A stretch of 64,000 bases of DNA from Octopus vulgaris (lineage: Eukaryota), in contig OX597836.1 in assembly GCA_951406725.2 (NCBI GenBank), positions 21,142,001 to 21,206,000 on the forward strand, in the 5' to 3' direction. Below, piece by piece: positions 1 through 64,000 of this stretch. Numbering within the stretch: position 1 is the first letter of the stretch; each line of letters begins with the position of its first letter. A program made the position numbers and the translations under genes. Below the pieces are notes generated by a model that was given only the letters and a program-made list of their open reading frames with translations, was not told where the DNA came from and made no database searches.

Positions 1-241
1 AAAGCTATTTTCCTGTTAATCTTCCTCTGATATTGCCGCACCTCTATGTGTCCATAGCTTACACCAAGTACATCTTATGGATTTTCTACCTTCATCTTTT
101 CCACAGATCAAGCAGAGCCATCTACCTGAAGGGATTTGTAATTTGTCTGCCCTCCTACTGACTAAGACTTTGGTTTTTTTTCTAGATTAACTCTAGACCT
201 TGCTTCCGAACCTGAGTCTTCTTCTCTAGTTCAGGTAGTGA
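1..241 (-). mobile_element. RTE-clade LINE reverse-transcriptase fragment (decayed), running off the window start
   Basis: Minus-strand translation (with stops/frameshifts) SLPELEKKTQVRKQGL..KTKVLVSRRADKLQIPSGRWLCLICGKDEGRKSIRCTWCKLWTH: post-YADD RT segment followed by a CxxC..CxxC..H finger; same family as 51420-52230; 5'-truncated against a (TA)n tract. Confidence 0.8.
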
Positions 242-267
242 TATATATATATATATATATATATATA

Positions 268-433
268 ATCATCATCATTATTGTTTAATGTCTGCTTTCC
301 ATGCTGGCATGGATCGGACGGTTTTACTGAAAGCTGGCAAGCCAGGAGGCTGCGCCAGGTTCCAATCTGATCTGGCAAGGTTTCTACAGCTGGATGCCCT
401 TCCTAATACCAACCATTCCGAGAGTGTAGTGGA
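268..433 (-). repeat. RTE-3'-tail repeat (short LINE-end/SINE copy with (GAT)n tail)
   Basis: catcatcat..gtttaatgtctgctttccatgctggcatgg..ggatgcccttcctaataccaacca matches the 3' end of the LINE at 50893-51040 and the copies at 4050-4217 and 58719-59129. Confidence 0.8.
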
Positions 434-608
434 TAAGTGTGTGTATGTGTGTGTGTACACACACACTTAAATTCACCTAAATTCAACTAATATAATATAC
501 AGTCCATGCAATTCCAAAGCACCTGACTGCATCTAAAATTTCATCAGGAAAAAAAAATATGTCACTTGAACATGTGCAATATCCAATTATCCTTTACACT
601 TTTTATTA

Positions 609-642
<34 letters not shown>

Positions 643-1861
643 CAACACTTTGCTCTACTCTAACACATTGGCAGCATGATTTACAGTTAGAATACATAAA
701 TACACATTGCAGCAGTCATTAGTTTGAGCTGGAACAGCTGTGGCCAGTGTGACCATTAACTAATTCATTAACAGCAAGATTTACAGATAGCAAAGTAACA
801 GTAGTGGTGTTGATGATGGTGGTGGTGGCAGTAGTTGTAGTAGTAGTAGTTGCAACAGCAGCAGCCATTACACAGTGCTGCCAATAGCTGTGGATGGAGA
901 AAAAAGTTTAACTCAGTCAAAATATTTTCCATTTAATGTAGTATCATAAAATATAATATAGCAGCCATTGTACATCAGTGCTGCTAGCTGTACATTTTTT
1001 TTTATTTTGACCTTCATTGGTCAACAGTGACCATACCTTAACAAGATTTGTGTGTGTGATGAAAAATAGCCGTTGTCCATGCATTCAAGTTTCCTCTCTC
1101 CATGATACTAATATTTATACTAGTGAAAATACAATTTAGCACCAATGTCAACACAAGCACTGCTTTCAGAATGAAAAGAACACAAACAGATACTACAAAT
1201 TATTTTTCTCAAACCTCCAACAGTTCTCTCAATCTACCATCCTGGATTAATACTTTTTTTTTTTTACTTGCCCCAAAAGAATGATGGCTGCATAGCATTT
1301 TATTCTGCACTATAACAACACTGACAATGATAAATCATTGACAATTTAAATTACCAAGGTACCATAGCCAACCATTACACAAATGAGTTAACAGTATTAG
1401 TGCTGATACCACCTGTGGGATGAATTGAATGGAACTTCGTAGCAAATATTTAGGAAAGGAGTTGGGTGTGATTCAAATGTTCAACTCACTTTTCTAGTTT
1501 GTATGGGTAAGATGGAATTTGTGAAGATAGATTTTCTAAGACCAGATGTCCATCCAGTCACCAACCCTCCCTTGTTTTAAGCACGTAATATTTCCCATGA
1601 CCCAACGTGTTCTCCACAGAAGACAGGAAACATTGCTTGTATGACAATGATGTTCATTTACAGCTACATGATGTCAAGACAAAGTGACACACACACACAT
1701 ATATATATACATGACAAGCTTCTTTCAGTTTCCATCTGCCAAATACATTCAACTTCACCATGAGTAGAAAACACTTGCCCAAGGTGGACTGAACTGGAGA
1801 CTACATGGTTGGGAATAGAGCTTCTTAACCACACATCCATGCATGTGCCCATATCTATCTA

Positions 1862-1897
<36 letters not shown>

Positions 1898-2252
1898 TCA
1901 ATAAATGGTGGGGTTGTGTTGACCGCACGTGGAGAAATGATAAGCAAGGAAAAATTGTAAAAAGGCAGAATGCTAAATTGAAAGAAAATTTTAATGAAAA
2001 TAGGTGTATGGAAAATTTTGAAAAATTGATAAAATATATATATATTAATTCAAATCGGTTTTCGTCATAATGTGACTTTTCAAGAATTGTAAAGAAAAAA
2101 TTTTTTTTAAATGTAAGGAGGGGGGGGGGGGAGAAAATTACATTGCTTTTTGCAAAAAAATAATAATAAATATATACAAAAATTTAAAAATAGGTATTCC
2201 GATACATTGTAAAGTCTTTGTGTATGATAGTTCATGAAAAAATTACCTTGAA

Positions 2253-2453
2253 GAACAAATAAATCTCCCGGAATACCGGCAAATCCCACTGAATGACCAC
2301 ATAGACTCATGCGCTAAAGACAAAAATCCCAAATTCTACATATTCCCCTTCTACCAATGTAAAGACAGAATCACCACACAGGAGAGAATTAACAAGGAGA
2401 ATCTCTTTATTGAAAAATTCAAAACACATCTTAATATGCAAACTCCTCGTTGA
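2253..2453 (+). pseudogene. C-terminal part of PLE GIY-YIG endonuclease (truncated ORF, not in the ORF track)
   Basis: Stop-free 66 codons EQINLPEYRQIPLNDHIDSCAKDKNPKFYIFPFYQCKDRITTQERINKENLFIEKFKTHLNMQTPR*; H...C, R..KE..FI and terminal LN pattern typical of PLE GIY-YIG domains. Confidence 0.8.
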
Positions 2454-3128
2454 TCATACTTCTTTTTTCTACCTCATTCTTCATGGATGGACTAACACAA
2501 ATATATAAGGATACCATGCAGTCATCACTTCAAGCTAAAACTTATATTCTTTAAATATCATTATTATTATTGTTGTTATTATTATTATTATTTTTACTAT
2601 ATATGACATAACAATCTAAAATGTAATTATAAATTGGTTTATGCAAATTTATATAATTAGAAAACAATATAAATAAAGTGTTAAAATCTGAATGTTAAGT
2701 TAGCAAACAATTATATAAAAAAAATAATGCATATGAAGCTAAAATGATAATTTTATAATTTAAGGTTTATTAACACCCTTTATTACAAAAAATTGATAAA
2801 CACAAATTGAAGAGCTTAAAACCCATAGAGTTATCTCCCCTTATTCACAACACAGGAACTGGACTCTTACTACTTCCTGTTTTGCCATTCACTTAAGAGA
2901 CACCCTTAATTAAATTAAACAACACATGGATTTAATCCCATTGGATCTCAATACTTGAAGGTAATTTTTTCGTGAACTATCATTAAACTCAAGATACACA
3001 AAGACTTTACAATGTATCGGAGTACCTATTTTTTAATTTTTGTATATATTTATTATTATTTTTTGGCAAAAAACAATGTAATTTTCTTTTTACCCCCTCC
3101 TCACATTTAAAAAAAATTTTTTCTTTAC

Positions 3129-3170
3129 AATTCTTGAAAAGTCACATTATGACAAAAACCGGTTTGAATT
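3129..3170 (+). ncRNA. Degenerate hammerhead-like motif in PLE pseudo-LTR (mirror copy 2047-2088, minus strand)
   Basis: AATTC-TTGAAAA-GTCA catta TGAC-(G/A)AA-AACCGGTT-T-GAATT: stems I and II pair, stem III is palindromic, core is non-canonical. Confidence 0.5.
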
Positions 3171-3297
3171 AACATATATATATATATTTTATCAATTTTT
3201 CAAAATTTTCCATACACCCATTTTCATTAAAATTTTCTTTCAATTTAGCATTCTGCCTTTTTACAATTTTTCCTTGCTTTTATATATATATATATAC

Positions 3298-3351
<54 letters not shown>

Positions 3352-3912
3352 TCATCATGTTAAACCATTAATCCCAATGTATTTTCCTCTTTATCTCCAT
3401 TTTTTTCCTTCTCATGTCATTCTGTCAAAGAGTGTAGGCTTCAAATGTCAAAGACTTTTCCATTCTTTCCAAGCATCAAACTAATACACATACACGTTGT
3501 CCCCTTACCTGTCTTTGTCTTTTGTGTTCTGTACATTTGAACTATAAAAGAAGACAAGGTATAAATAATGGTCATTACATGTTTTTCCTTTATTAGAGTA
3601 AATTTAGCTTACACTTGCTTCCAATAGTCATTATAAGTACATTACTGACAGGTTTACTTAATTGGTCTACTGATCAGTTGAGAAAAATTGAAAGACCAAA
3701 AACAAAATGCTACTTATATCTGTATATTTTCCATAATAATTCCTTATTTCAAACTCAAATATTTACCTCTATTTAAGAGATATCCATAATATCCCAGAAA
3801 CAGCAGTAACACTATATATTTTCTCCTTATAAATGTCCTGAAAACTCCTCACAGCCTTGGCTTTGTTATCTCATTTTTATATATATATATATATATAAAA
3901 AAAAAAAAAAAA

Positions 3913-4217
3913 CCATCCAAGCATGGCCATTCGCCAGCCTCGTCTCGCACCTGTGTCGGTGGCACATAAAAAACACCATCCGAGCGTGGCCGAGCACCAT
4001 CCAAGTGGCCGTCTGCCAGCCTCGTCTGCCACCTGTGTCGGTGGCACATAAAATCACCCACTACACTCTCGGAGTGGTTGGCGTTAGGAAGGGCATCCAG
4101 CTGTAGAAACACTGCCAGATCTGACTGGCCTGGTGCAGCCTTCGGGCTCCCCAGACCCCAGTTGAACCGTCCAACCCATGCTAGCATGGAAAGCGGACGT
4201 TGAACGATGATGATGAT
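3913..4217 (+). repeat. RTE-3'-tail repeat with internally duplicated 5' module
   Basis: Two copies of gccagcctcgtct..cacctgtgtcggtggcacataaaa, then ggttggcgttaggaagggcatccagctgtagaaac..catggaaagcggacgttgaac(gat)n. Confidence 0.8.
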
Positions 4218-4348
4218 ATATATATATATATATATACAGATATAATTAATAAAAAAAAATGAAGAAAAAACACAAGAAAAAGAACAACAATGCGAGGATG
4301 TGATACATGCAAAGCATTAATAAGACACTCAGGGAAGGAAAGAAAGGG

Positions 4349-4385
4349 TGTTTTATGTTTTGAGCAAAGCTCTTCTTCAGAAACA
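4349..4385 (-). ncRNA. Minimal hammerhead-like motif in a short pLTR-like repeat (about 4255-4455)
   Basis: TGTTT-CTGAAGA-A-GAGC ttt GCTC-AAA-ACAT-A-AAACA; intact CUGAAGA; the G12A and stem III changes are both explicable as CpG decay of CGAAACGT. Confidence 0.6.
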
Positions 4386-6862
4386 GGAGACAGAGGAAAG
4401 TCCAAGAGAAAAGGAAAACAGAGGGAAAAAAAAAAAAAATCGCCAACAATCCATATGTAGTTACATATATGATGTATTTGTTTTGCAAGATTCCTGATGT
4501 GAAATCGTGCGTTGAAGCAGAAGTTGTTATATTTTGGGACATTTTGGTCATTTTTTCTTGCCAAATAAATACACACACTATGTATTCATTCTTCACTTGT
4601 TTATTATTGTTTTTTATTTTATGTCCATTGTCTTGAAATCTTTTGTTACACACCTGTGACCTCTTCAGCAAATCTCTATCCCACATGTCACCTCGTGTTC
4701 TGTTTAGTCCATTCTGTCTTTGTGTGGTGCCTATCCTTATCTGCATATGTGTGTCTGTGTGGGGGGGTTTGCTTACTATACTGTTTGTATCCATATAAAA
4801 TTCAGTGGGTAGTAAATATACAGAAGTCCATTGCATGTGTATATGTGTTTGTGCATGTGCCTGTGTCCACATGTCTCCTCATTGACACTGTTAGGTCAAC
4901 AGCGTGATGAGTGTTTATCTCCCTCCTGATACATCATACAAATTGGTTGGTTCCAACCTGTGCAAACCTATGGAACAAAATGTACTGTACTTAGAAAGAA
5001 GAACAGGCTGGCATCAAAAAATGATATCCAGCCAGGGAATGCTATCTCAAACAGTTTTGTCCAACCAATGCTAACTTGGGTGGGAAAATAAATTAATGTA
5101 AAACCACAATGAAGCCAATGACCAATATTGATTTTTTTTTTTCTTTCCTAACCACATAATTATTGCTTTTTGATGTTCTTGCATTAAACATGTTGTCACT
5201 AACTTAGTTACATTCAATAATATATTAATATCAAGCAATATTAAATATTATAAATACCAGTTTGAGACAGAAAAAAAAAAGAAAGTCTCATCGATGTGAC
5301 ATAACTCTTGTATCTATTACGTGCAAAGTCTGTTTCTCTTTTCTGTTTTAAAAATAAGTGCGTTTTGTGTGATGTTTCATACCACTTTACATTGGAAATT
5401 TTCAGAATTAATTCATTGATCAACTATTAATAGTTTAGACAGTACAGCAGTAGAGTGTTGAATTAGTAACTTTGTACACAAATGGCACTAATCATTAGCA
5501 CATCAGACAAAATACTTAGTGACATTTCTTCCAATTCATTATGTTCTGAGTTCAAATTCCACCTAGGTCAGTTGAGTACAGGGTTCAATGTAATTGACTT
5601 ACCTCATTCCTCATGTGCCAAAATCAGAAAGGAATTAATGTAGTAGGTGAGGTGGGTTGGGGGTGCTCTAAATTATAGATTTGAGTTCTTTGTAGAGAAA
5701 ACACAGGAGTTTTATAACAGAATATAAATTTTTGATTCTGAGTGCTGTATTCTAGTCATAATCATCATGCATTGAACACATTTTGCAGCACGTTGATGGC
5801 ACTAAAACAAAAGTCTTCCTGATAAAATGTGAGTTCTTCCATTGGATGAAGTCATAGCGCTACTTTGTTCTCACTTTCTCAAAATGTCTTCTTGGCAAAG
5901 ATATGAGAGTGGTTTATCACTGCCTTCCCCAATTGGATGGCCATTGGTCCACGAGGAGCCAATTGTTACTTCACCAAAAAAAAATCTGTTTAAGGAGTCT
6001 GAAGTCAGTCACATGTGCTACATATCCACTCCACTGCAACTGGAATTTTTATTTAGGCAAGTATACACGACCGAAAATTAATTAATGCTGTTGCCAGCAT
6101 CCACTCATCAGTTACATCCCAACCTAGTAACATTGAAGGTAGAGTCAACTTAAAAAGATTTTGCCAATTGTAGCAGTTATTTTGCCCTAGGTCATCCCTC
6201 ATTGAGCGGACCCCTCATCAAAAGGCATCTCAGCCATAACCATACCAGCTTTTGCTATCAGGTACAGTAGAAGTCAAGAATACATTAGCCAGTGTGATCT
6301 TTAGCAGAGTGTGATTTGTAAGAGACTCAATTGTTATTTCTAACAAGTCAAGCAGTCGCTTAGAGCTTCCCTCATTGACACAAGCTGTAGCTTTTTAACA
6401 TTCATGGTATTCAGTTTTTTATTTGTCTATTTTCCAAAACTACTTAATCCTCGTGACTCCCTGATAAGTGAAATAAAAAACACAGAAAAAAAAAGAAATA
6501 TAAACACTATTTTTCAATCTGTAAGTTCTGAATTTGCGCATTCTTCAAATGACCACTCTACAAAAAGAAAGTATGGAATAAATTGAAAAAAACCAATGCT
6601 TTTTTGGAAGATAAATAAAACTTCATTTAAGAATATAAGAACTGGCATTTGTCATTTGCTGGCACTGGAAAATTACTTAGATTGGATCAAAGGAAACCTA
6701 ACAAAATGGTAGCTGTCTGAAGTAGCATACATATTCAAGTAATTAATTAGGCAGAAATCATACCCAGATGAAAGCGAAGATTTCAATGCCTCTGTGAACT
6801 AGTATCCTTGCTTTATGAAGAGAAAGAATTGGATGCTGCAACAAGAAATTGAATAACTGTGC

Positions 6863-7378
6863 AGGCATAGGCATGGCTGTTTAAGAAGAAGTTTGCTTCC
6901 CAACTACATGGTTCCAGTTCAGTCCCACTACATGGCACCTTAAGCCAGTGGTTTTCAACCAGGGTTCCACGGAGCCTTAGGGTTCCGCCAGTACAGTCCA
7001 GGGGTTCCGCAAGAAGTTACAAAAATGCTAAAAGCGACAGTAATTTTTAATTCTCCTGTGCAGATATGTGTGCATAAGACAATTAAATTATTGCACAGGG
7101 GTTCCTCGAGCCAGTGAAATGTTTTCTTGGGGTTCCGCTCCAGCAAAAAGTTTGAAAAGCACTGCCTTAAGCAAATGTCTTCTACTATAGCTTCAGGCCA
7201 ACCAAAGGCTTGTAAGTGCATTTGGTAGATGGAAATTAAAAGAAGCCTGTCATGTGTGTGTGTGGAAGGGCGTGTTTGTATCTATCCTTCATCACCACCA
7301 TTTAACAACCAGTGTTGCCATGTCTATGTCCCTGTAACTTAGCAGTTTGACAAAAAGAGAACAACAGAATAAGTAGCA
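6863..7378 (+). repeat. Old copy of the major tRNA-headed SINE, interrupted by a hAT-like MITE
   Basis: aggcataggcatggctg..cagtcccact..catggcacctt[MITE]aagcaaatgtcttctactatagc..gaagcctgtc; colinear with 32458-32883. Confidence 0.8.
6946..7164. mobile_element. hAT-like MITE (non-autonomous DNA transposon)
   Basis: TIRs cagtggttttcaacc / gtttgaaaagcactg and a perfect 8-bp TSD ccttaagc (6938-6945, 7165-7172). Confidence 0.9.
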
Positions 7379-8335
7379 TGATTTGCATTTTGGCTTCTGG
7401 CTTTTTTTCCTTCCTAAAGTCAGTAGAGTGGTAAGAAAGAGATTTGGTTGTTATTTCTAGCAGTTCATCTGACAGCATATAATCAATTTTTATCTTCTGG
7501 TGCAAGCTATAAAATTCTCCCAAAAGACTGAAGATATTACAACTGTAAACCACATCAAATACGATATCCTGTTTTCAATTACAATATACAGAAGCAATGC
7601 CCCAAATGGTTACATAGCATTAATTACCATAATGGCTCCAAAGATAACAAATTATATGTAATTGGGATGAAAGAACCTATAAATAGTTGAATCTAATGGT
7701 ACTTTTATGCTGTGAAATATCTGCATGTGCATGCACACTATTATGTAACCAGTTTACAAAGGGAATAAAACTACATACAAAACTAAATGCACACATTCAT
7801 TACTCATGCACCTAGTAATGTTCAAGACTGAAAATACTGTGCAAATTTATGTTCTGAACAACCCTAAATGTCTTGATGGTCTTTTAATTTATTTTATTTA
7901 TTTATCACAGTTTGGTGGACAATAGCATCAATGGTTGCAAGTTTTGAAGAGGTCAATCATTGGTTCAAGTATTTCTGATGGTGAGAGTAACATGTCTATA
8001 ACTGAGTGCTGAACAAATACGATGACTTCATTGCACAAAACAATGCCAGTTATGCATGTGTATGTGCGTATAATTATATATACATATGTGTACATACACA
8101 CATATATGATGGACATAATTCACTGCGTACATGTGTATGTGTGTGTATGAAGGTAGTATAGTGGGATGTGTAACATCAGTGTGCACATTCAACAAAGTGC
8201 AAATGTATTGAAAGAAAATTTAGGCATAAGAGGAATCAGATGCAGCATGCAAGACGACGTTGGTTTGGACATATGATGCATATGAACAAAGACAGCTGTT
8301 TATAGAAATGGCACCAAACATATACACACACATAC

Positions 8336-8380
<45 letters not shown>

Positions 8381-9337
8381 ATGGGCTTCTTTCAGTTTTC
8401 GTCTACCAAATCCACTCACTGAGGCTATAGTAGAAGACACTTGCAAAAGGTGTCATGTAGTGGGACTGAACCCAGAACCATGTGGTTGGTAAGCAAGCTA
8501 CTTACTGCACAGCCACTCCTGCACCTATGCATACTGTATTTTTTAACACTACATCTTTAAAAGGTTCTTACCCAGATGAAAAACCACAGCTCCTGACATT
8601 CAACAAAATCTAAGAGCCAGTGTCAGCTTTGATGTGATTTCTACAGCTGGTGCCATTCCTAATGCCAACCACTTCACAGAGTATACTGGACGTTTCTTTC
8701 ATGGCACTGGCACTAGTGAAATCACCAAGTAACTTGCAAGAAAGCACACTCAACTATGTGAAGATGTAGTAGAGAGGGAGGTAGCATTATGCCCAGTGTT
8801 GGGAAGCTAAAGTATGATACAGGAACAGAAACTTGCCAACACACTATAATGACTGTTAGTGGACAATGTGACTAATGTTTTTAGATGTTGTTGTTGACTT
8901 TCATCAGTTGTTCTATCACTTTCACCTGCCCAGGTAGATTGAATACAACTAAGCTGATTACATATAAGTATTTTCAATAATAACAAAGGGTAAAATTAAT
9001 TAATTAAGAAGTAATCAATAATTTCACCAAGCAGAATTCGGCATGAATTTCTATATTCTTTATACCGATCTAATTCCGAAACGCACGTCCATGGATGACC
9101 AGATATTGATTGATTTTCGTTACTTTTCCTCTCTGCCTGTGTGAATTGTTTTCAAGTATTTTGGTTTCTCTGGGAGTCCCTTTTTAAAGTAGAAGAAATA
9201 GCTAAGGTTTTTGGCTGCTATTTCTAAACTTCGGTATGTGGTAAAGCAAATCTTTGCTGAACCCTAATTATTAAGTATAAGTATTTTCACATATATTTAC
9301 AAGATATCAATTCATGAACACTGATTTCTTGTTCCAG

Positions 9338-9413
9338 AGCTTGAAGCTGCTCAACTCACATTAGAAAAAGCATTCCAGGATATGCTATTTTCTCCTCCTT
9401 CAAGGTAACAAAG
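9338..9413 (+). other. Candidate exon (unverified)
   Basis: Acceptor tttcttgttccag, tandem donors aag|gtaaca (after 9404) and aag|gtaagg (after 9413); phase-1 reading LEAAQLTLEKAFQDMLFSPPS; non-repetitive sequence. Confidence 0.25.
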
Positions 9414-10423
9414 GTAAGGTTGCCCTATAGCCATGCATATTTTGTGGTCTCATCACTCATCCTGACCAAAATATTTTCAGGAAAAAGTTGAATAAAATAT
9501 TTGGTGGGCTTTGCTTCTAAGTTCAAAAGCTTTAAAAGGCCCACATCACTCACAAAAATATTGATGCAATGATCAACTATATGGTCACTCCACTCCTGCT
9601 CAGAATCAATACAATATCAATTAGATCACAAATATGTACAAACACAAGAACATCATTTTAAATAGTTTCTCCAAGTCCAATCCCCTGATCCTTTAATTAA
9701 ATCATTAATAATTAATGATAAATAATAAATCATTAATAAACAATATCATTGAATTCTAACACCCTGCTTGAAGTATTAACTACAATGGTGCATGGAAATT
9801 GAAAGATGAAAATATCCAAAGAAATTCACTTGATGAAACACATCTTAGTGATTAGACAACTAATTTCTTAATCATTATGTCATGGATTCATTTCCAAGTC
9901 TCAGAGGCATGCTGTGCTCTTTAAGTAAGGCACCTTACTTTATATTGCTTTAGTCCACTCAGCAGGCAATAATGAATATTAAGACTGCTAAGAGCACCTG
10001 GCCAACGTCAAGTTAGCATAACAAAGTTAATATGTCAGGTGTATGACCAAAAAACTTTCAAGAATGGAGAGGGAAACATCTAGCTGTGGACAACTATGTT
10101 CTGACTTTAATTTATTTTATTAAAGCAGGGAAACCACAATACACATTGGGAAAAAGTTACTGACTTAAAAAATAATTCGTTTAAAACAATAAATATATTT
10201 TCAAAAATAAAAAATTCTTAGGAAAAAGATAAAAGTAAATTTTAATTTTTGATTCAATATTCATTTTTTTTTATTGTTTTTGCACATACATATGAAATTT
10301 GTAGTGTTCTCAATAGATAGAATGAAGTAATACGTTAAGTTAATCAATATTCCCAGTATGGGAATAATAAGTTAATCAACTTTTCCAGACCAACATGATT
10401 ATCATCATCTTTTGAACCCTTTG

Positions 10424-10810
10424 GGCATAGCTGTGTGGTAAAAAGTTTGCTTCCCAACCACATGGTTCCAGGTTCAGTCTCACTGCACGGTATCTTGGGC
10501 AAGTGTCTTCTACTATAGCCTTGGGCTGACCAAAGCCTTATAAGAGGATTTGGTAGGCAGAAACTGAAAGAAGCCTGTTGTATGTGTGTCTTTGTGTATG
10601 TCCCTCACCACCATTTGACAACTGGTGTTGTGCTATGTGCCTGTGACTTAGTGGTTCAGCAAAAGACCCCCATTATAATAAGTACCAGGCTTAAAAAAAG
10701 GTACTGGGATCGATTCATTTGACTAAAAAGTTCTTCAAGGCGGTGCACCAGCATGGCCACAGCCTAATGACTGAAAACCACACAAGTAAAAACAAGTAAA
10801 AGCTAAAAGA
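10424..10810 (+). repeat. Major tRNA-headed SINE, older copy
   Basis: Colinear with 32458-32883 from head (ggcatagctgtgtggt) to tail (atgactgaaaac..aagtaaaa). Confidence 0.85.
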
Positions 10811-11135
10811 TATTTCTAATGAAATATGCTGGCTCCATTTCAATTTGTTTTGAAAATAATGAAGAATTTATTAAAATAACTTTAACCTGGTGTTTGGGAC
10901 ATAAATTAGCATGAAATTTTAATGGAAGGTTTTAATTTAGATCAGTTTAACCCCTTCATTACCATATTTCTCTTGAAATAGACTGATTTTATTTCAATTG
11001 ATTTTGAAAATAATGAAGAATTTAGTAATTAATTTTTATTAACCTGAGACATAAATTAACATTAAATTTTTAACAAGGAACTTGCACAATGGAACCAGAG
11101 GATGTTTTGAGCAGGTTTTTATCAAAAGAGTTAAA
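10811..11135. mobile_element. Decayed piggyBac-like MITE with internal duplication
   Basis: ttaaccccttcattacc start at about 10947, caaaagagttaa end; duplicated block tttgaaaataatgaagaattt..acataaatta at about 10849 and 11003. Confidence 0.5.
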
Positions 11136-11546
11136 GCAATTTAATCAAAATATAGTGAATTCATATAATTGTATTGATTTTGGATTGGATTGCCTATGTT
11201 CAGTCCACTACAGGATGAAGGTCTCAGCAACATGTTCTCTGCACCAATTTGAAACCATACTGATTTGATGAGCCTACTCTGCCACACTGGCTGAACATGG
11301 CTTGGCAGAAGGGTGCAGTTTTTTGTACTCTCACACAGGAGTAGCTAAGTTGATTACATTGCCCCCAGTTCTCAACCTACCCCAAAAGGATGAAAGGCAA
11401 AGTAGGCCTCAGCAGAAGTTGAACTCAGAACATATTCATTATAGACACTAAAAAACCAAAGCAAGGTTACATAGAGCTACTAGTTTATTTATATATGCAG
11501 ATATAGATGCATATGGTCACAACACGGGCACACACATATATATGCA

Positions 11547-11585
<39 letters not shown>

Positions 11586-11663
11586 TTCAAAATGTGACCT
11601 CGTGTGTACCGTTGTCGATTTTTTTTCTCTGTCTTCCCTTCTCTGGATCTTTCCTTCTCCTAT

Positions 11664-11698
11664 GTTTCCGACAAAGAGCTCCACTCGAAACGTTAAAC
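11664..11698 (+). ncRNA. Minimal hammerhead-like motif in pLTR-like repeat 11588-11788 (relative of 4255-4455)
   Basis: GTTT-CCGACAA-A-GAG ctcca CTC-GAA-ACGT-T-AAAC; repeat bounded by (TA)n on both sides. Confidence 0.55.
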
Positions 11699-11787
11699 CC
11701 TCCTTCTTTCCTGAGCATCCAATAATACTATATTTGTTCCACGTCCTCGCGTTGTGTTTTTTTGTGCTTTCTTGTTTGGATTAACTT

Positions 11788-11823
<36 letters not shown>

Positions 11824-12159
11824 TATACGACAGGCTTCTTTCAGTTTCCACCAACCAAATTCACCTGGATGGCTTTGGTCGACCCAAGGCTTAAAATAGA
11901 AGACACTTACCCAAGGTACCACACACTGGGACTGAACTCAAAACCACATAACTGAGAAGCAAACTTCTTAACCACACAACCTTGCCTATACCTATTCATA
12001 TTTTTGCATTTATTTTGGATATAAATAAACCCAAGCAAGACCAGGTACAGCTGCTAATTTATTTATAAATAAATTCTTTACATATCTATATACAGATATA
12101 GATGTACATGCTCACAACACATGCACATATACTCAAATTATCATAATTATGATACTCAC

Positions 12160-12213
12160 CATCTATCAGCGACATTTTGATCAGTTTTCAAAAAGCGGTT
12201 TCAACAGATTTAT
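12160..12213 (-). other. Candidate spliced exon (5'UTR plus ATG, or a stop-containing exon)
   Basis: Acceptor ctgtctattttcag, strong donor G|gtgagt; stops in all three frames upstream of caaaATG, which gives MSLID followed by a phase-1 intron. Confidence 0.5.
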
Positions 12214-12490
12214 CTGAAAATAGACAGTTTATTTTTAAAGTTAAAATATTCACAACGGGTGCTTCATAAGATAAAACTATAAAATAAAATAACGATAATT
12301 AAAAACACGTGTAATTTAAGCTGGATCAAAATAGGTCATAGATATTGATTCCTTTCAGATATACACAATGCCAAAATTGCTATTTTGACCCAGGTCAGTC
12401 AACCCTGAACGAATAGCTAAAGACATTCCAGCAACGACCATTCTGTCCTCCTCCCTGGTATATATATATATCCTTGTTTTTTTCTGTGTA

Positions 12491-12528
12491 TCTTTCTGTC
12501 GAAGAGCATAGGCTCGAAACGTAAAAGA
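12491..12528 (+). ncRNA. Minimal hammerhead-like motif in pLTR-like repeat 12471-12626 (older sibling at about 3405-3545)
   Basis: TCTTT-CTGTCGA-A-GAGC atag GCTC-GAA-ACGT-A-AAAGA; (TA)n on both sides. Confidence 0.6.
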
Positions 12529-12624
12529 CTTTTTCTATTTCTATTCCTGAGCACTATACTAATACATTTATTTGTTTGTACTCCACCTGCCTTCGTCTTT
12601 TGTTTATTTTCGTAAACTTTCCCG

Positions 12625-12657
<33 letters not shown>

Positions 12658-13979
12658 TATTAATAGAGATAGATATATATTATATTATCATATATATGTG
12701 CATGTTATACATGATGAGCTTCTTTCAGTTTTCATTACAAAATCCACTCAAAGTACTGGCTGACCCAGAACAAAATACAAAATATAAAAAACTTGCCCAA
12801 GCTGAAACACAGTGGGAATGAACCAGACATCATGCCATCAGGAAGAGAACATCTTAAACCACACAGCCTTGCCTGTACCTCATGATAAAATGTAAGTCTT
12901 GGGTCAAACTCAAAAACAATTTAACATGTAATCAAGTCTCTTCAGCTGTTTCCACCTTCTTAGTAGACCATGTTATAAATATTAAAATGTTTTCTTTGTA
13001 AACCAGGAACATTTAGTAGCAAATGACTCTTAGCCATTTCACTCAGTCTTTTGATAATTCCTTTCATCTTGTCATTGGTCACAGTTTAAGCACATTACAA
13101 GATAGATTTGGAATGTTACAGCAATAAAAACATGTTAATTGCAATGATTCTCTTGTAGTTTTTAATTGTGAGCTAAGTTATTTCAATTAATCGATTTGAA
13201 GTGTTATTTCGATAAAGCAAGAAACTTATTTTGAAAAGGAAAGAAAAGAAGAAAAAATCTCAACCATGTATAAACACCCAACACACATACATGTGTAATA
13301 ATAAAATGTTACTCACATCTACCTTAAAAGTAGTTATTTGTGTATGCTTGTGTGTATGAGTTCATCTCATCATAACATTCATCATCATCATCCATAAATA
13401 TCTGTTTTCCATGCTGGCATGGGTTAGACATTATAAACAAGCATCAACATCATAAAAGCAATATCATTTGTTTCCAATCTTCCAAAGAAACATGTCTAGC
13501 CATGGGGGAAATATTACCTTGTTTGGTAAACAGATATTTCTATGACTGAATGCCTTTCTTGCCGCAAACCCTTACCTAACAAATCTTGGCAAACCTATGC
13601 AAGCATGAAAAAGTGGATGTTTAAAATGATGATGGTGATGATGATAATGAAAACATGACTATGTTCTAATTTAATCTATTTTTCTTTGTTATTAGAGGAT
13701 TTTTGATACCTGCATCTCAAACCCTTATAGTTAGTTTTGAACATCAAAATATCCCAATTCTTTTTATCAATATTTCCATACTATCTCAGCCTCATCTCCA
13801 GGATATAGTGGTGCTGGCTTCTGCACTTCACCTTTTATAGTGGGTAGCTTATGTTTATACAATGTTTATGCAGACGGTCCTACCAGAATTTGACCATTAG
13901 AGCTTTTAGAATTAAACATCATTTGATGATGAGTAACTGTTAATGGCCAAAATATGAATCTGACAATGTCTACCTCTTG

Positions 13980-13980
<1 letters not shown>

Positions 13981-14029
<49 letters not shown>
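13981..14029. repeat. (TA)n microsatellite (one of many)
   Basis: Pure TA run. Confidence 0.95.
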
Positions 14030-14035
<6 letters not shown>

Positions 14036-16654
14036 AACAACAACATTTTAATACACCTATGATTAGCAATTTATAGGTTGAAGAATTCATCACTGTATGG
14101 TTTATAAACAGTATAACACAATGTGAATTAAACATAAAAATAGTGTAACCACATAGTGTAAACAGTATTAGTACAACCACTTATTATGTTCCTCCCACCT
14201 CATATAAATATTTTCAGAGTCAAAGCAAACAGAGTAAAGTACTACTAGAACTATGTGACATTTCCTTACAAAGGACAATAAATAAAAGTCAACATCTTCA
14301 TAGATTGACTTAGACTTTATAAATGTTTTTCATGACTTATTTGTCACTTATTTTTCTTCTTTATCTGTCATAGATTTGTGGAAAAGGTCATATTATTGAA
14401 TTTACAAATTTCATTGTATTTCAAATAGATTTTTTTATATCATATTTTGTGAACAATTATAGTATTGTAGGTTACAGGCAGCCAATGATGGGTTAATGGG
14501 AGAGAAATCAAGGGTTTATTGCATTTACAATGACAATTATGATGAGGGATGTGTAACTCAGGAAAAGCAAAAACTGCAGTGTTTTGGTTCAAAAGCACTG
14601 GTTTATTGGTTTTTCTCACCAATATTTATCATCAAATTATGTGTGGATGTTTATACAAATCATTATATATATAGCAAGCTGGCAGAATCATAAGCACGTC
14701 AGGCAAAATGCATAACAGCCTTTCTTTCAACTTTATGCTCCAAGTTCAAATAGCATTGAGGTCAACTTTGCCATTCATCTTTCCAGGGTTTATAAAATAA
14801 GTACCAGTTGAGCTCTGGGGTTGATGCAATTAACTTCCATCTCCTCTCAAAATTGCAGGCCTACAGTCAAAATTATGAAGAATTGTGTGTATGTGTGAAC
14901 ATTTTCCATGCTGGTATGAGCTGAACGGATTGTCACTCTACTACAGGTTAGAGAATTACACATTGCCCTAATATTTCATTTGATATTGTTTATATGGCTG
15001 GATGCCCTTCCTTACAACAATTCCTTAACTGAGTGTAACTAGATGCTTCAGCACTGGAAAGGTTATCAAGTTCTTGATAAGACCAAAGAGTTTTCTCTAC
15101 TTTACATTCTCCATTCATACAAGACAAACATAACTAAGACAGTACCTAAGGATACATAAAAGGGTCCATCACAGACACACACACATATATATTACAAATA
15201 TACATATATATATGTTTGTATATATATATATTTATATAAGGAAGCAGTCAGAATTTTGGATAATTCTTTATTAGTGCTTTCATTCATTTATGGAACTCGT
15301 CAAAACAAAATCACAATGATAAAAGCAGAATGTTTCCTTGTTCATTTATATGAACCAGCTGTTTTGCTTTGTTTAGAAGAGGAGAAAAGTATTTTTGTTT
15401 TCATTCTTTCTTTTTTGTGTCTTTCCTTACTAATGATCAGCCATTTTGTAAGGAAAAACACAAAAAAGAAAGAAAAAAACAAAGGACCACTGAATATTTG
15501 TTGTATTGGAAAAAGAGGGGAAGAGAGAAAGAAAGCAAAGAGGGGGAGAAAATAAACAGAGAGAGAGAGAGAGGTTTCAGTATAACTGAGAAAGAAAAAA
15601 GTGAAGGATGGAGATAGAGAGAGGGGGTTTTCTTTTCAATTTGATGTGTTCAACCCATTGAAATTTCATTACAAAACATTTTTTTTTCTTTTTTCTCTTC
15701 CTCCTCTTATACAACATATTTGTAAATAGACACATTTTCTCACAAGGGCTAGGTGACCTTTCAAGATGTCATTTTTAGGAAGTAGGATGGAAAAAATAAG
15801 AAAAGAGGGGTGCAGTAATCACTGAAAAATAAATAAGTGTTCAAAGTCCTATGAAAATGTATATTCCTTTATACTTGTATAGTCAAATCCCAAATTCTGT
15901 ATAATTCCATTTTTTGCAAGAACAAACATTAAATATAAGTACAACATTCATAAATTAGAAAAATAAAGTCAGAATATAAAAAATAGCTTAAGTTTGGTAC
16001 TGTTTATAATTCAATTTATTCTCTGTTTAATCAAACAGCATAAATAAGTTGTGTAATAACATGTATATTATATATTTAGCAGGAAACCACTCTATAGGAT
16101 ATAAACTATATAACAAAGCAGGGCCTGCTTAAATATATTTTTGAGTATCTTTCCATCCTTTTGTAGGATTTATTTTTATTTTTCTTGCTTGCTTGGATAA
16201 GATAATTCAAAAGAGATATTTTTTTACAAATTACTTTACCAAGTAGCTACATTAGATATCTTTCCCAATCAGTGGTAAAATGATTCTAGTATTCTTTCTC
16301 AGGTTCTATATGAACAACACTTGTCAAAATCACATTGTTCTATATATATCTGATCATTTATAGAGTATCACATTATTAACACTGGAGCCACATTCAGAAA
16401 CAATAGTAACATTGTAATATAAATGTTTTCTCTTAATAAAGTATTAAAATGACCATGAAGAAGCTTTCTTGACAGACACCAAAACCATCTAGCTTACATT
16501 GATGTCACCTTACATGCAGGATTGGATTTAAACCACAGGGGGTCTGGGGCACTTCAAATTCGTTGGGCACTTCATATACAAGAATTAAAATCTTGGAAAA
16601 TTAGCCAATTACAATCTCAAAACCCATGTATTGCATGTAATGAATTTGATGTGT

Positions 16655-17388
16655 TAGCAGCAACACCTTACATGGGTGAAGACCTTCTTTAGCCTGGGGT
16701 ACCAGTGTTTCTCCTTTCTCTACCCACTGTCTTCTGCGCTTGACATTTTTATAGAGATTCCATTTCTCGTCACCAATCACTATTCAGTCCAAAAAAGGTT
16801 CATTCATGAGACGTGACAGCAAAGAAGAACACACATTCACTCTCTGTGCATGATTACACTTGGAAAGTTCGTGAGAAACCCATTGACTCAATTTCCTGAC
16901 TTTTCCGATGACCGCAGGTGTCGATGAATGGTTCAATGACCAAACCCAAGCTTCTCTGCTAGTTCCTCAACAGTTACAATGGGATTTTGTTTCACCAGAG
17001 TTTGAAGGATAGGATGTCCTTGTTGAGCTCTACACATCTTCCAGGATGGGGCTCATCATCTAAGCTGTAGTTTGCGGCTCGGAATTTCTGGAACCACTTA
17101 CACTTAATGTCTGACCCCCAAATACTGCATTAATAATACTTGCACTTTCTGTTACATTGTTGCCTTTATTGAACTCATAAAGCAAAATATGCCAAATATG
17201 TTCCACAGTCACTTCCATTATAGCTTTGGAAAAATAACTGCTAAAATCGAACTGCACTCTTCAAAACTTGCCCAAAGAATTTACTACCTACTTTTATAGC
17301 AAGTTGGTGCAGGTAGTTTATCCTGTTCCCCTTCAACTTTTAGTTTATGCAATTGAAAAAACCGCATTATTTATGGTATGACCCAATA
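16655..17388 (-). mobile_element. Mariner (Tc1/mariner) transposon remnant: one TIR and the N-terminal half of the transposase
   Basis: TIR-like end (TA)TATTGGGTCATACCATAAATAATGCGG; ATG at 17218 MEVTVEHIWHILLYEFNKG..; WFQKFR, WVSHEL (WVPHEL motif), IVIGDEKW (first catalytic D), GLHPCKVLL; frameshifts and stops; C-terminal half absent. Confidence 0.9.
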
Positions 17389-20283
17389 TATATGACATGC
17401 TTTTTTCAATTTTCAAATCTACTCACAAGGCTTTGACGAGCCTCAGGCTATAGCAGAAGAGACCTAACCAAGGTGCCATGCTGCAGGATTGAACCTGAAA
17501 TCATATGGTTGTAAAACAAACACACAGCCATCCCAAGTTGACCACAATTCAGCAAACCTGTCCTGTCTTATTAAGGGCATCTAGGTCTACATTATCCAAT
17601 ATTTCATTCCTTGTTTAGAATAGTTGGTTTTGATTCAAGGGTCATTTAGCTGCTGTCACTGGTAGGGCAAGTAACTCCAAAGAAGCTAAGTCATTAGCAT
17701 CTAATGAGTGCCACAGAACATCATGATGTTCCAGTGAAGCTAATTTACTTCATGTATATTGCTGTTGTCTTAGGGAAATGTATAAATATTGCAACTTTCA
17801 TCCCTCTTTCACACTGGTGTTCAATACAATCAATTGGTTATAATTTCAGCAAATATTGATCTATATATTTGAACTATTTCCCAGTGTTTCAAACTTAGTA
17901 ACTGCATAAGTTTTTTTTTATTACTTGTTTTATATTTCTAATAGGTCATGCAGTTATGTAGAACCACCACCCACCTCATCACTTGAAAAATATGATAACT
18001 GTCACCAATATACAAATAAATTTACCAAATTTCATATCATAGGCAGAATTTAAAAATAAAAAAAGACTTTATTAGAACATGGGCTAACATTAGAGTAAAA
18101 AGATTTGGTAATACTAACAGGAAAGATAGAACTCAAAATATGAGAATATCTTTTATCTTTTATTTGTTTCAGCTATTAGACTTCTGCCAAGCTGGAGCAC
18201 CACCTTGAAGAATTCTTAGTAAAATTAATCGACCCCAGTACTTATTTTTTTTAAAGCTGGGTATTTATTTAAATTGGTCTCTTATACCAAACTACCAACT
18301 TATGGAGACATAAGCACACCAACACCAGTTGTCAAGCAGTGGAGAGGGATGAACACACACACATATATATATATATATGATGGGCTTCTTTCAGTTTCCA
18401 TCTACCAAACCTATCTACCAGGTTTTGGTCAGCCTGAGGCTACAGTAGAAGACACTTGCCCAAGGTGTCACGCAGAGAGACTGAACCCAGAACCATGTGG
18501 TTTGGAAGTGAGCTTCTTACCACACAGCCAAGGTCAAGAGTTTGAAGAATATTCTTGGTCCTTGAGTCATTTCATAAGTTCTGATTAAAACTTTTTTTTT
18601 AAATATTAGAGTGAATACTAATACTTAATTCTTAAATAAGTTCACTATTGAAGAAGCAAGATGTCATTACTGGTTCCTAACTGATCCCTCCACCAAATGT
18701 CGATTTAGTTCTTTTAAAATTAATTTTAGCAACAGAAAAATCCCATAATTGATTACTGCTGTTTATGCATCCTTGCATAGAAATCTCTGAGAAACAGGTT
18801 ATAGAAAAAATTTGAAAAAAAGAAAAATTTATTGAGATTTATCCATCAATAAAATATCAACGATTATGTCGATTTTTTTTTAATACCATATTGTCTAAAA
18901 ATTATAACAATTTTTTCTTTTTCATTCTGCAACTGTAGAAATACAATTAATTGCGTAAATTGATTAAAGGCACAAAAGTATCTAATGTCAGTTAATGGAT
19001 GAAGCTATCAATGTAGGGGAGAGGCATATATTATACCAAAAACAATATTCAAAAGTTTTGGAATCATAGTTACTCTGACACGTAACTCGATAAAAAATAC
19101 TTTATCTTTTGAAACAATTATGTAGAAGTGCTAGGGTAGCCATTTAAAAAAAATAAAACACTCTGCACAATACCTTGGCCAAGTGTCTTCTATAGCTCTG
19201 GCCAAAGCCTTGAGTGAATTTGGCAGATGGAAACTGAATGAAGCCTGTTGTGTATGTATACCCTTGTTTTGATATAATAGTTGTAAATGAGCATCACTGT
19301 AATGTTGTTCCCAATATCAAAAACATGTCTGGCCATGAGAAAATATGACCTTACTTGGAAATAGACAAGGGTCAGCAGCAGGAAAGGCACCTAGCTACTT
19401 CAAAATATTCCATCTGACCCATGACAGCATGGAAAAGTGAACGTTAAAATAATGACACACATGCTGTTAAATTCACTTTTGTAATAATTTATTAATAGTA
19501 TCATATACTACAATCTGGAGACAAGTATTATATGCCACAACAAGAACACTTATCATTTTATGGGTCAAACAAGAACACATTTTACTTTGCAATACAGATT
19601 TCTTCAAATATTTTATCTCCTTAGCACCCCTGGTGATACCATCCAACACTATAACAAGGCAAGGCCAGTAAACAAGCTGTAGTTAGGAGGCTTTAATTGC
19701 CTGGTGGATATAAAGTCAAGTAGCTGACCACATTTATAGCTTTACTCAAGTGGTCAGCAAACTAAGGCCTGTGGACTAAATCTTGCCCATGTAAGTTGTT
19801 TTTTATTATCTATGTTTGGGAGATAAAAAATAAAATTTAGTGTCAGAAAACAGAGCAAATGTCTCCATTTTCTAGAGACCTCAAATGAATCTCTTTACAA
19901 TAGAATAAAAAATACAAGTAGAGAAAGTGAAATCTCTTTCCTTGGCAAAAAGAAAGTCTGATACACTGCAACAACTGCTGAACAACATAAACATCATTAC
20001 AGTTTTAACATCCATTTCTATGCTTGCATGAATCAAAAAGAATTTGCTGGGGTAGATTTTCTATGATCAGACACGTTTTGATGGAAGACTGGAAATGAAG
20101 TACACTGCTTGTAAGACACTCATTTACAACTATCACATGATGTCAAGACAAACACATACACACACACATATTGTGTGTGTATGTGCATATATATGTTCAC
20201 AAATCGTTCATTTATAGACAGAGACAGATAAGAATTATATAAATTTTCAAGAGAATGTGAAATAATTTTTTTTTAATAGTATA

Positions 20284-20428
20284 TCTCAAAAAACAAATAA
20301 ATCCATAAACAATAACATGAAAATATTGGGTTTAAAAACCTTTTTGGATAGAAGCGTTCAATCCTCAAGGGTTTTCCAACCCAATATTTACATGGTATTG
20401 CTTATAGATTTATGTGTATTCTTTGAGC
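20284..20428. repeat. Degenerate ~145-nt palindrome inside a short repeat-like insertion (about 20220-20435) next to a TA run
   Basis: ctcaaa..ataaatccataaacaataacatgaaaatattgggtt is the inverted complement of aacccaatatttacatggtattgcttatagatttat..tttgag. Confidence 0.7.
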
Positions 20429-23400
20429 TATTATATATATCTATGATGGGATTCTTTCAGTTTCTGTCTACCAAATTCATTCACAAGGCTTTGCTCAGTT
20501 TGAGGCTATAGTAAAAGACATTTACCCAAGATACCCCACAGGTAGGAGTGATCTTCTAAACCAGACATCTATCCATGCCCACTGGTACAGATAAATGAAA
20601 TACACTACCCATTTATTGAGCACAAGTTGAATTCAAAGAGGGGGAGAAGAAGAAGAGGAGGATGGTAATTAGTTTGCAATAATCAGTTCAATTCATCTCA
20701 AGAACAAAAATTATTTAATTTCAAAATAAATATTTGATACTGAGGATAAATTCACCAAATAAGCTGAGAATGCTTCTCATTTTAGCACCTGATATACATC
20801 CATGCAACGACAAAGCAACAATTAAACCATTTGGGGTTTTTAATTAAGTTGATGTTTTTTTTAGTTAAAATTCCTTTGACAGTATTTTAATCTTGTTTTG
20901 GTTATAGTCTCACTTGGTTTGCTTGGATCGATTGCTTATTTTTAACTACAACAGTAACTTCAGTAGTTTTTTTTTTAACACAATATTTTGAATATTTCTT
21001 TTGTTTGTAGTTTTCTTTTTTTTTATTAGATGTCTTATGCATTGTTGTATTGTTGCATATTGATTAAAAAAAAAAAGCTCAAAAATAAAAGTTTGAAAAC
21101 TTGTAGGGAAAAAATTCTTGCTTTAATCTTCATAAGAGCTTATGCATTAGACAAGCAGCACAATGTGAATGTGTCAGTCAGAGCAGATTAGATTTTATAG
21201 AACAAGGTAAAAACAATTTTAAAAATAAAAATGAAAATTGAATCTATACTCCCATCACATTCATCACCCCTCAGTCCCCTCAGTACATGTCCACCTAGTC
21301 AATCTCAGGATAGCAGCAGCAAATAGAAAGCTTGTTTTCTGGAAGAGACATTTGCTGCTATGATGAAAAGGGTCATCACACACACATGGACAAATCATTC
21401 ATTCTTTACAACCAATTATAAGGTTCGTTATAATATTGGTTTGTGTTTTTGTTCATTTCTTTTAAACCAGTTTTTCTTTCTTTAAAGACACGACTGAACA
21501 TTAAAGATCTCTCAGAAACTCCTGTGGAGACAAGTGTAAAATCAATACTCTCAAATAGACATGGCTTGATTGGGAGGTTAAAATGGGGAAGGAGTGGAGA
21601 AAAAATTTCAAACATTAAAAAAAAAATTTAATTTATTTTGAAAGCTGATGATAATGAAAATTCTGAGATGCAAATATAACTTATATTTTATGTTATACAT
21701 TAAACAAGTTTTATTATTAGATAGATAAATATTAAATATACCTATCTAATAATTTTGTCTAATAACATCAGCAATATTTTATTTAGTAATAATGAGCAAT
21801 GACCTACATAAAATATTTTCATATGATCATTGTTTAAAGGGTGGTAAACTGGCAAGAGTTAGAGCATCAGACAAAATGTCCCGAGTTCAAATCTAACCAA
21901 TGTCAACTTTGCTTTTTATCCTTCTGGGATCAAGAAAGTACCCGTTGAGGATGAAAGACAGACAGAATTGTTAAAGCAACATATGTGAGGTCTTGTATTT
22001 GTTCTGGCTTTTTATGTTATTCAGTTTAAATCCCACTATAGCACGAGTGATAAATAGTAGGTTTAATCTGCCACCCAGTTTAACACCACTGTCTAATCCT
22101 TTGGTGCTTTTAGTGGAGTCCACTCTGATGCAAATAGTTGAGACAGGTCTCCAGTTTGAGGATCCCTTTCTCTCTAAACCACTGCCCTTCTCTCCTGAGA
22201 AAAATCTGACTAAACTCCTGCCCTTCCATCCTGACTAAAAAAAAATCTAAGTACAAGCCCTCACCCATGGATTATTACTGCTTATTATCAGTTTTAGTAA
22301 ATTGAGAAATATAACTTTCTTGCTTTTCACCTTTCAGTCACTAGTATTAGAGAAGAAACAGTATCCTATTGAGTCGCTATGTGGTCACTCAGTCTGCTAG
22401 AAATAGCCAACAAGCAGCCAGATCTCCCTCATATTACATTCTATAGTGTTTTTCTGCAGGGTAAAGGAAAAGGTTCAGTTAGCATTCACACACAGGCTCA
22501 TCCCACAGTATTTGAAACAAAAAAATATGAAGGTCACTGTAAAAGACATTAATGACAATGTTGACCTCTGGCATGTGGTCACTTTCACTTCACTATATAA
22601 GCAGGTGGTCAATGCTGACATGACTTTTGGATCATGTTTGGTCAAGTGAGTCTCTATGGACATGCACATCCTCACGATCCCAACAAAGCAATCCTAAAGT
22701 TGTATCTGTTGGAGTACTAAGAGAAAAGCTCTATGACAGTAAAGATCAATTAAGGGCTTCCTGCCCTTAATTGACCTTTATTGGAATAACTGAGAACTTT
22801 AAAAACAAAACCCAACAGCTGGCTGCAGAGACTGCTACTGTTTCTAGAGCACCACCCAGTGCTGCTCCAAAAGCATCAAAGGACACCACCTCATCCTTAG
22901 TCCCAGGACCTGAGCAGAAAAGCATGGGACCCATTTATCTGGTCCTAACCAACAGCACCAATATTTGTTTCAGCTCTTTACATGCTAAAATATAATATTG
23001 GCAAGGTCATCTTTGCTTTCATTCTCCAGACATTGATAAAATAAAGTACCAGTCAAGTACTGTGGTTAACAGCATTGACTTACCCACTTCCCCACAAAAT
23101 TACAGGCCTTGTGCTAAAATTAGAATTAGTATTATTAAAGGCAACGAGCTGGCAGGATCATTAGCATATCAGAAAAAATGTTTAGTAGCATTTCTTCCAG
23201 CTTTACATTCTGAGACCAAATACCACTGAGGTCAACTTTGCTATTCATCCTTTCAAGGGATTAAGTAAGTACCAGTTGAGCACAGGGGTCTATGTAGTCA
23301 ATTAACGCCTTCCTCAACATTTCAGGTCTGGTGCTTGTAGTAAAAGGGATTATAACTATTATTATTATTGATAATGATAATAATAATTGACCTTAGTGGG

Positions 23401-23682
23401 ATGTGAATTTATGTTCCTTGCTCAAATCTCACCTTTGCCTTTTATCCTTCTGGGAGTCAATAAAATGTAGTAGCAATCAAACAAGGGATCAATATAATTG
23501 ATTATAATCCTCACCAACCCCACCAAAATATTTCTTTTTGACTACGTTAGAAATTGCTAATATTAAAAAAAATTTTAAAAGACATCAATATATCCATATG
23601 ATTTTGTTCTAAAACATTGTTCGATATTTCTCTAAAATGAGCAAAACTTGTAGCAAATTACATTATAGCTCTCACAAATATA

Positions 23683-23728
<46 letters not shown>

Positions 23729-25119
23729 AATATACATACATACAAATGCATACATACACATACATGCATCTATATATACACAGATATAGAAATACATATA
23801 TACATGCATACACACACATATATTTATACACATACAGAAATACACACACACAGATACATTCAGAGATATACATACATATCTCATTGGATATGATTTCTAT
23901 CTTTTGGTTTATACTTGTTAAGTCTCGTTTATTACAACATTGGAACATCCACAAACCGATCACTCAGCTGAACCAATTCCACAAAGATATAGAGAATAAA
24001 AATCTTCAATATTTATTGATTTTGTTTATTTTATAAAACCAGTGAATAAAAAGATTCCACAAGACAAAATTCTAGAAAATTGGAAAATATCTACTGTTTG
24101 TTTGAAACTCAATCCTCTGTCATATATACACACAAACACATATATAGATGCATATGCATACATGTACCATTTCATACACATACATGTACCATTTCAAGTT
24201 TGTATCATTTCTAGAATCGTTTCAAGTTTGTACCAAATATGTTCCGATATAATGTTTTAGAGAAAGAGATAGAATCTTTCCAAGGGAAAAACTGTATAAT
24301 ATGATTTCATGAGCCAACTGAATTTTAAAATTCCATAGAAAATAATAAAATCTATAAACATTGGCAAAAGTATAGGGACAAGCTAGAGAGCATGTCAAAT
24401 ACCAAATTAAACTGAAGTACAAGTCAAAGGAAGAATATATTGCAAAGAACCAAATTTCAACAACCAGAGAATGGGCAGATTGAAAACTGAGAAATGTTAT
24501 GAGCTAACAAGAGAGAGTCAATATATGGTAGCTTGACAAGCTAGAAATAGCAACCAGCTCTCTGAAATCGCACCTTGCTGTTTTAAAATTAATAGGAAAG
24601 GGTACATTAGATTTTGTAATCTTAAGATTTTCTATGTCTAAAAAATAAAAAGGGTTTGTAGGAGTAAACAGCCTAAGACATGTTTGAAATTAATCAATAT
24701 GATACTTCACATTTTTCCAAGAGTAAAAAAAAAAAATTGCTTAAAATCATTCTGGACATTCCATCCATCCATCCACATTGATAGCCCACTATTCCTGTGA
24801 GGGTCCTGAAGGCAAAGTCCTGATAATTTCTGTGAATGACAGCAGTTATACATTTCCCAGATGCCTTCGCTAAGCAAAATAATGTCTTTGCCTCTCACCA
24901 ACATCCGTAAACCTCTCTCACCAACCTCCAACAATCTCTCCCTCCTCCAGCCGCCAACCTCCAACAATCTTTCCCTCCTCCAGCTGACAGTTTTTTGTAC
25001 TTTTTCATGACAGAAAATACACCTTTTGTGGTAGTTATAATGAAATTGTTTTCTTATATCAGAGTAATAAGGCATTTCAATAGAACATCTTTACCCCCGG
25101 GAATTACCAGGTACACCAG

Positions 25120-25150
<31 letters not shown>

Positions 25151-25898
25151 CAGGCTTCTTTCAATTTCTGTCAGCCAGATCCACTCACAAGGCTTTGGTT
25201 GGCTTGAGGCCATAGCAGATGCCCAAAGGACTATGCAATAGGACTGAACCTAAAACTATGAGGTTAGAAAGCAAACTTCTTACCACACAGCCACACAAAT
25301 TGCAGCATCTACAGCACACACACAGCAGATTCTCATTACTCCAGCTGAATGAATTGGTAATAATATTTATGGAGAAATATAACTGCTTAAAAGTCAGAAA
25401 CAAAAAAAGGGAACAACGGTGTCATTAACAAACAAGAAATTTGTGATTTCAAGAGAATGCTAGCAGACATAACACATCCTGAAAAATCAGGAAGCAGAAA
25501 TTATTGAACAACAACAGCTGTTTGAGATGACATTTAAATACATCAACGGAGCTAGACTGTCAAAGTTCAACCACAACAGCTTTATAGTAGTATCTTTAGT
25601 TTATTAAGAAAATAGCCTAGTTATTACGTCTATTATTGGAAAATAATATTAAGTTAGTGTAGCTGAGATTTGAGAGGGAGAATTGTATTTTTTTTTTCTT
25701 CTTTATTTCTCAGTTTTAAAATAAATACCTCTCATGTCTCATGATAGGTCCCAGAGAATTCCATTAAAAACAAAAATACAGGTATCTGACTGCCTCAGTG
25801 TCTCCAAGACTGCAATGTTCAATATGTCCACTGGACTACCCAATACGTCTATAAAAAACATTGGACAATACAGTCATAGAGACACCATTTATAAATTA

Positions 25899-26407
25899 CT
25901 AGCAGTATTGCCCGGCTTTGCAAAATGGTCTCATTTAATTCAAAGCGTTAAAAATGTTATGAAAACAATTGGTATGTGTTCACAAAGTCCAAACGATTAA
26001 TACGAAAAAACCCTCCAGGCTACATTCCGAAAATTCATTTCTTTGCCGAATTTCTACAATGTTTACGGTGATTCGTTTTTATATCTTGATTTTTTATTTT
26101 TCATGCAATTTACGCATGCTTGCACGCGTGGTGAACATAGTTCACATCAAACAGCTGACTGAGTAAAGTTCACTATTCAATGCATGGGATAAGGCCTAAA
26201 CAAACACATTATCGATTTTTGCACTTGCGAGATGAATTTCGGAACAGAAATAGCGCAGTTCAATTTTCATTTGCCTAAACTTTAAGTGACCCATTTTTGG
26301 TGGTTCTACGATTTGTTGGCTAGGAGGAGATGTGCCGGGAAGTTAAACACACAGACACACACATAGATACACACACAGACACACAAGTTGAGTTTTATAT
26401 ATAGAGA
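25899..26407 (-). mobile_element. Non-autonomous Helitron-type element
   Basis: Minus strand starts TC (TCTCTATATATAAAACTC), has a (TG/TC) microsatellite near the 5' end, ends GCCGGGCAATACTG-CTAG; inserted between A and T with no TSD. Confidence 0.8.
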
Positions 26408-27639
26408 TTTTTTTTTAAATGTGATAGTCATGGCTAGAATGCCTTTCATAAGTCTGATCAGTTATGTCTGACTATGAGCTAAACAACACAACAATCTTCA
26501 AATTTTTTTCCTCCTCAGGTTGGACCAGATCAAGCAAGCTTATGATTGAAGACATTCCAGCTGTGACCATCTCACCTTTTTAGGAGTATCAAAAAGTACA
26601 TTTTTGAATGTGTCCTTTCTTTGGTTTGTTTAAAGATGGGTTCCAGAGCCTTTTTGCAGTTTTACAATTCAGAGCATAAACTTACATTTGCATGCTTTAA
26701 ACTTTGAGACAGCTGGATTGAGGAAAAGAACTCCTACACTGCAGGACCCCAACTGATGGAGAGAGGAAGAGCTACAGCCTCAAAATATAAGGGTTAGCAG
26801 TGAAATTGGAAATAAGCTGTCCTGCACAAACCTCAAGCTGTCCTTTTGGCAAGACATACCACCTAACAATCACTCTGTCTAGAGTTACAAGTAAAGCCAT
26901 AAGAAGCAGTATGGTGGATGCACAATCTCAGTGGAAGAGTATTCATAGTTAAATGCCAATACTCACACAATGCTAGAGAGATGAGACTCTGTGAGGTTGA
27001 TGATCAGAAACCCTGATCACCAAATTCCTCAAGTACATTACTACCAAAACCTATAAATACCTATAAATCTCAGCAACTATAAACATTATTAACTAATGGA
27101 CGATTTTTTTTTAATCCAAGCAAGTTCAACCAGATGATGAAGGTGTGAAGGTGTGATATATATAATGAATTGAACAACTGTTTAGAGGGTCTTTCATTGA
27201 AGCAGTATTTTTATATCCTGTATTTAAGGAATATTCCATACATTGTCTAGTGTGTCATTTATGCTTTTATTTTCAAGGTAGGGTGCAATTTGAGGGACAT
27301 TTGGCAGCTATTTCTAGCAGGTCATGCAACTTAATTAGAGACCACTTCTCAGAACAAGCCATAAGTCAACACTTCAGCGCAAACCATAAGCCTCATACTC
27401 TGGTCAGGGTCCAGAACGTATACGTAACAGGAAGGACAACCAAAGCATGATTGTATATTTGGTTTTGTGTCCAATTGATATGAAATCAATAAAGAGGAAA
27501 CCAGAAAGTAAAAAGAAAATATTCTTCATTTTCAAGAATAAACTCAATTCTTTTTCACTTTATTTATATTTTCCTTCTCCTCCTGATTTCTGTAACAGCC
27601 ATATTAAAAGCAGGTGCATGGTACATTACAAGCCAACAA

Positions 27640-27852
27640 AAGAGTTGTCTCTACATGGTTGCTTAACCTGCAAGGAATAGCAACCAAATCTTTACTCAAA
27701 GCACATCACCTTATTGTCTTAAATAAGGAAAGGATACATCAGACAATATAATCTTAAGCATAACCTGAAAAAAGATGGGATGGTCATAGCTGGAATGCCT
27801 TTGATTCATTAATCTACTTGATTCAGATTGACCTGGGGCTAAACAACAACAA
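27640..27852 (+). repeat. Representative of an old abundant repeat ending ggggctaaacaacaac (many other copies, e.g. ~6185, 26420, 39700, 42340, 49495, 54420)
   Basis: Recurring modules ctgc(t)agaaatagcaaccaaatc and ggtcatagctggaatgcctttgat..gacctggggctaaac(aac)n. Confidence 0.65.
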
Positions 27853-28170
27853 ATGATTGATTATCAGATACCATCAAAATTTCAAATTATGTGGACTGAT
27901 TCTCAATATATGACACTGAAGAGTTGTTGTAGCGGTGGTTGTTTTTGTTGTAAGAGTCTATCTTATTTTCAGTTAGTCAAGCTCATCAACATGGAATAAC
28001 CCCAAGCCATAAAACAAATCAGAAAGCTCTATCGTCATTAGACAGGATTTGGGGAATGTCAGATGTAATTAAAGATACAACATTGGACAGTTGTTAGTTG
28101 TTCAATGGACTCTAGCTTGGACAAATAACTTCATTTCTAGAGAGAAGCAAGGGAAAGGGGAAACTGAGAA

Positions 28171-28173
<3 letters not shown>

Positions 28174-28236
<63 letters not shown>
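28174..28236. repeat. (GA)n microsatellite
   Basis: Pure GA run. Confidence 0.95.
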
Positions 28237-28241
<5 letters not shown>

Positions 28242-29976
28242 AGAAGAAGAAAATTAAATCTTACGCGTATTGTTTCGAAACAAATGAGGTCATCACAGTT
28301 TTGAAAGATCTGTAGCAAATTGCTTACAGCTTAAAATCATCATCATAATAAATATATAATTACATAAATAAATAACTGAAAGTACGTTACAAATTAAATA
28401 AAAACATGATCAAAGTCGAAAGACAAACACAGAAATCAAATCTTTGAAATTATCGCTATGCTAAAAAAAAAAAAAAAAAAAAAAAAGCAAAATTTTTTTT
28501 TTTTAAATGTAGCCTATCTAAATCTGAAATATATGTTTTGGTTCATTTCACAAGATTCTTTACAGTGTTTTCACAATTTTAAAAATTTTATTAATGTTTT
28601 TTTATACATTTTACAAGTTATTTTTTTTTCTTTCATTTATTGTCAAATTAAAGATCTTATTTACTTGTCATTGGGAACAAAAGTATATTCAGGTGAGAGA
28701 TGGATGAAGATATGTACACACACACACACATCATCATCATCATTATAATCATAGTTTTAACATCCACTTTTCCATGCTTGCTGAGTCAGACAGAATTTGT
28801 TGAGCAGATTCTTTATGACTGGATGCTTTTCCTGTCATTAAATGGCACCTGTTTCCAGGTAATGTACCAATAAATTTACACAAAAACCTAGAAATACTCG
28901 ATTTCATGGAGAAAGAAACTGACGTGGATTCTCTAGATCCAATCTATTCATAGCACAGTGAAGATCTGTAAGATATTCCAAAAATTCTCCATCTGAGATG
29001 CTTATGTGAATAGACAACACAACCACATATTTACAAATGCCAGAAACTCGTAACTCAAAATGCCTTGTCACTTTATTAGCAACTGACTTGAACTCTCTCA
29101 AGAAGAACTTAAATAAAACTCAAAGGAAAAACAGATATATTTGAAGATTAAATATAAAAAATTACTCTAGCACTTGAGTTTTGTGGTATACACTTGACAA
29201 ACTGGATGTGCTATGAAAATAGTTCTCTAATTCTACACTATTTTTGTTTCAAATTTGTCTACATTTTAGCAGTCCAGATCTACCAGCAGATAATATCAAA
29301 GATATTCCAATCTTGAGCATTCTGTCTTTTTTATCTTTTTTTTTTTTATATATAGTCAATGTAACTAAGGGAACATTATCAGTAATGTATGATTTGAAGA
29401 AAATTTGGTTGCTATTTCTGGCAGGTCAAGGAAATGCATAGTGGCTCTATTATTGGCCCTATTAACTATGTATTTCAGTTAATTTTTAAAACAGCGAAGA
29501 ATTTAGAGTAGGGTAGTTTATAAATAAATTAAAAAAATTTGACTTCATTAAGTTAGTGTTCAGAACGTAACTAAACACATAATTCTTAAACAAATTGTAA
29601 TGTAAGGTTTTAATATAAATACATGCTTTAAAATAGACAGTTGTGTATTGTATAATTCAAGATGGTCTTGGGTTGGTACCAATAGAATTTTAAGCTATAA
29701 GATTTGTTGGACTGCATTATCCAAAATCTTCCTAATGCATCTGTGCATCAACTGTCTTAAATCATGTCTTAACATAGACAAGATATGATTTAAGATAGTT
29801 GGTCAGCATGATGCATTATAGCATCAAATAAAATGCATTGCAATATTTGTTCCAGCTCTATGTGCTCTAAGTTCAAATCTCTCCAAGTCAACCTTGCTTT
29901 TCATCATTTCAAGGTTGAAAAAATTCTGACTGATGGCCATAGTTTAGTTTAGGACATGATTTGAGAAAGATATACC

Positions 29977-30248
29977 CAAGGCTGGTTTTAGAGACAATTA
30001 GACAAACTTGTTAAAATTGGGCCCCATGCCAAGAGAGGGCCTTGCACACACACACACATCTGAGCAGAGGATGCTTTGATGAATTTTTAGGATATCATTG
30101 TGGCTAATGGTGGAGCCACAACCCTTCAATGTTTTTTTGGCTAGGATTGGTGTACTACATGAAGCATAAAACATTAATCTTCAGCTTTTGCAGAGTAAAG
30201 GGCCCTACTGACAATTCTCTAATTGGGCCCTACACTTCCTAGTGTGGA
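29977..30248. mobile_element. Decayed hAT-like MITE
   Basis: caaggctggtttta start; inner inverted blocks tgttaaaattgggccc / gggccctactgaca; no clear TSD. Confidence 0.35.
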
Positions 30249-31242
30249 TATATACTTGATGTTTCTAGTAGATCAAGCAACTACCCAGTAGTTCCTGTTG
30301 ATTCAGTTATCACATCATTGTAAACACATGGTACTTTATCAAATATTGTTTTAGATCATCCTTTTTTCTGTTTTAAATTCAACTCATCATTATCACCAAA
30401 ATATGGCTGAGAACAAGATAGGACAATCTAAATGAGGTTGGCACAGAATTGGTTATTTAAAAGAGGTCAAATGGAAGAGAATCATCATAAGTTGTAGAAA
30501 ACTCACATATGAAAAATCAAAAAACAAAAAAAAATAATCTGAAACAAAAAACAAAAATGTAACACAAACAATGTTACAGTTATTATAAAGAAAGTATTGA
30601 TTTAACATTTGCAATATTTTACTGCAAATGGAAATTAGCATAAATACAGAAAAATCCAAATGAGACAAGTCTTTTTGCTGGACTTGGTAACAAGCGTGTG
30701 TGTGTGTGTGTGCGTTTGGGGACTGTGCATAAATGTGTGTATATGTAGATAGCATGTGTGTGTATATGATGATGGCATGTGTGTGTAAATATAGCTTCAT
30801 ATTTGCCTACATGCAAACAAGCAATCATGTATATGTCTCTGAGTACACAAACAATATTCATTATATAGCCATATGAAAGGAAAGAGATGTTTTGTCAGAC
30901 ATCTTTTCCTTAAAGCTATTAGTAATGTGATTTATGTAGATTCATGTGCAAGCAGTGTGTGTGTGTGTACACGCGCATGTTCCTTATGGATTTGAAAACT
31001 AAGTTGCCAATTTTGACATATGAGGTATTAAAAGATTCAGTAATCTTTTTGCTACCAAATAAAGTATGTTTTTTGCACAACTCTTTTTTACTGCAAAACT
31101 AACCTCGAAAATTAGGTTGGGTCACACAATTTTGAGGTCTTTAGCTAAGGGAGGCAACTCTACCTGAACAATCTTTATGTCTTAGAGCATAATGAGATGT
31201 TTAAAATACATGGAGTTTTACCAGCGAATGAAACTTCAAAAA

Positions 31243-31495
31243 TATACTGTCAACTCTATTAGTATTGCAGCGTGGAAGGTGTTTATAAGCAATTTAAGAA
31301 ACACACAAAAACAGTTAGATTCACTTCAACATTTAAATTTGATTTGCCAAAATATTTTCATCGCTTTGAGACCACAACCTGTTCACTGACAAAATTCCAT
31401 GCTGCATCTCAGAATTTTGTCAGTGAACAGGTCGTGGTCTCAAAGTGACGAAAATATTTTGGCAAATTAAATTTAAATGTTGAAGTGAATCTAAC
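31243..31495. mobile_element. Asymmetric fold-back element (84-bp arms 31314-31397 / 31412-31495, 14-nt loop), probably pLTR-derived
   Basis: Arms are near-perfect inverted complements; the right arm has a hammerhead-like topology tttgtca-GTGAACAG-GTCG(T)..(T)GAC-GAA-AATATT-T-tggcaaa. Confidence 0.7.
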
Positions 31496-31775
31496 AGTTC
31501 ACAATCTCAGATCAGGTCACTTGCTATGCAATTACATCTCCGTAATTTATTAGCATTATTTAGAAGATAATCTTTTAATGTAAAGTATGTTTGTCTGTGT
31601 TTTTGTTTAGCCCATAGTTGCCTCTGATGTGGCAGACCCATTGCATAGCTTCTTTTTGTTTTGTTTTTTTTTTCTTCCTGAAATACTGTAAATCTGTTTT
31701 TCTTTTGATGAAAGTGTGTGTGTTTTAAGAGAGTTTGGCTGCTATTTGTAGTAGCTCAAGTTACCACAAAGACAC

Positions 31776-31811
<36 letters not shown>

Positions 31812-32457
31812 GTGCATGCGTGTGTGTGTGTGTTTTGCAGGCCCCTAACAAGAATCCAAGCCCTTGAGGCTTCTGGAATGACCAAGCTGAAGGAGTCAGG
31901 CTCCGATTATGGGCCTGCAAATCTTGAAGTAGTATAGAACCAAATCAAACAGTTTTAAATAATATATGTAAGTCTTACTAAATGTGTTGAATGCCCTTTT
32001 CTTTCATTTGTCCACTTATGTGTGTGTGTGTGTGTATATACAGTGTTTGTACTCTTACCCTACTTTTCTCAAATCACTAAATATTTTTGTCGTTAAGAAA
32101 GTCACTGACCAATGTTCTGTAAGTGGAATTTAGTAGACTGAGTTTATAAGGAATCAAATGTAGTGTACAAAAGAGAGAGAGATGACACTAGTTAATATGG
32201 AGATGCATCATGAATGAATAACCCCAAAAGGATGAAAGGCAAAGTCAAGCCTGGAGGCATTTGAACTCGGAACATAAAGTCAGAAGAAATGCTACTTAGC
32301 AATTTATCCAGCACAGTAATGATTCTGCCAGCTTGCCACCTTGTCAAAGCATATATATTAGAATATGGGTTTTACTAGCATCCCTTAATTCTTTAAGCCC
32401 TAACATTTATTCCACTCTTTCAGTCTTTACAAGATATTTTACGATTGTTATTCCACA

Positions 32458-32883
32458 GGCGCAGGAGTGGCTGTGTGGTAAGTAGCTTGTCTACCAACCA
32501 CATGGTTCCGGGTTCAGTCCCACTGCGTGGCACCTTGGGCAAGTGTCTTCTACTATAGCCTCGGGCCGACCAAAGCCTTGTGAGTGGATTTGGTAGACGG
32601 AAACTGAAAGAAGCCCGTCGTATATATGTATGTATATATATATATATATATATATGCGTGTGTGTGTTTGTGTGTCTGTGTTTGACCCCTAGCATTGCTT
32701 GACAACCGATGCTGGTGTGTTTATGTCCCCGTTACTTAGTGGTTCGGCAAAAGAGACCGATAGAATAAGTACTGGGCTTACAAAAGAATAAGTCCCGGGG
32801 TCGAGTTGCTCGATTAAAGGCGGTGCTCCAGCATGGCCGCAGTCAAATGACTGAAACAAGTAAAAGAGAGAGAAAAAGAGAGT
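32458..32883 (+). repeat. Young full-length major tRNA-headed SINE
   Basis: A-box-like tggctgtgtggt, B-box-like ggttcagtccc, CORE-like ccttgggcaag, central (TA)(TG) tract, tail ending (AG)n; CpGs retained; imperfect TSD gttattccaca / gttcttctaca. Confidence 0.9.
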
Positions 32884-35800
32884 TCTTCTACACTCACTTC
32901 TTAATGAGTTCTAAATATTTATTTATTCATCCATTCCATATCTAACTCCAAAAGTGGCAGATCATTTTGCCTGTTTTTTGTCTTTTACTACAACATTCAC
33001 ACATTAGGAGCATAATTGTCAAATAAAATTTAAACAATTGTATTATGAATAAACTGTTTATGTCCTTTAAGAATAATTACTTTACATTAGAAATGTTTCT
33101 TTTAAAATTATTACTGCAATTTCAACATTTCTTTAAAACTTGCATATTCATAAACTAGAATTTGTTTTGGTTTATTATTTTTCTTCTTTAAATTCTATAT
33201 AGCTTTGTTATATCTTGTTTTGTTTCTTTTGCTTGTTTTTCTATTCTCTGCTAACATATGTTCAGATAATTCAACTATCATCCCGGAAAGAGTTTTAGAA
33301 ATTGTTGGAACATTTTCCATGCTGATGTGGGTTGGACAAGAACGAATGAGGCAGAGGACTACATTAAGCTCTTATGCCTACTTTGGTATGGCTTCTACAG
33401 CTGGACACCCTTCCTAATACCTACCACTTTACAAATTATATTGGGTGCTTATTCATGATGCTGACCAAATAACTTCCAAGATTAAAAAAAAAAAGGACTC
33501 CTCAGTTGAGTGATATTGTAGTGGAGACAGAAGTGGCTTCATGTCAGGTGTTGTTGCAAGGTGAAAGTATAATAGAGAGGCAGACAAAGGAGATGAATGT
33601 GTGTGTCAAGTTTTTCATGCTTGCATGAATCAGACAGGATTTGTTGAAGCAGATTTTCTACAGACAGATGCCCTTCCAGTCACGAACTACCACCTATTTC
33701 CCAAGAAGGTAACATTTCCCCCATGACCAGACATGGTTTTGCAGAATACTGAAAATGAATGAAACTGCATATATGACAATGAAGTTCATTTGCTACTGTC
33801 ATGCATTGTCAAACCAAGAAGGCCACCCACAAATTGTGAAATAGTAGTGATATCTATTTTGATTTATGGAAAAGTGTTTCACAAATCAAATGGCATACAT
33901 GTAATGCATTATTGAAATTACTATTGCTTGTTTTTAATTCCCTAACCACAAACACAAATTATGCAGATGATACTACAAAAACACAGCTGAGATTCTTACA
34001 CAGTCTAAGCACATTTAATCAGACTTGCAAAGCCAGTGAGGGAGACTCTGCATATTCACACAGCCGACAAGAAACAGCAAAATCTTCCCTCGAACTGAAC
34101 CCTACCATCATAATAAAAGAATACATTGTGAAATGTAGTCCTAATATACAAATGGATGTGGTGGTCACTGCTGAAATTACTTTTTACCATAGGTCACCAG
34201 CTGGCAATAATTTGTACCTGTAATTCAGTACTGATTTTTTTTAACCTGGTACTTACTTTATTAATCTCTTTTACTAAACCACTAATTTATGGGGACATAC
34301 ACCAACACCAATTTTCAATCAGTGGTGGAGGACAAACACAGACACAAAGGCATGCACATATGACAGGCTTCTTTCAGCTTCCTTCTACTAAATCCACTCA
34401 TAAGGCTTTTACTGGCCTGAGGCTTTAGTGGAAGACACTTGCCCAAGGTGCCACATAGTGGGACTGAACCTAAAACCATGTAGTTGAGAAGCAAACTCCT
34501 TATCACACAGCTATGCTTGTACCTATATGTTCTCTTTTTTTTTTCTCTATAAAAAGCTACAATGTAATTGGAGAGTGATTTGGGGTTGTATTTCTAGTAA
34601 GTCATGTGACCACACAGAGGCTCTATCTATTACTCATTGAGACTTCGTATATGCAACGTTGGTGTATGTTTAATATATATTTCCTTCTTACCAAAACAAT
34701 CTTGTAATGTTACTGTATTATGTGATATCAGTAAAACACCTCCAGAACAGAACACATTTATTATATATGTACAGTTTAATTAATAAATGCCATCTTAAAT
34801 CCTGCAGGAGTTGCCAATACATAAATCTTCAGCCATGTAATTTAATATATTCCACATCAACACCAGCTTAACTGATTTGTAAGATAAATCAGATAGAACT
34901 AGTTTTCACATATATTCTAAATTTCAACAGCCTTTCTCTCTCTTTATATATCTATATAATGTGTTACATTAGTTTTCTCATTAATATACCCAATACTAAT
35001 TTCAACATTTGCTTGCCATGTTCTACTTATTGTCTGTCAAGTTAAATGCTAACCTTTTTACTTATTTATAAAGCAGTATCATAGCTCATGTGTGTCCAAC
35101 AAGTTAGGCAATTTGAAGTGTATTCATAAGCCAAAGTCTTCCAGACAAGAATTAGGCAAAGTTAAGTATTGAATAGAATACTATTTGGTATTTGTTCATA
35201 CTCTCTGTGCTCTGGGTTCAAACCCTGCCTAAGTCAACAATGCCATTCAATCTTTCAGAGTTGATAAAAATAAAAAAAAGTACCATTCCAGGAAGGCAAA
35301 TTGGCAGAAATCTAAGAATATCAGCAATATTTGTTCCAACTCTTTGCATTCTGAGTTCAAATCCTGCCAAGAAACAGCAGTTAAATTCTCTCCTCCCCAC
35401 TTCAATCAAACCCTTCTACCTTTAATAATAAAAGGAAACAGTGAACAAAGGTCATCCCTGGTATAAAAAAAAAGCGGATAGTGTAAACAAGAATATCTTT
35501 GCTCATTGATGATCTGATCAAACAGATCAGCTTTCATACTAAACAACAAGAGCTCTGATTTTCTACTCATGCTGGATGAACATTATCTCGACTTCCTTTA
35601 ATAGTTGAGTAGATGATAGCTCATATAATTAAGTATAACTTCAAACCAGTTTAAAAACTACATCATAAATTTTGGAATGAACTCTTACTATTTATTTAAA
35701 AGTTACTTCATTTATACTATGTAAAATAGTTCTGTGATGTTACCATAACAAGAAAAAAATAATCAAAAATACTCTTCAGAAGATATTATATGTAGGAAAT

Positions 35801-36121
35801 ATAGCAGCTGAAACTAATCAGAAAATAGACTGATTTGAATTAGTGAAGAAAGAGACATAAAAGACGAGATTAATCATTTGATAAATTCTCAGTATTCCAG
35901 TGCATGGAAATGAGAAATTTATCAAGAAGTATAATTGTTATATGGTATGAGAGAACTGGTTATAGCTTAAAAATGAAAAATAAAACGAGCTGTTTGTGTT
36001 GATGTTATTTATGTACAAAAATAAAACAAATTACTAAGTTCAGATACAATTTATTTTTAGCTTTAGATTGTAAGAATGTAGGACAGATTATTGAATCAAC
36101 TTTCATTTATGCTAAGTCAAA

Positions 36122-36160
<39 letters not shown>

Positions 36161-36498
36161 CACACATGCATAAACACATAAATTTAAAAAAAGCATGCAT
36201 CATAAATTAACATGGGGAAAATAGCAATAAAAGGGAGAAAATACTTAGGAAAGCTTACTACGCTGTATGTTATACCACCATAAGTTTTTCTTTTTTTTTT
36301 TTTTCAATAAAAAAAAAAAAACCATGTAACTCATAAAATACAAAGTGCAATGCCTAGATGAAGTAACTCTACTAAAACATTGCCAAGAGTTATCAACATC
36401 AAATTTCACCTTTTACCAATTTTCTACCGATATTTCTCTCTCTCACCCATCAGCTAACCTACATTAATACAAATTGAACATTAACTACATTAACCTTA

Positions 36499-36621
36499 CT
36501 TTAGTATTAGAGTTTCTGGAAGAGTTCACTCAGTTCAACTGCCGTGAGCAGTGAAGAATCTAATATGTCAGGTTCTTCTAGCCTTCATTTGAGAAAGATT
36601 GAGAATGTGTTGATGCTTGCA
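36499..36621 (-). other. Candidate non-coding or UTR exon (unverified)
   Basis: Acceptor ttattagctttcag, donor AAA|gtaagg, non-repetitive sequence; stops in all frames; same strand as the 12160-12213 candidate. Confidence 0.3.
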
Positions 36622-37200
36622 CTGAAAGCTAATAAAATTATTTTTGATGCAGATACGACTTAACTCAGAATCTAGATTTTTTTTTTTTATCCTTGATCAG
36701 TATAATAAGGACAGATATAAATGGTAATCCATCTAGGAAAACACAACTCCAAACAAAAACTATGCATATTGCTCATGCCAGGCACTATATCACATATTAC
36801 AAAGATTTCAGAGCAAAGAGCAAGTAAGGCTTTGTGCCTAAAACAGTTAGAGCAGGTACATGAGAAATAGTTCCTCTACAGTCCTTAAATGGAATTGTAA
36901 AATTTAACAGGAGAAAACAATTATTGAAAATCTTGTACTTCCAGTATGGTCAGACCAAGACGAAAATGACAACATCACCACTTGATGATTGGATGAAAGG
37001 ATAAAAGGCAAAACTAATCTCAATGGGATTTGAATTCGAAGTGTAAAGAATTGGAGCAAATACCACAAGGCAACTTTTCTGATACTAACAATTTTGCTAA
37101 TCCACTGTCCTTTCAATAAGGATGATAGCTGTTTCTAAATTAGGCTTTGGTCAAACATTTAGGGAAAGCAGAACAGCTGATTACATTGACTCTAGTACTT

Positions 37201-37448
37201 TGGTTAATCCACATTACTCCATAAGGAGCATAGGGCCAGTTTCCCAGTTTCTCTGACATATATATTCCTCCCTGGATGGGACACCGCTCTGTCACAGGAT
37301 TACTCAGTTTTACCAACTAAGTGGACTGGAACAACATGAAATGAAGCATTTTGCTCAAGCACACAAGGCATTACCCAGCCCAGGAATCTGAAACCACAAT
37401 CTTACAATTATCAGTCCAACACCCTAAATACTAAACCACTCATCTCCA
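37201..37448 (-). repeat. tRNA-headed SINE of another family nested in a Meta-domain SINE
   Basis: Head gtggagatgagtggtttag..ggtttcagattcc, cttgagcaaaatgcttcatttc; TSD ctagtactt on both sides. Confidence 0.7.
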
Positions 37449-38444
37449 CTAGTACTTAACTGGCACTTTATTTTATTGACTGGTGGTGAAAGGCAAATTT
37501 AACACAAGCAAGAACTTGGAATAGAGAGAGGTATCTTATCTAATGCTAAACTAGTTCTACTATCTACAGCCTTCTCAATGATAATAAAATGATTATTATT
37601 GGTAGTAGTAGTAGTAGTAGCAGTATTAATAATAATCTTTTCTACTTAAGGCACAAGGCCTGAAATGTTGGGAGAGGAAGGCTGATTGATTACATTGATC
37701 CTGGTGTTCAACTGGTATGTATTTCATTGACTCCCAAAAAAATGAAAGGCAAACTTGACCTCAGCAAAATATAAACTCAGAACATAAAGGAGGACCACCA
37801 TATTATTATTAATAATAAAATAGTTTTAAAATAAATTCGATATAATGCCTTCACATCAAGGATGTGAGTAAATACCACAAGGCATTTTTGTCTGATGCTT
37901 TAACAATTCTGTTGATCCACCATTGTGAATATATTTATTTGTTATCATAACAATTGATAAATTCCATAACACATATTACTCATAACCACTCTGAGTTCCC
38001 ACAGGATAAACCTACAAACAGCTTAAACGCTGAAAAGTCATAAAAAAAAATAGATTTCCTGCTGCCCACACAGCTCTTTCAACTCAAAATTTATACAACT
38101 CTATACTTGTGAATTAGAAGTTTCTATGGGAATTCCATATTACTTCATTTATTTGTAGATATAAGAGTGACAACTTTCAATAATTTACAGTTTATATTAT
38201 CTATTATCTTTTATTACAATTATTTATTTGCTTTTTATATGGAATGAAGCATTTAATGATGTTTACTAAAATCTTATTACACAATGCTAATACACAGATA
38301 TCCAGTTTATATTTGACATTTAGGATTAGAAAGAAGAGGGGTGGATTATTTATCAACCACCTAAATACTGTAGGTTTTGAAGAGACCTGTGCTGGTAGTC
38401 TGCATAAGCATGAAAGGATAATGATGAGCTACATGAGCTTATTG

Positions 38445-38830
38445 CTGTCTACATGAACCAAAGGAAAGAGGCCAGTGGCTGTCTACATGAGTCAAGGAGG
38501 GCCAGTGGCCGTCTATATGAGTCAAGGAGGCCAGTGGCTATCTACATGAGTCAAGGAGGCCAGTGGCCATCTACATGAGTCAAGAAGGCCAGTGGCTGTC
38601 AACATGAGTCAAGAACCAGTGGCTATCTACATGAGTCAAGGAGGCCAGTGGCTATCTACATGAGTCAAGAACCAGTGGCTGTCTACATGAGTCAAGAAGG
38701 CCAGTGGCTGTCTACATGAGTCAAGAAGGCCAGTGGCTGTCTACATGAGTCAGGAAGGCCAGTGGCCGTCTACATGAGTCAAGGAGGTCAGTGGCTGTCT
38801 TCGTGAATCAAACAGGTCTGTGGTTATTTA
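38445..38830. repeat. 27-30-bp minisatellite, 12 core copies plus degenerate flanks
   Basis: Consensus ggccagtggctgtctacatgagtcaag(g/a)a; head-to-tail with no spacers. Confidence 0.95.
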
Positions 38831-40052
38831 CATAAACCAAGGGAGATAGTGGTCTACATGGGTTCAGGAGGCTACTCATTATTTACATGAGCTATGGTAT
38901 TCTGAACAAACAAAACTCATTTCAATAAAGTTTAATGTATCACGAGAAGAAAATTCTAGTGTTAAGACAACATTGTTGTACAAAAAAAGAGTAGCAACTA
39001 GTATAAACAGTATATTTAGGATGGTGTAATTTGATGGGGTCATTGGTTGCTTTTTCTCATAGCCAGGTGACTATATAAATGCTCCCTTGTTAGCTTGTTG
39101 TTCAATAGTTTCACAAATACATACAGCTGAGAATAATGATAATGCTGGGATTAGATGGAGTACAATTTACAGGGTGTTTCAATAGTGATGGACCTCTCTA
39201 TTTCACATAGCTTTACTTTCCAAAAGCCACATAAAACAACTAACAAAAATCCATTCTAGGTTGCCTCGTTATACTCAAATTAAAAATGCAAAGCCATTTC
39301 AAACATTTGGAAGGCATAAATTAATAGAAAATAATTAGAGAAAATATTTTACTTTAAACACAGCAATAGCTGAAAAGAAAGAACAAGATAAAAATTCTTT
39401 CTGATTTCTATAATGAAATACATCACTTGTAAGAAAAATATTAATTGCTTAAAAATAAAAAGCATCAAAAAAAATTTATTTCATTAACAATTCTAATTAA
39501 ATTAAAACTGATGAGAAATTACAGTGCAACATCCTTGATCTGGCTCTCAGCTACAAAAGGTTTTAAAACAGATTCTGTAAACCATAGCAAAGTCTTGATA
39601 TTGTAGCATCAAAATAAAATAGATTTATTCTATCAGAAGTAAATTCAATTACAAATAAATAAATTGATGGCTAATTTATTAACATGGTGTTTGTTATCGA
39701 TGTCATTTAGCTTCAAACCAGCCTTCAATGAGCAGACCTATAATCAAAAGGTATTCCACCTATGATCATCCAATCTTATTTTGAGACATAGCACATCCTA
39801 AGACCAAGTTATTGAATATATCGTTTTTGTTTTTTTTTAAAGCAGTGTAATTTGAGGGAAATTTGACTAATATTTCTAGCAAATCAAATTACTATGTAGC
39901 TGCTTGTAATTCCATATTAAGCTACAGGTAAGACTTGACCCAACAGATCTAAGATCAATGAAATTCAATTCATGATCATCCTGTTTTTGTTTTTTTTTCT
40001 CTTAAAGCAGTGTAATTTGAGGGAGATGTACTCATTATATTGAAAAGACCCA

Positions 40053-40283
40053 GGCGGCCAGCCAGCAGAAACGTTAGCACGTCGGGCGAAATGCGTAGCC
40101 GTATTTCATGTGCCATTACGTTCTGTGTTCAAATTCCGCCGAGGTCGACTTTGCCTTTCATCCTTCCGGGGTTGATAAATTAAGTACCAGTTACACACTG
40201 GGGTCGATGTAATTGACTTAATCCGTTTGTCTGTCCTTGTTTATCCCCTCTGTGTTTAGCCCCTTGTGGGTAATAAAGAAATA
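40053..40283 (+). repeat. Young Meta-domain SINE
   Basis: Meta-like core gtcgactttgcctttcatccttccggggttgataaattaagtaccag; ~18-bp TSD tatatt(g/t)aaaagacccag. Older copies at about 14675, 23139, 37640, 55591, 62145. Confidence 0.85.
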
Positions 40284-40342
40284 TATATTTAAAAGACCCA
40301 GCAACCACACAGAGGCCTAATGAAGAGTACTGTTACATTAAA

Positions 40343-40578
40343 TCTCTCTCTATATAAACGGCAGTTTGTCTGTGCGTGTTTCTGTGTGTCTGTTTTCTCG
40401 TACCCTCACCCTGACCACGGCTTTCAACCGATTCTGATGAAACTTGACACACACATAGCCCAATGTCATAATTCAAAACTAACGCAGCGAAAATTTTGAA
40501 AAGTTCCTCCAGTTCTGAAAAAAATCGATAAATTCGACATGGGGTCGAGAATCAAAAGAAACAAACCACAGACTGTCT
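40343..40578 (+). mobile_element. Helitron-type 5' fragment flanked by a perfect 60-bp direct duplication
   Basis: Begins A|TCTCTCTCTATATAAAC, gtctgt-rich tract, aaccgattctgatgaaact; 40284-40343 is identical to 40579-40638. Confidence 0.75.
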
Positions 40579-43138
40579 TATATTTAAAAGACCCAGCAAC
40601 CACACAGAGGCCTAATGAAGAGTACTGTTACATTAAATGTTTCAATAGATTGCACAGCTGAGTTCGGGTCTTATACCCAAAGGGTTGTCTGGACAGTAGG
40701 CCACAAAAAAGAAGAAAAAACTATACTAGTGTTCAAATGTTTCACATATTTTGAATGAATCAAGCAAAAAGAGCTGAGGAAACTAACTGCTGGTGTGTAT
40801 GTGGCAAGCCCTCAGTTCCTGTAAAAGTTGTAGAGGCGCCATCATGACATGTAGTACATTTTGGACAGTTTAAAATCTTGTAGAGCCCACCTCTCTTCAG
40901 ATCAAACCACAGCCAGTTTCTTTTAGAGAATGAGGTGGAGTGGACAGAAAAAAATTAACTCCAGTATTAAACCCTGAAAGGATGAAAAGCATAAATGGCC
41001 CCAGTAGGATTTTAAATCTCAGTGTAGAGGGCTGGAATACCACAAAACATGTTCTCTAATACTCTAATGACTCTGCCACCTCATCCAAATTGTCACCTTA
41101 ATTAGCAAGTTAAAGAATTTAAAAGTGGAATAAATTAGTTTGTTTTTGTTTTACTTTTGCTTTCTCTCTTTTTTTTCTTCTTGATGCTCTAATGATTCTG
41201 CCAGCTCACCACTCTTACTAAGAGTAACAGAAGAAATCAGTTAATGAATCACATTTCCATTTTGTTGCTCTCTTAATACTTAGTCATAATCCATCTTAAT
41301 CTTTTGACCAAACTACCAGGAACACTTTTTGGTTGGTATGTCCTGAAATATTCACAATGAATCTACAAACACTAACTAGGAAGAAAATTCAATGACAAAC
41401 TAGAAACCACAAACCATCAATATCATTAATCCCAGATGAACAAATCCGATTCTTTGACTGACATTACTAATGTTTTATATAAAGGTAATCGATCAAATGA
41501 TAGATGGTGATGATGATGATGATGACGCTAAAGCAAGAAACCATTCTTAGCTTGAAAATAGAATAAAATAAGTAAATAACTCCTATTTTCCTGTAATTCA
41601 ATTTTGGCAACTAAAGACAGTTTATCTGTACTTTACATATTTTTCCCGAAAGCAAATGAGAATTCTGATCTGACTTTGCTTTGCATTTACACTAATGTTT
41701 CAATTCCCAGACTGTCAATGCAAACACAAGATTAGCGAATTTGTTAAAAAGCACCACAGTGTTTCACACAAAGGAATCAATTAGTTTTACGTGTCAGTTT
41801 GAGAGGTTTAAGGACACTGGAATAAGTCCAAACTATGAAAGCTCAATACATTTAATACAAGCTAAATAATAGATATCAGAATTAATACTAAATACCATTT
41901 ATGTGTACATTGTATACACACACACATACACAGATAGACAGACATCCACACATACATATTGTGAGACAAACATACAACCACACACATACACTACTAACAT
42001 AGATACAGAGAGACATAAACACACAGCCTCAGAAACATAGCCACTCATACACACTTATTGATTATGGTAGCTGGATATTTGCATAAATAATTAAAAACCA
42101 ATTTTTGGCCATGAAATACTACAAATATTGACTTCATCATAGACAATATATAACTGTATATCAAAAGTTGTGAACATAGAGAGATAAAACATTCATTAAA
42201 ACCAAAATGGATTGAAAATTTATCAAGAAGATATTGTTACCAGCCCATCCTCTGTCAAACCAAGTCACAATTCAACAATAGGTCCTTTTCTTAATAGAAG
42301 CAACATCAATAACTTCATTCATCCACAAGCTAATTAATAGGGCCTCTACATACGACCTTTTAGAAACAGCAGCCAAATCACCCTTAAATCATATTCATTA
42401 GATATTAGAAAGGAAAAAAGACATGTAAGATAATGGTATCCAGGGTACCCCTTCAAGAGCTGGAATGGTCATAGCTTGAATGCTTTTAACCATGAATCTA
42501 TATAACCAGGTCTGATCCAAGACTAAATAACACCACTAATAACAACAAGCTCGTTAATCCCCAAGCACTGAACTGGGTTTCATATGATCAGAGATTAGTG
42601 TAAAAGAACCACAACCGTCATAATCTACCACAGGAGTCTCCCACCACCCAGCCACGGACCAGTACTGGGTCATGGATAATTTGGTGTCAGGCCTCACAAA
42701 AAAAAATAAATCTTTTGAGATGTATTATACATATTACAATAGAATAATTACATCTGCATTGTATATGTAATGATTAAATTATATATTATGCATTTTATTG
42801 TGTTTTGTTATGCACTTGATCCTCCAGTTCATAGGAAAATTGTCTTGCAGGAAACCAGTTTGGAGATTGCTGTGCCAACAGACAAGTCACTTGCCTCCAC
42901 GGTGCCTCCTAACACCACCACTAGAGCAAAAAGAAAAAAAACACATTCCCAGACTGTTATACTGCATCTCTTATAATAAATTCCTACAGGTGTTTTAAAT
43001 ACACAGTACGATCCTCAACAAGAGGTAAACAGGTAAAAACATTGGCTAATGTAGTCCTAGATATACAACACTTGAGAGAAGAATTGCACAGATGAGGGAG
43101 AACACTTTTGTTCAATCATAAGTCTGCTTTGTAAGAGA

Positions 43139-43295
43139 AGGCTGTGTGATAAGTAGCTTGCTTACCAACCACATGGTTCCGGGTTCAGTCCCACTGCGTG
43201 GCATCTTGGGCAAGTGTCTTCTGCTATAGCCCCGGGCCGACCAATGCCTTGTGAGTGGATTTGGTAGACGGAAACTGAAAGAAGCCTGTCGTATA

Positions 43296-43332
<37 letters not shown>

Positions 43333-43555
43333 GTGTGTGTTTGTGTGTCTGTGTTTGTCCCCCAGCATTGCTTGACAACCGATGCTGGTGTGTTTACGTC
43401 CCCGTCACTTAGCAGTTCGGCAAAAGAGACCGATAGAATAAGTACTGGGCTTACAAAGAATAAGTCCCGGGGTCGATTTGCTCAACTAAAGGTAATGCTC
43501 CAGCATGGCTGCAGTCAAATGACTGAAACAAGTAAAAGAGTAAAAGAGAGAGAGT
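43139..43555 (+). repeat. Young major SINE lacking the first ~11 nt of the head
   Basis: Colinear with 32458-32883 from ggctgtgtg onward. Confidence 0.9.
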
Positions 43556-43957
43556 ATGCCTAATCAATAATAATTCCAAATCTTTACAAGTCTTAAGACA
43601 TCTCTCTACTCATCTCGCTACATTCTTAGCCCAACCTTTGGCTTACTTTTCAAGTCAATCACCAATTTTAAGCTTTTCTAAGTTATGTCTTAACTAACTG
43701 CTTTTCACTTACATTTTCTCTTACTTTCTCATAGCCAATTTACCAATCTATCCGTCTCGTGTATTATCTCAGTTCACAACACACACACATCACACAACTT
43801 CTCATTCTATCTTTATTGTCCTATCTTTTACACATTAAACCACACAACTAGCAAATGGAATTCCCTACTTCCCCAGCACCAATACACAATGCCCACTTTT
43901 CATATATTCAGCTCACAAGATCTCTTTCTTTCTGACATATGCCTGTATGTATGTGCA

Positions 43958-44006
<49 letters not shown>

Positions 44007-45258
44007 GAATAGCAATTGCGAAACCGGTCGATATATTAAAAATTATATTAAAACCATGTAAGTGTGCATATTTTCCTTTTTTAATTTCTTATATATATAT
44101 ATATATATACACACACGTGTGTGTGTGTAGAGAGAGAGAGAGAGAGTAAGAGAGTGAGAGAGACAGACAGAAACACATGCATTCACCACCACACTTTTAG
44201 AGCTTCTAAATACTGTATCACTTCCCAAGATCTTTTGGTTTTTTTCCTAAAAACATTCTTAGATACCAAGAAATTCTAAATCTAAACAGCGTATTAGGAG
44301 AGGCTATTACATATACATATATATATATATTATATATGATTTATTATATATAGGAAGTGATGGACAGATATTGTGAATATTTTGAAGCTTACCGAGACAT
44401 AAGTGACAGACAAAAACCTACCTCTAGGCTATAATATGCATGAATTACAAATAACATTTCTTTCCCACTTCAAACCCTGAGGACTAATAGATAGATAGAA
44501 CTTTATTTTTCTTTTAACTCTGTCCGTCTGTATCTCTAACTCTCTCGAGATATATATATATAGAGAGAGAGAGAGTGGTACAAATGTGTGATTAAGAAGT
44601 ATGCTTCCCAACTGTGTGGTTTTGAGTTCAGTCCCACTGCGTAGCACCTTAGGCAAGTGTCTCTCTCCTACTGCAGCCTCGGACCAACCAATGCTTCATG
44701 ATTGGATTTGGTAGACAGAAAATTAAAGAAGCTTATCGTCTGTCTGTGTATGTATTGATGGCTAGAAGGAAGGAAGGAGAGAGGGAAGTGCTGCATCACA
44801 CAAGTAGTGTTGTCCATTTCCAATCTTCTGACAAAATATGTCCGGACATAGAGATATAGTGCTTTGGAAACAGGTGAGGGTAAGCATCAGGAAGGGTAGC
44901 TGGCCATAGAAAATCTGTCTTCAAGATTTTAAAGTTGTGATTGTTAATTCGTAGAATGACAATGTAGGGGAGGTGTGAAAGGCCAGATTTGGCCGTTTTG
45001 AACATAAAATAGGTAGAATATTTGGGCCTGATATCTTCTACTTGTTTCAGTCATCAGGTTGCGGCCATGCTGGGGCACTGCCTTGAAAAATTTTTCAGTC
45101 AGATGAATCAACCTCAGTACTTACTTTTTAAGCCTCATCCTTACTCCATCCGTCTCTTTTATCAAACTAAGTTACAGGGATGTAAACACAAAAACACCAG
45201 TTGTCAAGCAGTGAGGTGGGGGACAAACACAGATGCAAAGATATATACAAATAAATAC

Positions 45259-45710
45259 ATATAAATTAAAGGAAGAGGAAAACAAAACCAAGGCAGGGCA
45301 AGCTTATTAGATCATTCAAATTATTTTAATTATTATAATGGTGCTTTCAAGTAATCAAAAGTAAATAATAATGTCTAGCAGCTGTTTCTGGGATATCCCA
45401 GATAATGGATCGATGTGATGACCAACATTTCCATATACTGGGTATTCTGTCATTGGAGACAAGATATATAAGCAGGAAATTTCTATGTGAGAAAATTTAA
45501 ATGATCTGATAAGCTTATCCTGCCTTGGTTTTGTTTTCCTCTTCCTTTAATTTATATCCGCTGACTCAGAAGTAGGCTATATGACTCCCCAGCTCTGTCC
45601 CCCATTGTGAACATGGGTCCTAGTGGCTTATCAATTGGAGCACTTACACAGCATGCCTATTAGTTTGGATCACTAGTGGCCTAAACCCTTTCTTATTCTC
45701 TCTCTCATAT
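45259..45710 (-). mobile_element. Asymmetric fold-back pLTR-like element (arms 45259-45322 / 45494-45557)
   Basis: ~64-bp inverted arms; the spacer holds a minus-strand hammerhead-like motif at 45372-45461 (TGTCT-CCAATGA-long stem II-GAA-ACAGCTGC-T-AGACA). Confidence 0.6.
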
Positions 45711-45711
45711 A

Positions 45712-46049
45712 GTACCCGGTATGGGCCCCTATCCAGGGTTACGGAAAAGGAGACAACCTTGAAAGAAATCCGGAGTGGAGCCCTGTAGGTGGTTTAGTGT
45801 TCAACTCGACACTCTTCCGGCAGCTCCTGCAACCAAGCTGGTGCCAAACGCAATGCTCTGCATTCCTTTAGACTACATCAGCAAGGTTGAGAGAGGAATC
45901 CTAACGATTGGGCTACCCAGGATTTTCTTACATCTAGCCCAGGCCTGCGCAAAACTGGAGAGGAAACTGGAGAGGACATGAAATGTAAAAACCAGACTGG
46001 ATTAGTTTATGCGCAACTCCATTGTCTCCCGAGACAAAAAGATGCCAAC
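45712..46049 (+). repeat. GC-richer repeat fragment, possibly a LINE 5'UTR
   Basis: Abrupt GC/CpG increase between AT-rich flanks; no credible ORF; assignment from resemblance only. Confidence 0.3.
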
Positions 46050-46279
46050 ATATATACATACACACACACACATGATGGGCTTCTTTCAGTTTCCATCTGC
46101 CAAATCAACTCACAAGGCTTTGGTTAGGGCTCCATGCTATAGTAGAAGACACTTGCCCAAGATGTCACGCAGTGGGACTGTACCCAGAACCATGTGGGTG
46201 GGAAGCGAGCTTCTTGCCATACAGCCACGCCTGCAACTATATGCCCAGTTTAATAATTAACATTTTATATGTCAATAAA

Positions 46280-46740
46280 CATTGAGTTGACAGAGTTTGC
46301 CAACGACTCTCAACATCATCATGAAATTCCAAACAAAAATGGCTAACAAAGATTTCTCTGACTTCATAACCAAGTCATGAACTTAAAGAGTAAAGAGTAA
46401 TGGGAAATCAGTTTAGTGTCCAACCCAATGGCAGGAACAAAATACCTACGGAAAATCAAATTCAGAAGCTATGAGCAGGTAGTCAAATACTTTATCAATT
46501 TGGTTGCTGTTTTTTTAATTTTTGCTTTTTGCCTGTTTTGAAGGTTTTTCTCTTTCTTTCAGATTATGTATTTTGTGATCAATAGCTGTATTGGTTATAG
46601 GTTTCCAATGAGCCAATTACTGGTTTACAACATTTCTAATAGTAAGAATGATAAGAGTGTCTGTGCAACTCATGCGAAATAAATGCCACGAGGTAGTCTT
46701 AGTTTGATATGATGGTTTTTATCACCTATGTGTATACCTT
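46280..46740. repeat. Unclassified ~450-bp repeat, copy 1 (copy 2 at 50210-50645, same orientation)
   Basis: Colinear with 50210-50645, including an identical block ttttgtgatcaatagctg..tttacaacatttct. Confidence 0.85.
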
Positions 46741-47081
46741 TTTACATACATTATGAAGGAATGAAGGAAAGAAAGAAAGACACATACACACATGTAGGCA
46801 CACATACAATCAACGGGAAAGATGTTTTCTTTGAAATTACAAGGTCACAGGTTTAGGAGCTCAGTTCCCCATTAACATAGCCTAAAGACCTCAATGATAA
46901 AAGAAGCAATTATATTGAAGAACATATTTCAAATGAAATACACTGTGTGTTTCAATTAGTTTTGAACATAATAAAATATTTGGAGAAATCTAATAGCTAA
47001 CATTTTCATTATCAAGCTAAAGTTCATTAAAGATTTCTTTAGTAAGATGTAGTCTTTAGCACAAAATTGGAAAGGCATAAA

Positions 47082-47243
47082 TACTCTTACTCTTTTACTT
47101 GTTTCAGTCATTTGACTGCGGCCATGCTGGAGCACTGCCTTTAGTCTAGCAAATCGACCCCGGGACTTATTCTTTCAGTGGGACTGAACCCGGAACCAAG
47201 TGGTTGGTTAGCAAGCTACTTACCACGCAGCCACTCCTGCGCC
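47082..47243 (-). repeat. Young major SINE with a large internal deletion (head fused to tail)
   Basis: Junction cgggacttattcttt|cagtgggactgaacc; ataaat repeated on both sides (possible TSD). Confidence 0.85.
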
Positions 47244-47256
47244 TATAAATCTAGCG

Positions 47257-47310
47257 TTCCCATGCCGGGAATCGAACCCGGGCCGCCTGGGTGAAAGCCA
47301 GGAATCCTGG
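47257..47310 (-). tRNA. tRNA-Glu-TTC: 5'-truncated tRNA-Glu(TTC) pseudogene
   Basis: AGGATT-CCTGG-CT TTC AC-CCAGG-CGGC-CCGGG TTCGATT CCCGG-CATGGGA-A: perfect anticodon and T arms and 3' acceptor strand; 5' acceptor strand and most of the D arm absent; no CCA. Confidence 0.9.
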
Positions 47311-47354
47311 TTCAGTTTCTTGGGGAAAATTACAGTTAAAATATTGAGTGGTTA

Positions 47355-47597
47355 CAGTGGTTCTCAACTGGGGTCCATATGGCCCATGGGGGTCCACATA
47401 GGATTTTGTTGTTAAAATTTATCTGCAATAAATTGGTTATACTTCAACAATACACAGAATATTTAAACAATTTTTTATACAATACCTATAATATTTCATT
47501 AAGAAAATATAATATGGTTTTTAAAAATATGAATGGCTATCAGAGCCCACCTGAATGAAATAAGGGTTCATAGGTAAAAAGTGGTTGAGAACCACTG
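47355..47597. mobile_element. hAT-like MITE
   Basis: Perfect TIRs cagtggttctcaac / gttgagaaccactg; TSD only partly recognisable (ggtta). Confidence 0.8.
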
Positions 47598-47980
47598 GGT
47601 TAACATATAGCTGTCTTTGTGAGAGAGAGAAGTGGGGCAGAACAAAAGCAGGTGAGGAAGTAATATAGAGGACGATGAGAGGAAAGGAGAACAGTATTTC
47701 TTATTCCTCTCATTAAAATTCTGTCATTAAAAGAAAGATTAGTTTTAACATCTATTTTTCCATGCCTGCAATGGATTAGACAGATTTTGTTGAGGCAGAT
47801 TTTCTACAGTCAGATGCCCTTTCTGTTGCCAACCCTAACCTATTTCCAACCCATTACCAGTTATGTTTTTGTAGACTAGAAACAAAGGAAACTACTTATA
47901 TGACAGTGATACTCGTTTACAATTATCGGGATGTCAAAGCAAGGAGATAGTAATGCATATACACACACATTTTATATATA

Positions 47981-48365
47981 TATATAAAATGAAAATATAC
48001 AGCAGTTTGCAATGTTTTACCAAAAAGGAAGACGTAATTGTCACTAAATGCAACTAGGTTGTTAGAAACACCTACATTGCTAGAAATAAGAGCTAAAATG
48101 ATCTAATGCTGTTGTCAAGGCACATAACTGTATACATATATACAGACAGGGACTATAATCATCCAAAAACACCGTTTGAAAATTCCTTATACTGAATTCA
48201 GTTTCAGCAATTTCCGTTGCCTCGTTAGTAAGGACTGGCTCTACTTCAGATGATTTCAGACTTACTTCTCTGTTTTTATATATGTTTTCATCATAGAAAT
48301 CTATGGATGATTTAGTAAATCGCTAATGTGTATACATAAAATTGAAATATACAGCAGTTTGCGAT
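47981..48365 (-). mobile_element. ~352-nt direct-repeat-bounded unit with a hammerhead (retrozyme or pLTR-like)
   Basis: aaatatacagcagtttgc at 47993 and 48345; inserted in a TA/CA tract; contains the motif at 48184-48234. Confidence 0.6.
48184..48234 (-). ncRNA. Type I hammerhead ribozyme motif, one core substitution (G5A)
   Basis: TCCTTA-CTAACGA-GGCAA cggaaa TTGCT-GAA-ACTG aatt CAGT-A-TAAGGA: 6-bp stem I, 5-bp stem II, 4-bp palindromic stem III, GUA cleavage triplet. Confidence 0.8.
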
Positions 48366-48452
48366 ACACACACACAACAGGCTTCTCATATTCTGATTAG
48401 CAAATCTACTCACAAGGCTTTGATTGGCCTGGGACTATAGTAGAAGACACTA

Positions 48453-48685
48453 AAGGCGGCGAGCTGGCAGAAACGTTAGTGCGCCGGGCGAAATGCGTAG
48501 AAGTATCTCGTCTGTCGTTACATTCTGAGTTCAAATTCCACCGAGATTGACTTTGCCTTTCATCCTTTCGGGGTCAATAAATAAAGTACCAGTTTCGCAC
48601 TGGGGTCAATGTAATCAACTTAATTCCTTTGTCTGTCCTTGTTTGTCCCCTCAATGTTTAGTCCCTTGTGGGTAGTAAAGAAATA
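48453..48685 (+). repeat. Young Meta-domain SINE nested in an older major SINE
   Basis: ggcggcgagctggcagaaacgttag head; perfect 17-bp TSD tatagtagaagacacta (48436-48452, 48686-48702). Confidence 0.9.
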
Positions 48686-49892
48686 TATAGTAGAAGACAC
48701 TAGCCCAAGGAGCCACACCATGGGACTGAACTCAAAGCCATGTGGTTAAGAAGTAAACTTGTTACTACACAGTTGGGTTTGTGCTTTTTTACATAAAATT
48801 ATTATAAAAGGTTTGCGTTTAACTAAAAAACATTTTTAAAATGGGAGCTTTTGTATTATAAAACTAGGAAAAAGCTCAGGCAGGTTCATATCAAAAGAGA
48901 CACCAAGACAATATTGCCAAGTCAACAAAATCTATAGTAATTCCAAGTTCGAATTATTATTAAAAAGAGAATATTGATTTCATTTCTTTACTTCTAAAAG
49001 ACTGAAAGTTATAGACAAGTTCTTTTACCACACCATCTCTGGTTTCCTTTCAGACAAGCGAAATAAATCAGACGAGGAAAATAAAACGTAATATAAAATG
49101 AGGTTATGTAATTTTGTTGTTTATTGATTATCTGTAATATTGCAATGAAAAGAGGTAATAAAAGTGATGCACTTAAGACAATTGCAGTTCAAGCACTGTC
49201 ATCAATGCTACTATTTTAATATACAAGAAATCTTTTCACTTGTTATCAAGTAGAACATTTACTATAAACTAACAAGTGCCATTGATAGCCTTATATGAAA
49301 ATGCTTAATGAAGTAAGGAGGGGATGACCAAAATGAGAAAAATCTAATAATGGTGATGATGGTGGTGGTAAAGGAGGTGGAGGTGACAGTGATGAAGATG
49401 TGAAATATTTAGAGCAAAAAGTAGGTGATTGAATAAGAGTGAAAATGAGAAGGGTGCAATTAAGTAAAAAGACTAATCTGGAGAAGTTGTTGTTGTTGTC
49501 ATTTAACCCCAGGTCGGCCCTGATCGAGAGGATATATGATGAAAGGCATTCCAACCAAGACACTCCTGTCTTTTTAAAAGTATCGAAGAATACAAAGTTC
49601 ATTCCAGAAGGTGTAAAACTTTTTTTTAGAAAAGCCATCATAACTATCCTATATTATTGTGATTTTATTATATCAATACTATACATCTAATAAGCTTACT
49701 TGCCAAGGCAATATTTCCCCATTGCTTGATATGTTTTTGCAGAATATTGGAAATGAATTGCATCCATTTACAACAATGACAAGGAAAAAAACATACACAT
49801 TATTTGGATTATATATATATATATATATACATACACACACACACATGCACATATATATATACACATACATAAACATAATACATACACACATG

Positions 49893-49929
<37 letters not shown>

Positions 49930-50209
49930 ACACATACATAAACATACATACACACATACAAAATGGGGTTGTTTTAATTTCTATCTACCAAATCAACTCA
50001 CAAGGCTTTGGTCAGCCCAGAGCTAGAAAAGACATTTTGCCCAAGATATCGTGCAGTGGGACTGAACCCAAAACCAAGTGGTTAGGAAGAAAACTCTTAA
50101 ATCACACGGCCATGCCTGCACCTAATCTTTTTTGTTTTTTGTTTTTTTGTTCTTTTTTTTTTAAGTCATCTGCACTGGTACAAGCAAGGAATCTCAACTT
50201 AGAATCAAA

Positions 50210-50645
50210 ATTGAGTTATAGACACAATTTCCCAACAATTCTCTACGTCATTACCATGAGATTCCAAACAAAAGTGGCTAATGAAGATTCTTCTTAATTT
50301 GTAACCAAGACAAGAATTTGAAAGGAAAGAGTAATGCGAAATCACTTTAGTGTACAACCCACAGATAAAACAAAATGCCTTCAGCAAATCAAATTCGGAA
50401 GCTAAGAATAGTTAGTCAAATACTTTGATCAATTTAGCCACCAATTTTTTTTTTTTTGTTTTTGCTTTTACATCATGCATTTTGTGATCAATAGCTGTAT
50501 TGGTTATAGGTTTCCAATGAGCCAATTACTGGTTTACAACATTTCTGATGGTGAGAATGATAAGAGTGTCCATGCAACTCATGCAGAATAAATACAAGGT
50601 AGTCTTAGTTTGGTATGATGGTTTTATTGCCAATGTGTGTGCCTA
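50210..50645. repeat. Unclassified ~450-bp repeat, copy 2
   Basis: Colinear with 46280-46740. Confidence 0.85.
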
Positions 50646-50892
50646 ACTTTTGCTCAAAGAATCAGACATTCACAAGCGATTAGCTGAACCAAAGCTACAA
50701 TAGAAAACACTTTACCCAAAGTGCCACATAGTGGGATCAAAGCCAGTCATGCATATACCAAGCTAACTTTTGTCTTAAGAAACATAACAAAAGACTAAAA
50801 TTGATTATTTACACCATAGTGTATGTGTGTGCACATATATACATACATACACGCACACATATACATCTCTATATACATACACACACATAGAC

Positions 50893-52230
50893 CATCATCA
50901 TCATTTAACGTTCATTGCCCATGTTGGCATGGTATGACCAGAGCTGGCAAGCTGCATCAGACTCCAGTCTGATTTGGCATTGCTTCTATGGCTGGATGCC
51001 CTTCCTAACACCAACCACTTTACAGAGTGTGCTAGGTGCTTTTACGTGACACACAGGTGCTTTTATGGGTGCTTTTACATGGTACCACATGGGCACTTTT
51101 ATGTAGTGTCGCACAGGCACACTTTTACATGGCATCGCACGGTCTCTTTTACATGACACCACACTGACACCTTTACATGTCGCCGTATGGGCGCTTTTAT
51201 GTGCCGCCATACAGGCACTTTTACATGGCACCACATGGGTGTTTTTACATGGTACCACATGGGCACTTTTATGTAGTGTCGCACAGGCACACTTTTACAT
51301 GACACCACACTGACACTTTTACATGCTGCCGTATACATGCTTTTATGTGCCACCATACAGGCACTTTTACATGGCACCACACAAGTGTTTTCACATGGTA
51401 CCACCATGCTTTTACATGGTACACTTCTGTTACTGAGTATGGGTCTTCTTGAGCACAGCAAGGTGCTAAGTACTTCAGTCCTTTGTCATCTCACCTGAAA
51501 GGTTCAGCTTCCTGAGGTCATTCTTCAGTACTTAATTATGTCTTCTTGAGTCTCCCACTTCCGTGTGTTTCATCCACTTTGAGAGATAAGCACTTCTTTA
51601 CGGAGCTGTCGACATCCATCCACATCTAATGACCAAACCAGCACAGTCTTCTCTCTTGCACACAGCAACCAATTCCTCTTATGCCTAACTTCTCTCTCGA
51701 AACACTGGCATTCTGTCAAACATGTACACTTACATTACATATCCAATGGAGCATTACTAACCTCGTTCTTTTCTAACCTTTGCATGTCCTCTGCATTCAG
51801 AACCCACATCTCACTACCATGTAGAATTGCTGTCCATATACATGCATCATACAATCTTCCTTTCACTCAGAGAGAGAAAACCTTTGTAGCCAACAGAGGT
51901 AACAGCTCTCTGAATTTCCTCCTTCCTATTCTTATTCTAGCTATCACACTCTCTGCATTTCCTCCCCCCACCCCTACTACTAATTTAGTCCCCTAGGTAG
52001 CAGAAATTATTTACTATCTCTAATGAGCCACCTAGGCATTTGAGAGAATCACTTTCCCAAGTCTCTAAAGTTTTTATAGATCCTGTACATCTTCCACATA
52101 TGAAAACTATCTTCTCTGACAAACTTCCAATTAACCCACTGCACCATATGTACACCATATGGAATTCCTGCCTACACCTTTCCTACAAATCGAACAGGAC
52201 CACCTACCTGAGATGGGTAGGGTCCTGCCA
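50893..52230 (-). mobile_element. 5'-truncated RTE-clade LINE: ORF C-terminus, 3'UTR with minisatellite, (GAT)n tail
   Basis: Decayed translation GRWSCSICRKGVGRNSI..FICGRC..LEIVNNFCYLGD..ARIRIGRRKFRELLPLL..KGRLYDAC..LHGSEMW..QERRLCWFGH..GSGRLKKT; ends gaacgttaaat(gat)n. Confidence 0.9.
51034..51425. repeat. ~20-25-bp minisatellite with a higher-order duplication inside the LINE 3'UTR
   Basis: Roughly 17-18 monomers of (g/a)cttttacatggcaccaca type; 51073-51243 is repeated at 51244-51390 minus one monomer. Confidence 0.9.
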
Positions 52231-52259
52231 GTTTTACATACACACACACAAACAAACAA

Positions 52260-52290
<31 letters not shown>

Positions 52291-52294
<4 letters not shown>

Positions 52295-52757
52295 GAAATA
52301 TTAAATTTCTAAATCTCTCATAGAGATATGTACGGTGGTGGGGCGATAGAATGGTTGTATACTGTCAATCTAACGTGAACATGACAGTAGGGGGTTACAC
52401 CACCGCTATTTAGCTCTAGGAGGCATCGACGCCTCCTGATGGCTTTGACACATTTTTCCTGTGTCCTTATATACATTTATGAAGGGGAGACAAACACCCC
52501 CAGCAGCCAGGCCTGCATCTAGAGACACGCATGTTTCTGGGGGACCGATGAAGGACAATGATCCTGAAACATGCGTGTCTCTAGATGCAGGCCTGGCTGC
52601 TGGGGGTGTTTGTCTCCCCTTCGTAAATGTATATAAGGACACAGGAAAAATGTGTCAAAGCCATCAGGAGGCGTCGATGCTTCCTAGGGCTAAATAGCAG
52701 TGATGTAACCCCCTACTGTCACGTTCACGTTAGATTGACAGTATACAACCATTCTAT
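52291..52757 (+). mobile_element. Asymmetric fold-back element: 192-bp arms (52346-52537 / 52566-52757) with a hammerhead-like core at the axis
   Basis: About 6 mismatches by eye, all transitions; the 28-nt loop and right arm read CCGATGA-AGGA caatga TCCT-GAA-ACA tgcg TGT-C; (TA)n on both flanks. Confidence 0.8.
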
Positions 52758-53276
52758 ATATATATATTATATATATATATATATATACACATATATACAC
52801 AAACGCGCACACACACACATATGTCTAAACACATGCACAGTGTGAGGGAAAAAAACCCACACTTTACAGGATGACAAACATTTTACTGTAAATGCATGAT
52901 ATGCACTACTGGTTAAAACTATGTGGGTGACTGATAAAAAATAAAAACAGTAAAAGCCACCACTACCATCTGCCTAACTTCACAAGCAGCAACACATCAA
53001 TGGCCATGTAAAATATGGGACAAGATCTTTCTGCCACACCTCCAAGTGTGAGAACCATATACACCCTTCTCTAGAAATCCTGTAGTAATTCCATTAAGGC
53101 ATAGTCTACAATGTTGATGCTGTGCCCCCAAAACTGGCCAATCTGCTTGTTCTATTTATTTATGTATGACAAGGTCAATAACATATAGATAATACACAAG
53201 GTGAATATGCAAAGAAAGATTGTATTAAAAATCTCTCCAACCAATGTAAGCACAGAAAAACTAAAGCTGAAGTGAT

Positions 53277-53315
<39 letters not shown>

Positions 53316-53530
53316 GCATGCACAGAGGTAGGAGGAAAATTGACAACAACTTCTTCCTACTCCTCTTCACACTAACTGCAAACAAGGTAAATATCACCAT
53401 GGTAATGACAGGAACCATACCTATCCCAACCTCAGAACGGAAACCAATAATAAAAGTGTTAACTTCTGTGGGCTCATATAAAATAGAAAGAAAAAAACCC
53501 AACAAAATGAAACAGAAAAATGAATGTGCA

Positions 53531-53579
<49 letters not shown>

Positions 53580-54084
53580 CTAGGTTTGTTAAACTCTGCT
53601 GCTTCAGGTAAAATTAGTAGCTCGTTATTTAAGCATGCAATAGTCGTATATCTAAGCTATGTGATGTGAGTTAATCTAATCTTAATCCTACATGATTAAG
53701 GTAAAAACCTATAAAGATTTAAAACTGTCCAATCATGTACACTGTTTCAGCTTTTATAATTCAAAATATTTTTTTTTATTTCTTTATTTTTTTGTTGTTC
53801 TTTTGTCACAAATGTTTCGTGCTGCAGTAAAAATACATAATAAAGACTATTTTATGTCACGACTATTATTACTTTGCAAAAGGAGAGAGGAGTTTTAAGC
53901 AAGTCAAGGCCATGCTCCATGTTTTAGTTTTAATTAAAGCCATTTCTTTTTATGTCATTGCTGATCCCCAGGATGAGTCAACATGATGGCCTATATTTGA
54001 GTTGATCAGTCTGCTAGAAAACACAGCAAAATCACCCTTGCATCACACCCTGCAATCTTACACAAAAAACAAAAAAATGTGAAA

Positions 54085-54390
54085 AACACATTTGACTACG
54101 CAATTGATGGTAGTCTCTTGTACTCGGAGAAAGATGGTTCTGCAATTTCTTGTATGATTTGTTTATAGTGATCAAATGTTTGTGCTGTGTTCACTCCCTC
54201 TGTCAAATCAACATCAATGTTACTTGAACAAGTGCACAGTGTACACACAACAGGTGTCAAAGTGATCACAGGGTAACATGAGATGAAGCATTTTGCTCAA
54301 AAACACAATGCACCACCCAGTCCAGAAATTTGAGGTGCAATTTCGTGACTGTGAATGCAACACCTAAACCACATGGCCATGTGCCCTCAT
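54085..54390 (-). repeat. tRNA-headed SINE of a further family (partial relatives near 9560-9655 and 22500-22720)
   Basis: Head gagggcacatggccatgtggtttagg, ttgagcaaaatgcttcatctc, gtgatcactttgacacctg. Confidence 0.6.
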
Positions 54391-54561
54391 ATGTAATCAT
54401 TGACATCCAAAAGTACAGAAAGGTCGTGGTTGGAATACCTTTGATCATTGGCCTGCTCAACCAAGACATACTTAGGGCTAAAATAACAAGGCCCTTAAGT
54501 AAAACTTGAACATGACACAATCTCATGTCTCCTCTTCTACATAATTTATAGTCTTGTGCAT

Positions 54562-54966
54562 CTCTCTCTCTCTCTTTTACTTGTTTCAATCATTTGACTG
54601 CGGCCATGCTGGAGCACCGCCTTTAGTCAAGCAAATCAACCCCGGGACTTATTCTTTGTAAGCCCAGTACTTATTCTATCGGTCTCTTTTGCCAAACCGC
54701 TAAGTGATGGGGACGTAAACACACCAGCATCGGTTGTCAAGCAATGCTAGGGGGACAAACACAGACACACAAACATATACACACACACATACATATATAT
54801 ATACATATATACGACAGGCTTCTTTCAGTTTCTGTCTACCAAATCCACTCACAAGGCATTGGTCGGCCCGGGGCTATAGCAGAAGACACTTGCCCAAGAT
54901 GCCACGCAGTGGGACTGAACCCGGAACCACATGTGGCTGGTAAGCAAGCTACTTACCACACAGCCT
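54562..54966 (-). repeat. Young major SINE lacking the first ~11 nt of the head
   Basis: Reverse complement of 43139-43555 with shared diagnostic variants. Confidence 0.9.
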
Positions 54967-56484
54967 TTCTTTTTTTTTTTTTTTTTTCTTCAACTTAGCA
55001 TAAAAGTCTTATGAGCCAAGTGCATGATTGGATATCAGTTCCATGTAAGAACCATTTCACTTATGTCAGTCATGTTCTTGGGAAAGGTATGAACATCACA
55101 TTTCATAATTATGTAAGAAATCAATATTATTGTTACTATTACTATTGTTATCCTAGAAAGACCAACTTTCAACTTCTGGAATTTGATAAAAAAAGTTGCA
55201 GCTCTTAGATCTGGTATTCCCCACAATCTCTCATAGTCCAAAAACTTTCATGATCTAACAGTTCCTATAATCTTGCAATTCCAGCAGTCTGACAACTCCT
55301 GTGAGTGATTCAGGTTAGCAAATGCCTTAGGGCAAATCAGCCTGTTCCCTTTTATGTTGAAAAAGTGAAAATTAACTAGGTGATAGAAAGCAATGCACCC
55401 TTTCCTCTTTATGGCTATTTTACTGTTCACTTTATTTTTTGTGCTATATTCTACATACTATGCATGTACTTTTAACTCTCATTGTTATATTTTTAACTCA
55501 ACTTATTGCTATATTCTGCATACGCTTTCTCTTTTCCAGTGAGTTGTATTGCACCTGAGTACTGCATTCAATAAGCCCATTAGTATTAAGACAGCAAGCT
55601 GGCAGAATCATTAATGCATCAGACCAAATATTTAGAGGATATTTCTTCCAGCTCTTTATATTTTATGCTCAAATTTTGCAAAGCTCAACTTCGCCTTTCA
55701 TCCTTTGGAGGTCAATAAAACAAGTACCAGTTGAACACTGGGATCAATGTAATCAACTTACTCCCTTCCCTAAAAATTTGCCAAGATTTCTTTTAATGCC
55801 AAAATTAGAAAAAAATTATGATTAAAATAAGTAATGAGACTGAAATAAGTAGTGAAAAGTTGTCAGTATGATCAACTAAAATACTTGACGGCAATGCTCT
55901 AGCATGGCCACAGTCCACTGACTGAAACTAGTAGAAGAGTAAAAGAAATAAAATAGTTAACATGACAGTCACCTTGTCTATAGAAGGTTCCCACAAAACC
56001 TGAAACAATACAGTGCATATTTATATAAAAGGTTGTCAGAGGACTTGATTATCGCTAAGTAAAAATAACATTGTGAATAGCTAAAAAAAATACCATATCA
56101 AGATAAGGTTGAGAAAACTTCATTTCATGCATACATAATGACACCAGAAAATTGATTGAACAAAAAAAAAAAGACAACAAAACAAAGGACATTAACTAGA
56201 GATAATATCATTCCATAAAATTAAATAGAGCATTATCTTGTCTGAAAATAGTGTTTAAAAGTTAATATCTACCTTTAATTTAGATAGTAAACATTAAGTT
56301 TCACACAAATAAAATGGATTAAAGTTCTTTTTATGCATCATTATCGCCATCATGGTTTTAATGTCCACTTTTATTCCTGCTTGCATAAGTCAGACAGAAT
56401 ATCTTGAGGCAGATTTTGTATGATTGGATGCCCTTCCTGTTACCAACCCTCACCAGTTTCCAGGCAAGATGCTCCAAACCACAT

Positions 56485-56950
56485 AGGCAAGTTTGACATG
56501 AAACTAGAATGTTTTGTGTCTGTTGTGCGAGCCATATGCCAGAAATATGTCCCAAAGCAGAAGGCCAAAACAAATAAGAACAAGATTCCAAAGGAGAGGA
56601 AGATCCTCATGAGACGACGGACGAAGGTTGCAAATCGACTCAACCAACATCCCAAAAGTAGCGAAAGGTCCCGCCTAAAAACAACACTGATGGAGAGTGA
56701 TAAAAGGCTGCAACAATCCTATGTGAGGGAGAAAGCAGACAAAGAAGCCTGGGTTATAAAAAACATTAAATCAAACCCAAAGGCCTTCTTTTATTACGCG
56801 AAAGGAACAGCCTCAGTACACTGCAAGATAGGACCCATCTTCCAAAAGGATGGCTCCCTCACAGATAGTCCAATGAGGATCAGTGAGGTACTGAATGACC
56901 AGTTCAAAAGTGTCTTTACCACCCCGTTGGAACACAGACAAGTGAACGAA
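56485..56950 (+). mobile_element. CR1/L2-group LINE ORF2 fragment (linker between endonuclease and RT)
   Basis: Open frame ..ICQKYVPKQKAKTNKNKIPKERKILMRRR..IKNIKSNPKAFFYYAK..IGPIFQKDGSLTDSPMRISEVLNDQFKSVFT; NPKAF and LNxQFxSVFT motifs; both ORF ends lie in unrelated repeat remnants. Confidence 0.8.
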
Positions 56951-57448
56951 CAACTGACTTGGATCTTGGGGGAACATCTAACCCATACCACCATGGAAAG
57001 GAGACATAAAATGATAGTGATGATATGCTAGTGAGTGTGTGCTCTTTTATGTGTTTTAAGCCATATGACTGCTGTCAAACTGGAGTACATGCATACACTC
57101 AAGAAATATTCTTTCATTAGTCAAACTGAGACATACTGGGGGTTCACCTTAAAAGGTAGTGGTACACATATGTTCCATTAAGTTTGGTAATTATTTTTGC
57201 TACATTCTATTTTTCACACTGCAATATTACAGAACAAACACAGACATCATTCTGTTTTCAAGCAATTGCAAGCAAAGATAAACACATTCACATACAAACG
57301 TCTCAGCAGTTTCCATCAACCAATTTCACTCACAAGACAGTAGAGAACACTTGCCCAAGGTGCTATGCAATGGAACTGAACCCAAGACCACATTGTTGTA
57401 AAGTGAATTTCCTAACCACACAGCCATGTCTTTGCATATGAGAAATAT

Positions 57449-57751
57449 CACCGTGACTGACCAGACTATCAGATGTTGCTACACATCGCTGGTCACAATG
57501 CGTTTTGCATTGTTTTTAGCCTTCAAATGACGCCACCCTGCTGGCTAAGCGAGCAGGCCAACAGAAGAAAGAGTGAGAGAAGGTTGTGGTGAAAGAGTAC
57601 AGCAGGGATCGCCATCACGCCCTGCCGGAGCCTCGTGGAGCTTCAGGTGTTTTTGCTCAATAAACACACACAACGCCCGATCTGGGAATCGAAACCGCGA
57701 TCCTACGACCGCGAATCCGCTGCCCTAACCACTGGGCCATTGCACCTCCAC
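57449..57751 (-). repeat. Full-length tRNA-headed SINE (distinct family)
   Basis: Head gtggaggtgcaatggcccagtggttagg..ggtttcgattccc (A and B boxes); 11-bp TSD atgagaaatat (57438-57448, 57752-57762). Confidence 0.9.
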
Positions 57752-58718
57752 ATGAGAAATATAAAAGTGCTTAATGCAAGCCAGTGGTAGACATGCAATG
57801 AATCATTTAAAGACCATGCATATCTACACCAGAATATCAATTCTATAGTTCTTGTATGAAGATAAATCATCAATGAAATGTATAAATTACAGTGATCATG
57901 CCAGAAGATATAGAAGATGCATAAAACGATCAATACAGAATAAATAATTCTAGTCTTTGTACATACACACACATGCACGCTCACACAGAGTTTATATGCT
58001 AATAGCTTTCTCTCTCTCTCTCTCTCTACTAGTTTTTACATATTTATCTATCAAGACAGTCTACTATTTCTTTTTATGTATGTTTAGTGGACTTGGACAA
58101 CTAGAGAACTCGTAGCTTCTCTTTCTCTTTGTCTCACTACATTAAAAAACTCAACTCTATTCGGAACACCACAGTAGGAATTTGTCTTGGCTCTCATTGA
58201 AATAATCCAAACTTATTTAACTAACATTGTAGTATAGCTACCAATCACAAGAACCAAAGAGCAAAAGTCATTTTGCTTCACTTCATTTACACTGCTTAAT
58301 ATCTTTGAGGAAGACACGAATGCTACAATCTCATTCTTCTCCCTAAATAAATATTTTGTAGTGATCTAATGTGTTAATAGAAAAAAATAAAATCAATATG
58401 CTATCTACCTAATATGAATGGCAAAGATTTGAAGAGCCTAGCAACCATACAGAGGATTTGTTTTCTCTTTTTGTTTTCCTGGTAGTATTTGCATTCCCCA
58501 TTCACTCCGGGAAGGAGCACACATAAAAGTTCATTCATAAAATGAGTTTGTATGTGTAAAGGGGAATTCTGACATTTCAAGCAGGACCCTTTCTTCATAG
58601 AAAGGACATTGATAGAAGTGTCAGAACTCTATCATTCTCACAGTATATGAACTTTTTGTGTTTTACAAATGCAATTTGAGGTTTTTTTGCTATTTTTACA
58701 GCTATTATATATATATAT

Positions 58719-59129
58719 CATCGTCGTTTAACGTCCGTTCTCCATGCTAGCATGGGTTGGACGGTTCGACCGGGGTTCTGGGAAGCCAGAAGGCTGCACC
58801 AGGCTCCAGTCTAATCTGGCAATGTTTCTACAGCTGGATGCCCTTCCTAACGCCAACCACTCCGTGAGTGTAGTGGGTGCTTTTTACGTGCCACCTGCAC
58901 GTATATATATAGCCGTTGTCAGCGCCGCCTCGACTGGCCTCCATGCCGGTGGCACGTAAAAAGCACCCACTACACTCACGGAGTGGTTGGCATCAGGAAG
59001 GGCATCCAGCAGTAGAAACACTGCCAGATCAGACTGGGCCTGGTGCAGCCTCCTGGCTTCCCAGATCACAGTCGAACCGTCCAACCCATGCTAGCATGGA
59101 AAGCGGATGTTAAATGATGATGATGATGA
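58719..59129. repeat. Head-to-head inverted pair of RTE-3'-tail repeats
   Basis: 58719-58899 is the inverted complement of about 58944-59125; ~45-nt spacer containing a short TA run; TA runs outside. Confidence 0.9.
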
Positions 59130-59505
59130 TATATATATATATATCTCCACATCTGAATGAGACAGTCATCATTAGACTCAATGGCTAATAATACACAAGC
59201 ATGAATGTTTAGATATAGTTTGCTTTAAATCCAATTTTCCATATGCTAACCAATTAGAGGAAAAAATAGTGAGATATATTTTTTTTAAAGTTGGGTACTG
59301 TGCCTGTTGCTAACCCTTCCTTGCTTTTCAGGTAAGGGAGTTTTCATTCTACTCACTCTGAAATACAAAGCTACTGGATGATACACTGACTGAAAAATCT
59401 CAAGAAATGATCCTATAAGTAATTCATCTCAGCACAGAATTTAAACATTCACACAACAGACACACAAAAAAGCATAAACACATATACACATGGATATACA
59501 TACAC

Positions 59506-59545
<40 letters not shown>

Positions 59546-62500
59546 GAAAATGGAGAAACAAATTCATTTCGATTATCAACTAACGGATATTACAATTTCA
59601 CATTATTTATTAATTATACAAATGGGAACATCAAAACAATATACATCAATATGTAATATAATAATAAAAAATAAAATAATACAAATATCCCATAGTGGGT
59701 TACTTTCATAACCCCTATCTTACTTTGTGTATATACATATATATATAACTGGCTTTGTACAGTTTCCATTTACCAGTGCATTCACAAGGCATTAGTTGGT
59801 CCAGCGCTATAGAAGACACTTGCCCAAGACCTACACTGAAACTGGATGGGAAGTATCACGAGACCTCAATAGGTAACAATAAGCAAACTTGTATGTGTTT
59901 TTATGCACGTACGCACACCTACATGTCTGTGAGCACATATCGTGGGAAGTAGGTTGGTGCAAATTATATGAGATTTATGTGATAAATTTAGACACAAGCA
60001 ACCATTGACTTAAATTACACAAGTAGCCAATGACTTAAATATATTTTATTGTTATTTATATATTACTCTTTGTTAAGGTGCACTCATCCATTTTCCCCCG
60101 TGAGTCACACACCTATCGTTTACTCATTTAGCATATCTGTAAACTTGTCAATAAAATAAGATATAAATGCACTAATAAGACTCCTCCCACAATATAAACA
60201 TGTCGCATGAGAAACACCCATGCAATAAATATAAATATATGCATTTGTATGTGTGTGTGTGTGTTTACATACACAGACACACACACTGTTTATAAAGTAC
60301 TTTATCATACACAACAAATAAGCAATTACTTTAGAGTTCCAAACTACATTGCAAATGTATTGTAACAATATATACATCATAATATGCCCACTCTTTGTCA
60401 AAGCAGGTTTTCTATGGCAAGATAACTTTATCGTTGCCAAACCTCATAGGTTTCCCTCAAACACATTATTTCCCCATGAGAGATCGGAAATAAACAACTG
60501 TTGTATTGCGGTGACATTCATTTAAAACTATCACATAATGTCACGACAAGGAAATGCTTGTACACACACACACACACACACATTCAAAACAGGTTTCTTT
60601 CATTTTCTGTCAAAGAAATCTATGCACAAAGCTTCAATCAGCTCAAGACTATGGTGGAAAACACTAACTCAAGGTGCCATGCAATGAAACTGAACCCGAA
60701 ACCATGTGATTTATAAGGAAAATTCTCAATCACACAGGTATACCTGCAGGCGCAGATATTGCTGTTTAGTTAAAAAGCATGTTTCCCAACAGATCTCAGG
60801 TTCCATTCCGCAGTGCAGCACCTTGGGCAAGTGTCATCTATCACAGCCTTGGAGTGACCAAAGTCTTGAGAGTGGATTTGGTAGACAGAAACCAAAAGAA
60901 GCCTGCTGCATAAAAAAGTATGTGTGTGTTTGTGCAAATGCATTTGTGTGTGCCTTTGTCTAAACATTGCATAATGGTTGTAAATGAGCATCATCTTCAT
61001 ACAAGTGAAGTGGAGTGGAGAGACAAAGAGAAAATAAGCTTGAATATATATTTCTTGATGAAACACATTGGTATGAAATAAATTTAATATTCATGTATAC
61101 TAACATCTGTATTTCCACATGTATTTTTGCATGTATATTCTCATATGTATGTTAAACTATATTACATGCTCTCCACTACGTATCAAGCGCTATGTTTGTA
61201 CAACATAGAGAGAGAAAGAAAGAGATACCAAGAAATAACAGACACACTTATTCTTGTTTCAGTCATTGAGCCATTGAACAGTGGCCATGTTAGGACACTA
61301 CCTAAAAAAAAATTTAGTCAATCAAATCAACCCTAGTGCTAATTTTAAGTTTGGTACTTATTCTATCAATCTCTTTTCACTGAACCACTAAGCTACAGGG
61401 ATGTGAACAATCTAACACTCGTTTTCCAGCAGTGAGAGAAAAACAGAAACCCATCTATTTACACACATGTGCACATACGCATGCATACAGAGAGAGAGAG
61501 AGAGAGAGACTTTCACACAATTTCTTTTTATCAAATTCACTCACAAGGCATTGGTTGACCAAGGCTTTCAAGACTCCTGCCAAAAGTACAATAAAGTGAG
61601 AATGAACCCAAAAAATTGGCACTTTACAATACAAACTTTTTAACCACACAACCATGTCTAAGAAAATGTCAAATAATTAAAACAGAAAAACAAAACAAAA
61701 GATGTTAAGGTAATCCAAAAAGTATTTTTTCAACGATTTGCAAATTCAAGTAAAAAAAAATCAAAGAAATCTTGCTTGTTTAAATAAAATCTGAAATAGT
61801 TTATGTAATGTGAAAACTGGGAAATTCGAATTCACACAGTTGTCACATACAAACACTTCAGAAATAAAACAAACATAGTACCTTATTTACTTGTCCCCTA
61901 ATTTAGTACAAAATGTTTTTCTTCTAGTTTTAGCTTTGCCCTGCGTGTAAATTGCACCCCAGTTTTTTCATTTAAAATCAATAGTGTGACTTATGTAAAA
62001 ACAGTATTTAAAACTGTTTGAAAGAAAGGAAGGAAAACAGAAAAAAAAACAGAAAACAACAGTTTATAATTTATGATAAATTTTGTTATTTCAGGGTTAA
62101 GACCTATTTATAAAGGCAAACCAGGAACAAGGAATTAAGTATTAACTTCAAATTTTGGGACAAGGCCAGCAATTTCAGGGTAGGGTGTGAGTTGATTTAC
62201 TGACCCCCAGTGATCAACTGGTACTTATTTTATTGACCTTGAAAGAATGAAAGGGAAAGTTGACCTTGGCAGAATTTGAACTCAGAACATAAAGCCAGAT
62301 GAAATGCTGGAAGAGCCTGCTGTGTTAACGATTTTACCAGCTCGTTGCCTTATAAGGAATCAAATATTAATCACATCATCAGTATCATATTATGAGGAAG
62401 TGTGTCTTTCACTGAAGAGGTTTAATAAAAACACAAAAGAATCCCCAAAATGGGGGAAGAGCATCTACAAACAAAATAGGTTGATTCAGAAGAGCACTCC

Positions 62501-63690
62501 ACACACAACCCCAAGGTACCCTGATGCACCAAAGACAAGTGAGTGAGTTTTTTCTTTTAGCCTGCAACTACCTAAGCTCATTTGGCTGTGCCAATTTTAT
62601 CCAAACTCACCTAACTTTCAAAAAATTTTCTGGGGGTGCTGTACCTCCTGTGCCAAATTTAGCCTAATTCACCAAATCTAATAAAATTTGCTGGGGAAGG
62701 GGTGGGTGCAGAACTTCCTCCTCTATCCTCACCTTCATTTTCATGCAGTATTTGAAGAAGCTGAAGGAGGTTATGTGAAAACTAAATCTAAGAAGTTACG
62801 TCAACAGTTGTCAAATGGCACAATGTATATATTTAAAAGTATAATTTATGACTTCAGAAAATACATATTAATAAGTCTTGAAAAACCTGCTATATTACTC
62901 ATAACTTTGTTATATGCAAATACATGACTAATACAACAAGGTAGGAAATAGTTTTCAGGAGTAGCAGAACCATTAAAGCATCAGGTAAAATTCCTTGCCA
63001 TATGTATTACAACTGTTTACATTCAGAGTTCAAATTCTGCCTATTTGAGGTTTTGTGCCTATGTACGATATCTGTTTTGATTTTACCTAAACTGTTTGCA
63101 AAGTGCATCAGTTTGATGTCACCATTTCAATGTCCACTTTTCCATGCTTCCATGGGTCAGATGGCATTTATCATGCTTGATTTTCTAAGACTATGTCCTC
63201 CCTATTGACAATCCTCACCTGTTTACAAGCAAACTAATATATCCCCATGGCCAGATATGTTTCCACAGAATATTGGAAATTAATAACATTACTTGTATGA
63301 TAGTGATGCTCATTTGCAATTATCATGCAACAACAGGCTTGTTTGAGTTTTCGTCTACCCAATCTATTCACAAGGTTTTTGGTTGGCCTGAGGCTGCAGC
63401 AGAAGACACAAGCTCAAGATGCCATACAGTGGGATTGAACTTGAAACTATGAGCTTGGAAAGCAGACTTCTTAACCACACACACACACACACACACCACA
63501 TACATCACAACCTCATCGGGAAAGAAAAGGGTAAAGAATTAGAGGCGTGGGGACATTTTTTACCTAGTATTCCTGTTTTGCACAATGAGAACAATATTCC
63601 GAAAGAATATTTTCCCTCCCCCCCAATTTTTTTCTTTAGCATTTTTCATCCCCCTACCCCCGCTCAATTCTGCGAGTACTACAACATTAA

Positions 63691-63906
63691 TCCCTTAGCA
63701 TTCAGATTATTCTATCAAATGTAATGCTTACTCATTCACATTGGAAATAATCATACATTATCTTATAGCTTGAAGATTTTAATGATGTGATTGTTTATTT
63801 TCAGAATGCCATTGTAGGATATAGATATGAAACCAGATTTGGTCAGCTTAGACATAAAACAACCAGAATATTTGGGCCGGATACAGCCAGTTTGAATGCT
63901 AAAGGG
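63691..63906. mobile_element. piggyBac-like MITE
   Basis: TTAA on both sides; TIRs tcccttagcattcaga / tttgaatgctaaaggg; partial relative at about 44955-45030. Confidence 0.8.
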
Positions 63907-64000
63907 TTAAACAAACACCCAACTATCAAGCTGATAAGAAAAGTATTCCATCTCCAATCACCTATTAGAATCTCCTGCTTGAAGAAGTATAATCTTATCT

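What the first reader, a model, noticed from the sequence alone, without database searches (positions are those of the whole stretch)
1876..52757. Many unrelated (TA)n-embedded repeats each carry a minimal hammerhead-like fold: a diverse Penelope/retrozyme system
Seen: the topology stem I / 7-8-nt core / stem II / GAAA / short, usually palindromic stem III / H / stem I' recurs in different primary sequences at 2047-2088(-) and 3129-3170(+), 4349-4385(-), 11664-11698(+), 12491-12528(+), 15269-15311(-), 31415-31467(+), 45372-45461(-), 48184-48234(-) and 52542-52582(+), with partial versions near 9065-9095, 44006-44035 and 4645-4675. Stem III palindromes differ (ACGT, AACCGGTT, AATATT, ACAGCTG., ACTGAATTCAGT) while pairing is kept. 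Known: PLE pseudo-LTRs and non-LTR retrozymes encode minimal type I hammerheads with palindromic stem III that can cleave as dimers. Inference: this genome holds a large radiation of hammerhead-bearing non-autonomous elements, at roughly one per 6 kb here, that would usually be annotated as unknown repeats.
Basis: partly seen in the sequence, partly recalled or inferred. Interest (0 to 1): 0.85.

Follow-up and report, generated by a model that had tools for sequence, protein, structure and literature searches.

The report
Penelope hammerheads with rewired catalytic cores
This animal genome is strewn with an estimated 100,000-plus end-pieces of Penelope-type jumping genes whose RNA is predicted to fold like a small self-cutting hammerhead ribozyme, a known pairing, but several large families carry fixed changes in the catalytic core, which would make them a natural test of whether cutting matters for jumping.

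Summary
All 10 main sites and 2 of 3 partial sites lie in multi-copy repeats whose family majority forms a minimal type I hammerhead with a palindromic stem III; most window copies are decayed or truncated. A descriptor finds 30 hits in 1 Mb of evenly spread genome against 0-2 in shuffles. Three families (B, A, J) sit just downstream of Penelope-like GIY-YIG endonuclease ORFs; most others show inverted twins or one-sided tails. So these are Penelope-element (PLE) hammerheads, a kind published in 2014 and noted before by this scan on other genomes; they are not tandem retrozymes, not all non-autonomous, not all unrelated, and the genome average is about 1 per 20-25 kb, not 1 per 6 kb. What goes beyond the papers I could read: the core 3:8 pair takes all four Watson-Crick forms (C:G, U:A, A:U, G:C), U4C recurs in three families, and one ORF-linked lineage of about 50,000 copies has A6U fixed while varying only at the two positions hammerheads leave free. 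Cleavage is untested; one key paper (Lunse 2017) was not held.

The parts
1896..2253 (-). Family B: inverted 5'-truncated twin copy, ending in a 46-nt one-sided tail (1896-1941) next to (TA)n
   Evidence: 1942-2253 matches 3279-2954 at 90%; tail absent from the + copy
2047..2088 (-). Family B hammerhead, U3:A8 core, one change in the stem III palindrome
   Evidence: U3 and A8 in 34 of 34 copies
2253..2453 (+). C-terminal end of the family B PLE ORF (end of GIY-YIG endonuclease)
   Evidence: translation; longer copies give RT + C-X4-C-XX-C linker + GIY-YIG
3129..3170 (+). Family B hammerhead in the 3' end of the direct copy (2253-3279), U3:A8, this copy G12A
   Evidence: about 680 bp after the ORF stop
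3390..3525 (+).
   Evidence: 72% to family A reference; keeps U6
3745..3850 (+).
   Evidence: homologues in L274 and L160 carry the full motif
4349..4385 (-). Family G2 hammerhead (element about 4278-4447), canonical core, this copy G12A and broken palindrome
4645..4675 (-). Old repeat with a CUGANGA core and 6-bp stem II but no clear stem I or palindromic stem III; inconclusive
   Evidence: 10 copies aligned
9049..9200 (+). Family I, 5'-truncated copy holding only the 3' half of the motif (9065-9095); full copies have a canonical core and a compensatory stem I change
11664..11698 (+). Family G hammerhead (element 11585-11786), U4C subfamily, this copy also G8A
12491..12528 (+). Family A hammerhead (element 12471-12625 between TA runs), A6U core; this copy matches the family majority in core and stems
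   Evidence: ORF link
15269..15311 (-). Family F hammerhead (element about 15219-15384), 8-nt core (extra base at 2/3 with U3.G8, or extra U), decayed copy
31264..31551 (.). Family H head-to-head twin insertion with a one-sided tail; not a MITE
   Evidence: arms of unequal length in 20 loci and single-arm copies
31416..31466 (+). Family H hammerhead within one arm: G3:C8 swapped core, 7-bp stem I, 5-bp stem II; mirror copy at 31343-31393 on the - strand
   Evidence: G3 in 42 and C8 in 40 of 44 arms; 0 of 3000 shuffles reach its score
44004..44089 (+). Family J, 5'-truncated copy (motif part 44006-44035); full copies have an A3:U8 core and 2-bp stem II
   Evidence: A3 and U8 in 25 of 25 copies; GIY-YIG end upstream in 3 of 20 loci
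45372..45461 (-). Family D hammerhead (element 45259-45557 with a short inverted twin), long branched stem II closed by a 1x1 mismatch, U4C in 15 of 27 copies, decayed copy
48184..48234 (-). Family C hammerhead (element about 48035-48343), canonical core in the family, this copy G5A; 12-14-nt stem III palindromes differ between subfamilies
52542..52582 (+). Family E hammerhead in a head-to-head twin (52346-52757), U4C core, first stem I bases lost at the inversion point
   Evidence: C4 in 24 of 27 copies

Best explanation
These sites are the 3' ends of many families of Penelope-like retrotransposons (three shown to lie downstream of an endonuclease ORF, the rest likely kin), each carrying a predicted minimal hammerhead that would cut its RNA only weakly, as a dimer and likely with help from the element's protein. 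Shown: repeat families with a fixed 3' end and ragged 5' ends; RT, Zn-finger-like linker and GIY-YIG ORFs upstream for B and A, the GIY-YIG end for J; head-to-head inverted twins and one-sided tails; conserved stems with varied sequence; lineage-fixed core variants (U3:A8, A3:U8, G3:C8, U4C, A6U, an 8-nt core). Inferred: two RNA copies pair through the palindromic stem III into a double hammerhead; cleavage 3' of position 17 is slow, so most templates that the RT copies into (TA)n-rich targets are uncut; the master elements were under selection to keep a cleavage-competent geometry, and the core variants are tolerated hypomorphs; the genomic copies themselves are dead and decaying. Short families with a fixed 5' end near the motif (H, G, young A) are likely non-autonomous passengers.
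For: ORF link: 16 of 30 B loci extend into the ORF, Pfam RVT_1 E 6.9e-5 and GIY-YIG E 4e-4; 17 of 30 loci found with the second lineage's GIY-YIG DNA have family A on the same strand 126-721 bp downstream against 1 opposite and 1 upstream (chance about 1.6% per locus); J in 3 of 20 loci. PLE hallmarks: inverted twins B 7/30, C 6/30, D 7/25, E 15/25, F 5/20, J 3/20, H 20/20, tails, as described in PMC8557442. Fold: 21 and 30 descriptor hits per Mb against 0-1 and 0-2 in five shuffles; family references H, A, E 0 of 3000, J and F 1 of 3000 shuffles; across 16 representatives stem pairs take 3-6 pair types and 3:8 is C:G 10, U:A 3, A:U 1, G:C 1, U.G 1; stem I pair changes on both sides in 7 of 12 A/G/G2 copies. 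Constraint pattern: in 87 family A copies, clade-shared changes inside the motif fall only on N7 and H17 (0 of 30 constrained columns against 18 of 67 flank columns, p=0.001); H17 is A 61, U 20, C 3, G 2. RNAcofold gives the double hammerhead for B, C, E, J. A PLE hammerhead cleaved only with its protein, and uncut RNA was the main insertion template (PMC11167929); the G3:C8 swap is the one core double change that rescued activity in a full mutational scan (PMC9901934).
Against: No cleavage was measured. Both Pfam scores are below the curated cut-offs (23.1 vs 29.6; 21 vs 22.6 bits). No ORF was found for C, D, E, F, G, G2, H, I. No full-length element with two pLTRs was fetched. RNAcofold did not give the double hammerhead for 6 of 10 references (A, D, F, G, G2, H). 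Published single changes in the CUGA turn give low activity (PMC9901934), A6C slows cleavage in Mg2+ by orders of magnitude (PMC7151607) and U4C lowers it considerably in vitro (PMC3088659), so A, D, E, G may be inactive. 5' ends do not pile up at the cleavage site (1 of 53 unbiased pieces within 3 nt). The 4-nt loop II of family A is also invariant, so the conservation may reflect protein binding rather than chemistry. The generalised descriptor was written after seeing the variants and fixes G5, A9, GAAA, U16.1 and non-G 17 by construction. Family tallies lean on best hits that resemble the query.
Confidence: 0.75

Rival explanations
1. Same elements, but in the variant lineages the hammerhead has stopped cutting and is kept as an RNA pairing and protein-binding signal: the palindromic stem III joins two template RNAs on a dimeric RT-endonuclease, which favours head-to-head twin insertions.
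For: The palindrome and stems are kept in every family while U4 and A6 drift; the A6U lineage and U4C subfamilies are the most numerous (18 and 6 whole cores per Mb); no 5'-end peak at the cleavage site; twins are rare where the palindrome is 4 nt (A 0/30, G 1/25) and common where it is 6-14 nt (36 of 125 in B, C, E, F, J); catalytic mutants of a PLE hammerhead inserted normally in vitro and the protein is predicted dimeric (PMC11167929).
Against: N7 free, G17 avoided, G8/G12/A9 kept and 3:8 always paired is what cleavage chemistry predicts (PMC3884650 for G17). The twin comparison rests on 2 related against 5 other lineages with different proteins, so it is not independent. PLE clades without hammerheads also make inverted twins (PMC8557442).
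Confidence: 0.2
2. The repeats are non-LTR retrozymes: non-coding tandem units that self-cleave into monomers, circularise and are re-inserted.
For: Type I minimal motifs in 150-300-bp non-coding units; retrozymes are argued to derive from PLE pLTRs (bioRxiv 10.64898/2026.07.22.740005).
Against: No tandem array of these units in the window; same-strand neighbours in only 0-5 of 20-30 loci per family; copies end at a fixed point 60-200 nt past the motif and not at the cleavage site; A, B, J continue into ORFs.
Confidence: 0.04
3. The folds are chance patterns in AT-rich repeats and hairpins (for 31415, a by-product of a MITE palindrome).
For: Loose descriptors give 4 hits per shuffled window; no Rfam hammerhead hit; 31415 lies in a 190-bp near-perfect hairpin.
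Against: 30 against 0-2 per Mb; per-family shuffles 0-1 of 3000; the H motif pairs wholly within one arm, and arms are unequal with single-arm copies.
Confidence: 0.01

Closest known systems
Minimal hammerheads (min-HHR) in pLTRs of metazoan Penelope-like elements (Cervera and De la Pena 2014, PMC4209133)
   Same: Type I topology, short or palindromic stem III, optional extra base after A9, mostly G10.1-C11.1, many families per genome, mostly single truncated copies, some inverted pairs; U3:A8 variant already described there for Schistosoma Cercyon elements.
   Different: The alignment of representatives in its supplement (Fig. S3, the rows I saw) shows only CUGANGA, UUGANAA and one UUGANGA core; none has A3:U8, G3:C8, C4 or U6. 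Estimated number here (about 75,000 near-intact, 110,000+ by homology) is above the 2,000-9,000 per genome given there, with a looser descriptor.
Short-stem-III hammerheads that cleave as dimers (Lunse, Weinberg, Breaker 2017; seen only as a title in reference lists)
   Same: PLE association and dimer cleavage, by its title and by the review PMC6765202.
   Different: Not held, so I could not check whether it already lists these core variants; this is the main uncertainty in the novelty call.
Neptune/Nematis-type EN+ Penelope-like elements (as described in PMC8557442)
   Same: C-terminal GIY-YIG after a CX2-5CxxC linker, (TA)n bias, 5' truncation, inverted twins, one-sided tail.
   Different: No tree was built, so Neptune versus Nematis is not resolved; full-length copies not examined.
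Natural hammerhead core variants (Perreault 2011 PMC3088659; Naghdi 2020 PMC7151607)
   Same: U3:A8, a change at position 6 (A6C, phage), U4C (viroid) and insertions near C3 (salterns) are known and weakly active.
   Different: Those are single or few sequences; here variants are fixed in families of thousands of copies, and A6U, A3:U8 and G3:C8 were not in the passages I read.
Non-LTR retrozymes (bioRxiv 10.64898/2026.07.22.740005; PMC7229834 listing only)
   Same: Type I hammerhead in short non-coding PLE-derived units.
   Different: Retrozymes are defined by head-to-tail arrays; these are dispersed monomers or head-to-head twins, and three families are ORF-linked.

Membership tests
EN+ Penelope-like element | RT followed by C-terminal GIY-YIG endonuclease upstream of the motif | tested here: met
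   Family B: RT piece with YLDD (RVT_1 E 6.9e-5) and GIY-YIG (E 4e-4), both under the curated cut-offs; family A: 17 of 30 ORF loci; family J: EN end in 3 of 20 loci
EN+ Penelope-like element | ORF link for families C, D, E, F, G, G2, H, I | tested here: inconclusive
   No contiguous ORF within 1.0-1.5 kb flanks of best hits; only best 40 candidates are scored, so long copies may be missed
EN+ Penelope-like element | Fixed 3' end, 5' truncation, inverted 5' twin, one-sided tail | tested here: met
   twins rare in A (0/30) and G (1/25)
EN+ Penelope-like element | Full-length copy in partial tandem forming two pLTRs | not tested
   No full-length element was fetched
Neptune/Nematis clade | CX2-5CxxC linker before the GIY-YIG | tested here: met
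   C-X4-C-XX-C in lineage B and in the A-linked lineage
Neptune/Nematis clade | RT phylogeny with reference PLEs | not tested
   No reference PLE proteins were fetched
PLE minimal type I hammerhead | Stems I and II plus palindromic stem III, above chance | tested here: met
   not met for the 4645 family
PLE minimal type I hammerhead | Canonical CUGANGA or the known UUGANAA core | tested here: met
   Families C, I, G2 and older G (canonical), B (U3:A8)
PLE minimal type I hammerhead | Canonical core in families A, D, E, F, young G, H, J | tested here: not met
   A6U 77/79; U4C 15/27, 24/27, 28/44; 8-nt core in F; G3:C8 in H; A3:U8 25/25 in J: filed as variants, not plain members
PLE minimal type I hammerhead | Self-cleavage after position 17 as a dimer | not testable with these tools
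   Only contigs were available; dimer fold predicted for 4 of 10 references
Rfam hammerhead families | Covariance-model match | tested here: not met
   No hammerhead among 110 matches at E<=10 in the window; family majorities were not scanned
Non-LTR retrozyme | Head-to-tail arrays of two or more motif-bearing units | tested here: not met
   only the window and best-hit loci were examined, not the whole genome
Non-LTR retrozyme | Circular RNA intermediates | not testable with these tools
   No raw RNA reads were offered
MITE (considered for 31415) | Symmetric terminal inverted repeats of fixed length | tested here: not met
   One arm runs about 60 nt further, and single arms occur

The most novel reading that the evidence does not exclude
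One genome holds a natural mutagenesis screen of the hammerhead core run by retrotransposons: all four Watson-Crick pairs at 3:8, repeated U4C and a roughly 50,000-copy lineage with A6U held under selection. These cores, weak or dead by the protein-free rules, work because the PLE protein completes the active site, or the fold has been turned into a dimerisation signal that sets twin insertion; standard CUGANGA searches miss this whole class.
Probability: 0.3. Interest if true: 0.78.

Novelty: new variant of a known kind. Interest (0 to 1): 0.52.

Why it matters
What the hammerhead does for Penelope-like elements is an open question: Craig et al. call its function unclear, and in the one in vitro system it cut only with protein and was not needed for insertion. 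Successful, ORF-linked lineages with fixed A6U, A3:U8 and U3:A8 cores, and short families with U4C or G3:C8, give ready-made natural variants to ask whether chemistry or only shape is selected. A natural G3:C8 and A3:U8 would be evolutionary support for a tertiary pair so far swapped mainly by hand. Practically, 11 of 26 credible high-scoring hits in the 1-Mb sample have C4, U6 or A3:U8, so published descriptors would undercount these motifs. The basic association itself is known and ordinary.

Tried and rejected
Rfam scan of the window: no hammerhead. My first reading of 31415 as a MITE hairpin artefact was wrong and was dropped. Single-copy descriptor hits at 57218 and 21093 were rejected as chance, and one G:C hit in the 1-Mb sample (L322) as a (TG)n artefact. 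Looking for motifs downstream of other decayed PLE ORF remnants in the sample (L187, L201, L204, L215, L217, L345 and others) found no descriptor hit of a known family. An RT remnant 850 bp upstream of a G2 copy (L067) lacks the endonuclease and is interrupted, so it was not counted as a link; likewise an EN piece near C copies in L088. A pile-up of 5' ends at the cleavage site was sought and not found. Expression: no RNA holder listed on record; laying coded runs gave contigs only, which cannot show starts, ends or strand; they only show that families A and H occur in other runs and list no common change at G3/C8 or U6. Literature: searches for natural A6U, A3-U8, G3-C8, G3C8/A3U8 with 'hammerhead' and for octopus or cephalopod plus Penelope plus hammerhead/ribozyme returned no paper describing these variants in PLEs; Lunse 2017, Hammann 2012, Seehafer 2011 and Przybilski and Hammann 2007 were not held, so absence from print is not established. 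A planned further 200 kb of sample could not be fetched, so density rests on 1.0 Mb.

Full report
Setting. The window is G000:C23:21142001-21206000 of a 2.8-Gb animal assembly in 227 contigs, 35% G+C with many (TA)n runs. The repeat make-up reminds me of cephalopods; that is recalled, not tested. Hammerhead numbering below is the standard one (core 3-9, 12-14, 15.1:16.1, cleavage after 17).

Checking the observation in the window. Rfam found no hammerhead among 110 matches at E<=10. My first descriptor (core CUGANGA or UUGANAA, optional base after A9) gave 0 strict hits; 4 with one core change against a mean of 0.17 in 12 block-shuffled windows; and 9 against 4.2 when loosened to two changes and one palindrome mismatch. 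So single decayed copies cannot be told from chance at the looseness they need, and 7 of 13 sites passed no setting. The question had to be settled on families.

Families. I searched the own genome with 11 window stretches (best 40 candidates scored each time; 10-30 loci examined). A (12491; 2429 candidates): core with U at 6, 4-nt palindrome. B (2047, 3129; 1776): U3:A8, 8-nt palindrome. C (48184; 1474): canonical core, 12-14-nt palindromes whose centres differ between subfamilies. D (45372; 373): long branched stem II closed by a mismatch, C4 in 15 of 27. E (52542; 2316): C4 in 24 of 27, 6-bp stem I, 10-nt stem III with one wobble. F (15269; 1150): 8-nt core. G (11664; 3571): C4 in 28 of 44, older copies canonical; G2 (4349) canonical. 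H (31415; 4694): G3 in 42 and C8 in 40 of 44 arms, 7-bp stem I and 5-bp stem II inside one arm. I (9065; 1274): canonical, window copy lacks the 5' half, a stem I pair changes on both sides in 2 of 16 loci. J (44006; 1114): A3 and U8 in 25 of 25, 2-bp stem II; window copy truncated. The 4645 family (2509) has a core and stem II but no clear stem I or palindrome in 10 copies. These tallies lean towards copies like the query, and H arms come in pairs. A, G and G2 are related: their outer stem I pair is C-G, G-C or A-U, changed on both sides in 7 of 12 copies (1 of 500 shuffles; relatedness inflates this control).

Chance and density. I fetched 100 evenly spaced 10-kb stretches. With the first descriptor, 400 kb gave 3, 7 and 12 hits against 0, 0-1 and 1-3 in three shuffles. 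A generalised descriptor, written after seeing the variants (any pair at 3:8, C or U at 4, A/U/C at 6, at most one deviation), gave 21 and 30 hits in 1.0 Mb against 0-1 and 0-2 in five shuffles; it fixes G5, A9, GAAA, U16.1 and non-G 17 by construction. Shuffling single family references, 0-1 of 3000 reached the observed score for H, J, F, A, E. By homology, ten window families give 53 pieces per Mb, 39 covering the core; in that unbiased set 17 of 18 A cores have U6, 6 of 11 G cores have C4, 2 of 3 H cores have G3:C8. Extrapolated: about 110,000 whole cores of these families, about 50,000 of A, about 75,000 near-intact motifs of all families; these are rough. Descriptor hits scoring 9 or more in all fetched DNA fall into 18 clusters of 135 hits. 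The window is about four times richer than average. Nine of 13 sites are within 200 bp of a (TA)4+ run.

What carries them. Window 2253-2453 translates as the end of an endonuclease. In 16 of 30 B loci homology runs upstream into an ORF with RT, a C-X4-C-XX-C linker and GIY-YIG (Pfam RVT_1 E 6.9e-5 and GIY-YIG E 4e-4, both under cut-off), about 680 bp before the motif. A second lineage, 30% alike in protein, has the same linker and GIY-YIG; of 30 loci found with its ORF DNA, 17 have family A downstream on the same strand, all 17 with U6, 1 has it on the opposite strand, 1 upstream and 11 none. J follows a GIY-YIG end in 3 of 20 loci. No ORF was tied to C, D, E, F, G, G2, H or I. Head-to-head inverted partners occur in B 7/30, C 6/30, D 7/25, E 15/25, F 5/20, J 3/20, H 20/20 (D and H queries contained both arms), A 0/30, G 1/25; same-strand partners in 0-5 per family. 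B in the window and H in 20 loci have a tail on one arm only. These are the structural marks of PLE insertions given by Craig et al. 2021 (PMC8557442; passages and one supplement search), who also tie the linker to Neptune and Nematis and discuss it as a possible cause of microsatellite bias. I first took H for a MITE; unequal arms and single-arm copies starting 10-15 nt before stem I show a twin insertion of a short element.

Is the fold under selection? In 87 family A copies on a tree built without N7, H17 and CpG columns, clade-shared changes inside the 36-nt motif occur only at N7 (to G, U, A) and H17 (to U, twice); 0 of 30 constrained columns against 18 of 67 flank columns (p=0.001; 15 of 64, p=0.002, without indel columns). 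Position 17 is A 61, U 20, C 3, G 2, the G count being background. Those are the two positions hammerheads leave free, and G17 impairs minimal hammerheads (PMC3884650, passages). Against reading this as proof of chemistry: few independent events, and loop II is just as invariant.

How it most likely works. Shown: elements, ORF links for three families, fold, variants. Inferred: element RNA folds stems I and II; two copies pair through stem III into a double hammerhead (predicted by RNAcofold for B, C, E, J, not for the other 6 of 10); cutting after 17 is slow and probably protein-assisted; RT copies mostly uncut RNA into AT-rich targets, often as twins. This fits Frangione et al. 2024 (PMC11167929; passages): no cleavage without protein, partial rescue by C3G/G8C, catalytic mutants insert normally. 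It fits the lack of 5' ends at the cleavage site here (1 of 53). Expected activity by family: canonical C, I, G2 and swapped H best; U3:A8 known; A3:U8, U4C and A6U weak, since other changes in the CUGA turn had low activity in a full scan (PMC9901934, passages), A6C is very slow in Mg2+ but good in Mn2+ (PMC7151607, parts 1-2 of 4) and U4C is slow in vitro yet sufficient for a viroid (PMC3088659, passages). The main rival is that variant lineages keep the fold only for pairing or protein binding; twin frequency is lower where the palindrome is 4 nt (1 of 55 against 36 of 125), but lineages are few and not independent.

Comparison and novelty. Cervera and De la Pena 2014 (PMC4209133; text parts 1-2 of 4, supplement parts 1-2 of 3) describe this motif class, its abundance, family diversity, inverted pairs and U3:A8; the representative cores I saw there include none with C4, U6, A3:U8 or G3:C8, but their descriptors could not have found them. 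Li et al. 2026 (bioRxiv, parts 1-2 of 5) define retrozymes by tandem arrays, not met here. A squid genome paper counts 235 Rfam hammerhead loci (PMC6962438, passages). Two reviews were seen as passages. Six searches found no report of these variants in PLEs, but Lunse 2017 and three other core-variant papers were not held. Earlier notes of this scan report the same kind on other genomes; none for this genome or for the H sequence.

Verdict. Real, mostly known, with a variant worth testing: new variant of a known kind, interest 0.52.

Noticed in passing
window 7165-7378, 8315-8533, 10424-10800, 11782-12003, 18129-18530, 32456-32884, 34225-34544, 43133-43555, 46047-46243, 54561-54971 and others: A very abundant SINE-like family (about 20 copies in the window, 70-92% alike) starting at (TA)n/(CA)n runs; a weak tRNA match at 47257-47325 lies beside one copy. 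No hammerhead descriptor hit.
   Followed up: no
window 242-432, 4019-4244, 50865-51059, 58706-59139: Another abundant repeat ending in (GAT)n then (TA)n (311 hits in fetched DNA); 58706-59139 is a head-to-head inverted pair like the PLE twins but shows no hammerhead.
   Followed up: partly
window 38444-38891 and 51065-51422: Minisatellites with 29-bp and 24-bp units.
   Followed up: no
window 20281-20431 and 29733-29818: Old low-copy palindromes (76-78% arm identity) with no hammerhead motif and almost no homologues in fetched DNA.
   Followed up: partly
window 56408-57028 (+): 207-residue open frame whose second half looks like a piece of a LINE-type ORF (by eye; not searched).
   Followed up: no
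L298, L334, L198, L194, L210, L082, L220, L300, L202, L016, L135, L295, L278: At least ten further hammerhead-bearing families outside the window, several with U3:A8, 2-bp stem II or very long stem II loops; L298 holds a young inverted pair.
   Followed up: partly
L045 and L049: RT-like ORFs of a different PLE type (DKA-like motif, resembling Naiad by eye) inserted next to family B copies.
   Followed up: no
L013, L019: Family A copies flanked by apparent target-site duplications of about 16 bp in non-microsatellite targets.
   Followed up: no
window 45372-45461 (-) and 3745-3850 (+): The D lineage keeps a 1x1 mismatch between the core and stem II, and in family D the 3' strand of stem II is itself a 14-nt palindrome that could drive an alternative dimer.
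   Followed up: partly

Follow-up and report, generated by a model that had tools for sequence, protein, structure and literature searches.

A probable old hammerhead retrozyme insertion, predicted to be inactive, in a 64-kb window of Octopus vulgaris DNA

The window, that is the whole 64-kb stretch of DNA that was analysed, consists of AT-rich animal DNA, rich in microsatellites and interspersed repeats, and its abundant SINE-like repeats resemble those of Octopus. It probably harbours a single, old and dead insertion from a non-coding, non-autonomous hammerhead retroelement family (non-LTR retrozymes) with a period of about 350 nt, for which we propose a Penelope-like cycle. The best reading of the element is that of a dead 1.09-mer of such a family, and this family is very probably one of the metazoan non-LTR retrozymes. 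Retrozymes of this kind are known from mussels, corals and amphibians. The finding adds a retrozyme family in a probable octopus genome; its interest is modest, as molluscs and many other animals are known to possess hammerhead repeats of similar size and the copy in the window is a dead monomer. Its anatomy is a clean example of a template other than a ribozyme-cut linear monomer, and the family is a test case for a possible mobilisation of animal retrozymes by Penelope-like proteins, and for the signal that would be used.

Anatomy of the insertion and its host site

The following features were delimited in the insertion and its flanks (positions are those of the window):

47757..47958, plus strand: host interspersed repeat, forming the left part of the composite that the unit interrupts (matched at 12 further places in the window; very high contig depth)
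47959..47969, plus strand: candidate 11-nt target-site duplication, left copy, inside the microsatellite (exact 11-nt repeat)
47968..47991, no strand: palindrome of 24 nt at the 3' junction (matches itself at 100% over 24 nt; hairpin z -0.5)
47970..48363, minus strand: whole insertion, about 394 bp, comprising 1.09 monomers and some 9 further nt at the 3' end (bounded by the two 11-nt repeats; host paralogues run across the site)
47979..48010, minus strand: 3' copy of the 32-nt terminal redundancy (repeat alignment)
48011..48362, minus strand: non-coding monomer, one 352-nt period, 33% GC (repeat offset; contigs that pass 48362 into sequence like 48011-48034 and then 48035 onward)
48050..48108, minus strand: most widely shared segment, with a stem-loop (48080-48050), candidate cis-signal (fold, with a local z of only -0.74; contig depth)
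48184..48234, minus strand: type I hammerhead motif, degenerate, with A5 and G-U at 10.1-11.1 (fold and descriptor scoring; G5 in sister contigs; G5-bearing frame of the protein match P0002)
48191..48202, minus strand: stem III region, a perfect 12-nt palindrome in the window copy (self-duplex -15.4 kcal/mol)
48331..48362, minus strand: 5' copy, in the hammerhead sense, of the 32-nt terminal redundancy (repeat alignment; multi-copy in contigs)
48364..48374, plus strand: candidate 11-nt target-site duplication, right copy (exact 11-nt repeat)
48375..48450, plus strand: host SINE-like repeat, forming the right part of the same composite and beginning at a (CA)n/(TA)n run (matched at 18 further places in the window)

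The two copies of the terminal redundancy, 47979-48010 and 48331-48362, are identical at 29 of 32 positions with an offset of 352 nt, and at 31 of 35 when three more columns are included. This is in agreement with the first-pass annotation made from the sequence alone, which had reported direct repeats of about 32 bp at a distance of 352 nt. The same annotation had placed the unit at 47981..48365; the repeat-bracketed unit is real, but the element reaches to about 47970. In the hammerhead sense, the copy starts 173 nt upstream of the predicted cut site and ends about 211 nt downstream of it, which equals one period plus 32 nt. About 9 nt at its 3' end belong to neither repeat and complete the 24-nt palindrome 47968-47991, which could have arisen from fold-back at priming or from TA expansion. 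Comparison of the window with itself revealed no second copy of the 352-nt unit in the 64 kb, and three other isolated direct repeats with at least 31 of 35 matches at a spacing of 150-500 nt were present.

The unit interrupts a (CA)n/(TA)n linker between the two parts of a host composite repeat. The exact 11-nt repeat at both ends of the insertion sits in this run and is hence ambiguous as a candidate duplication. Empty paralogous host sites, without the unit, were found in the window at 19303-19203 and 63244-63409 and also in contigs, and the 32-mer is absent from them. An empty allele of the exact insertion locus was not found among the 15 of 302 joints listed.

The description of the unit as non-coding was confirmed, as no Pfam family was found for its sole open frame of at least 70 aa. 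This frame is 80 aa long; one protein search with it retrieved nothing, and another gave two matches among 1.84 billion protein representatives. P0001, a repetitive tapeworm protein, was rejected as a relative, and P0002 is a 91-aa frame called on three contigs and 41% identical to the frame of the unit. Over the translated hammerhead core and stem II, P0002 reads TDEATEIAE and the window TNEATEIAE, and from this alignment we take P0002 to be a diverged sister copy in translation, in which G5 is present. Residues 1-17 of P0002 match 48023-47976 and residues 10-90 match 48349-48110, a double match that fits a monomer junction weakly, with about four residues outside the repeat and an E-value of 0.006 on the 551-nt region. 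The search with P0002 as query returned no further or longer relatives among the proteins, which is weak evidence, and the protein searches with both frames revealed no autonomous partner, reverse transcriptase (RT) or GIY-YIG protein.

For the window as a whole, 125 out of 137 frames of at least 70 aa were scanned with Pfam, the twelve low-complexity ones being dropped. Among the scanned frames there was no match to RT or GIY-YIG and no convincing Pfam family, and four had matches below curated cut-offs. Exact-pattern scans retrieved nothing in viral contigs or metagenome contigs; the 18-nt viral matches L001 and L002 extend to only 21 nt and were taken as chance.

The hammerhead motif and its sister copies

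The hammerhead lies on the minus strand, for which the first-pass annotation had given no indication, from 48234 to 48184, with stem I open (type I). Stem I comprises 6 bp, 48234-48229 being paired with 48189-48184. The first box (48228-48222) reads CUAACGA, with an A at 48226 instead of G5. Stem II starts directly after A9 and possesses 5 bp, a 6-nt loop and a closing pair G10.1-U11.1 in place of the usual G-C. A GAAA at 48205-48202 is located between stem II and stem III, helix III consists of A15.1-U16.1 and 3 bp, and the GUA triplet places the predicted cut between 48190 and 48189. The three-stem type I hammerhead with a GUA site described by the first-pass annotation was thus recovered, and it is also, as claimed there, the best hammerhead of the window, with a score of 13 versus 8 for the runner-up on an ad hoc scale applied to the whole 64 kb. 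The statement that it is one base from canonical holds for G5A, but the pair 10.1-11.1 departs as well. No other convincing hammerhead was detected in the 64-kb window under relaxed descriptors; the second-best string, within 10810-11070, was discarded for its weak 2-bp stem II.

G5A is a standard inactivating change of the hammerhead core. As described for a different hammerhead, the change abolishes cleavage (PMC4027429). By analogy, and with a single motif only, the window copy should be catalytically dead. With a single broken ribozyme, it would be unable to release a monomer on its own.

Taken alone, the motif is only modestly above chance, and the sequence by itself is suggestive. Three out of 100 simulated windows (second-order Markov) reached an ad hoc hammerhead score of at least 13, the three other isolated direct repeats of the window are of comparable quality and spacing, and Rfam called no hammerhead family here, even at E-values up to 10 on the 551-nt stretch. 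We take the motif as real because of the contig family data. When the 51 nt are folded in isolation, the active hammerhead is the structure of lowest energy (-9.0 kcal/mol, ensemble probability 0.09), and in contexts of at least 68 nt it is not the predicted minimum-energy fold. The linear unit folds modestly better than shuffled sequences (z -1.83, 5 of 100 as low), and the monomer folded as a circle gave z = -3.25 (1 of 100 as low). Rfam matches to C/D snoRNAs at 48196-48303 were taken as chance, with E-values of 0.29-6.5, all far below gathering scores; C/D-box-like words at 48211-48303 (minus strand), upstream of the hammerhead, are behind these weak matches.

Contigs of four out of 24 sequencing runs were aligned to 47650-48440 at 80% likeness, namely the DNA runs X2, X6 and X11, which carry three organism labels, and the presumed RNA run X18. 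For these contigs, the listings give 40, 15, 24 and 32 entries out of 337 difference rows, 302 joints, 1,488 loose ends and 23,229 pieces, respectively. The unit is multi-copy, with depths of 228 to about 90,000 in bins 48001-48351 against about 12 in the unique flank (X2 and X11), these values being summed contig depth and not copy number.

G5 is carried by 52, 43 and 46 sister contigs in the three DNA runs, corresponding to 1712/1824, 724/748 and 590/618 of the depth (about 94-97%). Position 48224 differs from the window copy in 49, 43 and 38 contigs, which have U at position 7, and the other core positions showed no difference among the 40 of 337 rows listed. The hammerhead core of the family is CUGAUGA; CUGACGA was rejected as the family core, and the word CTGACGA, which the first-pass annotation had proposed as the search core for sister copies, does not represent them. 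The 12-nt palindromic stem III noted there is perfect in the window copy, but 48196 varies among sister copies, differing in 34, 33 and 36 contigs (52-70% of depth), and the palindrome was therefore rejected as a constant of the family. In the window copy it could, as modelled, pair with a second copy as a dimer fold.

End-to-start joints were present among the contigs. The joint 48362 to 48035 was found in X2 and in X6, in at least four contigs of each; the shorter side measures 65 and 61 letters, which is longer than the 32-nt repeat. The joint 48343 to 48035 was found in at least one contig of each of the three DNA runs. Letters inside these joints resemble window positions 48011-48034. Over all three DNA runs, end-to-start contigs span from 48343-48366 back to 48035-48070 and hold more than one period. 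Head-to-tail junctions thus exist in DNA, and the 32-mer is the overlap of successive periods and not host sequence. The first-pass annotation had named, as grounds to abandon its reading, a 32-bp repeat that is unique host sequence, i.e. a long target-site duplication, together with a lack of permuted or tandem copies. The check did not refute the reading: the repeat proved to be multi-copy and is missing from the empty paralogues, end-to-start contigs occur in all three DNA runs, and a long host duplication was rejected as its origin, since the repeat belongs to the element. A full dimer or tandem pair of complete hammerheads was found neither in the window nor among the short-read contigs listed.

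At 23 of the 31 listed positions within the unit, the window copy departs from the majority of X2 contigs, and it is for this reason considered old. Sister copies are mostly less than 95% alike. One contig (X6 record 31) is nearly identical to the window copy, with 4 differences in 226 letters, and to judge from this likeness is probably its orthologue. In X18, the hammerhead region was present in one contig among those listed, with a depth of 2.4, the same as the flank and unlike the abundant RNAs of known retrozymes; contigs do not show strand, level or circularity. The end-to-start joint in X18 was rejected as proof of an RNA circle, as the joint also stands in the DNA runs.

Proposed cycle, related systems and alternative explanations

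The first-pass annotation had explained the unit as a copy, a little over one monomer long, of a circular or tandem RNA template, and this is still the best reading; the RNA template, its circularisation and its cleavage are steps that we infer. The cycle that we propose would begin with transcription of a genomic locus that holds head-to-tail units with intact ribozymes. As in known retrozymes, successive type I hammerheads would excise a monomer, which would be closed by ligation into a circle, or the multimer would stay uncut. A Penelope-like RT/GIY-YIG protein would nick an AT-rich (TA)n/(CA)n target. Priming of reverse transcription would take place within the unit, some 210 nt downstream of the cleavage site, and synthesis would have begun at the 3' redundancy copy (47979..48010). 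As the anatomy shows, copying passes the cleavage site and continues 32 nt beyond one full period. The cDNA would then be integrated, with the candidate duplication of about 11 nt of target. Later decay is visible as G5A, at least 23 positions off the sister majority and three differences between the element's own repeats. Neither end of the insertion is at the GUA cut site, so that the template, if it was RNA, would be a circle or an uncut multimer, and not a ribozyme-cut linear monomer, because such a monomer would begin and end at that site.

By analogy with described systems, a Penelope-like reverse transcriptase probably moved the family. Penelope-like elements (PLEs) are described as proposed partners of animal retrozymes (PMC7229834; bioRxiv 10.64898/2026.07.22.740005), and as favouring microsatellite targets and leaving a 30-40-bp terminal extension (PMC8557442). 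The anole element PAc is reported to nick AT-rich DNA and to start reverse transcription inside its RNA, with uncut RNA as main substrate (PMC11167929). For O. vulgaris, recently active Penelope-like families are reported, with 31 families and 336 insertions (PMC13282606). Eight out of nine predicted Xenopus retrozyme dimers are reported to have failed to cleave in vitro (bioRxiv 10.64898/2026.07.22.740005).

Similar to metazoan non-LTR retrozymes as described in PMC7229834 and PMC4209133, the unit is about 350 nt long and non-coding, with a GC content under 45% and no LTR-type layout. At 352 nt and 33% GC, it lies within the 150-450 bp and GC under 50% that define non-LTR retrozymes. As in their descriptions, the unit also possesses a type I hammerhead with a 6-bp helix I, is multi-copy with head-to-tail junctions, and has an ambiguous 11-nt candidate, in the microsatellite, for their target duplication of more than 4 bp. 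An intact type I core is found in the family, with G5, and not in the window copy, with A5. Compared by description, the window element is unlike metazoan non-LTR retrozymes in being a lone 1.09-mer with a dead core, and differs from them in its 5-bp helix II with a G-U closing pair and in a helix III longer than the usual 1-2 bp. Retrozyme repeats of Mytilus galloprovincialis are given as 350-390 bp (Cervera and de la Pena 2020, PMC7229834), and that work describes a mussel family without most of the loop 1-loop 2 tertiary-contact nucleotides.

The window element resembles the monomer derivatives described by Li, Clavereau and Pollet 2026 (bioRxiv 10.64898/2026.07.22.740005), which are dispersed solo monomers beside tandem forms; consensus lengths in several of their classes, around 300-360 bp, are comparable to the 352-nt unit. 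Their monomers are presented as non-autonomous PLEs. In their usage, active means two consecutive units with complete hammerheads, which the window locus does not possess. The sample described there comprises 31 vertebrates, three insects and one coral.

Similar to the PLE pseudo-LTR (PMC4209133, PMC8557442), the unit possesses a type I hammerhead, a palindromic helix III region and a putative terminal extension of 30-40 nt; the 32-nt redundancy fits in length the 30-40-bp PLE tail described by Craig et al. 2021 (PMC8557442). As described for PLEs (PMC8557442; Frangieh et al. 2024, PMC11167929), the target is AT-rich or microsatellite DNA and copying would have started inside the RNA, not at the cleavage site. 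Unlike an autonomous PLE, the unit has no RT/GIY-YIG ORF, a short period and canonical instead of minimal hammerhead geometry; the minimal PLE hammerhead is described with an extra base after CUGANGA, a long helix II and no true helix III (Cervera and de la Pena 2014, PMC4209133). By description, the Sm-alpha repeats of Schistosoma and the satellite repeats of newts (PMC6155905, PMC7229834) share with the unit the type I hammerhead, the short, interspersed or tandem non-coding repeats and a dimer-capable helix III, and belong to other hosts with other sequences. Plant LTR retrozymes are described with type III hammerheads in paired LTRs, a 4-bp target duplication and GC over 55% (PMC7229834, PMC7761336), unlike the window unit with its single type I motif and 33% GC.

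The unit could instead be a 5'-truncated autonomous PLE, of which one pseudo-LTR with a hammerhead and the 30-40-bp tail remain, and not a member of a separate non-coding family. Most PLE insertions are described as 5'-truncated with one terminal repeat kept (bioRxiv 10.64898/2026.07.22.740005), the 32 nt match the tail length, and the target is a microsatellite. Several long contigs align only in part (e.g. X6 record 30, 219 of 1,450 letters) and could hide ORF flanks. We consider this origin unlikely, however, as the end-to-start contigs indicate a period of about 350 nt, which is too short to accommodate an ORF, none of the frames searched looks like RT or GIY-YIG, and the motif departs from the minimal PLE consensus in its real helix III and in the absence of the extra base that follows CUGANGA there.

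Dispersal of a hammerhead satellite unit as DNA, by extrachromosomal circle, unequal exchange or rolling-circle capture and with no RNA step for the window copy, is quite improbable in our view. A one-period DNA circle would equally yield a permuted copy with terminal overlap, the RNA circle and the cleavage of the unit belong to the proposed cycle only, and DNA amplification of retrozyme units is discussed in the literature (bioRxiv 10.64898/2026.07.22.740005). Against it, the insertion is clean, with a candidate target duplication in a microsatellite, and G5 is kept in about 94-97% of sister depth among copies mostly less than 95% alike, which suggests selection at the RNA level, although this retention could alternatively reflect descent from one master copy. 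It would be very surprising if the motif were a chance hammerhead-like string in an unrelated insertion bracketed by a long host target duplication. Such a string is conceivable from the three simulated windows that scored as high and from the silence of Rfam, and a perfect 60-bp bracket (40284-40343 and 40579-40638) surrounds a further insertion in the window. Nonetheless, sister copies hold the canonical base exactly where the window copy departs, and the repeat is missing from the empty host paralogues and internal to the junction contigs. The insertion is thus preferably read as a retrozyme copy of 1.09 monomers.

The shared segment and other features of the window

Within the retrozyme unit, summed contig depth at about 48055-48108 (48082-48108) reaches 25-68 times the value of the hammerhead bins in the three DNA runs, a ratio that does not represent copy number. 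Joints that skip about 48093-48277 were found in all three DNA runs, among the joints listed, and some contigs pass from the shared segment on to 48277-48297. Several contigs in X2, X6, X11 and X18 match both sides of the hammerhead-bearing middle (48092-48297) and not the middle itself. Judging from these alignments, contigs that skip the hammerhead middle may represent subfamilies with a diverged or missing ribozyme segment.

The segment 48055-48108 could, with rather low probability, be a cis-signal common to a larger set of related units, or else a piece in common with an unrelated abundant repeat. In PMC7761336, animal retrozymes are said to lack a conserved motif for recognition by their partner. 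If true, the reading as a cis-signal would supply this missing motif, and the ribozyme would be a dispensable passenger. A literature search on hammerheads and retrozymes in octopus and cephalopods, which covered for the most part freely accessible main texts, retrieved no report of a cephalopod retrozyme, and the family may already be catalogued in repeat databases. We regard it as speculative and rather doubtful that this is the first described cephalopod retrozyme family, with the 32-nt redundancy as a true Penelope tail whose position is fixed in the family and 48050-48108 as a cis-signal for the Penelope RT in a much larger set of units, in which the hammerhead is diverged or missing.

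Other repeats were present in the window. The perfect 60-bp direct repeat at 40284-40343 and 40579-40638 brackets a 235-bp stretch, and the whole (40284-40638) has the appearance of a young insertion whose flank duplication is unusually long; its inner part may be akin to helentron-associated non-autonomous elements. The hammerhead insertion lies between two collinear duplicates, 46048-46591 and 49936-50500, which are about 3.9 kb apart and 78-90% identical in blocks. A degenerate tRNA-like sequence at 47257-47325 (minus strand; Rfam tRNA, 32.7 bits with a gathering score of 29) is probably a pseudogene or SINE head. A long near-perfect inverted repeat at 31322-31487 has the form of a MITE-like hairpin, with an Rfam match to MIR6140 below the gathering score. 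The window also possesses minisatellites at 38468-38811 (29-nt period) and 51065-51422 (24-nt period), and a 207-aa open frame without Pfam match at 56408-57031 (plus strand), the later part of which presumably resembles a LINE ORF2 fragment. A degenerate tandem duplication of 154 nt occupies 10810-11070, and pieces related to it are present at 29471-29620 and 46921-46981. A 45-bp direct repeat with a spacing of 165 nt and 87% identity was found at 39823-40027.
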